From Actinomycetota bacterium (lineage in GTDB: Bacteria > Actinomycetota > Acidimicrobiia > IMCC26256 > JACPCJ01), in NCBI GenBank assembly GCA_016179865.1, contig JACPCJ010000099.1, positions 3,786 through 67,785 of the forward strand: a stretch of 64,000 nt of DNA, given 5' to 3'. Each line of letters begins with the position of its first letter. Positions within the stretch are counted from its first letter, which is position 1. Shown here one piece after another: positions 1 through 64,000 of the stretch. A program made the position numbers and the translations under genes. The notes below the pieces were generated by a model. It was not told where the DNA came from and made no database searches. It saw nothing but the letters and a program-made list of their open reading frames with translations.

Positions 1-2
1 CC

Positions 3-521
3 CTCCCCGCCGAGCCCCTCAGCATCCCCGCCCCCGCGAATCCGTTTGCTCCCCTCGGGGCCGCGGCCGTGCTGGCGGCGCTGTCGCAGGCCTCGGACCA
101 GGACGTTCGCGTAGCCCGTGCCGGCAGCCCCCTGGGGATCATCGACATCGATCCCGTTGCCTGCACGGGCTGCGCGACGTGTGCGCAGAGTTGCCCGGCC
201 GGGGCCCTCTCGGTGGGCGGCGCCAACGGCACCCGATCGATCACCTTCGACCACGCCCGCTGCATCGCCTGCGGGGTCTGCACGGGGCGGTGCCCCGAGT
301 CGGAGGCCGGCGCCATCCGCCTCACGGCCGCCGTAGAGACCGCGCGCCTGGCGCGGGGCCGAGAGGTGGTGTGGGAGGGGGCGGTGACCTCCTGTGAGTC
401 GTGCGGCGCCCCCGTCGCCACCGAGGCCCTCCTCGCACGGGTCGGCGCGCTCCTGGCCGACGACACCGTGGCATCCGCAATCAGCCGCTACTGCTCCCAC
501 TGCCGCGGCGTGCGGCTATAG
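3..521 (+). CDS. 4Fe-4S dicluster ferredoxin-domain protein (5' partial)
   Basis: Two CxxCxxCxxxCP motifs (CTGCATCAQSCP, CIACGVCTGRCP) plus CESCG and CSHCR; frame open back to window start. Confidence 0.8.
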   Translation, partial: LPAEPLSIPAPANPFAPLGAAAVLAALSQASDQDVRVARAGSPLGIIDIDPVACTGCATCAQSCPAGALSVGGANGTRSITFDHARCIACGVCTGRCPESEAGAIRLTAAVETARLARGREVVWEGAVTSCESCGAPVATEALLARVGALLADDTVASAISRYCSHCRGVRL

Positions 522-552
522 GCGGACGCCATCCTCAGCCGTTTCGTGGACG

Positions 553-903
553 TCACAGCGCGATGGCGAGGTCCTGCCACTGCTTGGGGTCGGGCCGATC
601 GTCCAACAGGGCGACGACACCGCGGATGATCGCCCCGAAGTCGTGGTGGGCGAGCGTCCAGATCAGAATGCAGCCGGCATGCTCGCGGCCGGCCTCGGCC
701 CACTCCCGCAGCAGGGGTGCGAAGTCGCGGGCGTTGCGGGTCACCAGGATGCGCGCCTGCTCCGCCGCCACCTCAAGCACCTGCGGGTCGTCCAACGCGC
801 CGAGCACGGCATCGGAGGCGAGGCTCAGCACGTCGTGGCCGCGTTTGCTGAGCGGGCCTCCGACGCGCTTGGGCGACAGGTTGGCGTCGAGGAGTAGACG
901 CAA
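553..903 (-). CDS. DUF5615 / VapC45-like PIN toxin
   Basis: MRLLLDANLS start, D..VL..A....RILVTRNARDF motif; directly downstream of a DUF433-type gene. Confidence 0.85.
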   Translation of the reverse strand: MRLLLDANLSPKRVGGPLSKRGHDVLSLASDAVLGALDDPQVLEVAAEQARILVTRNARDFAPLLREWAEAGREHAGCILIWTLAHHDFGAIIRGVVALLDDRPDPKQWQDLAIAL

Positions 904-906
904 TGG

Positions 907-1317
907 TCAGGCGTCCACGACCTCGATGAACGGGAACAAGGTCCGCAGTTCGTCGAGCGGTCGCCGGTTGTCAGCGATGGCCTGCTCCACTTCCTCCGGG
1001 TAGGCCTGTCGGTAGGCGAGAGCGAGTCGCACTTGTGGCGGTGTCAGCTGGGTCTCTGCCACCAGCGTCTCCACCGAGCTGAACTCCTCGACCATCTGGA
1101 GGTCCTCCCACACGTCCAGACCTGGGCCGATCACCCACGGGCGACGTCGCGCGGCATCCCCGCGAAACGCGATCCCCGGGAACCGGCGGGCACGCGCCGC
1201 CTCCTCGGTGAATACCTCCACCACTGCGCTCTTGGACCGGCGTGTCCGGCGCGCCTCGGCGTCGACCAGCTTCTCGGTCTCCTCCTCGAGACGCACGCTG
1301 AACGGCTGACCCTTCAT
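907..1317 (-). CDS. DUF433-type antitoxin with N-terminal ribbon-helix-helix
   Basis: MKGQPFSVRL..RFPGIAFR..GLDVWE..QVRLALAYRQAYPEEVEQAIADN; start taken at ATG 1317 instead of the ORF-track start. Confidence 0.8.
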   Translation of the reverse strand: MKGQPFSVRLEEETEKLVDAEARRTRRSKSAVVEVFTEEAARARRFPGIAFRGDAARRRPWVIGPGLDVWEDLQMVEEFSSVETLVAETQLTPPQVRLALAYRQAYPEEVEQAIADNRRPLDELRTLFPFIEVVDA

Positions 1318-1389
1318 CACGCCACGCTCCCATTCACTACGACTACTACAGCGTAGCAGGGGGTCGCGACGAGGGGTCGGCGGGACCTT

Positions 1390-1432
1390 TACACCCAATT
1401 CGCATGTGTTGCATGCAACTTGGGTGTACACT
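1390..1432. promoter_or_regulatory. Palindromic operator and -10 box of the FitA/VapC operon
   Basis: TACACCCAA (1390-1398) / TTGGGTGTA (1420-1428) inverted repeat enclosing GTTGCATGCAAC; TACACT at 1427-1432, 7 nt before ATG 1440 (leaderless-like). Confidence 0.55.
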
Positions 1433-1439
1433 CGTGGCC

Positions 1440-1670
1440 ATGACGAAGACGGTCCAGATCCGCAACGTGCCCGACGACGTCCACGCAACCCTGCGAAGCC
1501 GTGCCGCGGCTGCGGGCCGGTCGCTCTCCGACTACCTCCTCGAGGAGATCGAACGGGTCGCACGACGGCCGCCAATCGCCGACGTCCTCCTGCGGGCGAG
1601 TGAACGCGACTGGGGGATCCCGCCCGGCGAGGCGGGCCGGGTTGTCCGGGAGCTTCGTGACGAGCGCTGA
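1440..1670 (+). CDS. FitA-like ribbon-helix-helix antitoxin
   Basis: MTKTVQIRNVPDDVHATLRSRAAAAGRSLSDYL; immediately upstream of a PIN gene. Confidence 0.85.
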   Translation: MTKTVQIRNVPDDVHATLRSRAAAAGRSLSDYLLEEIERVARRPPIADVLLRASERDWGIPPGEAGRVVRELRDER

Positions 1671-1673
1671 GCG

Positions 1674-2063
1674 ATGCTGGTCATCGATACGTCGGCAGTC
1701 ATCGAAGCCCTGGCGCGCCTCCCGGTCAACCCGGACCTCTCGGATCGACTCGTCTCCGATGGCGATCTGCGAGCACCCCACCTCATCGACGTCGAGGTTC
1801 AGCACGCCTTGGCGAAGCTGGTGCGGAACGGGTCACTCCGTGACGATCAGGCCGACCAGGTGCGCCGGAGCTACGACCTCCTCGCCATCACCCGATACCC
1901 GCACACCGGCCTCGCGGGGCGCATGTGGGAGCTGCGGCGAAACCTGACTGCGCACGACGCCGCCTTCGTCGCTCTCGCCGAGGCCCTCGAAGCCCCGCTC
2001 GTCACCTGTGACAGACGCATCGCACGTGCTCCCGGTCACACGGCGCGCGTCGAGATCTACTGA
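1674..2063 (+). CDS. vapC: VapC-family PIN toxin
   Basis: MLVIDTSAVIE..EV..NLTAHDAAFVALAEAL..LVTCDRR; acidic PIN residues present. Confidence 0.9.
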   Translation: MLVIDTSAVIEALARLPVNPDLSDRLVSDGDLRAPHLIDVEVQHALAKLVRNGSLRDDQADQVRRSYDLLAITRYPHTGLAGRMWELRRNLTAHDAAFVALAEALEAPLVTCDRRIARAPGHTARVEIY

Positions 2064-2068
2064 CCGGA

Positions 2069-2437
2069 TCAGCCGCCGCTCCGCTCGGCCAGCCAGGCGT
2101 CGACCGCGTCCACGACGGCCTTGGCGTCGGCGATATCTGCTTCGGCCTCCGCGCTCGTGACGTCTGCTTCCCCGCAGTCGGCCTTCAGGCGGTCATCGAA
2201 GAGGATGCGAAGCCTTCGGCCCTGAGCAGGGTCGATCCCGCCCTCGACCACGAGTCGCTGTCCGAACTTCTGGATGACCCCTGAGTGTTTGCTCGGGAAC
2301 TCGCCAAGTGTCTCGAGGGCATGCCGGCCCGCATAGAACGCTGCGTAGTACGCCTGCGATACCGCCTGACCGTAGAAGCCTTCGTCGTGCAGCAGTCGCG
2401 CCGCGGCCAGGCTCTGACGCGCGCGTTCGATGGTCAC
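2069..2437 (-). CDS. HEPN domain protein
   Basis: AVSQAYYAAFYA..SKHSGVI..F..DRLKADC; 4-nt overlap with upstream MNT gene. Confidence 0.85.
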   Translation of the reverse strand: MTIERARQSLAAARLLHDEGFYGQAVSQAYYAAFYAGRHALETLGEFPSKHSGVIQKFGQRLVVEGGIDPAQGRRLRILFDDRLKADCGEADVTSAEAEADIADAKAVVDAVDAWLAERSGG

Positions 2438-3237
2438 GCCACCCGCCGCCCCTCGCGGAGGACATTGATCACGACGGGCCTCGCGGGGTGCTCCGTTTCC
2501 TCCTCAGCCACGGCGAGCGCCGAGAGAACGGTCCTGTTGGCGACGGAGTGGTTCCAGAGCACCTCGTCCATCCGCCTGGTCTCCTCGAACGGAGAGGTCA
2601 CCGTGTCCAACACGACGAGAAGGTCGATGTCGGATTCGGGGTGGGCGTCGCCTCGCGCCCAGGAGCCGAACAGGATCACCTGGCGCAGGCGGGCGCCGTA
2701 CAGCTTCTTCAAGTCGGCCGCCGCCGCCTCGGCGATGGCGACGGGGTCGAAATGGCCCGACAGTTCCTCGGGTTCGGGGTCGGTGAGTTGGGCCAAGGCC
2801 GCCTCACCTTCCACGGGGTCGATGAGCTCCTCTTTCAGCAGCCATTCGATCGCCCGGCGTTCCATCCGCGTGTCGTGGAATGCGAACCATGCTTCCCGCA
2901 GCTCAGGGAACTCGAAGAGCGTGTCCTTGAAGCGCCGGAAGGCCCCCCGGCCCTCGATGGCACGCTGGAGCAGGTCACGGGCGCGCGGATCGCTGACCCG
3001 GGCTGTGAAGTCAGCGAGGTCCTGGTAGGCCTCGTGCGAACCGATTGGGTCGATGAACGCCAGCCCTCGCTCGTCGGGCTCCTCCTCCCCCTGTTCCCGG
3101 AAGTAGTCGTTCCAGAGCACGACCTCGCCGGTCTGGGGGTCGAGCCACCACGAGGAGTCGCCTGAGTTGTCCTCGAGGGCCTCGGCAACAGCAGACAGAT
3201 CAACCTTCGAGAGTTCGAGCATCGTCATCGCCTTCAT
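2434..3237 (-). CDS. UPF0158-like domain fused to minimal nucleotidyltransferase (MNT)
   Basis: N-part WWLDPQTGEV..AIEGRGAFRRFKDTL..W; C-part LFGSWARGDAHPESDIDLLVV (GSx10DxD); start among ATG 3237/3228/3222. Confidence 0.8.
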   Translation of the reverse strand: MKAMTMLELSKVDLSAVAEALEDNSGDSSWWLDPQTGEVVLWNDYFREQGEEEPDERGLAFIDPIGSHEAYQDLADFTARVSDPRARDLLQRAIEGRGAFRRFKDTLFEFPELREAWFAFHDTRMERRAIEWLLKEELIDPVEGEAALAQLTDPEPEELSGHFDPVAIAEAAAADLKKLYGARLRQVILFGSWARGDAHPESDIDLLVVLDTVTSPFEETRRMDEVLWNHSVANRTVLSALAVAEEETEHPARPVVINVLREGRRVA

Positions 3238-3268
3238 CACGCTCGGAAACTCTCGCGATCCTACCGGG

Positions 3269-4060
3269 CTACCCCGTCCGTGCGCGCGCCGCGGGCTTCG
3301 GGGCGAACAAGGCCAGTGCGCCTCCCACCAGCGCCGCGTACACGCCGACGCCGAGGGTCTCGAACAGGCCGGGGGCGGGGCCGAAGTCGCCCACGGAGTC
3401 GAGGATGCGGGCAACCTGGATCATGAAGAGGAGCGCCGCAACGGCGGCGGCGGCGCCCGCGATGCGGCGAAGCACGTGCAGCGCGGGCGAGAAGGAGAGG
3501 GCGAGCGTGGCCGCGCCCAGCAGGAGCACCAGGACTCCCACACTGAAGCCGCCCTCGGCCGTGCTCTCGTAATCGAAGAGCAACGCCGCCCCGGGCTTGA
3601 AGGCGTTCTCCGTCTCACCGAGGAAGTCGAGCCAGGGCAGCACGATCGAGAGGATGGTCAGGGCGGACCCGATGATGGCCAGCACGAGCCCGGCCTGGGA
3701 GCCACCGCTCTGGACGGCGGGAGAGGTCGACCACGCGGGAACCGAGGCGGCCAGACCAGCGGGTGGCGCCTGCCCTACCGCCTGCGCTGGTGGCGTTCCC
3801 GGGGGCGGGACGGGAATCACCGCCGTGGCGCCCGAGGGAGGGGTGGCGACCGGCGGAGGCGGTGCGGGTGCGGGTTGGACGATCAGCCGGCTGGCGTCGA
3901 CCCAGCCCGACCAGCCGTTGGACGCCTCGACCCGGGCCCAGCCGCCGCGCTGTTCTGCGATCTGCAAAGGGGTCCCGGCGGCGAGCGTGGCGACCGGCGG
4001 CTGCGATGGGTCAGGGGTGGCCCACGCCTGGATCCCTCCCGGCGGGGCGGCATGCGCCAT
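3269..4060 (-). CDS. SH3-like domain + Pro-rich linker + ~4-TM membrane protein
   Basis: GGIQAWATPD..LAAGTPLQIAEQRGGWARVEASNGWSGWVDASRL followed by four hydrophobic segments. Confidence 0.75.
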   Translation of the reverse strand: MAHAAPPGGIQAWATPDPSQPPVATLAAGTPLQIAEQRGGWARVEASNGWSGWVDASRLIVQPAPAPPPPVATPPSGATAVIPVPPPGTPPAQAVGQAPPAGLAASVPAWSTSPAVQSGGSQAGLVLAIIGSALTILSIVLPWLDFLGETENAFKPGAALLFDYESTAEGGFSVGVLVLLLGAATLALSFSPALHVLRRIAGAAAAVAALLFMIQVARILDSVGDFGPAPGLFETLGVGVYAALVGGALALFAPKPAARARTG

Positions 4061-4063
4061 GGG

Positions 4064-4693
4064 TCAGCCTCGGGGAACCAAACGACCGGCGTCGACCCAG
4101 CCCGCCCAGCCGTTCGAGGCCTCCACGTGAGCCCAACCTCCCCGCTGTTCGACGAGGCGAAGCTCCGTTCCCGCCGCCAGTGTGGCCACAGGCGCCGGCG
4201 CAGGGTCGGGGTCGGCCCAGGCGTACATGCCCCCGTCGGGAGCCACGTGGGTGGCGGCAAAGACCGGAGCGGGCGCCGGTGCAGGCGCAGGGGCCGGGGC
4301 TGGCTGGGGTGCGGGCTCGGGAGTCGGGGCCGGCGTCGGAGCAGGTGCCGGCTCGGGCGCGGGAGTCGGAGCAGGAGTCGGTGCCGGGGCGGGCTGGTTG
4401 ACGGGCTGGGCCGTCGGAAGCGGCTCGGGCGCGGGAGTCGGGGCGGGCGCGGGCTGGGCAACCGGTTCCGGTGCCGGGGCGGGCTGGGGTGCCGCCCTCG
4501 CCACCAGACGCGAGGCGTCGACCCATCCCATCCAGCCGTTCGAGCACAGCACCTGTCCCCACTGGCCCCGCTGTTCCATGAGCTGGACGTCGAGCCCCTC
4601 GGTCAGGTTGGCCGCTGGGGCCTGGCTGGGGTCGGGGTCCGCCCAGGCAGGCAGGCCGCCCTGGGGGACGTCATGAGTCGGGCTGTAGGCCAC
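4064..4693 (-). CDS. Tandem SH3-like domain protein with Pro/Ala/Thr repeat linker
   Basis: Two copies of THxxPxGGxxAWADPD..GW.GWVDA.RL; GTG 4693 has GGAGGT 7 nt upstream and matches the paralogue starts. Confidence 0.8.
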   Translation of the reverse strand: MAYSPTHDVPQGGLPAWADPDPSQAPAANLTEGLDVQLMEQRGQWGQVLCSNGWMGWVDASRLVARAAPQPAPAPEPVAQPAPAPTPAPEPLPTAQPVNQPAPAPTPAPTPAPEPAPAPTPAPTPEPAPQPAPAPAPAPAPAPVFAATHVAPDGGMYAWADPDPAPAPVATLAAGTELRLVEQRGGWAHVEASNGWAGWVDAGRLVPRG

Positions 4694-4904
4694 CGCACGC
4701 ACCTCCGCTGAGTCCGATCGCGGTCCTGGAACCTACCGCGACCGGAGCCCAGCTCGCGGTCCCCGGGAGATCGGCAGCCGCCCAGGACGCCGCCGCCGAA
4801 AGGTCATCTACCCCCGTCCCAGCACCGGTTCGTGACCCTTACGGCGTCCAGCGTCGCCCGACGGCGGGGTGCATCGAGGCGATCTCGGCGTCATGATTCC
4901 GGGC

Positions 4905-5000
4905 GTGGCTCGCGTGCATGAGGGGTGCATGGTGATCGCCGACATCGGCGGCTACACGCGCTACCTCAAGTCGGTCGAGCTCGAGCACGCCCACGACGCT
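4905..5000 (+). pseudogene. N-terminal stub of a DUF2652-like (cyclase-fold) gene
   Basis: ARVHEGCMVIADIGGYTRYLKSVELEHAHDA resembles the IADISGYT..ELEHA start of this family; similarity stops at the 5005 palindrome. Confidence 0.6.
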
Positions 5001-5004
5001 TGGG

Positions 5005-5052
5005 CCTTGTGCCGGATATTCGGCGCTCAGCGCCCATGGATCCGGCAAAAGG
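5005..5052. repeat. 48-bp palindrome (family D), possible terminator of mce
   Basis: CCTTGTGCCGGAT / ATCCGGCAAAAGG arms (12 of 13 paired), inner GGCGCT-C-AGCGCC hairpin. Confidence 0.7.
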
Positions 5053-5070
5053 TCAGGAAAACGGGGGCGG

Positions 5071-5508
5071 TTATTCCTGGACGAGTTCGACGAGAGTGCC
5101 GAAGGCGGTCTTGGGGTGGAGGAAGGCCACGGTGGTGCCCCGCGAGCCCGTCCGCGGGTGCTCGTCGACGACCCGGGCCCCCTGCGCCTTCACGTGCTCC
5201 AGCACCTGATCGCAGTCGTCAACGCGGTAGCCGACGTGATGGATGCCCTCGCCGTTGCGATCCATGTACTTGGCCAGGGGCGAGTCGTCCCGGAAGGGCG
5301 TCAGGAGCTGGATGTAGGAGTCGGCCACCTTGATGAGGGCCTCGTCGACGCCGTCGCTCTCGATCCGCTCCCAGTGGAGGACGGTGGCGCCGAACATCTC
5401 CTCGTACCACTCGACGGCGGCGTGGAGGTCGGCAACGGCGATGCCGACGTGGTCGAGCTCCGTGAGCACGCCTGAGCTCGCGTCAGCCTGGGAATGGCCG
5501 CTGCTCAT
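5071..5508 (-). CDS. mce: Methylmalonyl-/ethylmalonyl-CoA epimerase (VOC fold)
   Basis: LDHVGIAV..IQLL..GEGIHHVGYRV..AFLHPKTAFGTLVELVQE; coupled to ccr. Confidence 0.9.
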   Translation of the reverse strand: MSSGHSQADASSGVLTELDHVGIAVADLHAAVEWYEEMFGATVLHWERIESDGVDEALIKVADSYIQLLTPFRDDSPLAKYMDRNGEGIHHVGYRVDDCDQVLEHVKAQGARVVDEHPRTGSRGTTVAFLHPKTAFGTLVELVQE

Positions 5509-6857
5509 GTGCCGTGGTGGCGGAAGAGGGTGATCTTGTCCTCGCCAACCCGGGCCCGAAGCTCGGGGTCATCGATCCCCAGCCCCTCCTCGGGGGCGAG
5601 GCAGAGCACACCGAGCTTGCCCTCGTGCAGGTTGTGGTGGATCTGGGCCGCCGCCTCCCCCGTGTCGGTGAGCGGGTAGACGGCGGAGAGGATGGGCTGG
5701 ACCTTGCCCTCGCACACGAGCCGGTTGGCGTCCCAGGCCTCGCGGTAGTTGGCGAAATGCGACCCCTTGATGGTCTTGAGGTGCATCCAGAGATACCGGT
5801 TGTCGTACTCGATCATGAACCCGCTGGTGGCGGCGCAGGTAACGATCGTCCCGCCCCGCTTGCACACGAACACCGAGGCACCCATGGTCTGGCGGCCGGG
5901 GTGCTCGAACACGACGTCGGCGTCGGCCCCCGCCAGCTCCCGGATCTTCTTTCCGAGCCGCAGCCACTCCTTCGGGTCCTGCGTGTGCTCGTCGGACCAG
6001 AAGTGGTACCCCTCGGCCAAACGGTCGATCACGCATTCGACGCCCAGCTCGTGGAGCAGCTCGACCTTCTCAGGTGAGGAGACGACGGCAACGGGCGTGG
6101 CCCCGGCGTTGAGCACGTACTGGCAGGCGTAGCCGCCGAGGCCGCCGGAAGCACCCCACACTAGGACCGTCTGGCCCTGGGTGATCTGGCTGCCGTTGGG
6201 CGACACCAGCATCCGGTAGCTCGTGGAGTTGGTGAGCCCGTTGCAGGCCGCCTCCTCCCAGGACAGGTGGGTGGGCTTGGGCATGACCTGGTTGGCCTTG
6301 ACTACGGCAAGGTCAGCGAGGCCGCCGTAGTTCGACTCGAAGCCCCAGATGCGCTGGTTGGTCGCCAGCATCGAATCGTCGTGCGACGACGGGTCCTGGT
6401 CGTCCACGTAGTTGCAGTGCACGGTGACCTTGTCGCCGGGTGTGAAGGTGCGCACGGCCGATCCCACCTTCAGGACCACCCCGGCGGCGTCGGACCCGAT
6501 GACGTGGAAAGGCTGGTCGTGCCGGGCCCCCCAGGCGCTCTCCCGGCCCAAACGCTCGAGAAAGCCGAACGTCGGGAGGGGCTCGAAGATCGACGTCCAG
6601 ACGGTGTTGAAGTTGATGGCGGACGCCATGACGGCGAGGAACACCTCGTCGGGTGCCAGCTCTGGAGTCGGGACGTCCTGCACGTGCACCGACTTGCGGG
6701 GATCCTTCTCGTCCGACGGCATGCCGGCGAACATCTCGGACTCGTCTTTGAGCACCACCGCCGCCCGGTAGGACTCGGGAATCTCGACGGCGCCGAACTC
6801 CTCGGCTGGGGCGCCGTCGGCCAGCAGGCGAGGAACGTCGGTCAGTTGGTGAGCCAT
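5505..6857 (-). CDS. ccrA: Crotonyl-CoA carboxylase/reductase
   Basis: AVMASAINFNTVW, HVIGSDAAGVV, QRIWGFESNYGG, WGASGGLG, VFEHPGRQT, DNRYLWM. Confidence 0.93.
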   Translation of the reverse strand: MAHQLTDVPRLLADGAPAEEFGAVEIPESYRAAVVLKDESEMFAGMPSDEKDPRKSVHVQDVPTPELAPDEVFLAVMASAINFNTVWTSIFEPLPTFGFLERLGRESAWGARHDQPFHVIGSDAAGVVLKVGSAVRTFTPGDKVTVHCNYVDDQDPSSHDDSMLATNQRIWGFESNYGGLADLAVVKANQVMPKPTHLSWEEAACNGLTNSTSYRMLVSPNGSQITQGQTVLVWGASGGLGGYACQYVLNAGATPVAVVSSPEKVELLHELGVECVIDRLAEGYHFWSDEHTQDPKEWLRLGKKIRELAGADADVVFEHPGRQTMGASVFVCKRGGTIVTCAATSGFMIEYDNRYLWMHLKTIKGSHFANYREAWDANRLVCEGKVQPILSAVYPLTDTGEAAAQIHHNLHEGKLGVLCLAPEEGLGIDDPELRARVGEDKITLFRHHGT

Positions 6858-6985
6858 GCCGCGCACCGTAGCGGCGCCCCCCGGCCGCGTGCATACGGGC
6901 CCGAACCCCCGCTATGTGTCAGCGAAGGTCGTGGAGCAGCGCGTCATGACAGGAAGCGGCGGGATCAGGAGGCCTGTTGACCCGG

Positions 6986-7492
6986 TCAGGTGGCCTGGAG
7001 ATAGGCCTCCATGCCCTGGGCCTCGTGGAACTTGCAGTACAGGCGGTACACGCCGGGTCCGGGCCCCTGGTTGTTGAGAGCCTCGGTGGCGTTGTTGGCA
7101 CCGGGGTCGAGGTCGGCGTCGAGGTACTCCTCGGCCGGGTTGGCGACCCGCTGAAGGGTGACGTTGTGCGTCACGGTGCCCCCGTTGGTGACGTTGAGTC
7201 CCTGGTCGGCCGACATCGAGATGCAGGACGGCTCGAACCGGAAGTCGGCGGCGGCGATCTCGACCGAGGGGCCCTCCGGTGCCGTCGTGGGTCGGCAGGG
7301 AAGCTCGGGCTCCGTCGTGGTCGTGGTGTCGGACGCCCGGCTCGTCGGGGGCGCGACGGGCGCCGCGTCACCTCCCGTCGAGGCCGTCACACCCGCCGTA
7401 GTCGACGCTGAGGTCTTTTCGCCGTCGGACGAACACTGGATCAGGACGAATCCGAACGTCGCACACATCACGACGCGAAACGCTCGCTGCAC
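6986..7492 (-). CDS. Exported cupredoxin-domain (lipo)protein
   Basis: Hydrophobic N-terminus ending LIQC; HNVT..YCKFHEAQGM type-1 Cu ligand pattern. Confidence 0.75.
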   Translation of the reverse strand: MQRAFRVVMCATFGFVLIQCSSDGEKTSASTTAGVTASTGGDAAPVAPPTSRASDTTTTTEPELPCRPTTAPEGPSVEIAAADFRFEPSCISMSADQGLNVTNGGTVTHNVTLQRVANPAEEYLDADLDPGANNATEALNNQGPGPGVYRLYCKFHEAQGMEAYLQAT

Positions 7493-7546
7493 GAGGCGGC
7501 AGGCTAGTGGACACGAAGGGGAGGTTCGTCCGAAGCACTCGCGAAA

Positions 7547-8128
7547 TCAGGAGCCCCGGAGAGCGACCGGAGTCCAGGCGGGCCAGTCTGCATCGCCGAC
7601 GAGGTCACCGCAGGCGTACGTCGCGATGCGCCTGAACGCCTTGTCAGAGGAAGTGTTGTCGTACACATACGAGGTGTCGGCGATGGCGATAGCGGCCGCG
7701 ACCAAGTCCCAGAGGCGCTGATATCGGCTACGGATCTTGTCTTCGGGCACATCGTGACCGTCCTCGTTGGCAACCCGGTCGGCAACGCGAGCTACGGCGC
7801 CGTCCTCGGGTACGGCCAGAACGTGAAGCGTCACGTGGTAGCCAGCTTCTTGGGCACGCTGCACGAAGTCGACCTTGGAAGGCTGAGAAAACACCGTCTC
7901 GGCAACGAATGACTCGCGTCTGGCAACGAGCTGATCCCGAGCCTGCTCGGCGAGCTGCGCCGCCTCGTAGGCATGTGCGGCTGCGTCATCGGGCCAGTGC
8001 TCGGCGGCGATGAGGTCTGCGTTGACGAAGGGCAGATGAGTCCTCGGGTACAGCACCCGGTTGTAGAAGGTGGTCTTTCCTGCGCCGTTGGGCCCGGCGA
8101 CGACGTGAAGGACGGGATCCTCTGTCAC
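7547..8128 (-). CDS. Zeta-toxin-like P-loop kinase/ATPase
   Basis: VVAGPNGAGKTT, FVNADLIA, ETVFS, GHDVPEDKIRSRY, YDN. Confidence 0.85.
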   Translation of the reverse strand: MTEDPVLHVVAGPNGAGKTTFYNRVLYPRTHLPFVNADLIAAEHWPDDAAAHAYEAAQLAEQARDQLVARRESFVAETVFSQPSKVDFVQRAQEAGYHVTLHVLAVPEDGAVARVADRVANEDGHDVPEDKIRSRYQRLWDLVAAAIAIADTSYVYDNTSSDKAFRRIATYACGDLVGDADWPAWTPVALRGS

Positions 8129-8497
8129 CTATGCGCGGCTGACCGTCTCCCGGCGGACAAGCGTGCCGTCGGGCGCGATGTCGATCCAGGTGCGTCGGCC
8201 CGTGGCGGCGAACTCGGAAGCGAGGTCGATCCCGCCGGCCACGGCATCGAGCCGGTTCGTCCACTCAGCCCGCACGACGGCCTGGTCCTCTGCGTTCAGC
8301 GAGTCGTAGGACTCGTGACCGGCAAGCACGGCGGCGATTGCGTGCGCCGAGATGTGGCGTGACGCCTCCACCTCCCGGCCGACGCGCGCCCAGTGGGCGA
8401 TCTGTTGAGCGGCACTGCGCGACTGGCGACTCCCGGCGAGCTTCGCAGTGCCCAGCAACTCGGCGTCGATGCGGATGGGCGTCGTGCTGTGCTTCAT
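8129..8497 (-). CDS. ParD-like antitoxin
   Basis: IRIDAELL..RSAAQQIAHWARVGREVE; abuts the kinase gene. Confidence 0.8.
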   Translation of the reverse strand: MKHSTTPIRIDAELLGTAKLAGSRQSRSAAQQIAHWARVGREVEASRHISAHAIAAVLAGHESYDSLNAEDQAVVRAEWTNRLDAVAGGIDLASEFAATGRRTWIDIAPDGTLVRRETVSRA

Positions 8498-8516
8498 GGG
8501 GTCCCCTCCGACGGGA

Positions 8517-8551
8517 GTAGCTATCTGCTACATAACGTAGCATTTCGCTAC
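8517..8551. promoter_or_regulatory. Tandem operator of the ParD-like/zeta operon
   Basis: GTAGC-N5-GCTAC twice with a 5-nt gap, ~20 nt upstream of the start. Confidence 0.65.
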
Positions 8552-8625
8552 AGCCGCGTCGCGTGATGTCGCGAGACACCGGAGACACGGTGTGGGAGAC
8601 CACTCGGCGCCCTCGGCAACTGGGC

Positions 8626-9543
8626 TCATCGACCACCCGTTGACGCTGCCGAGCGGGCGGCAGCAAAGAAGGCCTCGACGGCCGGGTCGCGCCGTCGGGA
8701 CTCCCGGTAGAGCCAGACGGTCTCGGTCATCGCCCTGCCCTCAAAGGTGAGCGTGCGCACCGGTCGGGTCGGGATGGCGTCGTTGGCGACGATGGCGGTT
8801 CCCACTCCGTGGTCGGCCAGAGCGAGGAGGGCAGCCGGACTGCTGCTCTCGACCTCGATTCGGGGCTCGAAGCCGGCAACGCGACACGCCGCCTCCAGCC
8901 GCTGCCGGGAGAAGTACCCCGGAGGGCTCACAACGAGCGGCACATCGCGCAGCGCGGTGACGGCTACGCGGGAACGTCGCGCGGTGGGCTCCTTCGCGTC
9001 GCGCAACGGGGGAACGGCGACGACGGTGACCTGATAGGCGGCGAAGCCGTCGAGGTCGGTGGCGTCCTCGACCGGCGGGCTGGTGATCACATCGGTGGCC
9101 CCAGCGCGAAGGAACCCGACAAGCGAGGTCGACGGGTCGACGGCCCCGGAACCCTCGAGCCCGTACTCACTGATTTCGATGGCGATCTTTGGATGGCTCT
9201 CCCGGAAGGCGGCGATCACGGGAGCGAGGAAGACCACGATGTGTGGCGCGAAGCAGCCGACCCGGACCCGGCCCGTCTGTCCCAAGCGCAACTCGTGGGC
9301 GAGCGTTCGGATGCGGCCGGCCCCGCCGAGGAGTTGGTCGGCCCGGTCCAGGAGGAGCAGCCCCGCGGCGGTGATCCGCACCCGGCGCCCCACCCGCTCG
9401 AACAGCGCGACGCCCAGCTCGCGCTCGAGTTCGTGCACCTGCTTCCACATCGCCGGTTGGGCGATGTGGAGCCGCCGTGCGGCCGCCGTATAGGTGCCTT
9501 CGCGCGCAACGGCCGAAAAGTACTCGAGCTGGCGTAACTCCAC
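8626..9543 (-). CDS. LysR-family transcriptional regulator
   Basis: ELRQLEYF..AARRLHIAQPA..LERELGVALFER..TAAG HTH; divergent from a membrane protein gene. Confidence 0.92.
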   Translation of the reverse strand: MELRQLEYFSAVAREGTYTAAARRLHIAQPAMWKQVHELERELGVALFERVGRRVRITAAGLLLLDRADQLLGGAGRIRTLAHELRLGQTGRVRVGCFAPHIVVFLAPVIAAFRESHPKIAIEISEYGLEGSGAVDPSTSLVGFLRAGATDVITSPPVEDATDLDGFAAYQVTVVAVPPLRDAKEPTARRSRVAVTALRDVPLVVSPPGYFSRQRLEAACRVAGFEPRIEVESSSPAALLALADHGVGTAIVANDAIPTRPVRTLTFEGRAMTETVWLYRESRRRDPAVEAFFAAARSAASTGGR

Positions 9544-9646
9544 GATCCAAATACTATCTGTAAAGAAGCAAACTCATGCGATCTATGTAGTGGCAGAATC
9601 GATGACGCCGTCTTACCGTCGAAGGCGACGAGAGGAGAGCGTCACC

Positions 9647-10333
9647 ATGAAACCAGTCGCAGGCGGGCGGGCCGCCGTCATCACGGGAATCGGGCTTGCC
9701 CTCTTCCTGCCCCTGTTCACCGCGGTGCTTCCGGCGGCCGGGCTGACCCAGGCCAATCTCAGCGATCCGACCGAACTCGATGCCTTCGTACGCCACCACT
9801 GGGCCCTCTTCACCCTGCCCTACCTCGACGGACTGATCCTGCACGTCGCCGGGTTGGTCGCGGTGATCGCCGTATACCGGCGCTTGGCCGATCGGTCGCC
9901 GTGGGTGATGCCCGCCACCATCGGTGGACTGGCGTGGATGGTGCTCGACGTCGCCCAGAACGGCACCGGCCTCTACGCCTCCCATGAGATCGTCTCCCAC
10001 GCCACTTCGGCCGTGTCCGGCCCGCAACTGGTGCTCGTCGGCCACCTCACGACCGGACTTCGATTGGCGGGGCACGTCTTCGGGGGCCTGTGGGTGCTCG
10101 TGATCGGCGCCGTCGCACTCCGCCAGGGTGGCCTGCCTCGCGGAATGGGATGGCTGGGGGTGGCGGCCGGCGCATTGATGTCGCTCAACGTCGCCATCCC
10201 CCCGACCCAGTTCCCGCTGTTCGTGCTGCTGCCCGTCTGGTTCATCTGGCTCGGAGCCACGCTGGTACGCACGGGGGCCGCCACCGACCCGGTGCAGGAC
10301 GCCGCGACGGAGCCCGCGGGGAGTCTTCGATGA
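9647..10333 (+). CDS. DUF4386-like integral membrane protein
   Basis: ~6 hydrophobic helices, LPRGMGWLG..VWFIWLG; AGAGGAG upstream of ATG 9647. Confidence 0.7.
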   Translation: MKPVAGGRAAVITGIGLALFLPLFTAVLPAAGLTQANLSDPTELDAFVRHHWALFTLPYLDGLILHVAGLVAVIAVYRRLADRSPWVMPATIGGLAWMVLDVAQNGTGLYASHEIVSHATSAVSGPQLVLVGHLTTGLRLAGHVFGGLWVLVIGAVALRQGGLPRGMGWLGVAAGALMSLNVAIPPTQFPLFVLLPVWFIWLGATLVRTGAATDPVQDAATEPAGSLR

Positions 10334-10375
10334 ACGCGCGCCCGTACAGGCTGCGCGGATAGGTCACGCTGGTCG

Positions 10376-10412
10376 TGCGAAACGACTTCCTGGGCAGGCT
10401 TCGCCTGCCCAG
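10376..10412. repeat. 37-bp hairpin element, copy 1
   Basis: TGCGAAACGACTTCCTGGGCAGGCTTCGCCTGCCCAG; 34/37 identical to 52324-52360. Confidence 0.75.
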
Positions 10413-10423
10413 ACGCCTTCACG

Positions 10424-10476
10424 CCGTTCTCGGGCAAGTTACCCACGTCCCGGGTGGGAAACTTGCCCGAGAACGG
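10424..10476. repeat. 53-bp palindrome (family B) between convergent genes
   Basis: Perfect 17-bp arms CCGTTCTCGGGCAAGTT / AACTTGCCCGAGAACGG, 19-nt spacer with CCCAC/GTGGG. Confidence 0.85.
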
Positions 10477-10486
10477 AGAGGAGGGG

Positions 10487-11143
10487 TCAGACGATGCGGC
10501 GGTCGCTGGCCCAGCGCGACAGCTCGTGGCGGTTGGAGAGCTGGAGCTTCCGCAGCACCGCCGAGGCGTGGGTCTCGACCGTCTTCACCGAGATCGAGAG
10601 CTGGCCGGCGATCTCCTTGTACGTGTAGCCCCGGGCGAGGTAGCGGAGCACGTCGCGCTCGCGGGCCGTGAGCTGGTCGAGGTCGGCGTCACCGGTCGCG
10701 GGCCCGTCACCCGAGAGTGGGTCGGCAAAGGCGTCGAGCACGAACCCGGCCAGCCGGGGTGAGAAAACGGCGTCGCCGTCGCGCACCCGCTCGATGGCGG
10801 CGACCAGTTCGGGCCCGGTGATGGTCTTGGTGACGTATCCGCGAGCCCCGGCCCGGATCACGCCGATGACGTCCTCGGGGGCGTCGGAGACCGACAGGGC
10901 GAGGAAACGGACGTCGCCATTCTTCGCCAGCACCTCCTCGATCACGGCCCGGCCGCCGCCGCCCGGCATATGAACGTCGACGAGCACCACCTCGGGTTGG
11001 CGCTCCAGGACCAGCTCGACGGCGGCCGCCACCTCGTCGGCCTCGCCCACCAGCTCCACGGCGTCGCCCAGCTCGGCCTTGACGCCCGAACGGAAGAGCT
11101 GGTGGTCGTCGACGAGGAACACCTTCGGCCTGGTTTCAGGCAT
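10487..11143 (-). CDS. NarL/LuxR-family response regulator
   Basis: LVDDH, VLVDVHMP, GARGYVTK, LTARERDVL..KTVETH. Confidence 0.93.
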   Translation of the reverse strand: MPETRPKVFLVDDHQLFRSGVKAELGDAVELVGEADEVAAAVELVLERQPEVVLVDVHMPGGGGRAVIEEVLAKNGDVRFLALSVSDAPEDVIGVIRAGARGYVTKTITGPELVAAIERVRDGDAVFSPRLAGFVLDAFADPLSGDGPATGDADLDQLTARERDVLRYLARGYTYKEIAGQLSISVKTVETHASAVLRKLQLSNRHELSRWASDRRIV

Positions 11144-12431
11144 TGGAGGGGGCCTGCTCCCCGCTCTGCGGGGCCGCTCGGGCCCCGGGCATCATCAGTT
11201 CGACTTCGGCGCCCTCGCCGAGGGTGCTGCGCACGTTGGCGCTGCCCCCGTGACGCTGCATGCGGCCCCGGATCGACTCGGCGATGCCCTGGCGGTCAGG
11301 CGGCACCGTCTCGGGAATGAAGCCGGCCCCCCGATCCCGTACGTAGGCGGTCACGCCCCCGCCCGTCACCTCGACGTAGACCGAGACGGTGGGCGCGCCC
11401 GAGAACTTCGCCGCGTTGACCATCGCCTCCTTGGCGGCACTCACCAGCGCTTCGAGGCGCTCGTCGAGACCGGCGTCACCCACCGTCACGACGTCCACGA
11501 CGACGCCGAAGAGGTCTTCCACCTCGGCTGCGGCTCGGCTCATGGCGGCCTTCAGCGTGACGCCGTCGGTCGCGGGCGCCACGCCGAACAGCCAGTCCCT
11601 GAGTTCACGCTCCTGACGGCGGGCCAGGCGCGCCGTCTCGGTGGCGTCGCCCGCCTTCTGTTGGATCAGCGCCAGGGTCTGGAGCACGGAGTCGTGGATG
11701 CGAGCGGCGACCTCGGCGCGCTCCTCGGACCGGATCCGGCGCCGGCGCTCCTCAACGAGGTCGCGCCCCAAACGCAGCCACCAGGGGCCGAAGATGAGGA
11801 GCAGGCCGGTGATGGTGAGGCCCACGGCAAGCCCCACGTCGCCGATCTCGTGCCACTCGGTGTTGGCGATGCCGAAGACGACGATCCCGACCGTCACCGC
11901 CACGATCCCGACGCCAATGCGCAGGAGCGCCCGCCGGTTCTCGTGGACGCCGAGCCCCCGGCGCAGAGCCAGGCCCGTCGACTCGGGCCACACGAGGGCC
12001 AGCCCGCCGGCCGCGAGCACGAGGGGCCAGATGAACTTGTCGCCGATCCAGAGTCCGGTCTCCCGGAGCAGGAGCAGCGTGCCGAGCGACAAGAGGACGA
12101 TCGCCAGCACGCGCTGCGACCGGTCGCGGGCGCTGCCCGTCCCCATCTTGGCGGCGACCGAGCGGCCGTTGTCGTCGGGCATCCCCACCCACAGGGCGCC
12201 ATAGAGCACCGCGCCGAAGCCGCCGCTCAGCCCGAGGACCACGAAGGCAACGCGCACGATCACGGGGTCAATCCCGAGCCAGCGGGCGAGCCCCGCGCAC
12301 ACGCCCGCGACGATGCGCTCGTCCGAACTCCGGGCGATGGAGCGGGCGCTGCGGGCTGGTGTGGGGGTCGAGGAAGTGCCTTCCGTACCCCGATGATCGC
12401 GCGCTCGGCAGGGCTCCTCTATGAGGGGCAC
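11136..12431 (-). CDS. PspC-domain sensor histidine kinase
   Basis: IVAGVCAGLARWLGIDPVIVRVAF (PspC), several TMs, ARIHDSVLQTL H-box, NAAKFSG, VRDRGAGF; start uncertain. Confidence 0.88.
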   Translation of the reverse strand: MPLIEEPCRARDHRGTEGTSSTPTPARSARSIARSSDERIVAGVCAGLARWLGIDPVIVRVAFVVLGLSGGFGAVLYGALWVGMPDDNGRSVAAKMGTGSARDRSQRVLAIVLLSLGTLLLLRETGLWIGDKFIWPLVLAAGGLALVWPESTGLALRRGLGVHENRRALLRIGVGIVAVTVGIVVFGIANTEWHEIGDVGLAVGLTITGLLLIFGPWWLRLGRDLVEERRRRIRSEERAEVAARIHDSVLQTLALIQQKAGDATETARLARRQERELRDWLFGVAPATDGVTLKAAMSRAAAEVEDLFGVVVDVVTVGDAGLDERLEALVSAAKEAMVNAAKFSGAPTVSVYVEVTGGGVTAYVRDRGAGFIPETVPPDRQGIAESIRGRMQRHGGSANVRSTLGEGAEVELMMPGARAAPQSGEQAPSNA

Positions 12432-12481
12432 CCCTGAGAACCATCGGGGTGCCTCAGGGATCGTTCAGGGTCTCCCCTCAT
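12421..12481. promoter_or_regulatory. Array of TCAGGG/CCCTGA boxes between divergent pspC-type genes
   Basis: TGAGGG-N4-CCCTGA (12422-12437), TCGGGG 12444, TCAGGG 12454, TCAGGG-N4-CCCTCA (12465-12480); ~10-11 bp phasing. Confidence 0.65.
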
Positions 12482-12516
12482 TCACGCCACGCACGGTTCA
12501 GGCGCACGATGAGCGC

Positions 12517-13707
12517 ATGAACGACCAGGCGAACGAGACCCCTCAGCCCACGCCTACCCAGCCTGCGGTCGCCCGGCCCCGCCGCCTCACCCGGAGTGTC
12601 GACGACAAGGTCGTGGCCGGCGTCGCCGGGGGCCTGGGCGAGTACTTCGGCGTTGACCCCGTCGTCTTCCGCATCGGCTTCGTGGCCGTCACACTCCTCG
12701 GGGGGTCGGGAATCCTGCTCTACCTGGTGGGGTGGCTGGTCCTCCCAAAAGGTGACGGGGGTCGGTCGGTCGGTAGTGATCTGGTCCGGCGCGGCTCGGC
12801 CCCCACGGTCATCGGCGCCCTCCTCATCGGGCTGGCGATCCTCTTCCTCGCCCACGACACCTTTCATTGGGGCGCGGGGCGCCCCCTCCTGTCGCTGGCC
12901 CTGATCGGGTCGGGCGCGGCGCTGCTCTGGTGGCGAGCCGACGCTAGGGGCGACGACATCGCGTCGGCGCCTCCCTCTCCGCGGGTGCCCCCTTCCCGGG
13001 TAGCCCCGACGCCGCCCGAGGTGCCGCCCGAGATCCCTCCGGCCCCTCCTGTTCCCCCTGTCCCCAGCCCGCCGCCTCCCTCGACGCCGCCGCGGAGGCC
13101 GCGGCGATCGCCCCTCGGGCGGGCCACGCTGGCCGTGATCCTCATCATGGGGGGGCTGGCCGGCCTGGCTGACGCCGCCGAGGTCGCCGACGTCAGCGCT
13201 GACGGAGTGGTCGCCGGCGCCCTGATCATCACCGGGCTCGGCCTGGTCGTCGGTGCGTTCTGGGGTCGGGCCAAGTGGCTCATCATCGTGGGTGTCATCC
13301 TCACGCTCGTCCTCGGCGGCGCTTCCACGTTCGACGTCCCCCTGGAAGGCGGATTCGGCGAGCGACGCTCGGTTCCCGACGACTTGAGCGAGGTGCGCCC
13401 CGAATACCGGCTCTTCGCCGGCGAGCTTCGCCTCGACTTCAGCCGGGTCGACTTCCCGGCCCGCACCACCCGGATCGAGGCCAGCGTGGGCTTCGGCGAG
13501 CTGTGGGTCGAAATCCCCGAGGGCGTGACCGTGGTGGCTGACGCCCACGTCGACGCCGGTCAGGTGCGGGTGCTGGGCGAGCGAGACGACGGCCTCGACG
13601 CCCGGGCCCGGCGACGGGTCGATGGGCCCGCGGGATCGGGGCGGCTCGTGCTCGAACTTCGAGTCGGTGGCGGCGAGATCCACGTCACCAGCGGAGGTGA
13701 ACGGTGA
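12517..13707 (+). CDS. PspC-domain membrane protein with LiaF-like C-terminal domain
   Basis: RSVDDKVVAGVAGGLGEYFGVDPVVFRIGF; TMs; Pro-rich linker; GELRLDFS..VGFGELWVEIP. Confidence 0.85.
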   Translation: MNDQANETPQPTPTQPAVARPRRLTRSVDDKVVAGVAGGLGEYFGVDPVVFRIGFVAVTLLGGSGILLYLVGWLVLPKGDGGRSVGSDLVRRGSAPTVIGALLIGLAILFLAHDTFHWGAGRPLLSLALIGSGAALLWWRADARGDDIASAPPSPRVPPSRVAPTPPEVPPEIPPAPPVPPVPSPPPPSTPPRRPRRSPLGRATLAVILIMGGLAGLADAAEVADVSADGVVAGALIITGLGLVVGAFWGRAKWLIIVGVILTLVLGGASTFDVPLEGGFGERRSVPDDLSEVRPEYRLFAGELRLDFSRVDFPARTTRIEASVGFGELWVEIPEGVTVVADAHVDAGQVRVLGERDDGLDARARRRVDGPAGSGRLVLELRVGGGEIHVTSGGER

Positions 13708-13928
13708 ACCGGCATGGCCTCGACGTGACGTCGCTGATTGCAGGACTCGTGTTCGTCGGCCTCGGCGCCGCCTTCCTGTCCGACGCCGTCACGGGCTTCA
13801 ACCTCCAGGTGCGCTGGGTGTGGCCCTCGCTTCTCCTCGGCCTCGGCTTCGCCTTCCTGCTGTCGGGGGCGCGGCGGGGCGAGGGCGGCGGCGACGACGG
13901 AGAGGCGCCGTTGGGCATCGACTCGTGA
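13704..13928 (+). CDS. Small 2-TM membrane protein
   Basis: DVTSLIAGLVFVGLG..WVWPSLLLGLG; GTGA overlap and GGAGG upstream. Confidence 0.7.
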   Translation: MNRHGLDVTSLIAGLVFVGLGAAFLSDAVTGFNLQVRWVWPSLLLGLGFAFLLSGARRGEGGGDDGEAPLGIDS

Positions 13929-14103
13929 TGAGCCCCTCCAACGTCCACGAGCTGCTCGCCCGGTGGACGAGCCTCGTCGAACGCCAAGCCCGTCGGAGCC
14001 AGCCCCGACCCGCACTGGAGCCGGCCTGGGAGCGGGCCAAGGCGAACTCATACACTGACGGCCCCGGCCCCGCGCAGGGTCCGGTTCCGTCAGGAGGAGC
14101 ACC

Positions 14104-15281
14104 ATGCCCGGTTCCGTGATCATCGGCACAGCCCGTACCCCCATCGGCAAGCTGTCGGGAGCGTTCTCCGACTTCTCCGCCATGGACCTGGGCGGGGTCG
14201 CGGTCAAGGCCGCCCTCGAGCGGGCGGGCGTGGCGCCCGATGCCGTGAACTACGTGATCATGGGCCAGGTGCTCCAGGCCGGGCAGGGGCAGATCACCGC
14301 CCGCCAGGCGGCCGTGAAGGCCGGCATTCCCATGAGCGTGCCGTCGATCACCATCAACAAGGTGTGCCTGTCGGGGCTCAACGCCATCTACCTCGCCGAC
14401 CAGATGATCCAGGCGGGTGAGGCCGACATCGTGGTGGCCGGGGGCATGGAATCGATGACCAACGCCCCCTACATCCTCGACAAGGCCCGCGCCGGGTACC
14501 GGATGGGGAACGGGGAGCTCATCGACTCAATGGTCAATGACGGTCTGTGGTGCGCCTTCGACTGCGTGCGGGGTCGGGCACGGAGAAGTACGCCGCCCAG
14601 TACGCCGTTCCTCGGGAGCGCCAGGACGAGATGGCGGCCAAGAGCCACGAGCGGGCGGCCAACGCCATCAAGGAAGGCCGCTTCGAGACCGAGATCGCGC
14701 CGGTCGAGGTGCCCCAGCGCAAGGGCGATCCCATCGTCGTCGACACCGACGAGGGCGTGCGCCCGGAGACGACCGTCGAGTCGCTCGCCGGCCTTCGCCC
14801 CGCCTTCGGCGAAGGGGGCACCATCACGGCGGGGAACGCGTCCCAAATCTCCGACGGCGGCGCCGCCGTCGTCGTGACGAGCAAGGAGAAGGCCGAGCAG
14901 CTCGGCGCCGAGCCCCTCGCCGAGCTGGTGTCCTTCGGCATGGTCGCCGGCCCCGACCCGTCGCTCATGACCCAGCCCAGCCGGGCCATCGCCCAGGCCC
15001 TCGAGCGCGCCGGCAAGCAGGTCGGCGACGTCGACCTGTTCGAGATCAACGAGGCCTTCGCCGCCGTCGGGCTGGCGTCGATGGACGAGCTGGGCGTGAC
15101 CGACGAGGTGGCCAACGTCAACGGCGGGGCCATCGCCCTCGGCCACCCGGTCGGGATGTCGGGCACGCGGGTCGCGCTGACCCTGCTGCATGAACTGCGC
15201 CGTCGCGGCGGCGGCCTCGGCGCCGCCGCCCTCTGCGGCGGCGGCGGGCAGGGCGACGCCGTCCTGCTCCAGACGCTTTAG
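14104..15281 (+). pseudogene. Acetyl-CoA C-acetyltransferase (thiolase), frameshifted at ~14569
   Basis: ORF 14104 has ARTPIG, TINKVCLSG, GGMESM; ORF 14547 has GNASQISDG, EINEAFA, NGGAIALGHP, LCGGGGQG; the join lacks the usual HM of the HMG motif. Confidence 0.88.
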
Positions 15282-15322
15282 GACGCTCACCGGGTCGGCT
15301 GAGGGCGACTAGCGTCCGTTTC

Positions 15323-16072
15323 GTGGCCTTTCAACCGACGCACGTGGTGCCCCAGGGAGGCCTGCCCGCGTGGGCGTCGCCCGACGGGTCCCTGCCACCC
15401 GCGACCAATCTCGAACCCGGCACCGAGCTCGCGGCCGGCGAGGTGCGGGGGGAGTGGATGTTCGTGACGGCTGAGAGCGGGTGGTCGGGCTGGGTCGACG
15501 GATCGGGGCTGGTAGCCGCGGGCGCCATCATGACCGCCGGCCCTCCCGGCGCTGCGCCGCCGGCGCTCATCTCCGGACAGCCCGACGCCGTGGTGCTCGG
15601 CGGGCAGGTCTGGCCGCTGGCCTCGATCGGCCAACGCATCGGGGCCCGCGTCCTCGACACGATCATCATCTTCGCCGCCACCATGGTCTTCGTGTTCATC
15701 GGTGCCGCGCTTTTCCTGGGCGGCCTGGGGTCGGGCGACAGCGACGCCTTTGGCGCCGGTGTTTGGTTCTTCATTCTCACCGGTATCGTCGGTCTCGCCG
15801 GCGGCATCCTCTACGAGGCGCTGTTTGTCAGCGCCAAGGGAGCAACGCCCGGAAAGATGATGGTCGGGATCCGAGTGGCCGCCATCGAGACCGCCGGAAA
15901 CCCCACGTTCGGCAAGGCCTTCCTGCGCTGGCTCATCCCGTGGGTCGCCAACCTCCTTCCCTACGCCGGATTCCTCGTGTCGATCCTCGTCTACCTCTCG
16001 GCCACGTGGGGTCAGAACCGCCGCGGATGGCACGACATGGTCGCCTCGACCGTGGTGCTGCGCAGCCGGTGA
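15323..16072 (+). CDS. SH3-like domain + RDD-family membrane protein
   Basis: [22 protein letters not shown]; then [39 protein letters not shown]. Confidence 0.85.
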
Positions 16073-16082
16073 CGAAGCCCCA

Positions 16083-16601
16083 GTGACCTTCCAACCGACC
16101 CACGTCGTGCCCCAAGGAGGGCTCCCCGCGTGGAACACGCCGGATGGCTCGCATCCACCGGCGGCCACCCTCGCCCCGGGTACCGAGCTCCAGCTCGTGG
16201 AACAAAGGGGGGCGTGGGCAAGCGTCGCCGCCTCCAACGGCTGGCGGGGATGGGTCAGCGCCGCCTATCTCGTGGCCCGAGCCGGCCCGCCGCTCGCCGG
16301 CACTGTCGGCTATCCCCAGCCCGCTCCCGGCGGGTGGGTGCCGCCGCAACAGCAGCCGCACTACGCCCCCCGCACCAACGGCATGGCGGTGGCGTCCATG
16401 GTGCTCGGGATCCTGTGGCTGTACTGGCTGGGGTCGATCCTGGCCCTGATCTTCGGCTACGTGGCCAAGAGCCAGATCGACCAGTCGCGGGGGACCCAGG
16501 GGGGCCGGGGCATGGCCGTCGCCGGAATCGTCCTCGGGTGGGTCGGCGTGGGCACCCTGACCATCGTCATTCTCATCGCCGTCGCCGCCTCGACTTCCTA
16601 A
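16083..16601 (+). CDS. SH3-like domain + DUF4190 membrane protein
   Basis: [23 protein letters not shown]; then [37 protein letters not shown]. Confidence 0.85.
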
Positions 16602-16816
16602 GCCTCGATCCACCGATCTGAGCGGCCGAGGGGCGTGACGAAGGCTGTCGGCGGCTTCTCGAGCGAGTTCTGCACCTCGCGACGCACGGCGCCTTGCTCC
16701 AGAACGCGTCCCGTGGTCAGCAGGCGCTCGGGAGAGCGCGGAGCCGGACGGCGGCGCCGTGGAGGGCCCAGTTCCTCGCTGTCGGGAGTTGTCTTCCGCG
16801 GAAGAGTGACCTCGTC

Positions 16817-16867
16817 GTTCTGGAGCAAGTCTGCATGCGTGGCCGGGTCGAGAACTTGCTCCAGAAC
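16817..16867. repeat. 51-bp palindrome (family B) at the recR 3' breakpoint
   Basis: Perfect 14-bp arms GTTCTGGAGCAAGT / ACTTGCTCCAGAAC; a further half-copy CTTGCTCCAGAAC at 16693-16705. Confidence 0.85.
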
Positions 16868-16880
16868 AGCGGGAAGCCGA

Positions 16881-17414
16881 CTCTCCGCCGACCGGAAGCC
16901 CGCTGGCGATCCTGGTGACCCGGAGCCCGAGCGGGCCGAGGACCTTCACGAGATACAGGGCCGTCGCCTCCCCCTCGATGTTGGGGTTGGTGGCCAGGAT
17001 GACCTCCTCGACCGCGCCCTGGCCGAGGCGTTCCAGCAGTTCCTTCACCCGCAGCTGCTCCGGCCCGACCCCTTCGAGGGGACTGATGGCCCCCTGGAGC
17101 ACGTGATACCGACCCCGAAAGCCACCGGTGCGCTCGATCGCCACGACGTCGCGCGCGTCCTCGACCACGCACACCACCGATCGGTCGCGCCGGTCGTCAG
17201 CGCAGATGCGGCACTGGTCGCCCTCGGCGAGGTTGAAGCACTCGCGGCACCACGCGATGCGCTCGCGAGCTTCCACGACGGCGGCGGCGAGGCGGCGGGC
17301 GTCCTCGGCGGGGACCCGCAGGATGTGAAACGCCAGCCGCTGGGCCGACTTCGGGCCGATCCCGGGCAGGCGACCCAGCTCTTCGATCAGGTCTTGTACG
17401 GGGCCTTCGTACAC
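16881..17414 (-). pseudogene. recR: Recombination mediator RecR, C-terminus disrupted
   Basis: [16 protein letters not shown]4 zinc finger, Toprim [27 protein letters not shown]; homology stops near residue 178 and the frame runs on to 15933. Confidence 0.88.
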
Positions 17415-17419
17415 CGGCG

Positions 17420-17755
17420 TCAGGGACCGAGCAGGCCGCCGAGGCCGCCGACGTCGCCGAGCCCCCCGGCCACATTCCCGAGGCGTTGGGCCTGAAGCTC
17501 ACTCGCTCGGCGAGCGGCGTCGTTGATGGCGGCGACGATGAGGTCTTGCAGCATCTCGACCTCTTCAGGATCGACCACGTCGGGCGCGATGGAGATCGAC
17601 CGCAGGTCACCGCTGCCGCTCATCTCAGCGCGAACCACGCCGCCGCCGGCGGTCCCCTCCACCGTCTCCTCGGCGAGCGTTTCCTGGGCCTCGAGCATCT
17701 GGGCCTGCATCTGCTGAACCTGCTTCATCATCTGATCGAGTTCATCCCGGTTCAC
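17420..17755 (-). CDS. ybaB: YbaB/EbfC nucleoid-associated protein
   Basis: [35 protein letters not shown]; between dnaX and recR. Confidence 0.93.
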
Positions 17756-19533
17756 GACCCGCCGCCCTCATCGGTGACCTCCACCGTCGCATCGAAGGCG
17801 TCGACCAGCCGCCCGACCGAGTCCCGTGGTGCCTCGGCCTCGGCGTCGGCCAGATCAACCGTCTCGTCTTCCTGGGCCTCGGGGGACGCCTCCTGTACGG
17901 TCGGCTTTGAACCGCCTCCCAGGAACCCCTCGTGCAGCTCGACGCGAACCAAAAGGCCGCCCCCGCCCATGGCGCCGGCGAGCGCCGATGCCACCCCTTC
18001 GGCCTCCTTCTCGATCTCGCTCTTGTGCACGGCGCCGAAGTTCTCGGGCAGGCCGAGCACGACGGTACGGCCCTCGATCCGGATCGGCTGCGCCTCGCGT
18101 GACATGGCCCGCAGACGCGGCCGCATCGCTTCCAGAGCCGACGGCCAGGCCAGCACAACTTCGTCGAGATCGAGCGGAGCGCCCGAGGCTGGGGTCTCAG
18201 CAGGGGGCTCGGGTTCGGGGGACGTCTCGGGTTCGGGCGGAGCCTCTTGCATCGGCTCCGAGCTCTGGTCGCGCACTGCGCCGAGAGCCGGGCGCGGACC
18301 CGACCGATCGGGGGTCGGCGACGTCGGTTCGGAAGCGGCGGGTGGGTGCACCGGCCCCCCCGCCCGCAGCTCGTCGAGGGCGCGTTCCAGGCGCTCTACG
18401 CGATCCACGAGCACCTCGAGCCGGCCACCCCCTTCCCGGCGGGCCAGGCGGACGAGGGCAACCTCGAGAACGAGGCGGGGATCGGGTGCCCGGCGCATAT
18501 CGACCGCGGCCTCTCCCAGCGTCTCGATGGCCCGTACGACACGCTGGTAGCCAAGGGCACGGCCCTGCTCGTCGAGTGCAGCCTCCTCCTCCGCCGGGGC
18601 GTCAACCCGAACCCGCCCTTGGGAGGCCGCCACGAGGAAGGCGTCCCGCAGGTGGCGGAGCAGATCGTCGGCGACCTGGCGGGGGTCGGCCCCGCCTTCG
18701 AGGAGGCCCCCGAGGGCATCGAGGGCACCCGCCGGGTCCTCGTCGGCGATGGTCTGCACGAGCGCGGCACGGCGCTCGAAGGGCGTCCCCTCGAAGAGGG
18801 ACCGGACTCGGTCCGCGTCGAGCCGCCCTTCGCTGAGGGCCACGGCCTGGTCGAGGAGCGAGAGGGCGTCGCGCCCCGAGCCCTGGGCCCGACGGGCGAC
18901 GAGGGTGAGGACGTCGACGTCGGCGTCGAGGCCTTCCTGTTTGACGACGCCCCCCACCAACTCCACAAGCTGCTCGGTAGGGAGGAGGTGGAACTGGAAG
19001 TGCTGCGTGCGCGACCGGATCGTGGGGAGCACCTTCTCCGGCTCGGTGGTCGCCAGCACGAAGACGACGTGGGGCAACGGCTCTTCGAGGGTCTTCAGCA
19101 GCGTGTTCGACGCCGCGTCGGTGAGCATGTGCACCTCGTCGAGGATGTACACCTTCCGCCGGCCGGGTACGGACAGGTCGACGCCCCGCAAGAGGTCGCG
19201 CATGTCTTCGACGCCGCGGGCCGAGGCGGCGTCTCGCTCGATGACGGTGGCCGACTCGCGCGCTCGGGCGATCTCCACGCAGGAGTCACATTCGGCGCAG
19301 GGCTCGCCGTCGGCGCCGGAGCCATCTTCACCGAGGCGGGTGCAGTTCAGGGCCTTAGCGAGGATGCGGGCGGTCGTCGTCTTGCCCGTGCCGCGGGGAC
19401 CCGAGAAGAGGTAGGCATGGCCCACCCGGTCCTCCCGCACGGCGTTGCGCAGCGCCGTGGTGACGTGCTCTTGGCCCACGATCTCGGAGAAGCGCTGGGG
19501 CCGGTACTTGCGGTACAGCGACTGGAAGGTCAT
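17752..19533 (-). CDS. dnaX: DNA polymerase III subunit gamma/tau
   Basis: SLYRKYRPQRFSEIVGQEHV, GPRGTGKTT, ILDEVHML, LLKTLEEP, TIRSRTQHF. Confidence 0.96.
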   Translation of the reverse strand: MTFQSLYRKYRPQRFSEIVGQEHVTTALRNAVREDRVGHAYLFSGPRGTGKTTTARILAKALNCTRLGEDGSGADGEPCAECDSCVEIARARESATVIERDAASARGVEDMRDLLRGVDLSVPGRRKVYILDEVHMLTDAASNTLLKTLEEPLPHVVFVLATTEPEKVLPTIRSRTQHFQFHLLPTEQLVELVGGVVKQEGLDADVDVLTLVARRAQGSGRDALSLLDQAVALSEGRLDADRVRSLFEGTPFERRAALVQTIADEDPAGALDALGGLLEGGADPRQVADDLLRHLRDAFLVAASQGRVRVDAPAEEEAALDEQGRALGYQRVVRAIETLGEAAVDMRRAPDPRLVLEVALVRLARREGGGRLEVLVDRVERLERALDELRAGGPVHPPAASEPTSPTPDRSGPRPALGAVRDQSSEPMQEAPPEPETSPEPEPPAETPASGAPLDLDEVVLAWPSALEAMRPRLRAMSREAQPIRIEGRTVVLGLPENFGAVHKSEIEKEAEGVASALAGAMGGGGLLVRVELHEGFLGGGSKPTVQEASPEAQEDETVDLADAEAEAPRDSVGRLVDAFDATVEVTDEGGGS

Positions 19534-19547
19534 GCAGTACCGCCGGC

Positions 19548-19650
19548 TCGGGCCAGGCGCCCCTGCGGCGCACGAGACGGCCCGCTGAGAGCTGCTTCCT
19601 CCCGGACCTGACTCGGTTCACGGGGCCCCGTCGCGCAGGACCCGACCGTC
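19548..19650 (-). ncRNA. ffs: Small SRP (4.5S) RNA
   Basis: Minus strand reads GTGAACCGAGTCAGGTCCGGGAGGAAGCAGC (helix-8 signature) within a long hairpin, upstream of dnaX; ends approximate. Confidence 0.9.
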
Positions 19651-19710
19651 ATCGCCGGCGGCACTCCCGGAGGGTATCAAGGGCACCGGCCCCCGATACC
19701 ATCCCCTCCC

Positions 19711-19798
19711 GGAGAGATGCGGGAGCGGCCGAACCGGCACGCTTGGAAAGCGTGTGAGGGGCAACCCTCCGGGGGTTCGAATCCCCCTCTCTCCGCCA
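19711..19798 (+). tRNA. tRNA-Ser(GGA)
   Basis: GGAGAGA/TCTCTCC acceptor, anticodon arm CACGC-TTGGAAA-GCGTG, long variable arm, GGTTCGAATCC, encoded CCA. Confidence 0.95.
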
Positions 19799-19810
19799 AC
19801 CCCGGCCGCT

Positions 19811-19861
19811 CGAACTTGGCTTCTTGGGACGCGCTATGGGCCGCCAGGGAGGCCAAGTTCG
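19811..19861. repeat. 51-bp palindrome (family C) after tRNA-Ser
   Basis: CGAACTTGGC / GCCAAGTTCG arms extended by G-U pairs; contains the caspase-like gene stop; first 15 bp repeated at 20902-20916. Confidence 0.75.
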
Positions 19862-20832
19862 GGAATGCTCGGGGGCGCCGGACGAGTCGGCACCACAGCC
19901 GGCGCCAGCCCCAGTACGAGGGGCTCACCGAGCTGGTCGAACATGACCGGCAGACGATTCGGATAGTCCCGGCGCATCGCCTCGACTGCCCATCCGAAGG
20001 CATCCTGCACGGTGTCGGCGTGGCCGCCCAGCAATGCCCCTCGGATCATGTATTGCACGAGGTAGGTCCGGTTGAACTTGTCATTCTCGAAGGCGAGGAC
20101 GCCCTCGGGGGCGGCGCCCGTGAGGATCCTGCCCGGGGCCAGGGCGTCGTCGAAGCCGCCCGCGTAGCAGCCGGCGATGTTGAGCCATGCCCGGCGCGCC
20201 GGCGTGCGATCGAGGAGGGCGTCGACTTCGGCGTCGAAGACCTCGTCTCCGTCGGCAAGGATCATTGCCTCGTCGACCTCCTCGCCGTCGCCATCCTCGT
20301 CGCCGGCGATCTCGCGAACGTGGCCCGAGAAGAAGAGGACCGCCGTGGCGTCCGGCCCGGCATTGGCCGCCAGCCAGTCGAAGGCCTCCCTGACCGAGCC
20401 GCCCGTCGCGTCGTGATCGAGGAGCACGCGCCGCTGGCTCGCCGGAACACCGCGATCAGCCAGGGCGGCGTCCATGTCACGGGCGTCGGCCACCCCGGCC
20501 CGGAGGTCGTGGTCGTCGCCCTCGTAGTCGTCGACGCCGATGGTGATCGCCCACACCCCCGTGCCCGTCGCGGCTTTCGGCGTTCCGGTGGTTGACGTGA
20601 CTTCTGGTGCGTTCGCCGTCGCACCCGGCGGCTGCGCTCTCCCGACATCGTTCCCGCTGGCGCCCGAAGGCGCGGTCGCGCTGCCGTCCCCCGAGGCCGC
20701 AACCCGGGCTCCGAGCACCTGCGTGACCGGCCCGGCTCCCGTCCCGAGGTCGATGACGGCGGCGAGACCAACCGTGCCCAGCAACAGCGAAATCGCCGTG
20801 CCGAGGACCCGGCCGGCGCGGGGGAATCTCAC
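19834..20832 (-). CDS. Exported caspase-like (peptidase C14) protein
   Basis: N-terminal hydrophobic segment; WAITIGVDDY..L..VADA, LFFSGH and IAGCYAG His/Cys dyad. Confidence 0.8.
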   Translation of the reverse strand: MRFPRAGRVLGTAISLLLGTVGLAAVIDLGTGAGPVTQVLGARVAASGDGSATAPSGASGNDVGRAQPPGATANAPEVTSTTGTPKAATGTGVWAITIGVDDYEGDDHDLRAGVADARDMDAALADRGVPASQRRVLLDHDATGGSVREAFDWLAANAGPDATAVLFFSGHVREIAGDEDGDGEEVDEAMILADGDEVFDAEVDALLDRTPARRAWLNIAGCYAGGFDDALAPGRILTGAAPEGVLAFENDKFNRTYLVQYMIRGALLGGHADTVQDAFGWAVEAMRRDYPNRLPVMFDQLGEPLVLGLAPAVVPTRPAPPSIPELGLPGGP

Positions 20833-20943
20833 ACGAGGTGGGTTCGCTCCCGAGCCGGTCTACACCTGCCTGGCTCAGCCGCGACTTCGCCCGTTTTCAG
20901 CCGAACTTGGCTTCTTTCGGCAGGCCGGTACGCTGCCGCGGTC

Positions 20944-21435
20944 ATGGCTGCCGGCCTCTCCCCCGAAGATCACCACCACCTCATGAGGATGGCGCTCGAA
21001 GAAGCGCTGTCCGCACTGACGCACGACGACGTCCCCGTCGGTGCCGTGGTGGCCGGACCCGACGGCACGGTCGTCTCTCGCCGTCACAACGAGCGCGAAC
21101 TCACGGGCGACCCGACGGCTCATGCGGAGGTCCTGGCCCTGCGGGACGCCGCCGCGCGGGCCGGCACCTGGCACCTCGACGGCCACGTGCTCGTGGTGAC
21201 CGTCGAGCCGTGCCCGATGTGCGCGGGGGCGGCGCTGTGGTCGCGGATCGACACCATCGTCTTCGGCGCGCCCGATCCGAAGGCCGGAGCGGTCGGAAGC
21301 CTCTACAACCTCGCCGCTGATCCCCGCCTGAACCACGAGATGGCCGTCGTGCCCGGCGTCCTCGCCGACGACGCCGCCGGCCTCCTCAAAGAGTTCTTCG
21401 GGGCCCGGCGCCCAGAAGCGGGACTCCTAGACTGA
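20944..21435 (+). CDS. tadA: tRNA adenosine(34) deaminase
   Basis: DVPVGAVV, DPTAHAE, TVEPCPMCAGA, GAPDPKAGAVGS, RLNH. Confidence 0.92.
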   Translation: MAAGLSPEDHHHLMRMALEEALSALTHDDVPVGAVVAGPDGTVVSRRHNERELTGDPTAHAEVLALRDAAARAGTWHLDGHVLVVTVEPCPMCAGAALWSRIDTIVFGAPDPKAGAVGSLYNLAADPRLNHEMAVVPGVLADDAAGLLKEFFGARRPEAGLLD

Positions 21436-21440
21436 CCCCC

Positions 21441-21525
21441 GGAGGGATGCGAGAGCGGCCGAATCGGACGGTCTCGAAAACCGTTGTGGCGCAAGCCACC
21501 GTGGGTTCAAATCCCACTCCCTCCG
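21441..21525 (+). tRNA. tRNA-Ser(CGA)
   Basis: Anticodon arm ACGGT-CTCGAAA-ACCGT, long variable arm, GGTTCAAATCC; CCA not encoded. Confidence 0.95.
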
Positions 21526-21532
21526 CCCGGCC

Positions 21533-21579
21533 GTCTGTGTCGCGTTAGGACGCGCATGCGCTCTTAACGCGACACAGAC
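21533..21579. repeat. 47-bp palindrome, family A copy 1
   Basis: GTCTGTGTCGCGTTA-N17-TAACGCGACACAGAC, perfect arms. Confidence 0.9.
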
Positions 21580-21589
21580 GCGGAATTCC

Positions 21590-23764
21590 CTACGGCGTGA
21601 ACCGGCGCAGGCGCAGCGAGTTCGTCACCACGAACACACTGGAGAAGGCCATGGCTCCGGCGGCGATGATCGGGTCGAGCACCCCGGCGGCGGCCAGAGG
21701 GATGGCGGCCACGTTGTAGGCGAAGGCCCAGAACAGGTTGCCCTTGATGGTGGTGAGGGTGCGGCGGGCCAGGGCGATGGCGGTGGCCGCCCCCCGGGGG
21801 TCGCCCGACACCAGGGTCAGGTCGCTGGCCTCGATCGCCACGTCGGTACCGGTGCCGATGGCGATGCCGAGGTCGGCTTGGGCCAGGGCGGGGGCGTCGT
21901 TTACCCCGTCGCCCACCATTGCGACGCGCAGTCCCTCGCCTTGCAGCTCCTTGATGACGTTGACCTTCTCGTCGGGAAAGACCTCGGCGACCACGCGCTC
22001 GATCCCGACCTCGTCGGCGATGTGCCGGGCGGGTGCCTCGCGGTCGCCGGTGAGGAGGACGGCCTGAAGGCCCAGACGGCGGAGCTGGCCGATGGCATCC
22101 TTCGCCGTGGGCTTGAGGGTGTCGGCGACGGCGAGGATCCCGAACACGCGATCGCTCCCCGCAAACACCACCGTTCGCCCCTCGGCTTCCAGCCGCGTCG
22201 CCGCCGCTTCGAGGTCGTCGGGCACGCCGTCGAAGAGCGACCGGCGCCCAACCTGGATGGCACGCCCATCCACCGTCGCCGTGACGCCCAGCCCGGGGAG
22301 GTTCTCGAATTCGGAGGGCGTAGTCGGCTCGATCCCGCGTTCACGTGCGCCAGCCACGATGGCCGCCGCCACGGGATGCTCCGACGCACTCTCGGCCGAG
22401 GCGGCCAAGAAGAGGATCTCCCGCTCGTCCTCGCCCGCCGCCGACTCGACCCCGACGAGGCGCATCTTCCCCTCGGTGATCGTGCCGGTCTTGTCGAGGA
22501 CGACAGCGTCGACGCGTCGGGTGGCCTCCAACACCTCGCCACCGCGGATGACGACCCCGAGCTGGGCGCCCCGGCCCGTACCGACCATGATCGCCGTGGG
22601 CGTCGCCAGCCCGAGGGCACAGGGGCAGGCGATGATCAGCACGGCCACCGCCGCCGTGAGCGTGTCGTCGGCGCTGTGGCCGGTGAAGAGCCAGCCGGCC
22701 AGCGTCCCGAGGGCGATGAGCAGGACGACGGGGACGAAGACGGCCGAGACCCGGTCGGCCAAACGCTGGATCGGCGCCTTCGACCCCTGCGCCTCCTCGA
22801 CGAGGCGTGCGATCTGCGCCAGCGCGGTGTCGGAGCCGACCTTGGTGGCCTCGACGACGAGGCGGCCCGACACGTTGATGGTGGCACCGAACACCTCGTC
22901 GCCCACCGCCACCTCGGCGGGCACCGGTTCACCCGTGAGCATCGAGACGTCGACAGCGGACGCGCCCTCGACAACCTGGCCGTCGGTGGCGATCTTCTCG
23001 CCCGGGCGCACCACGAAGCGGTCGCCGACCTCCAGGCTCGCAATGGGGATCTCGTCACCGTTTTCGAGCCGGGCCGTCTTGGCACCCATTTCGAGCAACT
23101 TCCGCAGAGCCGCGCTCGAGCGCGACCGGGCCCGGGCCTCGAAGAACCGCCCCAGCAGGATGAGCGTCACGATGGCGGAACCGATCTCGAAGTAGACATG
23201 GGCGTCGTCGCCGCCGGCCATCTCCGGGTCGGCAGCGCCGAGGAACAGCAAAGCGGCCACGGACCACGCGTACGCGGCGAGGGTGCCGAGAGAGATGAGC
23301 GTGTCCATGGTCGCCGTGCCGTGACGCAGGTTGACCACCGCCGCCCGGTGGAACCGGAAGCCCGCACCCAGGATCACCGGCGTCGACAGCCCCCACGCCA
23401 GCCACTCCCAGCCGTCGAACATGAGCGCCGGGATCATCGACATCGCCAGCAGCGGCGCGCTCAGAATGGCGGCCAGCCACACAGTGCGGCGCAGACGCGC
23501 CACCTCGGCGTCGTCGTCGGCCGCCTCCTCGTCGCCTTCGGGGACCGAGTAGCCAAGCGAGGCGATCTTCTCGACGAATTCGTCCCGGGAGGCGACGGCG
23601 GGGTCGTAGATGATGGTGGCCCGGGCGGCGGCGAAGTTCACCCCGGCTTGCTCCACGCCTTCGAGGCGGCTCAGACCCTTCTCGATCCGCCCGGCGCACG
23701 AGGCGCAGGTCATCCCCTCGACGTCGAGGTCGATTCGGTCACGAACGGCAGGCTGTGTCGACAT
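21590..23764 (-). CDS. copA: Cu(I)-translocating P1B-type ATPase
   Basis: [50 protein letters not shown]. Confidence 0.95.
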
Positions 23765-23777
23765 GATGCGTGTCACT

Positions 23778-23794
23778 ATACCCCCTACCCCTAT
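23778..23794. promoter_or_regulatory. Putative CsoR operator (copA)
   Basis: ATACCCCCTACCCCTAT just upstream of copA; same 17-bp layout as three other sites. Confidence 0.65.
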
Positions 23795-23815
23795 CTAATT
23801 CAAACGCCCCCGCGG

Positions 23816-24430
23816 TCAACCCCGAGCCTCGTCAACTTCTTCCAGGAGGTCGGCGGGCTCGACGAACATGGTCGAGTAGTCCTTCCGCCAGGCGATGTTC
23901 CCGTCGCCGTCCACGAGCACAAAGCTGTGCCCCGGAAGGTTGGCGTGGTGGCCCTTGCCCAAGGTGCCGTAGGCGGCCGACACCGCCGTGTCGGGATCGG
24001 AGAGGAACGGCGTGATGATGCCGAACCGCTCCATCTCGGCCTTGGCGTCGTCGACCGGGTTGGGAACGACGGGCACCATCGTGAGCTCGTCGCGCTCTAG
24101 GTGGGCAGCGTGCTTCTCGAGCTCGACCATCTGGTACCAACAGGCGTCGCAGCCCACACCCTCGCTGAAATAGAGGAGGACGTCTTGGCCCTCGTAGTCG
24201 CCGAGCGACACCCTGTCGCCCTCGGTCGACGCGAGCTCGAAGGCGGGCGCCGTACTCCCTTGCTTCGCCTCGTCGGAGGGGACCTCGGGCTCGAAGATCA
24301 CGAAGGCCGAGATCACCACGGCGAGACCGGCGGCGAAGAGGCCGAGGCGCACGTAGCTTCGGCGCTGCTGCTGACGCGCCCGCTCGAAGCGGCGGGCGGC
24401 CTTCTCAGACTTGGTCCGAGGTCGGGTCAT
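23816..24430 (-). CDS. Membrane-anchored AhpC/TSA-like redoxin (CxxC)
   Basis: One TM, APAFEL, VLLYF..GCDACWYQ, FLSDPD, FVLVDGDG. Confidence 0.8.
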   Translation of the reverse strand: MTRPRTKSEKAARRFERARQQQRRSYVRLGLFAAGLAVVISAFVIFEPEVPSDEAKQGSTAPAFELASTEGDRVSLGDYEGQDVLLYFSEGVGCDACWYQMVELEKHAAHLERDELTMVPVVPNPVDDAKAEMERFGIITPFLSDPDTAVSAAYGTLGKGHHANLPGHSFVLVDGDGNIAWRKDYSTMFVEPADLLEEVDEARG

Positions 24431-25334
24431 CGTGACACCTGTCCTTGGTCAGTCGGCCGACCGGGTCGGCGGGTTCGGTGGGCCGGGGACGGAGGGCCGC
24501 CATCACGAAGAAGGCGACCACGGTGAGCAGGGCGAGGCCGAGCACCGGCTCGGGCACCGGATCGAGCACCCGGTTGATCGACGCCGTCGTGCGGGCCAGC
24601 CAGCGGCCGATGGCGAGTTGGGCCTGCGGCGCGGCGGTGGTCTCACCCGTGACCCCGAGCACGAGCACGACCACACCCATCGCCGCAAATACCGCCGCCA
24701 CGGCGACGTTCATCACGGTGGTCCGGAGGCGCCAGGACCCGAGGTGCAGCCGAACCGGGCGATCGCCGAGCCGGGTCCGCTCCGACGGGCCGAACCGGTC
24801 CCGCGCCCACGCCATGAGGAAGAGGGGGAACGCCATTCCGAAGACGTAGGCGAGGCCGAGGCCGACGGCGCCGACGGTGTTCGAGGACAGGGCCGACAGC
24901 GTCATGATTCCCGCCAACACCGGCGCGCAACACGACGACGCCACTCCCGCAAACACGCCGAGGGCGAACATGCCGCTGCCGTCGGCGGCCTCCAGGCCCG
25001 GAGCGCGCACGAACTTCGGGAGGTGCCACGAGCGGCCCACGAGCGAGAGCCACGCCAACGTCAGGAGCAGCATCCCGCCGACCACGTAAAGGGCCCGGTG
25101 GTAGCGGGTGAGCCACGAGGCGATGAGGCCGATCCCGAGGGTGACGGGGACGAGCACGAGGGCCAGGCCGGCGGCGAAGAGGAAGGTCAACGGGAGAAGG
25201 CGCCAACGGCGGTTCTTCACCGCCGCCGCCAGATATGAGGGCAGCAGGAAGACGATGCAGCACGGGCTGAAGAGGGCCACGGCCCCGGCGAAGAAGGCGG
25301 CGATGACCGACCCACCGGTGAGGATCTGGGTCAC
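24405..25334 (-). CDS. CcdA/DsbD-type disulfide transport membrane protein
   Basis: AFFAGAVALFSPCCIVFLLPSYL and ASSCCAPVLAG; multi-TM; start at GTG 25334. Confidence 0.85.
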   Translation of the reverse strand: MTQILTGGSVIAAFFAGAVALFSPCCIVFLLPSYLAAAVKNRRWRLLPLTFLFAAGLALVLVPVTLGIGLIASWLTRYHRALYVVGGMLLLTLAWLSLVGRSWHLPKFVRAPGLEAADGSGMFALGVFAGVASSCCAPVLAGIMTLSALSSNTVGAVGLGLAYVFGMAFPLFLMAWARDRFGPSERTRLGDRPVRLHLGSWRLRTTVMNVAVAAVFAAMGVVVLVLGVTGETTAAPQAQLAIGRWLARTTASINRVLDPVPEPVLGLALLTVVAFFVMAALRPRPTEPADPVGRLTKDRCHDDPTSDQV

Positions 25335-25627
25335 GTCGTGCCAGCCTCGGGTTGGGCCGACGCCAGCGCTCGACGCAGCTTCTTGCGCGGGAGCCGGCCC
25401 CAACTGAACACGGCGCCGTCAAGGAGCACGACCGGCAGCATCGGAGGCCGGTGGTCACGCATGACCGCCGCGCCTTCCGGCGAATCGGCCGCCACCTCCC
25501 GGACCGCCAAGGGGAAGTCGCCCGCCAGCTCAGCCAGAGCTTCGAGGGCGTCGTCGCAGAGGTGGCACCCGCCGGCTCGCACGACGAGAACCTCGACGTT
25601 CGGGGTTACCCGGCCGGGATCGTCCAC
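25331..25627 (-). CDS. Glutaredoxin-like (DUF836-type) protein
   Basis: GCHLCDDA..PVVLLDG..WGRL..KKLRRAL; start uncertain. Confidence 0.7.
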   Translation of the reverse strand: MDDPGRVTPNVEVLVVRAGGCHLCDDALEALAELAGDFPLAVREVAADSPEGAAVMRDHRPPMLPVVLLDGAVFSWGRLPRKKLRRALASAQPEAGTT

Positions 25628-26061
25628 GTCGCCTCGGCCGGCTCCGGGGTCCCGGTCACGCGCAGCGTCACCCTCCCCTGCGCCGGGCCCGTGGCGGAGA
25701 AGCGCACGGTGCCGGAGCGGTGATGGCCGCTCGGGCCGTCGCCATCCCAGGCGAGCGGGTCCCACGCCTTGCCGTCGACGGTCAACTCGGTGCTGGCCAC
25801 GACGTCGAAGTCGAGCTCGACGGAGTGGGTGTCGAAGGTCAACTCGACCTCGGCCCCGGCGCCATCGATGCCTGTCAACTCGGCGATCACGGTGACCTCG
25901 CCCGCCTGGACCTCGCGCGACGGAAAGCTCGCCCCCGATCGTGGGCGCTCGGACGGGCCGCGAGCCGTCCCCACCGTCGGGTCGTCCCCGCCCGAGACGA
26001 CCAGGGCCACGGCGACTGCGAGGGCAGCGATGGCGAGCGCGATGATCAGACGACCGCGCAT
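25606..26061 (-). CDS. Exported hypothetical protein with His motifs
   Basis: Signal/TM MRGRLIIALAIAALAV; FDTHSVELD and GPSGHHRSG. Confidence 0.7.
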   Translation of the reverse strand: MRGRLIIALAIAALAVAVALVVSGGDDPTVGTARGPSERPRSGASFPSREVQAGEVTVIAELTGIDGAGAEVELTFDTHSVELDFDVVASTELTVDGKAWDPLAWDGDGPSGHHRSGTVRFSATGPAQGRVTLRVTGTPEPAEATWTIPAG

Positions 26062-26504
26062 TCGCGGGCCTCCGAGGGTTGGTGCAGTCCGGCGAGCCGC
26101 CTGGCGGCCACCGTCACCCCGACCGCGTTGACGCCGATCCCGAGGAGCATGAACGGAACCCGGTAGTCGAGGAGAAGGGCGGCGACTCCAGTCGCCCCCA
26201 CGAACGGGACCAGGTCGGCGATGTGGTGGGCGCAGCAGGCGACCATCCCGACCGTCGACGAGCCACTGCCCGCGCCGCCCGCCACCGCGGCCCGGCCGTG
26301 GAGGGCGCGGCGCCGGCGAAGCTCGGCGAGCAGGGCGACCTGGAGCCCGAAGCCGCCGATGATGGGGGCCAGGTAGTACCAGTCTCGGCGCGCCTGATCG
26401 ACCAGGTGGCCGAGCGAGCCGGAGAAGCCGCCGACGACGGCGACATAGAAGACGACGAGCCCTGCTGCGGCCGTTCCCCCGACGCGCACGCTCCGCCGGT
26501 TCAC
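26046..26504 (-). CDS. Membrane protein with MVACCAHH motif
   Basis: ~4 hydrophobic segments; Cys/His cluster; overlaps both neighbours. Confidence 0.75.
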   Translation of the reverse strand: MNRRSVRVGGTAAAGLVVFYVAVVGGFSGSLGHLVDQARRDWYYLAPIIGGFGLQVALLAELRRRRALHGRAAVAGGAGSGSSTVGMVACCAHHIADLVPFVGATGVAALLLDYRVPFMLLGIGVNAVGVTVAARRLAGLHQPSEARECAVV

Positions 26505-26746
26505 GGCCGACCTTCGGTGGCATCAGGCCCTGCGATCTCCTCCCGGTGGCCGGCGTGACCGCCGCAGTCGTGACCACCGCCGTGACCGCCGTGACCGCCG
26601 TGACCCATGAGCATCATGAACATCATCAACATGCAGCCGCTCATGGCGGCGATAACCAGGGCCGAGCCGAACGGCACACCGATCGCAACCAAGGCAAGTC
26701 CGATGACGACCGGTGCGAGCACGTGCATGGCGACACCCTTCGGCAT
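26501..26746 (-). CDS. Small Met/His-rich membrane protein (DUF2933-like)
   Basis: CMLMMFMMLMGHGGHGGHGGGHDCGGHAGH; GGGAG upstream of ATG. Confidence 0.75.
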   Translation of the reverse strand: MPKGVAMHVLAPVVIGLALVAIGVPFGSALVIAAMSGCMLMMFMMLMGHGGHGGHGGGHDCGGHAGHREEIAGPDATEGRP

Positions 26747-26852
26747 GAGCACTCCCTTCCACGGCCGCCACCCGAGCATCGGACGGGAGGAACCGGGCGC
26801 CTAGTGCCACAAGGAACGGGGGGCGCGGACCTAGGTCCCGAAGTGGGATCAG

Positions 26853-26869
26853 GTACCCCACCGGGGTAT
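26853..26869. promoter_or_regulatory. Putative CsoR operator between divergent copper operons
   Basis: GTACCCCACCGGGGTAT: TACCCC/GGGGTA palindrome. Confidence 0.75.
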
Positions 26870-26878
26870 GATGACGTC

Positions 26879-27250
26879 ATGCGCGTCCTGAGGAGCTGCC
26901 GGGGACGGCTGACGCTGACCTGGCTGGCGCTCTTCATCGCCGGGGGTGTGGTGCTCGCCCACGGCGTCGATCCCCACGCCGAGGCCGACGACCACCTGCT
27001 TGTGAACCCGGCCGCCCTCGCGGCCGCCCGCCCCTCCGCCCCAGGCGACGGCCCCGGCATCGCCCCGAGCCTCACGATGGGGTTGGGCGTCGCCCTGCTC
27101 GGCTCGATCCTCGCCTCCCTGTCAACCCGCGCCGTCGCACCGCGTGCGACCGGCCCCAGGCCCGTCGGACTGGCTCGAGGGCGAGCCGGCCCCAAGGGCA
27201 GCTCATCCGCTCCTGGTGACACCCTCCGACTCTGCGTTCAGCGCTGCTGA
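26879..27250 (+). CDS. Small membrane protein, possible regulatory leader
   Basis: Signal-like helix, His-rich loop, second helix, RAGP, C-terminal LCVQRC; ATG 10 nt after the operator. Confidence 0.6.
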   Translation: MRVLRSCRGRLTLTWLALFIAGGVVLAHGVDPHAEADDHLLVNPAALAAARPSAPGDGPGIAPSLTMGLGVALLGSILASLSTRAVAPRATGPRPVGLARGRAGPKGSSSAPGDTLRLCVQRC

Positions 27251-27292
27251 CCGGCGACCGCGCCCGTCAGTTCTGTCCGCGTTCGCAGCCAG

Positions 27293-27766
27293 ATGGAGGA
27301 CTTTGTGTTCAAACGCTTGCCCATCCTGATCGCCACCGTGACCGCCCTCGGCCTGCTCGTCGGCCTGCTCGCTGCCTGCGGGAACGACGGCTCCGATCGG
27401 GAGGGGTCGAACATGATGAGCGACATGTCGATGGGCCACGACATGGACATGTCGGGCCGCGACAACTCGCCGTCCACCCGGCCCCCGGCCGAGGGTGCAC
27501 GCGAGATCCAGGTGGTCGCCCGCTCATTCGCCTTCGAGCCGTCCGAGATCGAGGCCAAGGTCGGTGAAGAGCTGGCGGTGAGCCTGACCTCCGCCGACAT
27601 CACCCACGACTTCGTGATCGACGAGCTCGGCGTCCATGTCCAGGCCGACAAAGACGCCGGCGAGACGGGCGGTGTTCGCGCCGACACGGCGGGGTCGTAC
27701 ACGTACTACTGCTCGGTTCCTGGGCACAGAACGGCGGGGATGGAGGGAACCCTGACCGTGGCCTGA
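27293..27766 (+). CDS. Cupredoxin-domain lipoprotein with Met-rich linker
   Basis: Lipobox LAAC, MMSDMSMGHDMDM, HDF..YYCSVPGHRTAGM; start may be GTG a few codons later. Confidence 0.85.
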   Translation: MEDFVFKRLPILIATVTALGLLVGLLAACGNDGSDREGSNMMSDMSMGHDMDMSGRDNSPSTRPPAEGAREIQVVARSFAFEPSEIEAKVGEELAVSLTSADITHDFVIDELGVHVQADKDAGETGGVRADTAGSYTYYCSVPGHRTAGMEGTLTVA

Positions 27767-27789
27767 TCAGGTGGGTGTGTCAAAGGTCT

Positions 27790-27806
27790 CTACCCCCACC
27801 CCCTAT
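27790..27806. promoter_or_regulatory. Putative CsoR operator (ABC operon 1)
   Basis: CTACCCCCACCCCCTAT, 20 nt before ATG 27826. Confidence 0.55.
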
Positions 27807-27825
27807 ATGGCGACAGAGTTGAAGT

Positions 27826-28926
27826 ATGAACCGCGTTCCTTGGGCGCGCCGGAACCTGCTGGCCGAGCCCCGCCGCCTGGTCGCCGGGGTGGCGGGGGTC
27901 GGGCTGGCCCTCATGCTGATTCTCCTGATCGACGGGCTGTGGGCCGGCATGCGCGCTCGCGTCACGGTCTACGAAGACAGCGCCGGGGCCGACCTGTTCG
28001 TCGCCCAGCCCGGAACCCGGAACTTCCTCGGGGCCGTGAGCGTGGTGCCGATCGAGAGCGTCAACACCGTCGCCGCGGATCCCGACGTGAAGTGGGCGGC
28101 GCCGGTTCGGGGGCTGTTCTCGATCCTCGACCTTCACGGCCGGAAGGTCCCCGCCTATCTCATCGGGTCGGAGCCCGGAAGGGAGGGGGGGCCCTGGGAT
28201 CTGGCGTCTGGTCGTCTCCCCCGCTCGAACGAGGAGGCGGTGGTCGGCGCCGTGCTGGCCCGCCGTCATCACCTGGCAGTCGGCGATCCCGTCACCATCC
28301 TGGGCCGTGAGTTCCGGATCGTCGGCACCGCCGGGGGTGCCGACACCTACATGACGTCGTTCGTGTTCGTGACCCACGCCGCCACGGACCAGCTCCTCCG
28401 GGCACCCGGCACGACGAGCTACGTGATTACGCGGACGGACCGTCCCGACGCGGTACGAGCCCGGCTCGCCGCCCAGGGTTTCGCCGTCCTCGACATCGAC
28501 GAGCTGCGGGAGAACGATCTGGCCCTCTCCACCCGGGCGTTCGAGGCCCCGATCCGGATCATCCTCGCCGTGGCCTTCCTCGCCGGCAGCACCGTGATCG
28601 GCCTCACCACGTACACCTCGATCGCGGAGCGGCGCCGCGAGTACGGCATCGTCAAGGCAATGGGGGCGGGCTGGCGCCGGCTCACCTTCGTGGCGCTGGG
28701 TCAGACGATGATGCTGGCCCTCGGTGGTGTCGTCGCCGGTGCGGCGTTCTTCGTGGCGGGGCGCGCGCTCATCGCCTGGACCCGTCCGCAGTTCGCCGTG
28801 GTGCTCACGCCTACGACGGCGCTCCGGGCGGTTGGGGCCGCGCTCCTCATGGGGATCGTCGCCGCGACCGTGCCCGCTCGGCGCCTGGCCCGTCTCGACC
28901 CCGCCACGGCGTACCGGGGCGGATGA
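27826..28926 (+). CDS. MacB/FtsX-family ABC permease
   Basis: ARRNLL, TM1, large external domain, ERRREYGIVKAMGA, C-terminal LARLDPA. Confidence 0.9.
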   Translation: MNRVPWARRNLLAEPRRLVAGVAGVGLALMLILLIDGLWAGMRARVTVYEDSAGADLFVAQPGTRNFLGAVSVVPIESVNTVAADPDVKWAAPVRGLFSILDLHGRKVPAYLIGSEPGREGGPWDLASGRLPRSNEEAVVGAVLARRHHLAVGDPVTILGREFRIVGTAGGADTYMTSFVFVTHAATDQLLRAPGTTSYVITRTDRPDAVRARLAAQGFAVLDIDELRENDLALSTRAFEAPIRIILAVAFLAGSTVIGLTTYTSIAERRREYGIVKAMGAGWRRLTFVALGQTMMLALGGVVAGAAFFVAGRALIAWTRPQFAVVLTPTTALRAVGAALLMGIVAATVPARRLARLDPATAYRGG

Positions 28927-30041
28927 TGGTCGGTCGCGTGCCCCTCGCCCGCCGCAACCTGTTCCAGGACCGTCGCCGCGTGGGCCTCACGGTGCTCGGG
29001 ATCGCTGTGTCGGCGTTGCTCGTCCTCGTGCTGGACGGGATCTTCGCCGGATCGATGCGCCAGGTGACGTCGTACATCCGGTCGTCTCCGGCCGACGTGT
29101 GGGTTTCGCAGCGCAGCGTCCGAACCCTGCACATGTCCAACTCGGCCCTGCCGCCCGAAACCCTGGACGCCGTCCGAGGCGTCCAGGGCGTGGCGTGGGC
29201 CGAGCCGCTCTACTACACGACCAACGTGGTCGAAGCCTCCGACGGGACTCGTCGCCTCACCTACGTGTTCGGCTACGAACCCGAGCCCGGACGGGTCGGG
29301 CCCGTCGAGATCACTCGCGGTCGAGGGCCGCGGTCCGGTGAGGTCGTGATCGACGACGTCACCGCCGACGAGTTGGCGCTTGGCGTCGGGGATCGCGTCT
29401 CGGTCATGGGCCGGAACCTCCGCATCAGCGGGGTGTCGGCGAGGAACACGAACATCATCAACACCATCGTGTTCATTCCCGCCCGGGACTTCCGCGCCGC
29501 CCACGGGGAAGCCGTCAGCTACGTGCTGGCGGGGTCGGAGGAGGGGGCGGCGGCGGACCAGCTCGCGAAGCGAATCGCCGCCGCCGTCCCGGACACCACG
29601 GTGCAGACGCGGAGCGAGTTCACCAGCCAGGAGCGCCGCATCGTGCGAGACATGTCCACAGACATCATCCGGATCATGACCGTCGTGGCACTGCTGATCG
29701 GTCTGGCGGTCGTGGGGCTCTCGCTCCTGGCGCTGACGCTCGCCAAGCAGCGTGAGTACGGCGTCGTTCGGGCGCTCGGCGCCGGGCCCGGGCGCCTCGC
29801 AGCCGGCGTCATAGCCCAGGCCGGGTGGTCGGTGGTCGTTGGCTTCGCCCTGGCCGTGGTCCTGGCGCTGGCCGTGGGTCAAGGGCTCGCCCGCTTCACC
29901 CCCAACGTCCGCGTCGCGTACGAGCTCCCGGCCATCGCGCGCACCTTTGTGCGCCTGCTCCTCATCGGGATGACAGGCGCGCTCGTGCCGCTGCGACGGG
30001 TCCTTCGCATCGATCCCGCTTCGGCGTTCCGAGGGAGTTGA
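28923..30041 (+). CDS. MacB/FtsX-family ABC permease
   Basis: ARRNLF, REYGVVRALGA, RVLRIDPASAFR; paralogue of neighbour. Confidence 0.9.
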   Translation: MMVGRVPLARRNLFQDRRRVGLTVLGIAVSALLVLVLDGIFAGSMRQVTSYIRSSPADVWVSQRSVRTLHMSNSALPPETLDAVRGVQGVAWAEPLYYTTNVVEASDGTRRLTYVFGYEPEPGRVGPVEITRGRGPRSGEVVIDDVTADELALGVGDRVSVMGRNLRISGVSARNTNIINTIVFIPARDFRAAHGEAVSYVLAGSEEGAAADQLAKRIAAAVPDTTVQTRSEFTSQERRIVRDMSTDIIRIMTVVALLIGLAVVGLSLLALTLAKQREYGVVRALGAGPGRLAAGVIAQAGWSVVVGFALAVVLALAVGQGLARFTPNVRVAYELPAIARTFVRLLLIGMTGALVPLRRVLRIDPASAFRGS

Positions 30042-30042
30042 C

Positions 30043-30891
30043 ATGCAGGAATCCGCTGCGCCCGCCGTCCGAGTCCGAGCCCTGACCAAGACCTTCGGGG
30101 AAGGGGAACTTGCCGTCCATGCGGTGCGGGGCGTCGACCTCGACGTGGCCCCGGGCGAGGTCGTCCTCGTCATGGGCCCCTCGGGAAGCGGCAAGACGAC
30201 GCTGCTCCTCATGCTGGGGGCGATGCTGCGACCCACGTCGGGGTCGATCGAGGTCGCCGGCATCGATCTGGCCACCGCTCCCGAGCGCAGCCTTCCTCGA
30301 CTGCGAGCGCGGCACTTCGGCTTCATCTTTCAGGACTTCAATCTGTTGACCGCGCTCTCCGCGCTCGAGAACGTCGAGCTGGCCTGCAACCTCGCCGGGG
30401 CAACGGGGCGGGACGCCAGGCAGCGCGCGCAGGGGCTGCTCGAGCGGGTCAACCTTGGACACCGCCTCCGCCACCATCCCGACGAGCTGTCGGGCGGCGA
30501 GAAGCAGCGCGTCGCCGTCGCACGCGCCCTCGTCAACGATCCCGCCCTGCTCCTGGCCGACGAGCCGACGGCAAACCTCGACTCGAGTCACGGCCAGGAA
30601 GTGGCGCGGCTGATCCGGCGCCTGGCGGTCGAGGACGGGCGCAGCGTGGTGATCGTGAGTCATGACGAACGCCTGCGCGAGGTGGCCGACCGGACCTTCT
30701 GGCTCGAGGACGGCCGCTTCGTCCAGCTGTCGGCGTTGTCCACCGACCCCGTGTGCGGGATGGAGGTCCGTGAGGACGCCCGCTGGCACTGGCGGGCGGA
30801 CGGCCACGTCTGGCGCTTCTGCTCCCCCGAGTGCCGCGACGAATTCGCGACGAGCCCGGGGAGGTTTGCCAGTCGATCACTCCACGATTAG
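30043..30891 (+). CDS. LolD/MacB-type ABC ATPase with C-terminal YHS/TRASH domain
   Basis: [29 protein letters not shown]; tail DPVCGM..FCSPEC..F..P..F. Confidence 0.92.
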   Translation: MQESAAPAVRVRALTKTFGEGELAVHAVRGVDLDVAPGEVVLVMGPSGSGKTTLLLMLGAMLRPTSGSIEVAGIDLATAPERSLPRLRARHFGFIFQDFNLLTALSALENVELACNLAGATGRDARQRAQGLLERVNLGHRLRHHPDELSGGEKQRVAVARALVNDPALLLADEPTANLDSSHGQEVARLIRRLAVEDGRSVVIVSHDERLREVADRTFWLEDGRFVQLSALSTDPVCGMEVREDARWHWRADGHVWRFCSPECRDEFATSPGRFASRSLHD

Positions 30892-30892
30892 G

Positions 30893-30909
30893 ATACCCCT
30901 ATACCCTAT
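30893..30909. promoter_or_regulatory. Putative CsoR operator (csoR-copZ operon)
   Basis: ATACCCCTATACCCTAT, 20 nt before the csoR ATG. Confidence 0.65.
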
Positions 30910-30929
30910 ATGGAAGACTAGGAGGGGGA

Positions 30930-31211
30930 ATGCCCGGGTACACGATGAACAAGCAGGACTTCCACAACCGGCTCCGCAGAATCGAGGGCCAGGTTCGCGG
31001 CCTCCAGCGGATGATCGAGGAGGACCAGTACTGCATCGACGTGCTCACGCAGGTGGCGTCGGTCACCCGGGCGCTGCAAGGGGTGGCGATGGGCCTGCTG
31101 GACGAGCACGTCCGGCACTGCGTGGCCGACGCCGTCAAGCAAGGGAAACGTGAGGGGGACGTCAAAATCACCGAGGCCATCAAGGCCGTGGAAAGGCTGG
31201 TGAAGACATGA
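30930..31211 (+). CDS. csoR: Copper-sensing repressor CsoR
   Basis: RLRRIEGQVRG..YCIDVLTQ..HVRHCV (Cys, His, Cys ligands); GGAGG upstream. Confidence 0.92.
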   Translation: MPGYTMNKQDFHNRLRRIEGQVRGLQRMIEEDQYCIDVLTQVASVTRALQGVAMGLLDEHVRHCVADAVKQGKREGDVKITEAIKAVERLVKT

Positions 31212-31417
31212 GCGAACCCAGGAAATACTCCGTCCCCGAGATCTCCTGCGGCCACTGCAAGTCGTCCATCGAGGGCGAGGTCGGCAAGGTGGCCGGCGTC
31301 ACCCGGGTGGAGGTCGACATCGACGCCAAGACGGTCGAGGTCGAGGGTGAGGCCAGCGAGGCCGACGTCTTTGCCGCCATCGACGAGGCCGGCTACGAGG
31401 TCGCGGGGGCCGTGTGA
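31208..31417 (+). CDS. copZ: Copper chaperone (HMA domain)
   Basis: ISCGHCKSSI..AIDEAGY. Confidence 0.9.
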   Translation: MSEPRKYSVPEISCGHCKSSIEGEVGKVAGVTRVEVDIDAKTVEVEGEASEADVFAAIDEAGYEVAGAV

Positions 31418-32067
31418 CCGAGGCGTCGACGCGGGAACACACCTTCGCATTCGTCGACCTCGCCGGCTTCACCGCCCTCACCGAGGCGCACGGCGACGAG
31501 GACGCCGTCGCCCTGCTGACCCGGTTCGAAAAGCTCGTCGCCACCTCGTTGGGTGACGACGACATCCTCGTGAAAACGATCGGCGACGCCGTGATGGTCG
31601 CGGCGCCGTCTCCAGATTCCGGGCTCTCGTTCACGGTGCGGCTGTTCGAAGCCAGTCACGGCGAACCCGACTTTCCGGTGCTTCGCGCCGGCCTCCACCA
31701 CGGCCCCGCCGTCGAGCGGAACGGCGACTGGTTCGGAGCCTCCGTCAACCTCGCCGCCCGCGTCGCCGCCCAGGCCCACGCCGGCCAGACGCTGGTGACC
31801 GACACGGTCGTCCCGGCCGCGCACGACGCCGGGATCGAGGTCGTCGACCTCGGCGAGTTCGACCTCCGCAACATCGCCGAACCCGTCCACCTGTGGGAGG
31901 TGCTCGCCTCCCCCGCCCATGACCAGGCCGGCGTCGATCCGGTGTGCCGGATGCGGGTGTGGCGAGAGGAATCGGCGGGCCGGCTCCGCCACCAGAACGC
32001 CGACTACTGGTTTTGCTCCCTCGACTGCGCGGCCCAGTTCGCCGCCGACCCCGCCCGGTTCTCGTAG
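31414..32067 (+). CDS. Class III adenylate cyclase with C-terminal YHS/TRASH domain
   Basis: FVDLAGFT, VKTIGDAVM, GDWFGASVNLAARV; tail DPVCRM..YWFCSLDC..FAADPARF. Confidence 0.9.
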   Translation: MTEASTREHTFAFVDLAGFTALTEAHGDEDAVALLTRFEKLVATSLGDDDILVKTIGDAVMVAAPSPDSGLSFTVRLFEASHGEPDFPVLRAGLHHGPAVERNGDWFGASVNLAARVAAQAHAGQTLVTDTVVPAAHDAGIEVVDLGEFDLRNIAEPVHLWEVLASPAHDQAGVDPVCRMRVWREESAGRLRHQNADYWFCSLDCAAQFAADPARFS

Positions 32068-32088
32068 AGGCCACGGAAGGGGACGGGC

Positions 32089-33207
32089 GTGGGCGTCGGA
32101 ACCAGCATCGCCTGGCGCAACCTGGCCCGCGAGCGGACGCGGCTCGCCATCTCGGCCGGGGGCGTGGCCCTCGCCGTCATGCTCATCCTCCTCCTGCGGG
32201 GGCTCTACGTCGGGATCACCGATCAGGCCACCCGGTACATCCACAGCGTCGGCGCCGACCTGTGGGTGGCACAGGACGGGACGCCAGGCGACTTCTTCCA
32301 CTCGGTGTCGATCATCCCCGAGACCGCCGAAGAACAGATCCAGTCCGTCGACGGTGTCGAGGAGGTCGTCCCGCTCCTGAGCCTGCCAGTCGTCTTCCGC
32401 CTCGGTTCGCAGGAGGTCGACTTCCGCCTCATGGGCGTCGACCCGGTGTCGGGCGTGGGAGGGCCGCCGGGAGTCTCGGCGGGGCGACGGACGCCCGGGC
32501 CGGGCGAGATCGTGGTGGACCGGGTCTTCGCCGACAACCACGGCGTGGACCTCGGTGACGTGCTGGACGTGCGCGGGCTCTCGCTGCGGGTGGTGGGGAT
32601 CGCCCGAGGCGGGAACGCAGTGATCTCGCAGTTCGCCTGGGCGAGCCTGCCCGACACGCGCCCGCTCCTCGGCGCCGAGGGAGTAGTCAACTACTTCGTC
32701 GTCCAAACCGGCGGGGGCCCGCCGGAGGAGGTCGGGGACCGGATCACGACCGGCGTCCCCGGGGTCCAGGCCCTCACCGAGGACGAGTTCACGGACAGGA
32801 ACACCGCCGACCTCCGGGAGGGGTTCCTTCCCATCCTCTGGGTGCTGGTGGTCATCGCCCTCGCCATCGGTGTCGCCGTGATCGGGCTCACCATCTACAC
32901 CGCCACGGTCGAGAAGTCGCGGGAGTACGGGGTGCTGAAGGCCGTGGGCTTCTCCAACCGCACGCTCTACGGCATCGTGTTCCAGCAGTCGCTGACGTCG
33001 GGGGCGCTGGGCTTCCTGCTCGGTACCGTCCTCAGCCTCGTGGTGGCCTCGGGCGTCGAACGGCTCATCCCCTCCTTCGCCACTTCCATCCGAGCCGGCG
33101 ACGTGGGGCTGGCGGCCGTCGCCGCCCTCGCCATGGCCCTCGTGTCGTCGTTCGTCCCCGTTCGGCCCGTGGCCCGCGTCGACCCCGCCCAGGTGTTTCG
33201 GGCATGA
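32089..33207 (+). CDS. MacB/FtsX-family ABC permease
   Basis: AWRNLAR, EKSREYGVLKAVG, VARVDPAQVFR. Confidence 0.9.
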   Translation: MGVGTSIAWRNLARERTRLAISAGGVALAVMLILLLRGLYVGITDQATRYIHSVGADLWVAQDGTPGDFFHSVSIIPETAEEQIQSVDGVEEVVPLLSLPVVFRLGSQEVDFRLMGVDPVSGVGGPPGVSAGRRTPGPGEIVVDRVFADNHGVDLGDVLDVRGLSLRVVGIARGGNAVISQFAWASLPDTRPLLGAEGVVNYFVVQTGGGPPEEVGDRITTGVPGVQALTEDEFTDRNTADLREGFLPILWVLVVIALAIGVAVIGLTIYTATVEKSREYGVLKAVGFSNRTLYGIVFQQSLTSGALGFLLGTVLSLVVASGVERLIPSFATSIRAGDVGLAAVAALAMALVSSFVPVRPVARVDPAQVFRA

Positions 33208-34058
33208 GCGCTCGAAGCGACGCCGCGCTCCGCCTGGGGTCGATCACCAAGGTCTACGGAGAGGGCGAGGCGGCGGTGACCGCGGTCCGAGACGCCTCCC
33301 TCGTCGTCACCCCGGGCCAGTTCGTCATCGTGATGGGCCCGTCGGGGTCAGGCAAGACCACTCTGCTGTCGATCTGCGGAGCGCTCCTGCGGCCCACGGC
33401 CGGGCAGGTGTGGGTCGGCGGCACGGATATCACCGCCCTCACCGAGCGCGAGCTTCCCGGCCTCCGCCTCCGGCGGATGGGGTTCGTGTTCCAGAACTTC
33501 AACCTCCTCGCCAACCTCACCGCGAGGGAAAACGTCCGCATCGTCATCGAGGCCAACGGAGTGCGGAGGTCGGCGGCGGACGCCCGGGCCCGAGAGTTGC
33601 TCGGCCAGCTCCGGATGACCCACCGGCTCGACGCGTTGCCCGATCAGCTTTCCGGCGGGGAGAGGCAACGGGTGGCGATCGCGCGCGCCCTCGCCAACGA
33701 CCCGCCGCTCATCCTCGCCGACGAGCCCACCGGCAACCTCGACTCGAAGACGGGCTACCAGGCCATGCACATGCTGGAGCTGCTCGCCAAGGAGCACGGC
33801 AAGACCGTGATCGCCGTCACCCACGACCACCGGGTCCAGGACGTCGCCGACCTGATGCTCTGGCTGGAGGATGGCGTCCTCTCGGAGCGCCCTCCGGAGG
33901 AAGCCGAGCTGGCGCGCGATCCAGTGTGCGGGATGGTCATCAACGCCCTCCGGGCAGCCGGCCGGCGAGAACGGGACGGCGAGCCCTTGTCGTTCTGCTC
34001 CGAAATCTGCCTCGAACGGTTCGACCGAGAGGCGGCCCGGTACCCCTCGCCCGAGTGA
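33204..34058 (+). CDS. LolD/MacB-type ABC ATPase with C-terminal YHS/TRASH domain
   Basis: [25 protein letters not shown]; tail DPVCGM..FCSEIC..F. Confidence 0.92.
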
Positions 34059-34144
34059 CCCGAGTCGGGATCGCCGCCCCGCATTCCTGGCCCGAAATCT
34101 TCCGGCGGGGCCGCAACGAAGAACCCAAGAACGGAGATTCCCCG

Positions 34145-35506
34145 TCAGGTCGCCGGAACCACCATCTCCCGGAGCACCCGCACGATCACCCGATGGTGGA
34201 CGTCGGTCGAGGTGGTCCAGGAGAAGCCCGGGGCCTCGGGCCGGGCCCAGGTCAGGGTGAAGTTCTGGTCGACGTCGACCGACTCGCCGTACACGGCCCC
34301 CGTGAAGTGCTTCAGGTTCCGGAAGACCACGGGCCCGTTGGGGGCGAAGAGCAGCACGTGAATGGAGTCGGCGATGGTGACGTTGCCGCTCATCTCGATC
34401 CCCTCTTCGGACGTCGAGATGATGACGAGGTTCAGGGTGTCGGACCCGGCGTTGGTTACCTCCTTGTTGAGGCTGATCTTGCCGTCGCTCACGATGGTGA
34501 CGTCGGCATCCATCTTCCATTTGACGTCGAAGCTCATGGGGAGCGAGCTGGTGATCCGGTGGTGGCCGTTGAAGGGGATGCCCGTGAGCGCCTTGGCCGA
34601 CCAGTCGGTGTAGAAGGCCGTGGTCGACGACCAGGTCGACGGGGTGGGCGAGTAGTTCGAGGAGTTCCACGTAAAGGTGGGCAAGGTCTCCACCCGCACC
34701 GGTGGTGGCGGCGAGTTGGGCGCCAGGCTGCCGTCGACCCGGCCCGAGCTGCCAACGGAGATCGACCCGCCCGCCTGGACGTTCCCGACCACGTGGGCAT
34801 TCACGGCGCACGCACCGCCGGCGAACACACTCCCCTGCACCGTCGTGGCCGAGTTGTTGAGCGTCACGTTCTCGCCGGCGCGGACGTCGCCGGCGATGAG
34901 CGAGTTGTTGTTGGTGGTCACGAACTTCGGGCTCACCACGTCGCCCTGGACGTCGGAGTTGTTGTAAAGGGTGATGCCGTCGGTGCTGTACAGGTCGCCG
35001 TTGACGGTCAGATGGTTGTCGCCCGTGACGGTTCCGGCCCCGGCGAACAGCGCGAAGTCGAACCCGTCGGTCGTCTCGAGGTCGACCTCGGCTTCGAGCC
35101 GGCGCACGCACGGATTGGGTGAAGTACGGCTGGGGGCGTAGCCCGTGGCCACGATCTGGCGGCGGAGGTCGTCGGGGTCGCCGGTGTTGATCGGAGTGAC
35201 CTCGATGTCGTACTCGCCCGTCTTGGCGGCCAGGGTGCCGGTCCCCCCCGCGTACGCCGAGTCGATGGTGAGTTCGCTCATGGCAGCGTTGATCCCCGCT
35301 TCGGCAGCGTTGAGCGTCTGCTCCCTGCACCGCTCGTAGCTGGAGAGCTGGACGTCGTGGACCCCGATCTGGGCCCACGTGGCCCCGAGGAGGAACACGA
35401 TCGACGACACGAAGACGGCGGTCGGCACCCCGACGCCGCGCTCGTCAGCGACGAGCCCGGGCACGGCCCTTCCGACGCGGGCGCGCCAGTTCAGCAGTCG
35501 CGCCAT
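34145..35506 (-). CDS. PilX-like minor pilin with repetitive beta-rich domain
   Basis: DERG then hydrophobic helix, AAEAG motif; repeated V.GD(V/L) units. Confidence 0.7.
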   Translation of the reverse strand: MARLLNWRARVGRAVPGLVADERGVGVPTAVFVSSIVFLLGATWAQIGVHDVQLSSYERCREQTLNAAEAGINAAMSELTIDSAYAGGTGTLAAKTGEYDIEVTPINTGDPDDLRRQIVATGYAPSRTSPNPCVRRLEAEVDLETTDGFDFALFAGAGTVTGDNHLTVNGDLYSTDGITLYNNSDVQGDVVSPKFVTTNNNSLIAGDVRAGENVTLNNSATTVQGSVFAGGACAVNAHVVGNVQAGGSISVGSSGRVDGSLAPNSPPPPVRVETLPTFTWNSSNYSPTPSTWSSTTAFYTDWSAKALTGIPFNGHHRITSSLPMSFDVKWKMDADVTIVSDGKISLNKEVTNAGSDTLNLVIISTSEEGIEMSGNVTIADSIHVLLFAPNGPVVFRNLKHFTGAVYGESVDVDQNFTLTWARPEAPGFSWTTSTDVHHRVIVRVLREMVVPAT

Positions 35507-36039
35507 GCGTTCCTCCCCGTGACGCTGGTCTCGATCGTCCGGCGGTCGTGCCCGCCGGGCTCGACCGCGAGCACGATGTCGAGTCGCCGGCGGGTCTCCT
35601 CAGTGAGGGTGAAGCTGGACGCGGCGTCGACGAGGTCGCTCGCCACCGTCTCGTCGACGCCCAGCTCCGTGCGGTAGAGGGTCCCACCTTCCACCCGGTA
35701 GGTGACCTCGGCCGAGCCGCCCCCCACCCGCGTCTTGAAGCGCGCCCGCGACCCGGTTGCCGAGCCGCCGCTCGTGGTGACGACGGGTTCGTACACACAC
35801 TCCGCGGAGCGGAACTCCCGCTCGATGCGGGCCACGGCCACCCGGAGCTCGTCGATCCCTCGGGACTGAAACGTCACGTTGGCGGTGGCGCGGTAGTTCG
35901 TGACGAGCACCGAGCCCAGGGATGCTCCGGCGATGACCATCAGGCTGCTGGCGATGACCACCTCGGCGAGGCTGAAGCCCCGCTCGTCCCGGGCCGAGCA
36001 GGCCAGCCGGCGGCGCAGCCGGAGCCATCCCGCCGTCAT
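35491..36039 (-). CDS. Type IV prepilin-like protein
   Basis: DERGFSLAEVVIAS class III signal (G|F...E5). Confidence 0.8.
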   Translation of the reverse strand: MTAGWLRLRRRLACSARDERGFSLAEVVIASSLMVIAGASLGSVLVTNYRATANVTFQSRGIDELRVAVARIEREFRSAECVYEPVVTTSGGSATGSRARFKTRVGGGSAEVTYRVEGGTLYRTELGVDETVASDLVDAASSFTLTEETRRRLDIVLAVEPGGHDRRTIETSVTGRNAWRDC

Positions 36040-37691
36040 GCCGACTCCCATTGCGCCCGGGCCGCCAGACGCCCGTAGTCGAACTCGACCATGGAGTCGG
36101 CGAGCGAGGTGCCGTCGAGCACGATGTCGACCTCGACCGAGATGCGGAGCCAGTTGGTGAGGCTGGCCTCGGCGTAGGTGATGTTGCCGGAGGCGTCGGT
36201 GGTACTCGACGTTGCCTTCCCACCCGAGACCACGGTCGTCGCCAGCGTGACCGACGCACCTCCCACGTCGAAGCTCGCCGTCGCCGACTCCTCCTTCTCC
36301 TCACCCGGATCGACGGAGATGGTCCGGTATCCGAGGGTGCCGCCGAGGGTGTCGTACACCTGGACCTCGATGGCGCCGCCCGTCACCGAGGGCGACAGCG
36401 CCGTCGGCCCGGCGGCGGCGTCGACCTGCACGTCAACCGAGCTGATCCGAACCGCGCCCACGAACCCGGTCGGCGCCCCCTGCACCGTCACCACGTCGAC
36501 GCTCGGCATCTGGAGGCGCGCGAAGGCGGAGAGCATGTGGGTGTCGTTCACGGCGTCGTGGTCCAGGCTGCTCGTAGCCAGCGACGCGCCCGTCAGCCGC
36601 ACGAGGTCGCCACTCACGGGGCCGACGTCGAATCCGAAGGCGGCGCTGTCGGGTCCCGACCCCTCGCTCCAGTGGGAGGCGAGCCGGTCGTCGTCGCCGA
36701 TCGTCGTCGTGTAGCAGGTGAAGCATGACCGGGATGTGCTCTTGGACTCCACGGCGTCGTTCGCCCCGAGGTCAAGCGTGAGCACCGTGCCCGCCGACGC
36801 CTCGTGGCCGACGTCGTACACCGGCCCCTCGGCGTCGTTCTCCGGGAGCCCTGTCGAGGCGTCGCTGTCGGTGGCGGTGTCGGCGAAGATCCCGTCGCAC
36901 TGGGCGCTGGTCGCCGAGGCGTTGACGTCGCAGCCGCTGACGGTCCCCGACGCCACTTCGAGGACGCCCGACGACGACCGGGCCAGCCCCGTCGCCTCCC
37001 GCACGAAGAGGGAGCTGACCGCGCCGACGGCCGATGGGTTGTAGATGACCGCCCGGCTGAGGTCGATGCCGTCGAAGGTACCGGTGACCTCGACGGTGCC
37101 CCCGTCGACGTCTGCCGCCCCGTCGACCAGGGGATCCGGCGGCACCCCGGCCTCGAACAGGAACGACGACAGCCGCACCCTGTTCGCGATCGTCGCCGTG
37201 TCGTACTGGGCGTTCGCCCACGACACGATCACCGTGAGGCGCTTGAAAGGATCGGCGTTCCCCTGGGTGACCCAGGTGACGTAGACGTCGACCGTGTAGG
37301 TGGTCGTGTCGTTGACGTCGCTCCAACGATGCTCGGGGAAGATGGGCGCCGCCGATCCGACCAGGCTTTCCCCTTCGAACGCCAGCGGGGCCCCCGAGAC
37401 CGAGGCATCCGCGGCCAGCGTGGTGTCGCCGCTGAGGTCGTGAGCCACCTGCGCGTACAGCGACGCCCGGGCTTCCTCGATCACGCTCCGGGCCACCGCC
37501 ACCGCACCCGTGCGCTGGCGTCCGCTGACCAGATTTCTCACGCTGGCGGAAAAGGTCGCCAGCGCCCCGGTCATCACGATGAAGACCAGGGTCATGGCCA
37601 CCGTCGTTTCGACGATGGTGAACCCGTCTTCACCGGACCCGGAACGCGGACGCCCCCTCCATCGTGCTGCGAGTTGATATAGGGCCGTCAT
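36036..37691 (-). CDS. Large type IV prepilin-like protein (551 aa)
   Basis: EDGFTIVETTVAM class III signal; FKRLTVIVSW; start at ATG 37691. Confidence 0.8.
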   Translation of the reverse strand: MTALYQLAARWRGRPRSGSGEDGFTIVETTVAMTLVFIVMTGALATFSASVRNLVSGRQRTGAVAVARSVIEEARASLYAQVAHDLSGDTTLAADASVSGAPLAFEGESLVGSAAPIFPEHRWSDVNDTTTYTVDVYVTWVTQGNADPFKRLTVIVSWANAQYDTATIANRVRLSSFLFEAGVPPDPLVDGAADVDGGTVEVTGTFDGIDLSRAVIYNPSAVGAVSSLFVREATGLARSSSGVLEVASGTVSGCDVNASATSAQCDGIFADTATDSDASTGLPENDAEGPVYDVGHEASAGTVLTLDLGANDAVESKSTSRSCFTCYTTTIGDDDRLASHWSEGSGPDSAAFGFDVGPVSGDLVRLTGASLATSSLDHDAVNDTHMLSAFARLQMPSVDVVTVQGAPTGFVGAVRISSVDVQVDAAAGPTALSPSVTGGAIEVQVYDTLGGTLGYRTISVDPGEEKEESATASFDVGGASVTLATTVVSGGKATSSTTDASGNITYAEASLTNWLRISVEVDIVLDGTSLADSMVEFDYGRLAARAQWESA

Positions 37692-37803
37692 CGCAATGAT
37701 GAGCCGCCCTTGGCAACGGTCGGACGAAGCGCATGATGATGAAGGCGATGCTTCGCCGGGCCGTTCCTCCCAGAGAGAAGGTCGGCGGGAGGCGAGCCGT
37801 GCT

Positions 37804-37995
37804 CTAGGCCTCTGGACCGGGAATTGGGCGGTCGTTGTGGCCGGACGGCGCGTGATGTCCGGGTTCGCGCCCTTGGCGTCGGCGTCGTTGAGATCGCTCG
37901 TAGAGGCGCAGGGCGGAAAAGATCGCGACTGGCGACAGGAGAACGAGGAACTCGTCCCACCCGGAACCGTGCGCAAGGACGGGACCCAGAGCCAT
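37804..37995 (-). CDS. Small single-TM protein (63 aa)
   Basis: MALGPVLAHGSGWDEFLVLLSPVAIFSALRLYERSQRRRR; tail of a spurious long ORF. Confidence 0.55.
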   Translation of the reverse strand: MALGPVLAHGSGWDEFLVLLSPVAIFSALRLYERSQRRRRQGREPGHHAPSGHNDRPIPGPEA

Positions 37996-38055
37996 CGCCG
38001 CGAACGGTAGCCTCCGACGCGGCGGCGGCCGGCAGGCGACCCGCGGGGAGGACCC

Positions 38056-39198
38056 TTGCCACCCGAGAAGCTCCACTGGAAGCACCTGTTCCCGGAAGTG
38101 ATCACGAGCGGCCTCTGCACGGGGTGCGCCGCCTGCGTCATCGCCTGCCCCCACGACGTCATCGGCTACCACCACGAGTCCGGGGAGTACCGACCCTTCC
38201 ACCTCGAAGAAGAAGACGGCCCCGGTGGGTGCGGCCACGGCGACAAGGGCTGCACACTCTGCACCCGGGCCTGCCCGCGCTTTCGGGCCTGGGAGCCCGA
38301 GATCGACGAATTTCTCTTCGGACGGACCCGTGAGCCAGCGGAGGTGAGCGGCGTCTCCAAGGACATCGTCCTGGTTCGCGCCACCGACCCGGTCATCGCC
38401 GAGGCCGGGCAGGATGGCGGCCTGGTTTCGGCGATCCTCATCTACGCCCTCGAGCACGACCTCATCGACTGCGCGCTGGTTTCCTACCTCGAGGGCGACG
38501 GCACGTGGAAGGCAGTTCCCGGCGTCGCCCGCAACCGCGACGACGTGCTGCGCTCGGCTGGCAGCCGCTACACCTACTCGGCCAACACGCTGGCCTACCG
38601 GGACGCGATCGAAGGGGACGGCGGAGACGGCGCCGCCGAGCGCATCGCCCTCGTCGGGATGAGCTGCCAGAGCTCGGCGGTGCCGGTGCTCAAGGTCCGG
38701 AAAGCCGGAAAGCTGGCGCGCCGCATCACGCTCAACATCGGCCTCCTCTGCTCGAAGACCTTCGACGACCGGATCTTCGAGGAGTTGCTCGAAGCGCAGT
38801 ACGGGCTGGCCCGGCGTGACATTCAGAAGATGAACGTCAAGGGACGGCTCCAGATCTGGTGCCACGACGGCCGCTACGTCGAGGTACCCCTGAAGGAGTG
38901 CCACCCGTTCACCCGCGAGGGCTGCAAGATGTGCCCCGACTTCGCGGCCGAGCACGCCGACATCTCGACCGGCGGCATCGGGGCGTACAACGACTGGACG
39001 CTGACCATCGTGCGCACCGACACCGGGCGCGAACTCCTCGACAAGATGTTGACCGACAAGTGGATCGAGGTGCGGCCCGGCGACGACGACCCAGGCGCCA
39101 TCGAGCTGCTGCACAAGCTCGCCACCAAGCAGCGGTCCCGCTGGCCCGACTTCGCCCACACGCAAGCCCCGGCCGCGACACCACCGCCCTCCGCCTGA
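38056..39198 (+). CDS. FrhB-family (F420 hydrogenase/dehydrogenase beta subunit-like) Fe-S flavoprotein
   Basis: CTGCAACVIACP, CTLCTRACP, QDGGLVSAIL, AGSRY, VGMSCQ, GLLC, CKMCPDFAAEHADISTG. Confidence 0.9.
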   Translation: MPPEKLHWKHLFPEVITSGLCTGCAACVIACPHDVIGYHHESGEYRPFHLEEEDGPGGCGHGDKGCTLCTRACPRFRAWEPEIDEFLFGRTREPAEVSGVSKDIVLVRATDPVIAEAGQDGGLVSAILIYALEHDLIDCALVSYLEGDGTWKAVPGVARNRDDVLRSAGSRYTYSANTLAYRDAIEGDGGDGAAERIALVGMSCQSSAVPVLKVRKAGKLARRITLNIGLLCSKTFDDRIFEELLEAQYGLARRDIQKMNVKGRLQIWCHDGRYVEVPLKECHPFTREGCKMCPDFAAEHADISTGGIGAYNDWTLTIVRTDTGRELLDKMLTDKWIEVRPGDDDPGAIELLHKLATKQRSRWPDFAHTQAPAATPPPSA

Positions 39199-39205
39199 TT
39201 TCCAC

Positions 39206-39252
39206 GTCTGTGTCGCGTTAAGCGCGCATGCGCGCCGTAACGCGCCACAGAC
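39206..39252. repeat. 47-bp palindrome, family A copy 2
   Basis: GTCTGTGTCGCGTTA-N17-TAACGCGCCACAGAC. Confidence 0.9.
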
Positions 39253-39298
39253 ACGAAACAACTCGCCCCCACTGCACGCGAGCCGCGATCCTGGCGGC

Positions 39299-40489
39299 AT
39301 GGAACTGGGCGACGGCCGACGGGCGGTGCTCGCGGCCGCCGCCGTTTCGACGGTCTCGGTGCTCCCCCCGTTCCTCACCGGAGCGCTCTCGGTCCAGCTG
39401 CGCGCCGACCTCGAATTCGGAGCGGCGGCGCTGGGCGTCGCCGTTGCCACCTCGTTCGCCGTGGCCGCTGTCGCCTCCGCTCTCGCTGGTCGCACGGTGG
39501 AACGTCTCGGACCGGCGGCCGGCATGCGCGCCGCGGCCCTGCTCAGCGCCGTTGCGCTGAGCGCGATGGCCGCGGCGCCATCCTTCAGCTTCCTAACGGG
39601 CGCACTCGCCGTCGCTGGGGTCGGAAACGCCGCCGCCCAAGCGGGATCGAACCTGCTCCTCGCCCGCGGCGTGCCCGTAGAGCGCCGCGCGACCGCTTTC
39701 GGGATCAAGCAGTCGGCGATCCCGGCCGCCATGCTGGTCGGCGGCCTTGCTGTCCCTGCCGTCGCTCTCACCGTCGGGTGGCGATGGGCGTTCGGCGGCG
39801 CGGGCGCCCTGGCGCTGGCCAGCACGGCCCTGGTCCCCGCGGCCAACCGCGCCCGCCCGACCCAACAGCACAGCCCGGGGCGGGCGCCCCTGTCGCCGAT
39901 GCTCGTCCTGCTGGCGGCGGCCGGCGGGTTGGGTGCCGTCTCCGCCAACACCCTCGGCGCCTTCCTCGTGGTGTCGTCGGTGGAAGCCGGAGTGAGCGAG
40001 GGCGCCGCCGGCCTGCTTTACGCGCTCGGCAGCGCCGTCGGACTCGCTGCCCGCGTGTTCACCGGCCTCGCCGCCGACCGGTCGGCCCGGAGCGACACCC
40101 TCCCCGTCGTCGGCGTGATGCTCCTCGGCGGGAGCGCCGGCTTCGCCCTGCTGGCCACCGGATCAACGGCCGCCCTCGTCCCCGGAGTCGTCCTCGCCTT
40201 CGGCCTGGGCTGGGGATGGCCCGGCCTGTTCAACTGGGCAGTCGTGCACCGCCATCCGCACGCGCCCGCCGCCGCGACCGGGATAACCCAGACCGGGGTG
40301 TACCTGGGAGCGCTGACCGGACCGCTCGTGTTCGGACTCATCGCCGAACGCGCGTCGTTCGGGGCGGCCTGGGTATTTGCCCTCGCCTGCTCGGTGGCGG
40401 GAGCCCTGGCTGTGGTCGCCGCCCGGCGGTGGGAGGAGGCGGGTCGGCCGTCGACGCCCGCGACGGCACCCGTGTCTGGGGCAGCGTGA
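39299..40489 (+). CDS. MFS transporter
   Basis: ~12 TMs, GRTVERLG and GLAADRS loop motifs. Confidence 0.88.
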   Translation: MELGDGRRAVLAAAAVSTVSVLPPFLTGALSVQLRADLEFGAAALGVAVATSFAVAAVASALAGRTVERLGPAAGMRAAALLSAVALSAMAAAPSFSFLTGALAVAGVGNAAAQAGSNLLLARGVPVERRATAFGIKQSAIPAAMLVGGLAVPAVALTVGWRWAFGGAGALALASTALVPAANRARPTQQHSPGRAPLSPMLVLLAAAGGLGAVSANTLGAFLVVSSVEAGVSEGAAGLLYALGSAVGLAARVFTGLAADRSARSDTLPVVGVMLLGGSAGFALLATGSTAALVPGVVLAFGLGWGWPGLFNWAVVHRHPHAPAAATGITQTGVYLGALTGPLVFGLIAERASFGAAWVFALACSVAGALAVVAARRWEEAGRPSTPATAPVSGAA

Positions 40490-41148
40490 TCTTCCGCGAC
40501 CGACGCGACGCGGGCGAACGGCTCGCGGCCGCGCTTGACGACCTCCGCAGCCGCGAGGACGTGGTGGTCGCCGGGCTCGTGCGCGGTGGCGTTCCCGTTG
40601 CCGCCGAGGTCGCCGCCAGCGTGGGGGCTCCGCTTGAGGTCCTGGTCGTGCGGAAGGTCGGAGCACCGACGAATCCGGAGTATGGGATCGGCGCCGTGGC
40701 CGAGGGAGGCCTCGTGGTCGCGAATCCCCGCGCCCTCGAGCTGACGGGTGTCAGCGATGAGGGCTTCCAGGAACTCGCCCGAGCCGAAGCGGTCGAGGTG
40801 CAGCGGCGGGTGGAGCGGTACCGGGCCGGGCGCCCCCGAGCCAGCTTCGAAGGCAAGGCGGTGGTCATCGTCGACGACGGGCTGGCGACGGGCGTGACCG
40901 CCCACGCCGGGATCGAGGCCGCCCGGCGGATGGGGGCACGCCAGGTCATCCTCGCCGTCCCGGTCGGCTCCGCCGAGACCGTTCAGGACCTCGGCCTCGT
41001 GGCCGACCGAGTCGTATGTCTGGAGCAGCCGCCCGATTTCCGGGCCGTCGGAACCTGGTACCAGAACTTCGCTCAGGTGTCGGACGCCGAGGTTGTCATC
41101 GCCCTCGCGCCCCGAGGAGGCGCCGGCGGGCAATCATCGGAAGGATGA
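40486..41148 (+). CDS. Phosphoribosyltransferase-family protein
   Basis: FRDRRDAGERLA, RGGVPVA, VVIVDDGLATG; GTGA overlap. Confidence 0.9.
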   Translation: MIFRDRRDAGERLAAALDDLRSREDVVVAGLVRGGVPVAAEVAASVGAPLEVLVVRKVGAPTNPEYGIGAVAEGGLVVANPRALELTGVSDEGFQELARAEAVEVQRRVERYRAGRPRASFEGKAVVIVDDGLATGVTAHAGIEAARRMGARQVILAVPVGSAETVQDLGLVADRVVCLEQPPDFRAVGTWYQNFAQVSDAEVVIALAPRGGAGGQSSEG

Positions 41149-42253
41149 GTAGGGCGGCGGCCAGCGAGGGAGCGCCTCCGGTCGCCGGCGTGACCTCGGT
41201 GGCCCCCAACGCGTTGGAGCCTGCGGAACCCGCCGCCACCACGACTCCGCCTCCACCCCCACCCGGACCCCCAGATCCCGGCGCACCCGAATTCCCGCTC
41301 GCGTAGGGCCTGAGCGCCGGCTCCGCCGTGGCGTTCTCGAACTCGGGGAAGCCGGCCTGCATGCTCCGTTGCATCATTTCGGCGGCGCGGGTGAGCGGGT
41401 TGACCCCGTCGAAGAACACGCCGGCGCACGCCTTGACTGGGTCGATGCGCGACAGCGACGCCGGGCCGGGATTCGTCAGGGCGTCGATCACCACGTCGTG
41501 CACCGCGTGGTCGGACATCAAGAAGGCATGGTCGACGGGACGCCCGGGGCACAGGTCCTGAATGAGCACGTTGCTGGCCCCGTCGATCGCCGACGTGGAG
41601 ACGGGCGCCTGCGGCTGCACCAGCTCGTCGGTGAGGGTGTAGATGCTCGTGTAGCTGATCTCCCCCGGGGTCTCGTCATCGGCGTTGAGCGCCGTCAGGT
41701 AGCTCGACCCGGGGCGCATCTGCCAGCACGATTCGAAGCACCCGCTCGGGAACCCCCCCGAGGCGAGGCCGGTCCCGTGGTTGGGTCCCGCCAGCATCAC
41801 GACGTCGTCGACCGCTTGACGCACGTCGGGCCACCATTTCACTGCCCACCGGGGATGCAGCGCGCCCTGGCTGTGACCCATCACGTCGACGAGCTCGCCG
41901 CCGGAGCGGCGCGCCATCTCCCGGATGGCGGCCACGACGTATTCCGCCTGCACCTGCATGTCGCCGAGGGACCGGTTCGGCAGGGTCACGGCACACACGT
42001 CCCACCCGGCCGCGGTCAGCACCGACTGCCAGTTCCAGCTCCAGTTCTCCCACGCGTTGGTGAACGTCCCATGGACGAGGAGCAGCGGCTGGTGAGCCGG
42101 GTCGTCGAAGGTGTCGGGGCAGTCGAGCCCCGCCGCCAGTTGTTCGGGCGGCGTCTCGAGGGCCGGGCCCGCTTCGTCGGCGGCGGCGGCAGCGGGTAGC
42201 GCGAGCGCGCCAGCAGACGCGCTGAGAACAACGACCGCCAACAGCCGGCGCAT
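41096..42253 (-). CDS. Secreted lipase (alpha/beta hydrolase)
   Basis: Signal peptide, LLVHGT, GHSQG, AGPNHGT, DELVQP, DH; C-terminal hydrophobic anchor followed by RRR. Confidence 0.88.
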   Translation of the reverse strand: MRRLLAVVVLSASAGALALPAAAAADEAGPALETPPEQLAAGLDCPDTFDDPAHQPLLLVHGTFTNAWENWSWNWQSVLTAAGWDVCAVTLPNRSLGDMQVQAEYVVAAIREMARRSGGELVDVMGHSQGALHPRWAVKWWPDVRQAVDDVVMLAGPNHGTGLASGGFPSGCFESCWQMRPGSSYLTALNADDETPGEISYTSIYTLTDELVQPQAPVSTSAIDGASNVLIQDLCPGRPVDHAFLMSDHAVHDVVIDALTNPGPASLSRIDPVKACAGVFFDGVNPLTRAAEMMQRSMQAGFPEFENATAEPALRPYASGNSGAPGSGGPGGGGGGVVVAAGSAGSNALGATEVTPATGGAPSLAAALLILPMIARRRLLGARGR

Positions 42254-42270
42254 CCGGCGAGATTCGCCGC

Positions 42271-42702
42271 CTATGCCCCGAGTTCCTTCGCAGGGAGGTC
42301 GGTGGAACGCGCCTCGAGCACGGTCGCGGGGCCCATGAAGCGGAGCCGGCGCTCGAAGGAGCGCCGCAGCAGGCGGCGGATGCCCGACCGCAGGAACGGC
42401 ACCAAGAGCAGGATCCCAACCACGTCGGTCAGGAAGCCGGGGGTGAGGAGGAGGGCGCCGGCGCCGAACACCAACAGCCCGTCGACCAGTTCCTTCCCGG
42501 GCAGCTCGCCCTGGTTGAGGCGCTGGCGCACGGCGGTGATGACTCTCAGCCCCTGGCGCTTCGCCATCGCCGCGCCGAGCGCAGACATGAAGATCATGAG
42601 GAGGAGGGTTTCCGGGATCCCGATCCGGTCGCCGAGCATCACGATCACGGTCAGCTCGGCAAACGGCACGACGAGAAACAGCACGAAGAGAAGCGCTCCC
42701 AC
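42271..42702 (-). CDS. fxsA: FxsA-family membrane protein
   Basis: VPFAEL..AKRQG..GALLLTPGFLTDVVGILLLVP. Confidence 0.85.
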   Translation of the reverse strand: MGALLFVLFLVVPFAELTVIVMLGDRIGIPETLLLMIFMSALGAAMAKRQGLRVITAVRQRLNQGELPGKELVDGLLVFGAGALLLTPGFLTDVVGILLLVPFLRSGIRRLLRRSFERRLRFMGPATVLEARSTDLPAKELGA

Positions 42703-42744
42703 GGCGGCAAGGCTAGGACGGCGGTCGCGCGCGACCATGACGGG

Positions 42745-43068
42745 GTGCGAGTGGTGGCCTTCGTCAGCGACCTCATGGACCGTTCCAAGATCGCAGGCGC
42801 GGGCGAGGTGACCTTCGCCCGCGGGGCCGAAGAGGCCGCCGGCGCCGACGTGGTCATCGTCGACCTCGGCGCCCACGCCGACCTCGTTCCGACGATCCGG
42901 GCGGCGGCACCGGAGGCCAGGATCGTGGCCTACGGGCGGCACACCGAAACGGCGGCCCTCGAGCAGGCCCTCACCGATGGCGCCAACGAGTCGCTCGCCC
43001 GCTCCCGCTTCTTCGCCGACCCCGCCTCCTGGATCCGCCGCTCCGGTCAGACCAGGGGCCAGGGGTAG
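42745..43068 (+). CDS. Small receiver-like domain protein
   Basis: VSDLMDRSKI..VVIVDL..IVAYGRH..A..GA..LARSRFF. Confidence 0.65.
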   Translation: MRVVAFVSDLMDRSKIAGAGEVTFARGAEEAAGADVVIVDLGAHADLVPTIRAAAPEARIVAYGRHTETAALEQALTDGANESLARSRFFADPASWIRRSGQTRGQG

Positions 43069-43778
43069 GGGTAGTCGCCCCGGGGAAGCGGGAAGGACCC
43101 GGAGTCCAGTAATCGCCGCAGCCTCGCGCCGGCGGCCTCGACCTCGCCCGGAGCGAGCAAGCCGGCCAGGCGGTTTCCCACCGGGCCTTCGAGCTCACGG
43201 GCAAGCCTGCACAGGCCATCGGTGACGGCCGCGGAGAGGGGCTCGCCCGCGTAGTCCCAGATCACGGTGCGGAGTTTGTGGTCGGCGTGGAAGCTCACGC
43301 CGTGGTCGATGCCCCACACGTGCCCACGGGCATCCTTCACGCAGTGCCCCGACTTCCGGTCGGCGTTGTTGATCACGGCGTCGAACGCCGCGAACTCGCG
43401 AAACCGGTCGGCGTGGGCGTCGCGCAGCTCGAGGTAGTGATCGTCGGGGTCGTGGTCGATGAAGAGCTGCACCATCCCGGGGCCGAGCGGGCCGTCGCGC
43501 AGCACCGTCGGCGGAACGATCGCCCACCCCATCGCCTCCGACACCGCGAACGCCGCCATCTCCCGCTCGCACAGCGAGCCGGGCGGAAAGTCCCACAGCG
43601 GGCGCTCTCCCCGGCGCGGCTTGTAGATGACGAGGGCCTCTCCGGCGTCGTCGCTGATGGCGGCGAGGAAGGTGGCGTTCGACGACCAGGGCATCCGCTC
43701 CACCAGCTCGAGCGACGCCCCGGCCAGGCGCGCCGACACGTCGCGTGCCCCCGCGGAGTCGGCGCGCGAAAGGGCCAC
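43047..43778 (-). CDS. SCO1664-family PI-kinase-like protein
   Basis: SSNATFL, YKPRRGERPLWDFP, NNADRKSGH, WGIDHG, KLRTVIW, YPWP; start approximate. Confidence 0.88.
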   Translation of the reverse strand: MALSRADSAGARDVSARLAGASLELVERMPWSSNATFLAAISDDAGEALVIYKPRRGERPLWDFPPGSLCEREMAAFAVSEAMGWAIVPPTVLRDGPLGPGMVQLFIDHDPDDHYLELRDAHADRFREFAAFDAVINNADRKSGHCVKDARGHVWGIDHGVSFHADHKLRTVIWDYAGEPLSAAVTDGLCRLARELEGPVGNRLAGLLAPGEVEAAGARLRRLLDSGSFPLPRGDYPYPWPLV

Positions 43779-43780
43779 CG

Positions 43781-44329
43781 TCAGTTCTTGGACGGGCAGT
43801 CGTGCCCGTCGGGGTCCATGGGCAGCATGCAGAGCCGGCACTGGGGCCGCCCGGCGGCGACGGCCTCGGCCCCCCGGATGGCAACCCGGCGCATCTGGGC
43901 CCGGGTGGCAAAGAGTCGCGCCACATGACCCTCGGGCGTGAAGGTCAGCTCGTCGAGCTCGTCGGGGTCGGCCTCGGCGATCTCCTCGGGGACGTCTTCG
44001 AAGAGCTCGAGGACGACCATCTCCCGCGCCGTGTCGAAGCCGAGGCGGAGCATGCGGGCTCGAAATAGCGGCTCCTCCTGTTCCGATACCGCCGGAACCT
44101 CGCCCGTGCTCGGCGCCGGTTCTTCCTCGTCGTCGGGGAGGTACTCGTCGAGCTCAGCCAAGAGCTGGAGAAGCCGTGCCGACAACATGGCCACTTGCTC
44201 CTTCTCGACGAGCACCGAGAGGTTGACCGCGCCCCGCCCGGCCTGGATCAGGAACGTGCGCTCACCGGGTCGGCCGACGGCGCCCGTCGTGATGCGGTCG
44301 ACGGGATCGAACTCGATGGCGTCCGTCAT
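43781..44329 (-). CDS. DUF3090-family protein
   Basis: GAVGRPGERTFLIQA..VEKEQV..AGRPQCRLC.LPMDPDGHDCP. Confidence 0.88.
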   Translation of the reverse strand: MTDAIEFDPVDRITTGAVGRPGERTFLIQAGRGAVNLSVLVEKEQVAMLSARLLQLLAELDEYLPDDEEEPAPSTGEVPAVSEQEEPLFRARMLRLGFDTAREMVVLELFEDVPEEIAEADPDELDELTFTPEGHVARLFATRAQMRRVAIRGAEAVAAGRPQCRLCMLPMDPDGHDCPSKN

Positions 44330-44979
44330 CGAGCCTTCTCCGGACCGGGAGCGGCGAGGATGCTCACCGCACCCGTGTCGTTGAACAACTCGAGGACCGG
44401 CACGGGGCCGAAGAACGACAGGATCGTGATCGACGCCGGCGCAACCACCAGCCGCTGGAAGAGGTCGAGGTGGAGCCCGACGGCGTGCGCAACGACGGCC
44501 TTGATGATGTCGGCATGGGCGACGACGATCACGGTCTCGCCGGCGTGCTCCTGCACGACGCCGTCCACCGCGGCCACGGCTCGAGCCTGCATGGCCGCCA
44601 GCCCCTCGCCGCCGGGGAACACCACCCGCGACGGCGCCGCCATGATGACGGGCCAGAGCGGCTCCTTCATGAGCTGCTTCAGTTCCCGCCCGGCCCACTC
44701 CCCGACGTCGAAGTCGATGACCCCGGGCAGGTCGCGGATCGGGAGATCGTGGGGGTCGGCGATGATCTCGGCCGTCTGGCGGGTGCGCTCGAGCGGACTC
44801 GCGTAGACGGCGGCGACCCGGGCAAGGGCAAGTCGCTCGGCGACGGCCTTGGCCTGCGCCTTGCCGTCTTCGCTGAGGTGGATCCCCGGAAGCTGACCGG
44901 AGAGCACCCGCCCGGTCTCGGCGGTGACCCCGTGGCGGACGAGGACGACTCGTGTCGTTGACGGCTTCGGCTTCCCCAC
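44326..44979 (-). CDS. Histidine phosphatase (MSMEG_4193-like phosphomutase)
   Basis: LVRHG, SPLERTRQTA, FPGGE, VAHADIIKA. Confidence 0.88.
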   Translation of the reverse strand: MGKPKPSTTRVVLVRHGVTAETGRVLSGQLPGIHLSEDGKAQAKAVAERLALARVAAVYASPLERTRQTAEIIADPHDLPIRDLPGVIDFDVGEWAGRELKQLMKEPLWPVIMAAPSRVVFPGGEGLAAMQARAVAAVDGVVQEHAGETVIVVAHADIIKAVVAHAVGLHLDLFQRLVVAPASITILSFFGPVPVLELFNDTGAVSILAAPGPEKAR

Positions 44980-45020
44980 GACCTTCCAGGCTACCGGCGC
45001 CGCCGTGCCAAGATTCGGGC

Positions 45021-45467
45021 GTGACCGCCCCCAGCGACCAGCCCGTCGGCTTCAGCCCCTCCGGCCCCCCGGAGACCGTGCTCGAGCCGCCGCCCCCCGA
45101 AGCGCGGACGGCCCTCGACGAGGCCATGGCGCGGCCAGAGGCCGAACGGTTGACGGCGGTCGGATCGGTGGCGGCCCGGTTCCCGCGCTGGGCTGAGGCA
45201 TGGGCCGCGCTCGGCAACCTGGCGACGGGCGTGGAGGCGTACGCCTACTACCGGGTCGGATACCACCGCGGCCTCGACGCCCTCCGGGCGTCCGGGTGGC
45301 GGGGAACCGGGTATGTGCGCTGGCGCCACGAGAGCAACCGGGGGTTCCTGCGGGCACTCGATGGGCTCCGCCGGACGGCAGGCGAAATTGGGGAGAGCGA
45401 CGAGGAGGCGCGCTGCCAGGAGTTCCTCCACCAGCTCGACCCCGACTGGGACGCTCGGGAGGCGTGA
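45021..45467 (+). CDS. DUF3151-family protein
   Basis: AYAYYRVGYHRGLDALRASGWRG..W.HESNRGFLRAL. Confidence 0.85.
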   Translation: MTAPSDQPVGFSPSGPPETVLEPPPPEARTALDEAMARPEAERLTAVGSVAARFPRWAEAWAALGNLATGVEAYAYYRVGYHRGLDALRASGWRGTGYVRWRHESNRGFLRALDGLRRTAGEIGESDEEARCQEFLHQLDPDWDAREA

Positions 45468-45904
45468 ACCCTCCCGCCAGCGTGGGCCTTCGCGCCGCGG
45501 CCCGGATCGCCGACGTCGTTCTCGTCATGGTCCCGGCCTGGCTCCTCATCGCTCCGATCGTCCTCGTCGTCATCGATGACGCGGCCGGCGCCACCCTCCT
45601 GACGGGGCTCATCGCGTGGGCGGTGGTGATCGCCTACGAGACTCGGTTCACCACCGTGACCGGCCAGACCATCGGGAAGCGGGCCACTGGGCTTCGTGTG
45701 GTGGCGCGGGGGGGCGACGAACCACCCACGCCGCGGGCGGCGCTGGTCCGGGCGGCCGTGCCGCCGCTGCTCGGGACGGCGACCTTCTTCGCCTACGGCG
45801 TCGGCTGGCTGGTGCCCTATGCCTGGGCGCTCGTGGCCCGAGATCGGCGAGGGCTCCACGACCTCCTCGCTGGCACGGAGGTCGTGGCCGTCACCTCGGA
45901 ATGA
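45464..45904 (+). CDS. RDD-family membrane protein
   Basis: RAAARIAD, GQTIGKRATGLRVV, RGLHDLLAGTEVV. Confidence 0.85.
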   Translation: MNPPASVGLRAAARIADVVLVMVPAWLLIAPIVLVVIDDAAGATLLTGLIAWAVVIAYETRFTTVTGQTIGKRATGLRVVARGGDEPPTPRAALVRAAVPPLLGTATFFAYGVGWLVPYAWALVARDRRGLHDLLAGTEVVAVTSE

Positions 45905-45916
45905 GGGCTCTGGCTC

Positions 45917-46711
45917 CTATGAGACCGTGAACGACCCCGCCATGCCGAGAGCCAGATGCGGGGCGCCCTCGGGCCCGGGGAGGAAGCACACGAAGGCGTA
46001 CGTTCCGGCGTCCACCTCGGCGTTGATGACCCGCGTGTCGCCGACGCTCGGCGTGGTGACGAATCCGAGGTCTTCCTCCACGAACTCGCTCGGGTCACCC
46101 TCCGTGGACGCCAGGAACTCTTCAAACGTGACGCCGTCCTTGAGCTTCGACATCGACATCAGGTGAGCCGACGGCCCCTCGTTCGTGACTGCAAGTGCGA
46201 TCGGCCCGGCTTCGATCTCGTCCGGGATGCCCTCGAACTCGAAGTCGACCGCCGTCGCCTCGATCACCTCGGCACCCTCGGCCGGTTCGGTGTCACCCTG
46301 GGCCTCGATCAAGTCGGGCTCCGCCTGCGACGGGCCGCAGTTGTCGGCCTCCCAGGTCTCGGTGGCGTTGAACGCCGTCTGGGCGTCGGGGTCGGCGATC
46401 GCCAGGCTGAAGTTGCCCTCCGAGGCGATCACGGCGTCGACGATCGCCCCCACCTCGGCGGCGATGTCCTCGGGCGCTGCCGACTTCAACTCTTCAAGCT
46501 GTTCCGTAGAAGGAAACTCCTCCGTGGCGTCGATCTCTTCGACAACGTTGCAGTAAGCGGCGAACTCGGGATCGATCTCCTCCCCCTCCTCGGACTCCGC
46601 CGCCTCTTCGGCGGGCTTCTCCTCATCAGCGGTGTCGTCGTCGCTGTCGCACGCCGCGAATCCGAAAACCACGAGGGCGGCGACCGCCCCCAAGCGGATG
46701 ATCCTGGTCAT
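45917..46711 (-). CDS. Acidic lipoprotein with C-terminal cupredoxin-like domain
   Basis: Lipobox FAAC; NEGPSAH..GTYAFVCFLP..HLALGM. Confidence 0.8.
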   Translation of the reverse strand: MTRIIRLGAVAALVVFGFAACDSDDDTADEEKPAEEAAESEEGEEIDPEFAAYCNVVEEIDATEEFPSTEQLEELKSAAPEDIAAEVGAIVDAVIASEGNFSLAIADPDAQTAFNATETWEADNCGPSQAEPDLIEAQGDTEPAEGAEVIEATAVDFEFEGIPDEIEAGPIALAVTNEGPSAHLMSMSKLKDGVTFEEFLASTEGDPSEFVEEDLGFVTTPSVGDTRVINAEVDAGTYAFVCFLPGPEGAPHLALGMAGSFTVS

Positions 46712-46780
46712 GTGTTCCCTCCCGCAGCGACCCCGGATCCCGACGGCCGGGCGTCATGAAACCGGCGCACCCTAGCCGTC

Positions 46781-47674
46781 CTACGGAGGGGGCGCTGCGA
46801 TCTCGACGGGTTCCGCCTCGGGGCGGCGGGCGATGATCACCGCCGCCGCCAGGATGGCGGCGCCCCCCACGGCTTGGGGGCTCGATATCGGCTCGTCGAT
46901 GAAGGCCGCCGCCAGGAGGACGGCGAAGAAGGCCTCGAGCGTCAGCGTTACGGCGGTGTCGGCCGGACCCAGCCGGCGGAGGGCGGCGAACATGAAGACA
47001 AACGCCCCGGCCCGCACCGCGGCCAGGCCGAGGAGCGCCCACCAGTGGCCCGACGGGTCGGCGAGCGACCCCGCCGTCATGCCCCACGCCAGCTGGCCGA
47101 CCCCGGTGCCGAGGGCGAGCCATGCCGCGGCGGTGACCGAGGACGTCACGTGCACCGTCCGCTCGCTCACGAGCAGGTTGGCCGTGAACATCACCGCCGC
47201 CGCCAGCGTGAAGCCAATGCCCGCCCCGGTGATGTCGACACTGCCCTTCGACAGCACGATGGTCGCCGCGCCCGCGATCGAGAGGGCGACCGCGCCGGCG
47301 GTGAGCGCTGACGGCAACCGGTGCCGCAACGGGATCTCGAAGAGCACGATCGCGGCCGGGTATAGGTAGAAGAGCAGGGTCACGGCGGCGGCCGTCCCGC
47401 GCTCGAGCCCCGAGAAGAAGAAAGCCGACTCGACGCCGTAGACGACGACGCCGAGGAAGAGGATCCACCGCCACTCGCCCGGCGCGGGGATCGCCGGCCG
47501 TCGAGCGGCGGCGAGGCCCGCGAGCAGGAGCACCCCACCCAGCGAGAACGGGACCCCGAGGGAGACCTCGAACGGGAGATCGGCGCGGGCGAGGTTCCGG
47601 CCGACGACGACGGTCGTCCCGAACAGGAAGGCGCTCGCGGCGCCGAAGGCCACGCCGAGAACCCTCCGATGCAT
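46781..47674 (-). CDS. EamA/DMT transporter
   Basis: 10 TMs in two repeats; LLFYLYP, TLEAFFAVLLA. Confidence 0.88.
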   Translation of the reverse strand: MHRRVLGVAFGAASAFLFGTTVVVGRNLARADLPFEVSLGVPFSLGGVLLLAGLAAARRPAIPAPGEWRWILFLGVVVYGVESAFFFSGLERGTAAAVTLLFYLYPAAIVLFEIPLRHRLPSALTAGAVALSIAGAATIVLSKGSVDITGAGIGFTLAAAVMFTANLLVSERTVHVTSSVTAAAWLALGTGVGQLAWGMTAGSLADPSGHWWALLGLAAVRAGAFVFMFAALRRLGPADTAVTLTLEAFFAVLLAAAFIDEPISSPQAVGGAAILAAAVIIARRPEAEPVEIAAPPP

Positions 47675-47700
47675 GAGGGCGGAGCGTACGCTGCGGCCTC

Positions 47701-48330
47701 GTGGGCGACGGACCTAAATCCAACCGGCTCCGAGAAGCGCTCGCCCGCATCGACGCCGCCAACGCCGACGATCCCAACACGATCGTGGCCCGAGGCGAGG
47801 TACGCCCGAAGGAATTGGCCCACGCCGAGATGGTCACCGAGTGGGTCCGGCGGCTCGTTCCCGACCCGGGTGAAGCCCTCCTGCTCGCCGCCCGCGCCCA
47901 CCACCTGAGGCGGTGGACGAGCCCGCGTTCGTCGTACCCGGAGGGCCGGGCCGGCTATCTGAAGTGGCGGCGCGACCTCCACCGCCAGCACGCCGACGAC
48001 GTCGGGCGGATCCTCGAAGGGTGCGGGTATTCGGGTGCCGAGATCGCCCGCGTGCAAGATCTCGTCCAGAAGAAGGGCCTCGGCAAGGTCGACGACCCCG
48101 AGGTCCAGGCGCTCGAAGACGCCCTCTGCCTGGTGTTCATCGAGACCCAGTTCCGCGAGATCTCCGAGCGCCTCGAAGAGCAATACGGCGACGAGGAGAA
48201 GATGGTCGACGTGGTGCGAAAGACGCTGGCGAAGATGAGCGATCAGGCGAAGGGGCTCGCGCTCGAGATCGACCTCGATCCCCGCGACCAGGCGATCGTC
48301 GCCAGGGCGCTCGAGGGCGAGGCCCGATGA
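47701..48330 (+). CDS. DUF4202-family protein
   Basis: IDAANADDPN, LAARAHHLRRW..PRSSYPEGRAGYLKWR, QALEDALCLVF. Confidence 0.88.
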   Translation: MGDGPKSNRLREALARIDAANADDPNTIVARGEVRPKELAHAEMVTEWVRRLVPDPGEALLLAARAHHLRRWTSPRSSYPEGRAGYLKWRRDLHRQHADDVGRILEGCGYSGAEIARVQDLVQKKGLGKVDDPEVQALEDALCLVFIETQFREISERLEEQYGDEEKMVDVVRKTLAKMSDQAKGLALEIDLDPRDQAIVARALEGEAR

Positions 48331-48782
48331 AGACGTGGGGGCTCGACGCCGTCGAGTGGTTCGCCGTCCTGCGCATCGGGCTCGGCCTGTGGTGGCTCGA
48401 GAGCGTGCGCCACAAGAACCTCGAGGCGTGGCTGAAGCGCAACGCCGGGATCAACTGGGCCGCCTCCGTGGCCGAAGGGCACCGCTGGGCCTGGGTCGGG
48501 AAGTCCTTCGAGTCCACGGTGAAGCCACACCCGAAGCTCTTCACGTGGATCGTGCTCCTCGCCGAGTTCGCCCTCGGCGTCGGCATCACGTTCGGAGTGC
48601 TCACGCCGGTCGCGCTGGCCGGCGGGATCGTGCTCAATCTGATCTACCTGCTCCTCATGATCCACGAGTTTTCCGAGCAGGGGCAGAACGGGATGATGAT
48701 CGTGATGGGCGCCGTCTGCCTGGGCGCCCAGGCCTGGCAGAAGTGGTCGGTCGACGCCTGGCTGGGCCTCTTCGGTACGTGA
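48327..48782 (+). CDS. DoxX/DoxD-like membrane protein
   Basis: LRIGLGLWWLES..K, AEFALGVGI..G, WSVDAW; ATGA overlap. Confidence 0.8.
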   Translation: MKTWGLDAVEWFAVLRIGLGLWWLESVRHKNLEAWLKRNAGINWAASVAEGHRWAWVGKSFESTVKPHPKLFTWIVLLAEFALGVGITFGVLTPVALAGGIVLNLIYLLLMIHEFSEQGQNGMMIVMGAVCLGAQAWQKWSVDAWLGLFGT

Positions 48783-48789
48783 TCTCCGT

Positions 48790-48837
48790 GTCTGTGTCGC
48801 GTTACGCCACCTCCAGGGTGGGTAACGCGACGCAGAC
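48790..48837. repeat. 48-bp palindrome, family A copy 3
   Basis: GTCTGTGTCGCGTTA-N18-TAACGCGACGCAGAC with a different spacer. Confidence 0.88.
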
Positions 48838-48844
48838 GTCGGAG

Positions 48845-49390
48845 TCAGGCGGGGATGGGCTCGCCGCAGTCGGTGAACCAGCGGACCTCGTCGCCCACGA
48901 CGGCGAGGTGGCTGTCGAGCTGCGTGTCCCGGTCGTCGATGCGCTGGATGACGTCGACTTGGATGGCGTCCTCGATGGGAATCTCGCGCCCTTCCCGCTC
49001 GCCGTAGTTCCACGGCGCGGGATTGTGAACCTCGAGGATTTCGAAGCTGCGGTTGTCGGGCACCTTCTCGATGAAGGCCCGGCACTGGTCCTCGCCGTAG
49101 AGAGCGATGACTTCCGGGTGCAGGCGCTCGAACAGGAAGTCGGTTTCGGCTTCCCGGAACGCGGCACCGAAGACTTCGTAGAAGGCCGACACCAGCTCCT
49201 CGGTCGTTGGTGCGGCGGCCTCGGTCGTGCTGGTCGTCGTGGCCCTGCTCGTTGAGGTCGTGACCTCGCCGGTGGGGGTCGCCGCCGGCGCTGGCTTGCT
49301 GTCCCCGTCGTCTGACACCAACCCGATCGCCCCGACGGCGGCGAGCGCCGCCCCGGCGATCATGAGCACGGTCCCCAGGCGCCGGTTCAC
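48845..49390 (-). CDS. Membrane-anchored exported hypothetical protein
   Basis: N-terminal TM, Thr-rich linker, two Cys (QCRAF, WFTDCGEP); GTGA overlap. Confidence 0.7.
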   Translation of the reverse strand: MNRRLGTVLMIAGAALAAVGAIGLVSDDGDSKPAPAATPTGEVTTSTSRATTTSTTEAAAPTTEELVSAFYEVFGAAFREAETDFLFERLHPEVIALYGEDQCRAFIEKVPDNRSFEILEVHNPAPWNYGEREGREIPIEDAIQVDVIQRIDDRDTQLDSHLAVVGDEVRWFTDCGEPIPA

Positions 49391-51204
49391 GTCAGCGTCC
49401 AGGCCGTGTCGAGGCCGGGGGCCATGGCCTTCCGGCCGGGGGGCGCTGGTCGGCTCAGCTTGAACGTCTTCCCGTCGACGAAGATCTCCGCGACGCCGTC
49501 GCGGAACTCGAGGGCGATCACGGGCTTGCACAGACAGGTGCCGGGCCCGCAGCAATCGCCGGTGCACTCGGTCGTCATCTCGCCCGCGACGATCACGTCG
49601 TGCCCGTAGTGGCTGCGGACGTCGGCCGACACGCGGTCGGTCGTGTCCCACACCCGGGCGGGGACGATGATCCCGGCGTCGAGTTCACCGATGCTGTCGA
49701 CGAAAACGTGGACGGCATCCCCCAAGACCATGAAGTTGCCCCCGTGGGTGAACTCCTGGTCCGACGTCTCGACCGGGCGGGCAAGGTGGTCGTGGGTGTC
49801 GACGTGCGTTCCAACCAGCGCGCGGCCGCCCACGTCGCGACCTTCGAGGCCCCGGCCTTCCAGTTCATCGGGATCCCCCATGGCCTTCCCGGCGGCCGAG
49901 TACACGAGGTCGTCGCCTGCCGCACCCTCGACGGCGCCCTGGGCGGTGAACTCCACGGGGCATTCGGGGCCGGGAGCCGTGTTGGAACATTCCTCACTCG
50001 CCTGGAGCTTGACGTCGCAGCCCCCGCGGGTCTCCCACTGGTGCCGGTGGTCGGGGCACATGCTCTCGAGTACGACCGAGATCTCATGACGCTCCCAGTA
50101 GGAGAGGTGGGCGGCGACATCTGGGGGCTCTTCGTGGGAACGCATCTGGGGCCGGAAGGCGGGATCCTCGGGAGGTGGGTCGAACAGGCTGTGGGTCGGG
50201 GGCGTGTCGGCCTGCATCCAGTCCTGGCGCCCGGCGGGCCCGCTGCGGACCGACGCCCACAGGTCGAGGTCCATGCCCTGCCAGGCCACGCCGAAGTCGG
50301 GGATGCGGAGCCGACCCTCGGGGGCCTCTTCCACGCCGTCGAGTTGGTCGGGCATCTGCCGCCCCTGGGCAACCGCCTGGTACGTGCCGATGCGCCACGT
50401 CACCGTGACGGTGTAGACGCAGCACTCCTTGCCCTTGGCCTCCCGCAGCACCTTCTTCTGGCCGTTCTCGTCGTAGTAGGCCGCCCAGTCACAGGGAACG
50501 GTCTCCACGATCCACGTCGTGGTGGTGTCGGGCGTGCGGTCGCGGCGGAGGAAGTTGAACCACAGGCCGACCAAGAACAGGAAGACACCAAGGATGATGA
50601 GGATCCACCACGGGAGGTCGGAGCCCTCGCCCGCCGTGGTCTCGGGCTCGGTGAGCTTGCGGATGGGCGGCTCGCTGGTGGGGATCGTCTGCTTGGTGAA
50701 GGTGGTGGTCGTCGTGGTCGGCGCAGCTTCGCTCTCCTGGCTGAGGAAGCTGCCCTTTTTGAGGTCGGCCTTTGAGCACGGAACGTCGTCGGGCCCCACG
50801 GTGAACGTCATGTCTTCGAGGCCACTCACGTTGAACGTGCGGTCGTCGGGGAACTGGATCACCAGGTCGCCCACGACCTCGTAGGTCCCGAAGCTGTTGA
50901 TCCCGATGAGGATGTCGGTGCGGTTGGTGCCGTCGAGCATCCCCGTGCCAGTCGAGACCCCGCCCGGTCCTTGCACGATGAGGCGGGCCTCGCCGCCAGG
51001 ATCGGAGTGCCCGATCGACCCCGCGTAGACGAGGATGCTGGCGGCGGCGAAGCCAGGGGGTGGCTCAACGCTGAAGGGCGGGTGGTCGACCCCGAAGCAG
51101 CCGTCGATGAGGACGGGGGCGCCCGCATCTTGGGCCTCAGCCCGTGCCGCGCCGAACGAGCCGAACAGCAACGTCCCGATGATGGCCACGGCCAGTCGTC
51201 GCAT
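49387..51204 (-). CDS. Single-pass membrane protein with Cys-rich C-terminal domain
   Basis: Signal peptide, Thr linker, TM LPWWILIILGVFLFLVGLWF followed by RRDR, then 12 Cys. Confidence 0.7.
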   Translation of the reverse strand: MRRLAVAIIGTLLFGSFGAARAEAQDAGAPVLIDGCFGVDHPPFSVEPPPGFAAASILVYAGSIGHSDPGGEARLIVQGPGGVSTGTGMLDGTNRTDILIGINSFGTYEVVGDLVIQFPDDRTFNVSGLEDMTFTVGPDDVPCSKADLKKGSFLSQESEAAPTTTTTTFTKQTIPTSEPPIRKLTEPETTAGEGSDLPWWILIILGVFLFLVGLWFNFLRRDRTPDTTTTWIVETVPCDWAAYYDENGQKKVLREAKGKECCVYTVTVTWRIGTYQAVAQGRQMPDQLDGVEEAPEGRLRIPDFGVAWQGMDLDLWASVRSGPAGRQDWMQADTPPTHSLFDPPPEDPAFRPQMRSHEEPPDVAAHLSYWERHEISVVLESMCPDHRHQWETRGGCDVKLQASEECSNTAPGPECPVEFTAQGAVEGAAGDDLVYSAAGKAMGDPDELEGRGLEGRDVGGRALVGTHVDTHDHLARPVETSDQEFTHGGNFMVLGDAVHVFVDSIGELDAGIIVPARVWDTTDRVSADVRSHYGHDVIVAGEMTTECTGDCCGPGTCLCKPVIALEFRDGVAEIFVDGKTFKLSRPAPPGRKAMAPGLDTAWTLT

Positions 51205-51267
51205 CACGCCCCCCGTTCCCAACACCCGGAATGGGCCACCTCACGCTATGCGACGGCGCGCCTCCGT

Positions 51268-51314
51268 GTCTGTGGCGCGTTGCGGCGCGTATGCGCTCCT
51301 AACGCGCCGCAGAC
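51268..51314. repeat. 47-bp palindrome, family A copy 4
   Basis: GTCTGTGGCGCGTTG-N17-TAACGCGCCGCAGAC; contains the stop codon of 51299..52279. Confidence 0.88.
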
Positions 51315-52279
51315 GTGGAGGAGAGCTTGTTGAGGACGGCCTCAGCCTCGGCGACGAAGCGGTGGACGAGTTCGGCCGCGGGAACGAGTTCGTCGATGCC
51401 GCCGACACCCTGGCCGGTCGGGTAGCACTCCTTGTCGGGGTCGACCCCCTCGGTGGTCTCGTCGCCCATCAGGTGCATGGCGCCGTCCTGGAATGACCGC
51501 GCCATCTGAACGGGGAAGGGCTGGAGCTCGTCGGGGTGCTCCTCGAAGAACTGGGTGTAGGAGTTGCGCAAGGCCCGGAGGGTCTTGCCGGTGAAGGCGC
51601 GGCTGATCACGGTGTCGTCCTCGTGGGCGCCGAGCAGCTTGTCCTTGTAATGGGCGACGCTGCGGGCTTCGGGGGTGGCGATGAAGCGGGTGCCGACCCA
51701 GATGCCGTCGGCCCCGAGGGCGAGGGCGGCGGCGAGCTGGCGGCCGTCGTAGATCCCGCCCGCGGCGACCACCGGGACCCGGTCGCCCACGGCGTCGACG
51801 ATCTGGGGGACGAGCGGGAAGGTCGCCACCTGGCCGGTGTGCCCCCCGGCCTCGGTCCCCTGGGCCACGACGATGTCGCACCCGGCCTCGACGGCGGCCA
51901 CGGCGTGGCGCACCTTGCCGCACATATTCACCACGAGAACGTTGTTGGCGTGGCACAGCTCGATGACCTCGCGCGGCACACCGAGGGCACCCACGAACAC
52001 GCTGGCCCCGCCGGCGATGATCTTCTCGACTGCCGGCGTCATGTCGCCGGGCATGGCGGTGAGAAGGTCGACCCCGAAAGGTGTGTCGGTCAGCTCGCGG
52101 ACCTTGGCCATCTCCTCGACCATCTGGTCCTCGTTCATGGTGGCGGCGCCGAGCGTGCCGAAGCCGCCGGCACCGGAAACCGCCGCGCACAGCCGGTGGT
52201 AGGAGACGCCTCCCATGCCCGCGAGCATCACCGGGTGCTCGATGCCCAGAACGTCGGTCAGCCGCGTGCGGATCGCCAT
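51299..52279 (-). CDS. Nitronate monooxygenase / FabK-like flavoprotein
   Basis: GIEHPVMLAGMGG, AQGTEAGGHTG, VVAAGGIYDGR, GTRFIATPE. Confidence 0.9.
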   Translation of the reverse strand: MAIRTRLTDVLGIEHPVMLAGMGGVSYHRLCAAVSGAGGFGTLGAATMNEDQMVEEMAKVRELTDTPFGVDLLTAMPGDMTPAVEKIIAGGASVFVGALGVPREVIELCHANNVLVVNMCGKVRHAVAAVEAGCDIVVAQGTEAGGHTGQVATFPLVPQIVDAVGDRVPVVAAGGIYDGRQLAAALALGADGIWVGTRFIATPEARSVAHYKDKLLGAHEDDTVISRAFTGKTLRALRNSYTQFFEEHPDELQPFPVQMARSFQDGAMHLMGDETTEGVDPDKECYPTGQGVGGIDELVPAAELVHRFVAEAEAVLNKLSSTSAAR

Positions 52280-52323
52280 CGGGGAACTCCTTGGTAGCGC
52301 AGTCTGTTGAGATAGCGGTTTCT

Positions 52324-52360
52324 TGCGGAACGGCTTCCTGGCCAGGCTTCGCCTGCCCAG
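52324..52360. repeat. 37-bp hairpin element, copy 2
   Basis: TGCGGAACGGCTTCCTGGCCAGGCTTCGCCTGCCCAG; second hairpin at ~52379-52406. Confidence 0.75.
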
Positions 52361-52404
52361 GGCTCCACCTATTTTCTGGGAGCGTGCGCCCTTCGGCGCA
52401 AGCT

Positions 52405-52428
52405 CCTATTGATCGAGATGTCAATAAG
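52405..52428. promoter_or_regulatory. Putative 24-bp operator
   Basis: Reverse complement CTTATTGAC-ATCTCG-ATCAATAGG; shares 13 contiguous bp with 57952-57975. Confidence 0.6.
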
Positions 52429-52438
52429 GATAGGGGGA

Positions 52439-53419
52439 TCAGCAGAGCACGGGCACGTCGGGGTCGGGGGTGCGAGTTCCGAACTCGACGTGGGCGAGCC
52501 CTTCGCTCGTGAAACGCTCGATCGCGCCTGACCCACGCTCGATCTCCAGCGCGCAGCGGGCGATCTCGGAGTTGGCGCACCAGGCGTGGGCACCATCGGG
52601 GTCTTCGTAAATGACCTGGGCCATCTCCGCCGGCACCGCCTCGAACACCGCCCGCACCTGGCCAACAGGGCACCGACCCCGCAACTCCCAGCGGTGGCCG
52701 TGCACCCGGGAGGACGCCCGGAGAAACCAAGGGAAGGCGTTGCAGGCGAAGGGCTCCCCCGCCACCTCGGCGTAGAGAAAGGGGAGCCCCCGGGGGGCGG
52801 CCCGGCCGGGGGCGAGGAGGGGAACCGCCGACACGGCTTCGACGACGACCCCGGCGACGACCGACCCGTCGGCCTGGAAGCCGTTGCAGTGCCCCCACTG
52901 CCAGCGGGCTGCGTGCTGGCGGCCCCAGAGGTGGGTCTGGCAACCGGGAGCGCCGGCTAGTGGAATCGCCTCGCCGTCGATGCGCACCTCGCCGGAGAAG
53001 CGCACGTCGAGCGAGGGCGAAGCGACGCGTGTGGAGGGGATCCGCGAGCGACCCAACCGACCCGGGATGTGCCACAGCGCCGTCGCGGGAGGATCCCAAC
53101 GCAGATCCCACGACAGCCCCAGGTCGGGAAGCTGACCCACGGCGTGACCCTCTTCGAGGACGGCTTCACCGACCTGCATGACGCCCCTCGGCGGCCACTC
53201 GACCGGATTGGTCCGCTTGCCGCCGCGAGCCGGCTGACCGGGGGCGAAGGCAAACCCCCAGAGCTCCGCCACCGGCTCGCGCCGCCGGTCCTTCGGAGCC
53301 TCCAGCGTGTAGCGGAACCAGAAGCCGCGGCCGCTCGCCCGGTCCGACAGGGTGAGGTACCAAGCCTCGTAGTGGCCGCGGGACTCGCCGTCCCACCGGG
53401 CGGCGTTGGCCCCGTTCAC
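52439..53419 (-). CDS. Tocopherol-cyclase/AttH-like protein
   Basis: GHYEAWYLTL..FWFRYTL, LSWDLRW, GCQTHLWGRQHAARWQWGHCNGF, YEDPDG; start at GTG 53419. Confidence 0.7.
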   Translation of the reverse strand: MNGANAARWDGESRGHYEAWYLTLSDRASGRGFWFRYTLEAPKDRRREPVAELWGFAFAPGQPARGGKRTNPVEWPPRGVMQVGEAVLEEGHAVGQLPDLGLSWDLRWDPPATALWHIPGRLGRSRIPSTRVASPSLDVRFSGEVRIDGEAIPLAGAPGCQTHLWGRQHAARWQWGHCNGFQADGSVVAGVVVEAVSAVPLLAPGRAAPRGLPFLYAEVAGEPFACNAFPWFLRASSRVHGHRWELRGRCPVGQVRAVFEAVPAEMAQVIYEDPDGAHAWCANSEIARCALEIERGSGAIERFTSEGLAHVEFGTRTPDPDVPVLC

Positions 53420-54181
53420 CCTGTTTCCCGCTCGGAGGGGCCGCTCGGGCCCTGCCCACCGAGCAACACCGTCGATGACAGGCCGATGGCCAACAGCACC
53501 CCCGACTCGTTCCACACTTCGACATGAGTCCCGGCGATGCCGGCGTCGATCCCGGCGAGGCGGCCCACGCCCACGAGGGTGGGGGACGCGTCGTCACCAA
53601 GGAAGCGAAGTGACAGGTCAGGGTTGGGCATGGGCACGAACTGCGCCAGCGCCGCTCCGACCGGGACCCCAACGCAGAAGTCGGCGGCCCACCATCCGTG
53701 GCTCCATGACCTCCACGATGGGGGGGTTTCCGGCGCCGGCCATCCGGATCGGAGTGCCGTCGGCGACGGGCGCGAACTCCGGCACCCCAACCCGGCCCGC
53801 GTGGTCTTGGGGCGAGAGCGCTTCGGGCGCGGCGAACGTCACCGTCGAGCGAGCGGCGAGCTTGGCGTCGGCATCGTGCAGGTCGACGGCCACGGTGGTG
53901 ATCGTCCGCCCGGCGTTCACGACCTCGACCCGTGCGTCGCAGGTTGGGGTCGCCAATGCCCGCACGAAGGTGACGTGAAGCGAAAACGATCGCCGGCCCG
54001 GGGCCGCGGGGCGGGCGGCCGTCACACATGCCGCCGCCACTGCGCCGCCGAACACGCCCCCGAAGGCGCCGTGGACATCCTTCCCGAGCTCGAAGTGCCA
54101 CGACCCGTCCTCCCCAGGCCCGAGCGGCCTTTCAGAGCGGGAAGCAGGCGCCGCGCCGAGGAACTCGGCGACCGTGGTCAT
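53416..54181 (-). pseudogene. Double-hotdog acyl-CoA thioesterase, frameshifted at ~53690
   Basis: Frame 1: HGAFGGVFGG, SLHVTFVR, NAGRTIT; frame 2: AADF..PNPDLSLRF..VEVWNESG.LLA. Confidence 0.75.
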
Positions 54182-54672
54182 CCGTGGATGCCGGACCGGT
54201 CGGGCTCGACCCCGTCGGGAGGCCACGACTCGGTGAAGATCTCGATCGGCACTTCGAGGGAGCGGAGGACTCCTGACACCATCCGCCACGCCCCGATGGC
54301 CATGAACAACTCCAGCAGCGCGTGCTCGCCTCCTGGCACGTGAGCAACGCACGCCTTCCAGGTCTCGTCGGTGACCGCGCCCGTCTCCAACACCTCGTCC
54401 GTTGCCGCCAGCACCGCCCGGTCGGCGTCGTCGAACCCCGGGTGGCGCTCCCAGTCGCGGACCGCCAAAAGGTCGTCGGTCGGCACTTCGAAGGTCTGCC
54501 CGATCCGCCAGTGTTGGCCCCACTCGTATTCGGAACCAGTCACCCAGCCGATGCGCATGATCACGAGTTCGCGCAGGCGGTGCGGGAGCGTGTTCCGGAA
54601 CAGCAGGAGGCCGAGCAGGTCGTTGAACGCCCCGAGCATCGGGATGCGCGACTCGGGTCGCTCACTCGTCAT
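54178..54672 (-). CDS. Carboxymuconolactone decarboxylase / AhpD-like protein
   Basis: RLRELVIMRIGWVTGSEYEWGQH, DRAVLAATDE; N-terminal part looks shortened. Confidence 0.8.
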   Translation of the reverse strand: MTSERPESRIPMLGAFNDLLGLLLFRNTLPHRLRELVIMRIGWVTGSEYEWGQHWRIGQTFEVPTDDLLAVRDWERHPGFDDADRAVLAATDEVLETGAVTDETWKACVAHVPGGEHALLELFMAIGAWRMVSGVLRSLEVPIEIFTESWPPDGVEPDRSGIHG

Positions 54673-55775
54673 GCGTCCTCCCAGGGGACGATCACACCGT
54701 GAATCGGTGGCGGGCCGTCCGACTCCCCCGCCATCACGGCCAGCAGCTCCGAGGCACCATCGAGGCCGGCCACGCGGCGCGGCAGTTCGTCGAACGGGTA
54801 TCGGCCCGAGGCCAAGAGCTCCAGTGCTGCCCGGTACGACTCCCCGTCGACCCCGAGTGAGCCCATGACGTGGAGCTCCTTCAAGACGAGCAGGTCGGGG
54901 GCAAACCCCGGCGCCTCGGCCACGCCCCGAGTCCCCGCGATCACCACCCGCCCGCCGTGGCGCGCCAACTCGATGGCCTGGGCGAACGCCGCCGGCGCCT
55001 TGGCCGTCACGTCGACCACCACGTCGGCGAGGCCCCCCGTGGCCTTGCGCAACTCCGTCTCTGCGTTCGTCCGCGAGACGTCGACCGCCAGGTCGGCACC
55101 GAAGCGGCGCGCCATCTCCAGCCGGGGCGTGTCACGCTCGCCGTGACCGGTGATCATCACGAAGCCGGCACCCGCCTCCTTGACCGCCGCCACCGCCGAG
55201 AGGCCCCGGATGCCGGGCCCGAGGATGGCGACGACGTCGCCCTCCTTCGTCTCGGGAACGACGGCGGCCCACCGGATGCCGGCCCCGAGCGGGTTGAAGG
55301 CGGTCGCCAGCACGGGGCTCATCCCCTCGGGAACGGGGTGCAACACCGAGTCGGGCGCCAGGTACTGGTACTGCGAGTAGCCACCCCAGAGGCCGGGCTC
55401 GACGCCGAGAGAGACGAACCCGTAGCTGTCGCGAAAGCCGTGTTTGCGGCACCCGCGATAGTCGCCGGTCGCGCACCGGTCGCACTCCCGGCAGCTCTGG
55501 AAGATGTCGAGGGCGACGCGGTCGCCCTCGCTCACCCCCCAGCGTGCGGCGGCACGCGGGCCGGCCCGCTCCACGATCCCGACCGTCTCGTGCCCGGGGA
55601 CAAACGCACCCGGCCCGGGGAGGGCCCCCGTGTACAGCTCGTGGTCGGTCCCGCAGAGACCGCACGCCTCCACCCGCAGCAGGCCGTCGTCGTCGCCCGC
55701 TTCCGGAAGCGGCAGCTCCCGCTCCACGAGCTCGCGCGGGCGCTCGAGCACCAGGGTCCGGGTGGTCGAGGTCAC
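54669..55775 (-). CDS. Zinc-binding alcohol dehydrogenase
   Basis: CGLCGTD, PGHETVG, CRECDRC..C, GPGIRG; start approximate. Confidence 0.9.
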   Translation of the reverse strand: MTSTTRTLVLERPRELVERELPLPEAGDDDGLLRVEACGLCGTDHELYTGALPGPGAFVPGHETVGIVERAGPRAAARWGVSEGDRVALDIFQSCRECDRCATGDYRGCRKHGFRDSYGFVSLGVEPGLWGGYSQYQYLAPDSVLHPVPEGMSPVLATAFNPLGAGIRWAAVVPETKEGDVVAILGPGIRGLSAVAAVKEAGAGFVMITGHGERDTPRLEMARRFGADLAVDVSRTNAETELRKATGGLADVVVDVTAKAPAAFAQAIELARHGGRVVIAGTRGVAEAPGFAPDLLVLKELHVMGSLGVDGESYRAALELLASGRYPFDELPRRVAGLDGASELLAVMAGESDGPPPIHGVIVPWEDA

Positions 55776-55786
55776 GGAGTGGGACC

Positions 55787-57202
55787 CTACCGAGGCGGCC
55801 GGGGCGGGCACGGCTCCGGCCGGAATCGGATCCAGACCACCGAAGGATGCGGCAGGCCGACCGTCACGGTGCCGGCCACGACCGGCGCCTCCTCGCCGGT
55901 GGCGAGCGAGCCGTCTGGCGTCGCCAGCGTCCGCACGACGGCGCAGCGCGCCCGCGCGCCCTCCACTGCGACGGTTGCCCGCCGGTCAACGTCGAGGCCT
56001 GACGCGGTGAACGACGAGAGGATCACGTCGACGCCCCCGCGCCCGCGGCTGGCCCGACCCCACACGCCGAGCGCGGGAGCGTCCCCCGTCAAGCCGATCC
56101 GGATGCCCTGCGCACGGTGGAAGGCGTCGAACACCCACCACGCCGGCTTGCGCTCGCCGGTCCCGTCGACGAGGCCCCACTCCCCTCGCCGTTCGAGGCC
56201 GGGCGTGTCCGAGGAGCGATAGAAGTCAGCGGCGTCGAGCCCGGCCCGCTCCATCTCGGTGAGGACGGCAGCGTCGAACGCCGCCCCCTCGTGGGTGTCG
56301 TGGCGGGTATCGAATCCCCCGGCCGCCACGTTCCACTCGTCGATCGTCAGCTCGGTGCCGAGCCCGACCCACGAGCGGACCATCTCGGTCTGGCTGGCGA
56401 ACTCGGACGGGCTGGTCAGGGGGTTGCGCCGGGCGTTGGCCTGGTAGACGGGGTCGGGCACGAACCCCTCGTTGCCGTCGGGTCCGAAGAAGGGGTGGTT
56501 CCCGTAGAAATGCCACGACACGAAGTCGGGCTCGGTGACCTGCGCGTAGGGCACGATCCAGGCGGCGTCGGGAAAGGCGGCGGCGGGTCCGCCCACCTGC
56601 AGATCGAGACCCGTCCGCGCCTCGACGGCCGCGATCGCGGCGTGGGTGCGGCGGGCGAGTTCTATGAAGTCGGCCGGGCTGTCCTGCCAGAAGACGGGGA
56701 GGTCGGGCTCGTTCCACACCTCGAACCGGAAGGCCGGATCCGGCGCCGTGGCCAACGACTCGACGACGGTCTCGACGAGCCCCTGCCACGCGGCCGGGTC
56801 GCGCGGCGCGAGGCGGGTCGGATCCCGCGGGTCGCCGGGCCAGGTGCGGGCGAGCCACGGCGGCATGTAGCTCAGGATCACCTGGGGCTCGGCGCCGATC
56901 GACCGCGCGGCCTCGACCCGAGCGAGCAGCGGGTCCAGGTCGAGGGCGCCCGGGCCGGTGCTCGCCTCGTGGAGGCTCCCGTCGATGCGAACGGCGGGCG
57001 GGTGCAACGGTGCCACCCCGTCGAGCGAGCCCGTGTTCCAACCCACGCCGAGGAGGTGCTGGTTCGTGGGGCCGAACTCGGCGGCCGCGTCGACCGTAAT
57101 GGTGAGGTCGCTCGCGGGGATGGGCGCCGCGGCGCTGGCTCCCGGGGTCGCGAGCCCGGCGAGCGCTACGAGAGCGGCGATCCGCGCCGCCCGTCCGCGC
57201 AC
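55787..57202 (-). CDS. Secreted GH39-like (clan GH-A) glycoside hydrolase
   Basis: Signal peptide, YMPPWLA, FEVWNEPD, VGGPA, DFVSWHFY, IDEWN. Confidence 0.8.
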   Translation of the reverse strand: MRGRAARIAALVALAGLATPGASAAAPIPASDLTITVDAAAEFGPTNQHLLGVGWNTGSLDGVAPLHPPAVRIDGSLHEASTGPGALDLDPLLARVEAARSIGAEPQVILSYMPPWLARTWPGDPRDPTRLAPRDPAAWQGLVETVVESLATAPDPAFRFEVWNEPDLPVFWQDSPADFIELARRTHAAIAAVEARTGLDLQVGGPAAAFPDAAWIVPYAQVTEPDFVSWHFYGNHPFFGPDGNEGFVPDPVYQANARRNPLTSPSEFASQTEMVRSWVGLGTELTIDEWNVAAGGFDTRHDTHEGAAFDAAVLTEMERAGLDAADFYRSSDTPGLERRGEWGLVDGTGERKPAWWVFDAFHRAQGIRIGLTGDAPALGVWGRASRGRGGVDVILSSFTASGLDVDRRATVAVEGARARCAVVRTLATPDGSLATGEEAPVVAGTVTVGLPHPSVVWIRFRPEPCPPRPPR

Positions 57203-57207
57203 GGGCG

Positions 57208-57885
57208 TCAGGCGGCGCGGGCGCGCAGCACCGGCAGCGAGATGGGCACGCGGAAGGGGTCGATCCCGAGCGCCCGCAGGCGGCGCACGTACCCCGTCGT
57301 CAGCGCCCACATCAGCTCGTGGGGAGCGCCGATGCGGAGGAAGGCCAGGAACCGCAGCGGCTGGGTGGCCCCGCCACCGCTGCTTCCGAGCATCCGGGTG
57401 ACCATCTTGCGTGCTGCGCGGGCGGCGCGAGCGCGACCGTCGGGATCCGAATCGAGCATGGCCCGGAGCTTCTCGGTCGCGAGGGCCTCGTGCTCCTCCT
57501 CGTCGGCGATCACCGAGTCGATGAACTCGGCCGTTTCGGAGTCGACGCGCTTGCGCAGCCACTCGAGCAGGTCGTCAGCCACGCCCTCGCCGAGGTAGGC
57601 CCCCACGGCTTCGTCGAGGGGGTCGCCCGACGGCGTGGAGTGAAAGGTGTCGAGGGCCCCCTTGTACGGGGCCATGGCCCGCTCGAGGTCGGCACCCATC
57701 GCCTCGAGGCGCCGGGCGAAGCCCTTGTGATGGCGCAGTTCCTCGGCGGCGATCTTCTTGTACGCCGCCCGCTCTTCCTCGCTGTCGGCCTCGGTCGCCC
57801 GCGCCCTGGCTCCCTCGTACGCCTTCCACTCGCCGTAGGCGATGGCCCCGAGCACCTGGATCATGGCGGTCCGCGTGTCACCCAT
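57208..57885 (-). CDS. Ferritin-like (MiaE-like) diiron protein
   Basis: AYGE, EELRH, GEG, DEEEHE: two E..ExxH halves. Confidence 0.78.
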   Translation of the reverse strand: MGDTRTAMIQVLGAIAYGEWKAYEGARARATEADSEEERAAYKKIAAEELRHHKGFARRLEAMGADLERAMAPYKGALDTFHSTPSGDPLDEAVGAYLGEGVADDLLEWLRKRVDSETAEFIDSVIADEEEHEALATEKLRAMLDSDPDGRARAARAARKMVTRMLGSSGGGATQPLRFLAFLRIGAPHELMWALTTGYVRRLRALGIDPFRVPISLPVLRARAA

Positions 57886-57903
57886 CCCGGCCCCCTCTCC
57901 AGC

Positions 57904-57950
57904 GTCTGTGGCGCGTTACGGCGCGTATGCGCTCCTAATGCAACGCAGAC
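57904..57950. repeat. 47-bp palindrome, family A copy 5
   Basis: GTCTGTGGCGCGTTA-N17-TAATGCAACGCAGAC; spacer identical to copy 4. Confidence 0.85.
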
Positions 57951-57951
57951 G

Positions 57952-57975
57952 CTTATTGACATCTGAGTCAGTAAG
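57952..57975. promoter_or_regulatory. Putative 24-bp operator
   Basis: CTTATTGAC-ATCTGA-GTCAGTAAG, 8 of 9 paired; contains TTGACA. Confidence 0.65.
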
Positions 57976-58047
57976 AGATGGTGCCTCATGTCACGGTGCG
58001 ATGCAACCCGTAGCTTCCCTACCGACTGGTAGGTAGACTGCGGCCTC

Positions 58048-58683
58048 GTGGTGGTAACCCAGAAGCCGGCCCTGCGAGGCGTCCTCCACCTCATCGCCTT
58101 TCCCATCTTCGTCGCCGCCGGGATCGCGCTGGTGACGTTCGCCGGCCCCGCCCGACCCCCCGTCGCCATCTACGCCGTCTCGATCGCCGGCCTGTTCGGG
58201 GTGAGCGCCCTCTACCACCGGGGCAATTGGGCCCCCCGGGCTCGGCTGCTCCTCCGCCGGCTCGATCACTCGATGATCTTCATCGCCATCGCCGGGTCGT
58301 ACACCGCGTTGGCGGGGCTGGTGCTTCCGGGGAGGCTCTCGATCCCGTTGCTCGTCGCGGTGTGGCTCACCGCCGTCATCGGAATCGCCATCCGCTTCAC
58401 CGGGATACAGGCGCCGAAGCGAATTGCCGTCATCCCCTACCTCCTCGTGGGCTGGTCTGCGCTCGCCGTCATGCCTGCCCTCGCCGGAGAACTGGGCCTC
58501 GGCGGGCTGGCGTTCCTCGTCGCCGGTGGGGCCTGCTACTCGATCGGCGCCATCACCTTCGCCCGCCAACGGCCCGATCCGTCGCCCGCCGTCTTCGGCT
58601 ACCACGAGGTGTTCCACGCCTGGGTGATCGCGGGGGCGGCGTCGCACTTCGCGGTGGTGGCCTTCTTCGCCCTCCCCCGCTGA
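58048..58683 (+). CDS. Hemolysin III / PAQR-family membrane protein
   Basis: KPALRGVLH, SALYH, RLDHSMIFIAIAGSYT, FGYHEVFH. Confidence 0.92.
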   Translation: MVVTQKPALRGVLHLIAFPIFVAAGIALVTFAGPARPPVAIYAVSIAGLFGVSALYHRGNWAPRARLLLRRLDHSMIFIAIAGSYTALAGLVLPGRLSIPLLVAVWLTAVIGIAIRFTGIQAPKRIAVIPYLLVGWSALAVMPALAGELGLGGLAFLVAGGACYSIGAITFARQRPDPSPAVFGYHEVFHAWVIAGAASHFAVVAFFALPR

Positions 58684-58692
58684 CTGCCACTC

Positions 58693-60561
58693 TCAGCCCG
58701 CCGTCACCATTCCGTCGGCGACGGCGAGGGCGAGGGCCATGATCGAGATTTGCGGGTTCACCTCGGGGCAGGTGGGGAGGATGCACGCATCCGCCACCCA
58801 CACGCCGTCGACGCCCCGCAGGCGTCCTTCCGGATCGACCGGGTACCGCTCCTCATCCGCACCCGCACCTGCCGTTCCGGTGGGATGGAAGGCGGCGAGG
58901 TGCAGACCCTTGGGGTTGGCCGACGCCAGGGCGTCGGCCAGCTCCTCGACCGTCCGCACGACGGGGTGGCCGGGCACGCCCGGGTAGACCTCCCGGGCCC
59001 CGGCAGCGAACAGGATCCTGCCCATCACCTCGACGGCCCGGACCACCCGAGCGCCGTCCCGAGCCGTGAGCTCGTAGCGGATGATCGCTCGCTTCGATCC
59101 GTAGACCCGCCCCGCGGGCTCGTCGCCGATCATCGCTCCGAGGCCGGCCACGTGGTCGGCGGTGTCGAGCTGCGCCACGAGGTCCCGCCCGATCCCGGGC
59201 AGCCCGATCGATCCCATGCCTGGAGGCGTCGCCGTCGCTTCAACCAGGATGCCCTCCGACTCGTGGAACTCGTCGACGCCGGCGCTCTGGAGGACGCCGT
59301 CCCAAGCAACGACGGGGTCGTCGAAGCGCCCCATGACACCGGCGGCGGGGTGGATGGCGAGGTTGTGCCCGAGCTGGGGATGCCCCCCGAGGCCGCTGCG
59401 CCGGAGGAGGGTCACGGTCTCGGCGGCCCCCGCCGCCACCACCACCCGGGGCGCCTGGATGACGACCGTCGACCCGTCCAGACGGCGAGCAACGACGCCG
59501 GTCGCCCGGCCGGCCTCGTGGGTGACCCTGAGCACCCGGGCCTCGCTGACGATCCGAGCTGAGGCCGCGCACGCCTGGGGCAAGGCGTTCAGGTGGACGC
59601 CGTACTTGGCGTTGACCGGGCACCCGATGGCGCTCTGACAGCACCCCTGACAGGGAGCCCCGTTGTGGTCGAGCGGCCCGCAGGCCCACCCCAGGCGCTC
59701 GGCACCCTGAAGGCAGAGCTTGCCGTTGCACCCCATGACGTCGAGGGGCACCGGAGCCACCGAGAGGGTGTCCCACGCGTCGTCGAGATACGGAGCGAAG
59801 GCGCTCGGATCGGCGAGCTTGAGCCCGGCGTCGTCGCGCCACCGGAGGAGGACGGCCTCGGGGGTCCGGTAGCAGGTGCCGGAGTTGACCAGCGTGGTGC
59901 CGCCGACGCCCCGGCCGATGGGCAGCGCGATCGGCGGGGTCCCAAGGGCCACCGTCGTCCCCGCGTCACGGTAGAGATCGGCAAAGCGCTGGACGGGCCG
60001 CGTCGTGCGGATCTCGTCGACGGTAAACCGGCGACCTTCCTCCAGGATCACCACGTCGAGCCCGGCACGGGCGAGGGTGCGAGCGGCAACGGCGCCGCCG
60101 GCGCAGGAGCCGATCACGACCACGTCGCAGCTCGATCGGCTCGGCCACCAGGCCGCCGGCGTCACGTCGAGGTCGGCGTCGGGCCGGACGGGCTCGACCG
60201 CCTGCCACCGGGCCAGCAGCTCGTCGGCGTACCGCTCGCCTCCCGCCACCAGGAGGACGAGGGCCTTCAACCCCTCGAGTGCGTGCCGTCCTTCGGGTCG
60301 GGTCGTCAGCCGATGGAGCACCTGCTCGCGCTCCTCGGGGCCGTGGCGGAGCAGGGTCTTGCCCGTCGTGGCGACGGAGAAGGCGTTGAGGCCCATGACC
60401 CCGGCGCGAGCGGCGTGGCGGGAGGGCACCGGGAACTGCGCCACGTACTGCTCGAGCGCGATACGCAGAACACCCGGATCGGGCCCGCCCGCCTCGGGCG
60501 GGAGGACGGCGGCGCACACACCCTTCAGGCCCGGAATGCGAAACCGCGGATCGTGCAGCAC
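58693..60561 (-). CDS. GMC-family oxidoreductase
   Basis: DVVVIGSCAGG, GRGVGGTTLVNSG, GHNLAIHP, AFHPTGT, VADA..P..VNPQ; start approximate. Confidence 0.88.
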   Translation of the reverse strand: MLHDPRFRIPGLKGVCAAVLPPEAGGPDPGVLRIALEQYVAQFPVPSRHAARAGVMGLNAFSVATTGKTLLRHGPEEREQVLHRLTTRPEGRHALEGLKALVLLVAGGERYADELLARWQAVEPVRPDADLDVTPAAWWPSRSSCDVVVIGSCAGGAVAARTLARAGLDVVILEEGRRFTVDEIRTTRPVQRFADLYRDAGTTVALGTPPIALPIGRGVGGTTLVNSGTCYRTPEAVLLRWRDDAGLKLADPSAFAPYLDDAWDTLSVAPVPLDVMGCNGKLCLQGAERLGWACGPLDHNGAPCQGCCQSAIGCPVNAKYGVHLNALPQACAASARIVSEARVLRVTHEAGRATGVVARRLDGSTVVIQAPRVVVAAGAAETVTLLRRSGLGGHPQLGHNLAIHPAAGVMGRFDDPVVAWDGVLQSAGVDEFHESEGILVEATATPPGMGSIGLPGIGRDLVAQLDTADHVAGLGAMIGDEPAGRVYGSKRAIIRYELTARDGARVVRAVEVMGRILFAAGAREVYPGVPGHPVVRTVEELADALASANPKGLHLAAFHPTGTAGAGADEERYPVDPEGRLRGVDGVWVADACILPTCPEVNPQISIMALALAVADGMVTAG

Positions 60562-60616
60562 CGTCCGGCAGATTAGGGGGCGCGGCGTCCGCGGGCTCGA
60601 CCCGCGGCCGCTGCCC

Positions 60617-61270
60617 TCAGTCGTCGGCCCTGCCCCCAGGGATCGGCTCGCTGTGGTCAACGGGAAGCCGGAACACCAAAGCCAGGATCTCGGCGTAGTT
60701 ATCGGATTGCTCTGGGTCAATGAGCGCAAGCTGCGACAGCCCGAGCTGGGCGACTTCCGCGGCCACGGCAAGGTCCCGCTCAGGGAGCGTCGTCCGGCGG
60801 CCAAAGACAGACATCTGTTGGGTCATGATTTCAGCGCCCCGCTGCCTCCGCTCCTCGATCTGGGCGCGGAAGCGCACCGCGAATTCCGAGTTTCGCAGCG
60901 CGTGAAGGCGCAGCTCCGTGTCCAGGAGGACAAAGGACCGGAGCTTGTCGGCAAGCTGGATCACGAGCCGGGCGGAGCGGAGGGCCTCGGCCTCCTGTTC
61001 CGTCGAATCGGCGCGCGCCGGTCGCTCCTCGAGAACCTCGATCTGCGACTCGGTGAGACGCACGGAATACGCGTCGACGACCGCAAAAATGAGCGCTTCC
61101 TTGTCGGCGAAGTTCGAGTAGATGGCGCCGCGGCTGAACCCGGCCGCGGTGGCAATCTCTTCGAGCGAGGTGCCGTGGATGCCCTTCTCAGCAAAGAGTT
61201 CGAGTGCCGCCTCGATGAGTGCATCCCTCGTCATCTGTCGCCGCCGCTGAGGAGTGAGCTTCTCTACCAT
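60617..61270 (-). CDS. TetR-family regulator
   Basis: TRDALIEAALELFAEKG..TSLEEIATAAGFSRGAIYSNFADKEAL; start at ATG 61270. Confidence 0.9.
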   Translation of the reverse strand: MVEKLTPQRRRQMTRDALIEAALELFAEKGIHGTSLEEIATAAGFSRGAIYSNFADKEALIFAVVDAYSVRLTESQIEVLEERPARADSTEQEAEALRSARLVIQLADKLRSFVLLDTELRLHALRNSEFAVRFRAQIEERRQRGAEIMTQQMSVFGRRTTLPERDLAVAAEVAQLGLSQLALIDPEQSDNYAEILALVFRLPVDHSEPIPGGRADD

Positions 61271-61295
61271 ACACATCATCATTTCATATACGTGA

Positions 61296-61339
61296 TTGAC
61301 ATTCAAATACGATATTGTATGATACATACATCATCGTAT
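61296..61339 (+). promoter_or_regulatory. Sigma70-type promoter overlapped by a palindromic operator
   Basis: TTGACA 61296-61301, 16 nt, TATGAT 61318-61323; ATACGAT-AT-TGTATG-ATA-CATACA-TC-ATCGTAT palindrome; AT-rich. Confidence 0.7.
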
Positions 61340-61513
61340 CTACATGCGGAGGGCGCACCATGAGGGAGCAGGATCGAAAGCGCGCCGAGGCGATGCGATG
61401 GGCGGGCCGGCAACTCGCGTGGGAGGGATGCCTCCAGGGGATCCGCAAGGGCGCTCTTCCGCCTTCGGAGCGTGGCACGGCCATCTGACGGCTCGCCCGG
61501 GCCGCGCTCGGAG

Positions 61514-62242
61514 CTATGGCTTCCGGGCCGAAAAGGCAGTCAAGCCGCGAGGGAGGGCGCGGGTGCCATAGCGACGATGGCGCCGCACCCGGAACCCTGC
61601 TCCCCGCAGGCCAGCTTCGACATACCCCGGGTCGTACAGGCGCAATGTGTGCACCTCATCGACCCGGCGGTGCTCGGCACCTCGCTCGCGCACGAAGGTC
61701 GTCATCGTGCGGGTCAGCCGATCTCCTGCTTCTCGGACGACGAGGTGCATCGCCCACGCGGGATGGTCGTGGAACTGTTCGCGCGCCCGGCGCGGGCCGG
61801 CGCGGCCAGGGCCAGCGGTGTCCAGCAGGAAGAGCCCGCCGGGCACGAGCGCCTGGTACACGCGCCGGAACAGCACCGGAAGGCGTCGGGCTCTGAGCCG
61901 GGCGTCGAACGCGTAGTTGACGATCTCCCCGATCGCCGTCACGGCGACACACGGCGGGAGATCGGCATCGACGATCGATCCCACACGGAACCGCGCGCGC
62001 GGCGCTTCCTGCCTGGCGATCCGCACCATCGCCGGCGAAATGTCGATGCCGAGGACATCGAATCCTCGACGGGTGAACTCGGCAGCGAGGATGCCGCTCC
62101 CAGACCCCAAGTCGACGACCAGCCCGGAGGTCACGTTCCGGCGCGCAAGGTCCGCGGCCACCACTGCCGCCGCCTCGCGGGCAAGGTCGCCGAACCATCC
62201 GTGATGGATGACGGCGAGATCGGTGCCGTACCCCGCGGTCAT
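61514..62242 (-). CDS. Class I SAM-dependent methyltransferase
   Basis: VVDLGSGSG, GIDISPAM, ALVPGGLFLLD; start at ATG 62242. Confidence 0.88.
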   Translation of the reverse strand: MTAGYGTDLAVIHHGWFGDLAREAAAVVAADLARRNVTSGLVVDLGSGSGILAAEFTRRGFDVLGIDISPAMVRIARQEAPRARFRVGSIVDADLPPCVAVTAIGEIVNYAFDARLRARRLPVLFRRVYQALVPGGLFLLDTAGPGRAGPRRAREQFHDHPAWAMHLVVREAGDRLTRTMTTFVRERGAEHRRVDEVHTLRLYDPGYVEAGLRGAGFRVRRHRRYGTRALPRGLTAFSARKP

Positions 62243-62243
62243 T

Positions 62244-62277
62244 GGGCCAGTCTCTCGCACGCGCGAGAGACTGGCCC
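62244..62277. repeat. Perfect 15-bp inverted repeat filling a divergent intergenic gap
   Basis: GGGCCAGTCTCTCGC-ACGC-GCGAGAGACTGGCCC. Confidence 0.9.
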
Positions 62278-62279
62278 TC

Positions 62280-63707
62280 ATGACGACTCTCGTGACCGGT
62301 GCGACGGGGTTCCTCGGCAGCCGGGTGGCGCGCCAGCTCGTCGAGGGGGGCGAGCCAGTGCGGGTGCTGGCCCGCTCGACGAGCAACCTCCGCCGGCTCG
62401 AGGAGTTCATCGACAAGGTGGAGGTGGTCGAGGGTGACGTCACCGACCGGACGTCGGTCGAGGGCGCGCTCATTGGCTGCGACCGGGTGATCCACTGCGC
62501 CGGCGTCTACGAATTCGGGACTCGCGATCCCGCATACATGGCCCTGGTCAACGTGACCGGGACCCAGCACGTGCTCGAGACTGCCGCCACCCAAGGCGCG
62601 GCCGCCGTCCACGTCTCGTCGGCCATCGCCCTCGGGCCCACTGGACCGCAGCCTTCGACCGAGGACCACTGGGTTTCGGTCCCCACGCGGTCGCCGTACG
62701 CGGTGACCAAGCGGGAGGGTCACGAGGTGGCTCGCCGGCTCATCAAGGACGGCGCCGACCTGCGCATCGTCGCCCCCACCACCATCTACGGCCCGGACGA
62801 TCCCAGCCTCGTCGGCCTCCTCCATCGGATCGCCGCCCGGGCACCCCTTCCGCTGGCCGCCTTCCCCGAGATGCGCATGACCTTGGTGCACGTCGATGAC
62901 TGTGCCCAGGCGACCATCGCCGGCCTCGCGGCCCCCTCGGGCGAGGAGTTCGTGGTGGGCGGCCAGGTGGTGACCTTCCGCGATTGGTTCACCGCTCTCG
63001 CGCGGGCCGCCGAGCGGCGTCACGGTGTCGCCGGGATCCCCGACGGGCTCCTGCGAGCCGTGGCACCGCTGGTCGGGGCGCTGTCGCGGACGGGCCGGGA
63101 GGGCCTGGCCCTCGCCGACGGCAGCCACTGGGCGTTCAACTCCGAGAAGGCCCGCGCCACCCTCGAGTGGGAAGCCCGTCCCCTCGACGACGGCCTCACC
63201 GAAACCCTCGCCTGGTACCGGGCACACCGCCCCGGGCGTGCGGCCACGCGTCGCACCGTCAACTTCGGGTTCGTGGAGGTGATGTCGGGGTCAGCCCAGA
63301 TGGAGGGCGAGCGCTTCGACCGCCCCTTCCGGTTCGAGTTCGATGTCGAGGACGGGCGCCTGGCCGACTACTTCACCGGCACCGCCACGGGGCGGGCCAT
63401 CGGGCGCGTCAGCCTCGACGGGATCGCCACCGACGTCACCGCCGAGGGCGTCCTGGAGCTGTCGCCGTACCGAAACCGCACCATCCGCTACGCCTTCGAC
63501 TTCACCGCCGACGACGGCCGCCCCCTCCGCTTTGACGGCCACAAGACGATCGTGCACTGGAAGCCCGTGTCCTCGTGGACGCGCCTGCCGGGGCGCCTCT
63601 TCGACGCCGACGGTCGGGTGGTGGGGGACGCCTTCCTCCGCTTCGACCTTCGGGATGAGTTCGTCAACCTGGCCCGGAGCTTCCACTTCTCGCGTGTCCC
63701 CGACTGA
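62280..63707 (+). CDS. Extended SDR (NAD-dependent epimerase/dehydratase) fused to an extra C-terminal domain
   Basis: TGATGFLG, HCAG, YAVTK, IYGP, VHVDD; ~145 further residues after ETLAWY. Confidence 0.88.
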   Translation: MTTLVTGATGFLGSRVARQLVEGGEPVRVLARSTSNLRRLEEFIDKVEVVEGDVTDRTSVEGALIGCDRVIHCAGVYEFGTRDPAYMALVNVTGTQHVLETAATQGAAAVHVSSAIALGPTGPQPSTEDHWVSVPTRSPYAVTKREGHEVARRLIKDGADLRIVAPTTIYGPDDPSLVGLLHRIAARAPLPLAAFPEMRMTLVHVDDCAQATIAGLAAPSGEEFVVGGQVVTFRDWFTALARAAERRHGVAGIPDGLLRAVAPLVGALSRTGREGLALADGSHWAFNSEKARATLEWEARPLDDGLTETLAWYRAHRPGRAATRRTVNFGFVEVMSGSAQMEGERFDRPFRFEFDVEDGRLADYFTGTATGRAIGRVSLDGIATDVTAEGVLELSPYRNRTIRYAFDFTADDGRPLRFDGHKTIVHWKPVSSWTRLPGRLFDADGRVVGDAFLRFDLRDEFVNLARSFHFSRVPD

Positions 63708-64000
63708 CCGGCTCGCGGAGCCCGCCCGCCACGTCGCCCTCGCCCTCGCCCGCGCCGTACTCCCGCCAGTGGGGCGCCTCCCCGGCGGCGATGAGTCGAC
63801 CGTCGAGCGCGTGGAAGCAACGCTGGCGGCGGCCGGGCCGGGTGCGCTGCGCGGCTACGGCGCCCTCTTGACCGCCCTCGACCGTGTTGCCCGCATCACC
63901 ACCCGCCCACCGGAGGAAGCAGCGGACCTGCTCGATCGCTGGGCCGACGCCGAGCTCCCCCGGCGCAGCCTCGTGCTCGGCGCCACGACGCCCTTGAAAC
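63694..64000 (+). CDS. 3'-partial ORF, possibly the N-terminus of a GMC oxidoreductase
   Basis: Open frame from GTG 63694 (SPTDRLAEPARHVALALARAVLPP..TVERVE..LLDRW..TTPLK) overlapping the SDR stop; family is a guess. Confidence 0.5.
   Translation, partial: MSPTDRLAEPARHVALALARAVLPPVGRLPGGDESTVERVEATLAAAGPGALRGYGALLTALDRVARITTRPPEEAADLLDRWADAELPRRSLVLGATTPLK

Follow-up and report, generated by a model that had tools for sequence, protein, structure and literature searches.

The SH3b domains of cell-wall hydrolases, among them that of the phage phiSM101 endolysin Psm (PDB 4krt), fall into the Pfam families SH3_3 (PF08239) and SH3_4 (PF06347), and the classical consensus contains the stretch L-N-V-R-S-G-P. 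Such domains recognise the peptide stems of peptidoglycan. A different SH3-like barrel, the third domain of DtxR and FeoA, is cytoplasmic, also occurs in an actinobacterium and was reported to bind a Pro-rich segment within the same protein. In the TIGR04211 "SH3_and_anchor" proteins (E. coli YgiM family), an SH3b domain is likewise joined to a membrane anchor. As far as the available text of the YgiM papers goes, the tail anchor is their subject and the SH3 domain is not.

Here we analyse a module of 60-65 residues that recurs in a window of 64,000 nt from a groundwater actinobacterium (2.5-Mb assembly, 70%-complete). We hold it fairly probable that the module is a distinct SH3b subfamily, located on the cytoplasmic side, that serves as a portable adaptor between membrane domains and a partner.

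Module copies and genes of the window

Five copies of the module are found in four genes, A to D, at the coordinates of the original prediction, and the reading frames, the alignment and a genome-wide HMM search all agree on them:

3269-4060, minus strand: gene A, 263 aa
3878-4060, minus strand: gene A SH3b module, aa 1-61, N-terminally shortened (SH3_4 33.1 bits, SH3_3 31.8 bits)
3695-3877, minus strand: gene A Pro/Ala-rich linker, aa 62-122 (18 Pro in 61 residues)
3269-3694, minus strand: gene A 4-TM domain, aa 123-263, predicted N-in/C-in and claudin-like from structure comparison and homologue charges
4064-4702, minus strand: gene B, 212 aa
4499-4702, minus strand: gene B first SH3b module, aa 1-68 (own-HMM domain E 3.1e-38)
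4259-4498, minus strand: gene B Pro/Ala-rich linker, aa 69-148 (35 Pro and 23 Ala in 80 residues)
4067-4258, minus strand: gene B second SH3b module, aa 149-212 (own-HMM domain E 2.7e-35)
4064-4066, minus strand: TGA stop of B, at the module's conserved aromatic position and in frame with the ATG of A (4058-4060)
15323-16072, plus strand: gene C, 249 aa
15323-15517, plus strand: gene C SH3b module, aa 1-65 (own-HMM E 1.4e-33; 50% identical to copy A)
15518-15616, plus strand: gene C linker, 33 aa, preceding RDD
15617-16072, plus strand: gene C RDD membrane domain (Pfam RDD 88.5 bits, residues 99-241)
16083-16601, plus strand: gene D, 172 aa
16083-16277, plus strand: gene D SH3b module, aa 1-65 (SH3_3 28.5 bits; own-HMM E 8e-37)
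16278-16382, plus strand: gene D linker, 35 aa, preceding DUF4190
16383-16601, plus strand: gene D DUF4190 two-helix hairpin (Pfam DUF4190 72.1 bits)

When the five are aligned, they are 50-67% identical to the first copy, with 22 invariant columns and a mean column identity of 70%. When an HMM of the five was searched against all six reading frames of the whole assembly (31,787 translated frames), it recovered the window copies at domain E 3e-38 to 2e-33 and a sixth copy on another contig (C63, E 4e-14); beyond these six, nothing scored E <0.1 in that search. These E-values, and the lack of any other match among so many frames, put the module family far beyond chance. With six copies in five genes of a 70%-complete genome the family is expanded, as had been predicted, and its membrane parts do differ: four helices in A, RDD in C, DUF4190 in D, and a single TM with an ectodomain in the protein of the sixth copy. 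Pro-rich stretches had been noted both in these proteins and in a nearby PspC protein; indeed, Pro makes up 30% (A), 44% (B), 18% (C) and 26% (D) of the linkers and 48% of that of the PspC protein.

The copy in gene A had been described as short at its N-terminus. It is shortened, and the reason is the in-frame TGA, which occupies the codon of the conserved aromatic residue: the residue four before the conserved His is W, F or Y in 127 of 129 module instances, and W stands there in 57 of 85 internal modules. Contigs of three runs bridge 4064-4066 without any difference; the TGA is real. A single ancestral gene, interrupted by a nonsense codon, explains B and A better than a designed pair of adaptor and partner: a gene encoding three modules and a 4-TM domain (S-S-S-4TM) probably yielded B and A when a stop arose at the third module's aromatic codon, and A can restart at an ATG 4 nt downstream, which has a GAGG 7 nt upstream of it. 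B had originally been cast as a bivalent adaptor for membrane partners, but nothing shows it serving A, C or D. Its first module pairs with the first copy of a relative (G004, support 100/99), Pfam matches the second with SH3_16 (35.5 bits) and SH3_4 (33.6 bits), best over residues 161-208, and the protein has no hydrophobic helix. Judging from its GGAGG and 8-nt spacer, a GTG at 4693 is a likelier start than 4702 and would give M-A-Y-S-P-T-H. The linker of B possibly varies in length (132 nt to 33, in weakly anchored contigs of three runs).

The module has an SH3b fold

Three of the four window proteins pass the Pfam cut-offs for SH3_3 (27 bits) or SH3_4 (24.1 bits), with SH3_3, SH3_4 or SH3_16 above cut-off in A, B and D; the gene C module gave no Pfam SH3 match. 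In AF2 models of A and C the module reaches a pLDDT of 92-98 (94-98 in A, 92-96 in C). The best structural match to both is the SH3_3 domain 4krt_B, with Z 9.2 and rmsd 1.6 A over 62 aligned residues for A and Z 9.7 and 2.0 A over 65 for C, followed by 3pvq (Z 8.8 and 8.9). Sequence and fold matches thus agree with the predicted SH3-like nature and make the module a genuine SH3 domain of the bacterial type (SH3b).

The closest solved folds are all cell-wall-binding SH3b domains; nevertheless, the module apparently forms a subfamily of its own, hitherto undescribed, whose mark is the N-terminal extension aromatic-x-x-T-H-x-V-P-x-G-G. Among the top 150 representatives 129 carry the full module, while 21 match the profile only in part, and classical exported SH3_3 hydrolases cover only positions ~20-65. 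The original prediction would have been contradicted by a match to a characterised extracellular SH3b family together with export and peptidoglycan binding; a Pfam SH3b match is there, with neighbours in fold space that bind the wall, but the subfamily is separate and shows no sign of export. TIGR04211 is the sole NCBIfam model that touches the module; at 21.8-32.4 bits against a cut-off of 65, membership of the window proteins in that family was rejected.

Location of the module relative to the membrane

Proteins A to D lack signal peptides, and none opens with a hydrophobic segment; such segments begin only at residues 123 (A), 114 (C) and 106 (D), as expected from the prediction of N-terminal modules without export signals. 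Likewise, of the 129 full-module representatives 56 lack TMs altogether, 66 bear them but away from the N-terminus, and only 7 have an N-terminal TM; the module begins within the first 15 residues in 74.

The membrane domain of gene A matched no Pfam family at E<=1. Its modelled fold is claudin-like: the top 8 VIA matches are all claudin, TARP or Cav-gamma chains, with claudin-19 at Z 12.2 and rmsd 2.8 A over 125 aligned residues. Across 36 homologues of this class, K/R outnumber D/E in loop 2 (78 to 5) and the C-tail (84 to 12), whereas loop 1 (30 to 95) and loop 3 (4 to 67) are acidic; all 36 sequences have K/R in loop 2 plus C-tail. The architectures of relatives point the same way. In one (P0070), a signal peptide and an ectodomain of ~800 aa with HEFGH are followed by a TM, QRRRRF and two modules; in three others (P0051, P0084, P0099), two TMs and a K/R-rich stretch precede the modules; and the TM of the sixth copy lies between RRGKKK and DDDGD. 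A crude K/R sum over the 71 TM-bearing representatives gave 321 for the module side and 169 for the opposite side, which was richer in 16 and equal in 6, some of these being errors in the TM count. Moreover, the module is fused to zinc ribbons (P0015, P0035, P0072, P0096, L086), Guanylate_cyc (P0075), cNMP_binding (L075, P0273) and TPR (P0058, P0101).

These data bear on the possibility that the module is an ordinary extracytoplasmic SH3b domain, with N-out tails that cross without a signal peptide, a B protein exported non-classically, and peptidoglycan binding that anchors the membrane proteins to the wall. Such tails exist, since E. coli ProW translocates an N-tail of 100 residues without a signal peptide; the nearest folds and the SH3_3/SH3_4 membership would fit, and a class B PBP gene lies directly downstream of module-4TM genes at four loci (L031, L048, L053, L066), an order seen in 3 of 5 genomes of an acidimicrobial family (f31). 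We nevertheless regard this reading as highly improbable: it is opposed by the charges of all 36 4-TM sequences, by the modules of P0070 and the two-TM proteins lying behind a positively charged stop-transfer flank, by the fusions to cyclase, cNMP-binding, TPR and zinc-ribbon domains and by the 56 of 129 members without any TM or signal-like segment. In addition, hydrolase domains are absent from the scanned full-module proteins that lack a leader, and the sole full-module hydrolase (P0114) has one.

For D the homologue charges point the other way. Its DUF4190 loop is richer in K/R than the termini in 107 of 121 homologues; by the positive-inside rule the loop would lie inside and the N-terminus outside, so the D module may face the other side. 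An N-terminal zinc ribbon on 20 of the 120 nearest DUF4190 homologues argues against this, and D is the only window protein whose side stays ambiguous. In C, K/R counts around RDD are 2 (N-flank), 5 (loop 2) and 4 (tail) against 0 in loop 1, and short strands are modelled at 89-99, 183-187 and 243-247. Structure and topology prediction yielded an SH3b fold and an inward 4-TM class, leaving D undecided. As first proposed, the module is most probably cytoplasmic, in line with the 4-TM charges, the architectures and the intracellular fusions; the modules of C and D would then also be on that side.

Candidate partners and related systems

Module relatives occur in Actinomycetota, Chloroflexota and Dormibacterota with their membrane partners shuffled; the HMM and architecture survey thus added one copy to the genome and many combinations among relatives, including DUF7144 and PrsW protease (5 of 37 scanned frames from related loci). 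At the thiolase-recR locus, where the window has module-RDD and module-DUF4190, a relative (G002) has module-DUF4234. The module at the very N-terminus is tethered by a flexible Pro/Ala-rich linker to a small multi-pass domain in A (claudin-like 4-TM), C (RDD) and D (DUF4190), to a second module in B, and to a single TM and ectodomain in the sixth copy. We propose that the portable module binds a protein or peptide and would bring the membrane carriers, together with soluble proteins of two or three modules like B, to a shared cytoplasmic or juxtamembrane partner, the docking role being kept while membrane domains swap.

The partner was originally sought in PspC and envelope stress, but nothing links the module to either, and no PspC gene was found within a few kilobases of relatives' copies. 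The two gene pairs do flank the ccr-mce / PspC / thiolase block, and ccr-mce and thiolase-recR are conserved neighbours in relatives; with PspC missing there, the bracketing looks like chance plus vertical synteny. Other neighbours vary by lineage, with no single conserved partner.

Better leads than PspC come from two other settings. In 3 of 3 Streptomyces loci, genes for FHA-FHA-ABC, a module protein and Pkinase follow in that order (9-nt gap and 4-nt overlap in L093), and DUF6777 single-pass proteins with polyproline N-tails adjoin module-4TM genes in 6 genomes. Of 151 genomes sampled from the class, 9 combine module and DUF6777; the module occurs alone in 5 and DUF6777 alone in 14, and 123 lack both, which gives an odds ratio of 15.8 in a count that ignores relatedness. 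Speculatively, the ligand would best be sought in the juxtamembrane polyproline tails that single-pass sensors and Ser/Thr kinases carry. A control weakens this lead: Pro-rich DUF6777 tails are no rarer where the module is lacking, with a median Pro fraction of 0.21 in either group and a polyproline motif in 6 of 15 against 7 of 15. Moreover, W-V-D-x-x-x-L aligns in the profile with what we take to be the stretch holding the PxxP-binding Pro and Tyr of eukaryotic SH3 domains, so canonical PxxP binding is not expected by homology.

Alternatively, the ligand of a cytoplasmic module might be no protein but an envelope precursor that bears a peptide (UDP-MurNAc-peptide, lipid I/II), or else recycled muropeptides, met at the inner membrane face; the state of cell-wall synthesis would thereby be coupled to small membrane proteins, PrsW proteases and PBPs. 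The SH3b relatives in cell-wall hydrolases, the PrsW fusions, the downstream class B PBPs and the adjoining DUF6777 ectodomain proteins would suit such a ligand; protein signalling is suggested instead by the Streptomyces cassette of kinase and FHA genes and by the fusions to cyclase, cNMP-binding and TPR domains, neighbours differ among lineages, and we consider such a ligand unlikely. Equally doubtful is self-association, the original network minus PspC, in which modules bind each other or the family's Pro-rich linkers and soluble B-like forms cross-link membrane carriers. In its favour, several copies in one protein are frequent among the 129 representatives: 33 are soluble two-module proteins, 3 hold three modules and 2 four or more, and in 6 the 4-TM domain is flanked by a module on either side. 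All carriers also possess a Pro-rich linker (median Pro fraction 0.15 over the 40 residues after the module), and B adjoins A, both coming from one gene. However, many genomes have a single copy, the AF2 linkers are undocked from the module (pLDDT 50-67 across most residues in A, 55-63 in C) and share no visible conserved motif, and Pro/Ala-rich linkers are generic in high-GC genomes.

Compared with known systems, the module shares with hydrolase SH3b domains the fold (Z 9.2-9.7, rmsd 1.6-2.0 A, 62-65 residues), the Pfam models and the C-terminal G-W-x-G-W-V. It differs from them in having no signal peptide or hydrolase partner, in standing at the extreme N-terminus or behind a cytoplasmic stop-transfer flank, and in its aromatic extension and A-W-x-x-P-D, which replaces the classical consensus; hydrolase proteins cover only two thirds of its profile. 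YgiM, unlike the module carriers, has its anchor at the C-terminus. Eukaryotic adaptors of the Grb2/Nck type resemble the family in multi-copy soluble forms, Pro-rich neighbours and Ser/Thr kinase association (in Streptomyces for the module), but similarity is below homology level (CIP4 and Abl SH3 domains, E 0.011-0.04) and their PxxP-binding residues are presumably not kept. The DtxR/FeoA domain, although of another sequence family that no module search matched and part of a metal-dependent repressor rather than a membrane protein, is a precedent for the proposed mode. Finally, the zinc ribbons and DUF2510 found on DUF4190 and related domains have different folds but the same plan, a small N-terminal unit, a Pro-rich linker and an orphan membrane domain: the 120 nearest DUF4190 relatives of D include 20 with zinc ribbons, 3 with DUF2510 and 1 with an SH3 module.

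SH3b fold and sequence signature

The module, a bacterial SH3 (SH3b) domain of 60-65 residues, is carried by four genes:

3269-4060, minus strand: gene A, one module and a 4-TM domain
4064-4702, minus strand: gene B, two modules
15323-16072, plus strand: gene C, one module and an RDD domain
16083-16601, plus strand: gene D, one module and a DUF4190 domain

The original prediction of five copies in four genes was borne out: all four open reading frames are present and the copies align readily; 22 columns are invariant, and the later copies match the first at 50-67% identity. A hidden Markov model built from the five copies, as had been proposed, was run against all six frames of the whole 2.5-Mb assembly. 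It recovered its own five copies at domain E-values of 3e-38 to 2e-33, found a sixth on contig C63 (E 4e-14) and no other below E 0.1. The assembly (144 contigs) is 70% complete, GC is 67-74% over the first 20 kb of the window, and the nearest relatives of this genome are, by their labels, Acidimicrobiia from metagenomes.

If Pfam membership is taken to mean that the whole protein scores no lower than the curated gathering cut-off, A belongs to SH3_4 (33.1 against 24.1), SH3_3 (31.8 against 27) and SH3_16 (26.7 against 25.8), B to SH3_16 (35.5 against 25.8) and SH3_4 (33.6 against 24.1), with SH3_3 at 26.7, just below 27, and D to SH3_3 (28.5 against 27). C had no Pfam SH3 match at E<=1 and was placed with the others because of its 50% identity to A and its fold. 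AlphaFold2 models were made for A from a 36-sequence alignment (mean pLDDT 85.6) and for C from 15 sequences (mean pLDDT 83.0); in both, the module reaches pLDDT 92-98 with a common strand pattern. The predicted fold is that of SH3b: in an all-against-representatives structure search the modelled module superposed on solved SH3b domains of cell-wall enzymes, including Psm endolysin 4krt_B (residues 1-62 of A, Z 9.2, rmsd 1.6 A, 62 aligned; residues 1-66 of C, Z 9.7, rmsd 2.0 A, 65 aligned) and BT_1314 (3pvq; Z 8.8 for A and 8.9 for C), with NlpC1, LytB and InlB among the other best matches. A PDB sequence search with the module profile returned nothing below E 0.01 (best 0.011), and Foldseek found no PDB structure at E<=1e-3.

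No NCBIfam model fits the module. The sole model touching it, at 22-32 bits, was TIGR04211 (SH3_and_anchor, the YgiM family), which we rejected since A (24.6), B (32.4), D (21.8) and the sixth copy (25.0) stay far from its cut-off of 65 bits and C has no match; the ESM Atlas gave only generic SH3_3/SH3_4 clusters. Across 41-42 copies spanning several phyla, the near-invariant residues read P-T-H-x-V-P-x-x-G-[ML]-x-A-W-x-x-P-D ... E-x-R-G-x-W-A-x-V ... N-G-W-x-G-W-V-D. On these sequence grounds the module stands apart as a separate subfamily within bacterial SH3. Classical exported SH3_3 repeat hydrolases (NlpC/P60, glucosaminidase, amidase_3) differ in that their high totals are summed partial matches to profile positions ~20-65. 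The profile matched 2615 representative protein clusters, 1055 of them at E<=1e-10, an upper bound on subfamily size because classical SH3b proteins score too; among the best 150 of the 2615, 129 have the full-length module.

The fold and the Pfam families were known already. Cytoplasmic placement, the N-terminal signature, orphan membrane partners and multi-module soluble forms are not described in the open-access papers searched, which gave no account of a cytoplasmic SH3b subfamily or of SH3 fused to RDD or DUF4190.

Topology of the module-bearing proteins

SH3b domains are textbook extracellular cell-wall anchors, and an exported wall-binding domain is one way to read the module. Export and a hydrolase partner, two marks of classical cell-wall-targeting SH3b, were both sought. 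A to D have no N-terminal hydrophobic segment, their modules start at or beside the initiator Met, and the topology of the family points inward, with D ambiguous; nor does Pfam find a hydrolase domain in any of the four. Hydrolase partners appeared only in long partial-match representatives (P0009, P0010, P0043, P0047) and in the full-module protein P0114, which has a signal-like leader. Hydrophobic helices are absent from 56 of the 129 full-module representatives, present but not N-terminal in 66, and N-terminal in 7, which include classical exported proteins such as P0114. We consider an exported wall-binding module very improbable.

Charge distribution points to the cytoplasm for the 4-TM class. 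In 36 proteins aligned to A, K/R outnumber D/E by 78 to 5 in loop 2 and by 84 to 12 in the C-tail, both regions being positive in 36/36 sequences, and the counts are 30 to 95 in loop 1 and 4 to 67 in loop 3, which argues that the N-terminus of the 4-TM class lies on the cytoplasmic side. Several other architectures would, from their sequences, place the module inside unambiguously. P0070 has a signal peptide, a ~800-residue ectodomain with a HEFGH motif, a TM, QRRRRF and then two modules; in P0051, P0084 and P0099 the modules follow two TMs and a K/R-rich stretch; P0072 runs from module to zinc ribbon, RRKDK and TM. The sixth copy of the window's genome is N-terminal and followed by RRGKKK, a single TM, DDDGD and a ~180-residue acidic C-terminal domain, an ectodomain with one homologue only and no family match. 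Consistent with this placement, the fusion partners found in 134 of the best 150 representatives (16 long partial-match proteins left out) and in 37 frames from related loci were zinc ribbons, a class III cyclase domain, a cNMP-binding domain and TPR, all cytoplasmic domains. A crude count over 71 TM-bearing proteins put more K/R on the module side in 49, on the opposite side in 16 and equally in 6; among those 16 are DUF4190 and RDD proteins, and some for which a simple helix finder missed one of the four helices.

C and D need separate treatment. C carries 11 K/R on its N-flank, loop 2 and C-tail against 0 in loop 1. Its model has short strands at 89-99, 183-187 and 243-247, which may form one sheet and, if so, would hold these three regions on one side of the membrane. 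For D the evidence points both ways and the predicted side of its module is ambiguous: the hairpin loop exceeds both termini in K/R in 107/121 DUF4190 homologues (365 in the loop, 100 in the N-flank, 35 in the C-tail), which by the positive-inside rule favours N-out, whereas an N-terminal zinc ribbon, carried by 20 of the 120 nearest homologues, argues for N-in.

Membrane partners, distribution and the B/A gene pair

Two of the membrane domains belong to named families:

C, residues 99-241: RDD (PF06271), 88.5 bits against 24.1, profile positions 1-136 of 137
D, residues 101-161: DUF4190 (PF13828), 72.1 bits against a cut-off of 35

The best structure match of the modelled RDD region (C residues 95-249) was 7t92_B, a membrane subunit from the peroxisomal ubiquitin-ligase retro-translocon (143 aligned at Z 11.8 and rmsd 3.5 A), below the caution line of Z about 13 under which matches of helical bundles may be generic.

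The 4-TM domain of A (window 3269-3694, minus strand) has no Pfam family. Its model is confident, and the best eight structure matches all fall in the claudin superfamily (Z 12.2-9.4, 113-132 aligned): claudin-19 (Z 12.2, rmsd 2.8 A, 125 aligned), claudin-15 (11.4), claudin-4 (11.3), a designed claudin fold (10.7), TARPs (about 10) and Cav gamma (9.4). The claudin/PMP22/TARP tetraspan fold is a four-helix bundle with beta-strands in the first outer loop and both termini inside, and the model has two short strands in loop 1; the loop charges of the 4-TM class give an N-in/C-in topology. As Z stays under the same caution line, with no matching sequence family and Foldseek E-values of 0.011-0.016, we call the predicted fold claudin-like rather than claudin. 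The open-access papers searched gave no account of bacterial claudin-like proteins. Stand-alone copies of this domain occur in two relatives (G029, G009). Trp_oprn_chp (PF09534; cut-off 29.6 bits) was rejected as a family for A, which has no match at E<=1; relative P0111 reaches 24.0 bits, and an ESM Atlas feature score of 0.86 to a Trp_oprn_chp cluster is a lead only, the Atlas otherwise giving unnamed clusters with scores under 0.9.

The module was confirmed in 134 genomic relatives, by their labels Acidimicrobiia and other Actinomycetota (including three Streptomyces and Saccharopolyspora oryzae), Dormibacterota (many) and Chloroflexota. It is present in 14 of 151 genomes sampled from the window's class, with up to 7 copies per genome against 6 in the window's own.

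Architectures of the 129 full-module representatives
Module(s) then 3 or 4 TMs: 40
Soluble, two modules: 33
Soluble, one module: 18
Module(s) then 1 or 2 TMs: 16
Module-4TM-module: 6
2TM-module: 4 (P0070 really being signal peptide, ectodomain and one TM)
Three modules: 3
Four or more modules: 2
Other arrangements: 7

Multi-module forms could also belong to a self-association device; we hold that reading of the module to be unlikely. As a cytoplasmic domain, the module would provide a handle on very common orphan membrane domains (RDD, DUF4190, DUF4234, claudin-like 4-TM), its ligand being likely what these carriers act on or are regulated by.

The locus thiolase-[x]-recR-ybaB-dnaX holds module-RDD and module-DUF4190 genes in the window and a module-DUF4234 gene in the relative G002; as read from these sequences, the membrane domain has been exchanged here and the module retained. 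In a module tree (47 rows, 68 columns; the 18%-identity copy L010:1774-1977 was kept out of this tree and of the A4 alignment), 27/44 inner branches were unresolved. The first copy of B pairs with the first copy of the relative G004 (support 100/99), so at least that paralogue is older than the genus; duplications beyond this pair cannot be dated from the tree. Two loci labelled 'uncultured Burkholderiales bacterium' (L015 and L018, record CAYTKN01...) have the same thiolase-module-recR-ybaB-dnaX and two-module-4TM arrangements as G002, and their module groups with the copies of the window's genome; the label seems wrong.

The linker between the two modules of B is 80 residues long, with 44% Pro and 29% Ala. 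The TGA stop of B is in frame with the ATG of A, one codon apart, and falls on a position (counted back from the invariant His) that is aromatic in 127/129 module instances and Trp in 57/85 internal ones; a single TGG-to-TGA change would thus split an S-S-S-4TM gene, that is, three modules followed by the 4-TM domain. We propose that such an ancestral gene would have gained a stop in its third module and so given rise to separate B and A. B's stop is real: Logan contigs of sequencing runs X1, X3 and X4 span the TGA with zero differences (X1-X4 all come from one study, and X1 is perhaps the source sample). Among the relatives checked, an in-frame stop inside the module array occurs only in the window's genome; G002 and G027 have fused two-module-4TM genes, and G004 has a two-module gene ending before pccB. 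A candidate ribosome-binding site, GAGG 7 nt ahead of the ATG, suggests that A can be made by itself. UGA followed by C is a leaky stop, and some fused B-A protein by read-through is possible. Conserved TGA read-through in relatives was dismissed, the single-TGA flags having proved ordinary gene ends. The pair would represent a clean, read-verified gene fission through one nonsense codon, with a restart codon beside it.

Other features of these loci deserve mention. For 132 nt of the B linker (window 4293-4426, minus strand), contigs of X2, X3 and X4 have 33 other letters; the anchoring side is only 22 nt, so that either a linker of different length or a collapsed repeat may explain it. Toxin-antitoxin-like pairs are dense round B and A (window 553-3414 and 7547-8497: DUF5615, FitA-like/PIN, HEPN/nucleotidyltransferase with UPF0158, ParD-like/zeta toxin) and may be insertions; G001 and G004 have a pccB-like carboxyltransferase after the module gene in their place. 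The thiolase gene (window 14104-15281, plus strand) lies in two frames split near 14560 (Thiolase_N positions 2-151 and 154-259). Contigs of X1 and X3 add ACAT behind 14569 and carry A>C at 14529; by frame arithmetic the insertion rejoins the frames, so the frameshift is an assembly error or strain variant and not a pseudogene. Summed contig depth (X1-X3) rises from about 6-8 to 27-47 at 10005-10471 and to 17-20 at 16543-17000, the 3' part of recR, probably in stretches common to other organisms or repeated in the samples.

Gene neighbourhoods and a possible docking role

A possible link to envelope stress had been suggested; the window holds this PspC three-gene set:

10487-11143, minus strand: LuxR-type response regulator
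11136-12431, minus strand: PspC-domain histidine kinase
12421-13707, plus strand: PspC plus LiaF-like protein, divergent from the kinase/regulator pair

The last has a 52-residue linker with 48% Pro and 14 PxxP spacings. The suggested link found no support: none of the three turned up within the few kilobases covered next to relatives' module genes. Common to relatives are the ccr-mce-B and thiolase-[module genes]-recR arrangements, between which the three genes lie in the window.

Other neighbours recur. In one acidimicrobial family, the two-module-4TM gene is followed immediately, with no change of strand, by a gene for a class B PBP (MecA_N, PBP_dimer, Transpeptidase). The arrangement occurs in loci L031, L048, L053 and L066 (54 nt apart in L066) and in genomes G041, G144 and G160, two sets that may overlap; G078 and G082 lack it. 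A cytoplasmic sensor of peptide-bearing wall precursors would share the inward placement of the module and may be set beside this neighbourhood, yet we regard it as unlikely.

Module-4TM genes adjoin DUF6777 genes in the genomes G009, G027 and G150 and in those that gave loci L019/L084, L074 and L081, six in all; there the DUF6777 products are single-pass, N-in proteins with short cytoplasmic polyproline N-tails of the PPGPPPSGPP type. DUF6777 looks like a sensor ectodomain; many family members carry instead an N-terminal zinc ribbon, or a polyproline tail only. The sole DUF6777 domain of the window's genome belongs to a kinase with PPGPPP in its juxtamembrane linker:

Contig C74, about 22575-25085 (locus L094): Ser/Thr kinase, Pro-rich juxtamembrane linker, one TM, extracellular DUF6777

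In the class sample, module and DUF6777 occur together in 9 genomes, the module only in 5, DUF6777 only in 14 and neither in 123 (odds ratio 15.8, Fisher p 1e-5, relatedness ignored; the two samples were taken as one since the per-family denominators agree). Pro-rich DUF6777 tails were equally frequent with and without the module in the genome (15 proteins per group, with a median Pro fraction of 0.21 either way; motif in 6 with and 7 without), which argues against co-evolution of these tails with the module.

In all three Streptomyces loci (L093, L088, L068), the gene for a 227-250-residue module protein has that of a two-FHA ABC transporter on one side and, on the other, that of a soluble Ser/Thr kinase with PPGPPP in its C-tail. 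The genes lie close together or overlap; in L093 (1641-5651) there is a 9-nt gap and a 4-nt overlap. The layout recalls the mycobacterial PknF-Rv1747 operon (PMC3138270). The C-terminal ~150 residues of the module protein have no Pfam match. This cassette offers a culturable system for finding partners.

All together, the PBP, DUF6777 and Streptomyces contexts and the cyclase and cNMP fusions suggest that the module acts in cytoplasmic, membrane-proximal signalling. We consider it probable, with some reserve, that the module combines an SH3b fold, a cytoplasmic location and a docking or adaptor role; a large cross-phylum intracellular subfamily would then widen the use of SH3b in bacteria. Polyproline tails are the most concrete candidate ligand, weakened by the DUF6777 control and by the canonical PxxP groove residues, which we take to be missing from the module, judging from profile alignments to the CIP4 and Abl SH3 domains that gave weak matches only (E 0.011-0.04).

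A bolder and rather improbable extension is that the Terrabacteria (Actinomycetota, Chloroflexota, Dormibacterota) have their own SH3/polyproline docking system, with the SH3b fold as its basis. Cytoplasmic modules carried by tetraspan, RDD, DUF4190, DUF4234 and PrsW membrane proteins, together with soluble forms that have two to five modules, would bind juxtamembrane tails of the PPGPPP type in DUF6777 single-pass sensors and Ser/Thr kinases, and binding would assemble multivalent signalling clusters at the membrane, in analogy to eukaryotic SH3 adaptor signalling. The Streptomyces FHA-ABC/module/kinase cassette would be one such unit.
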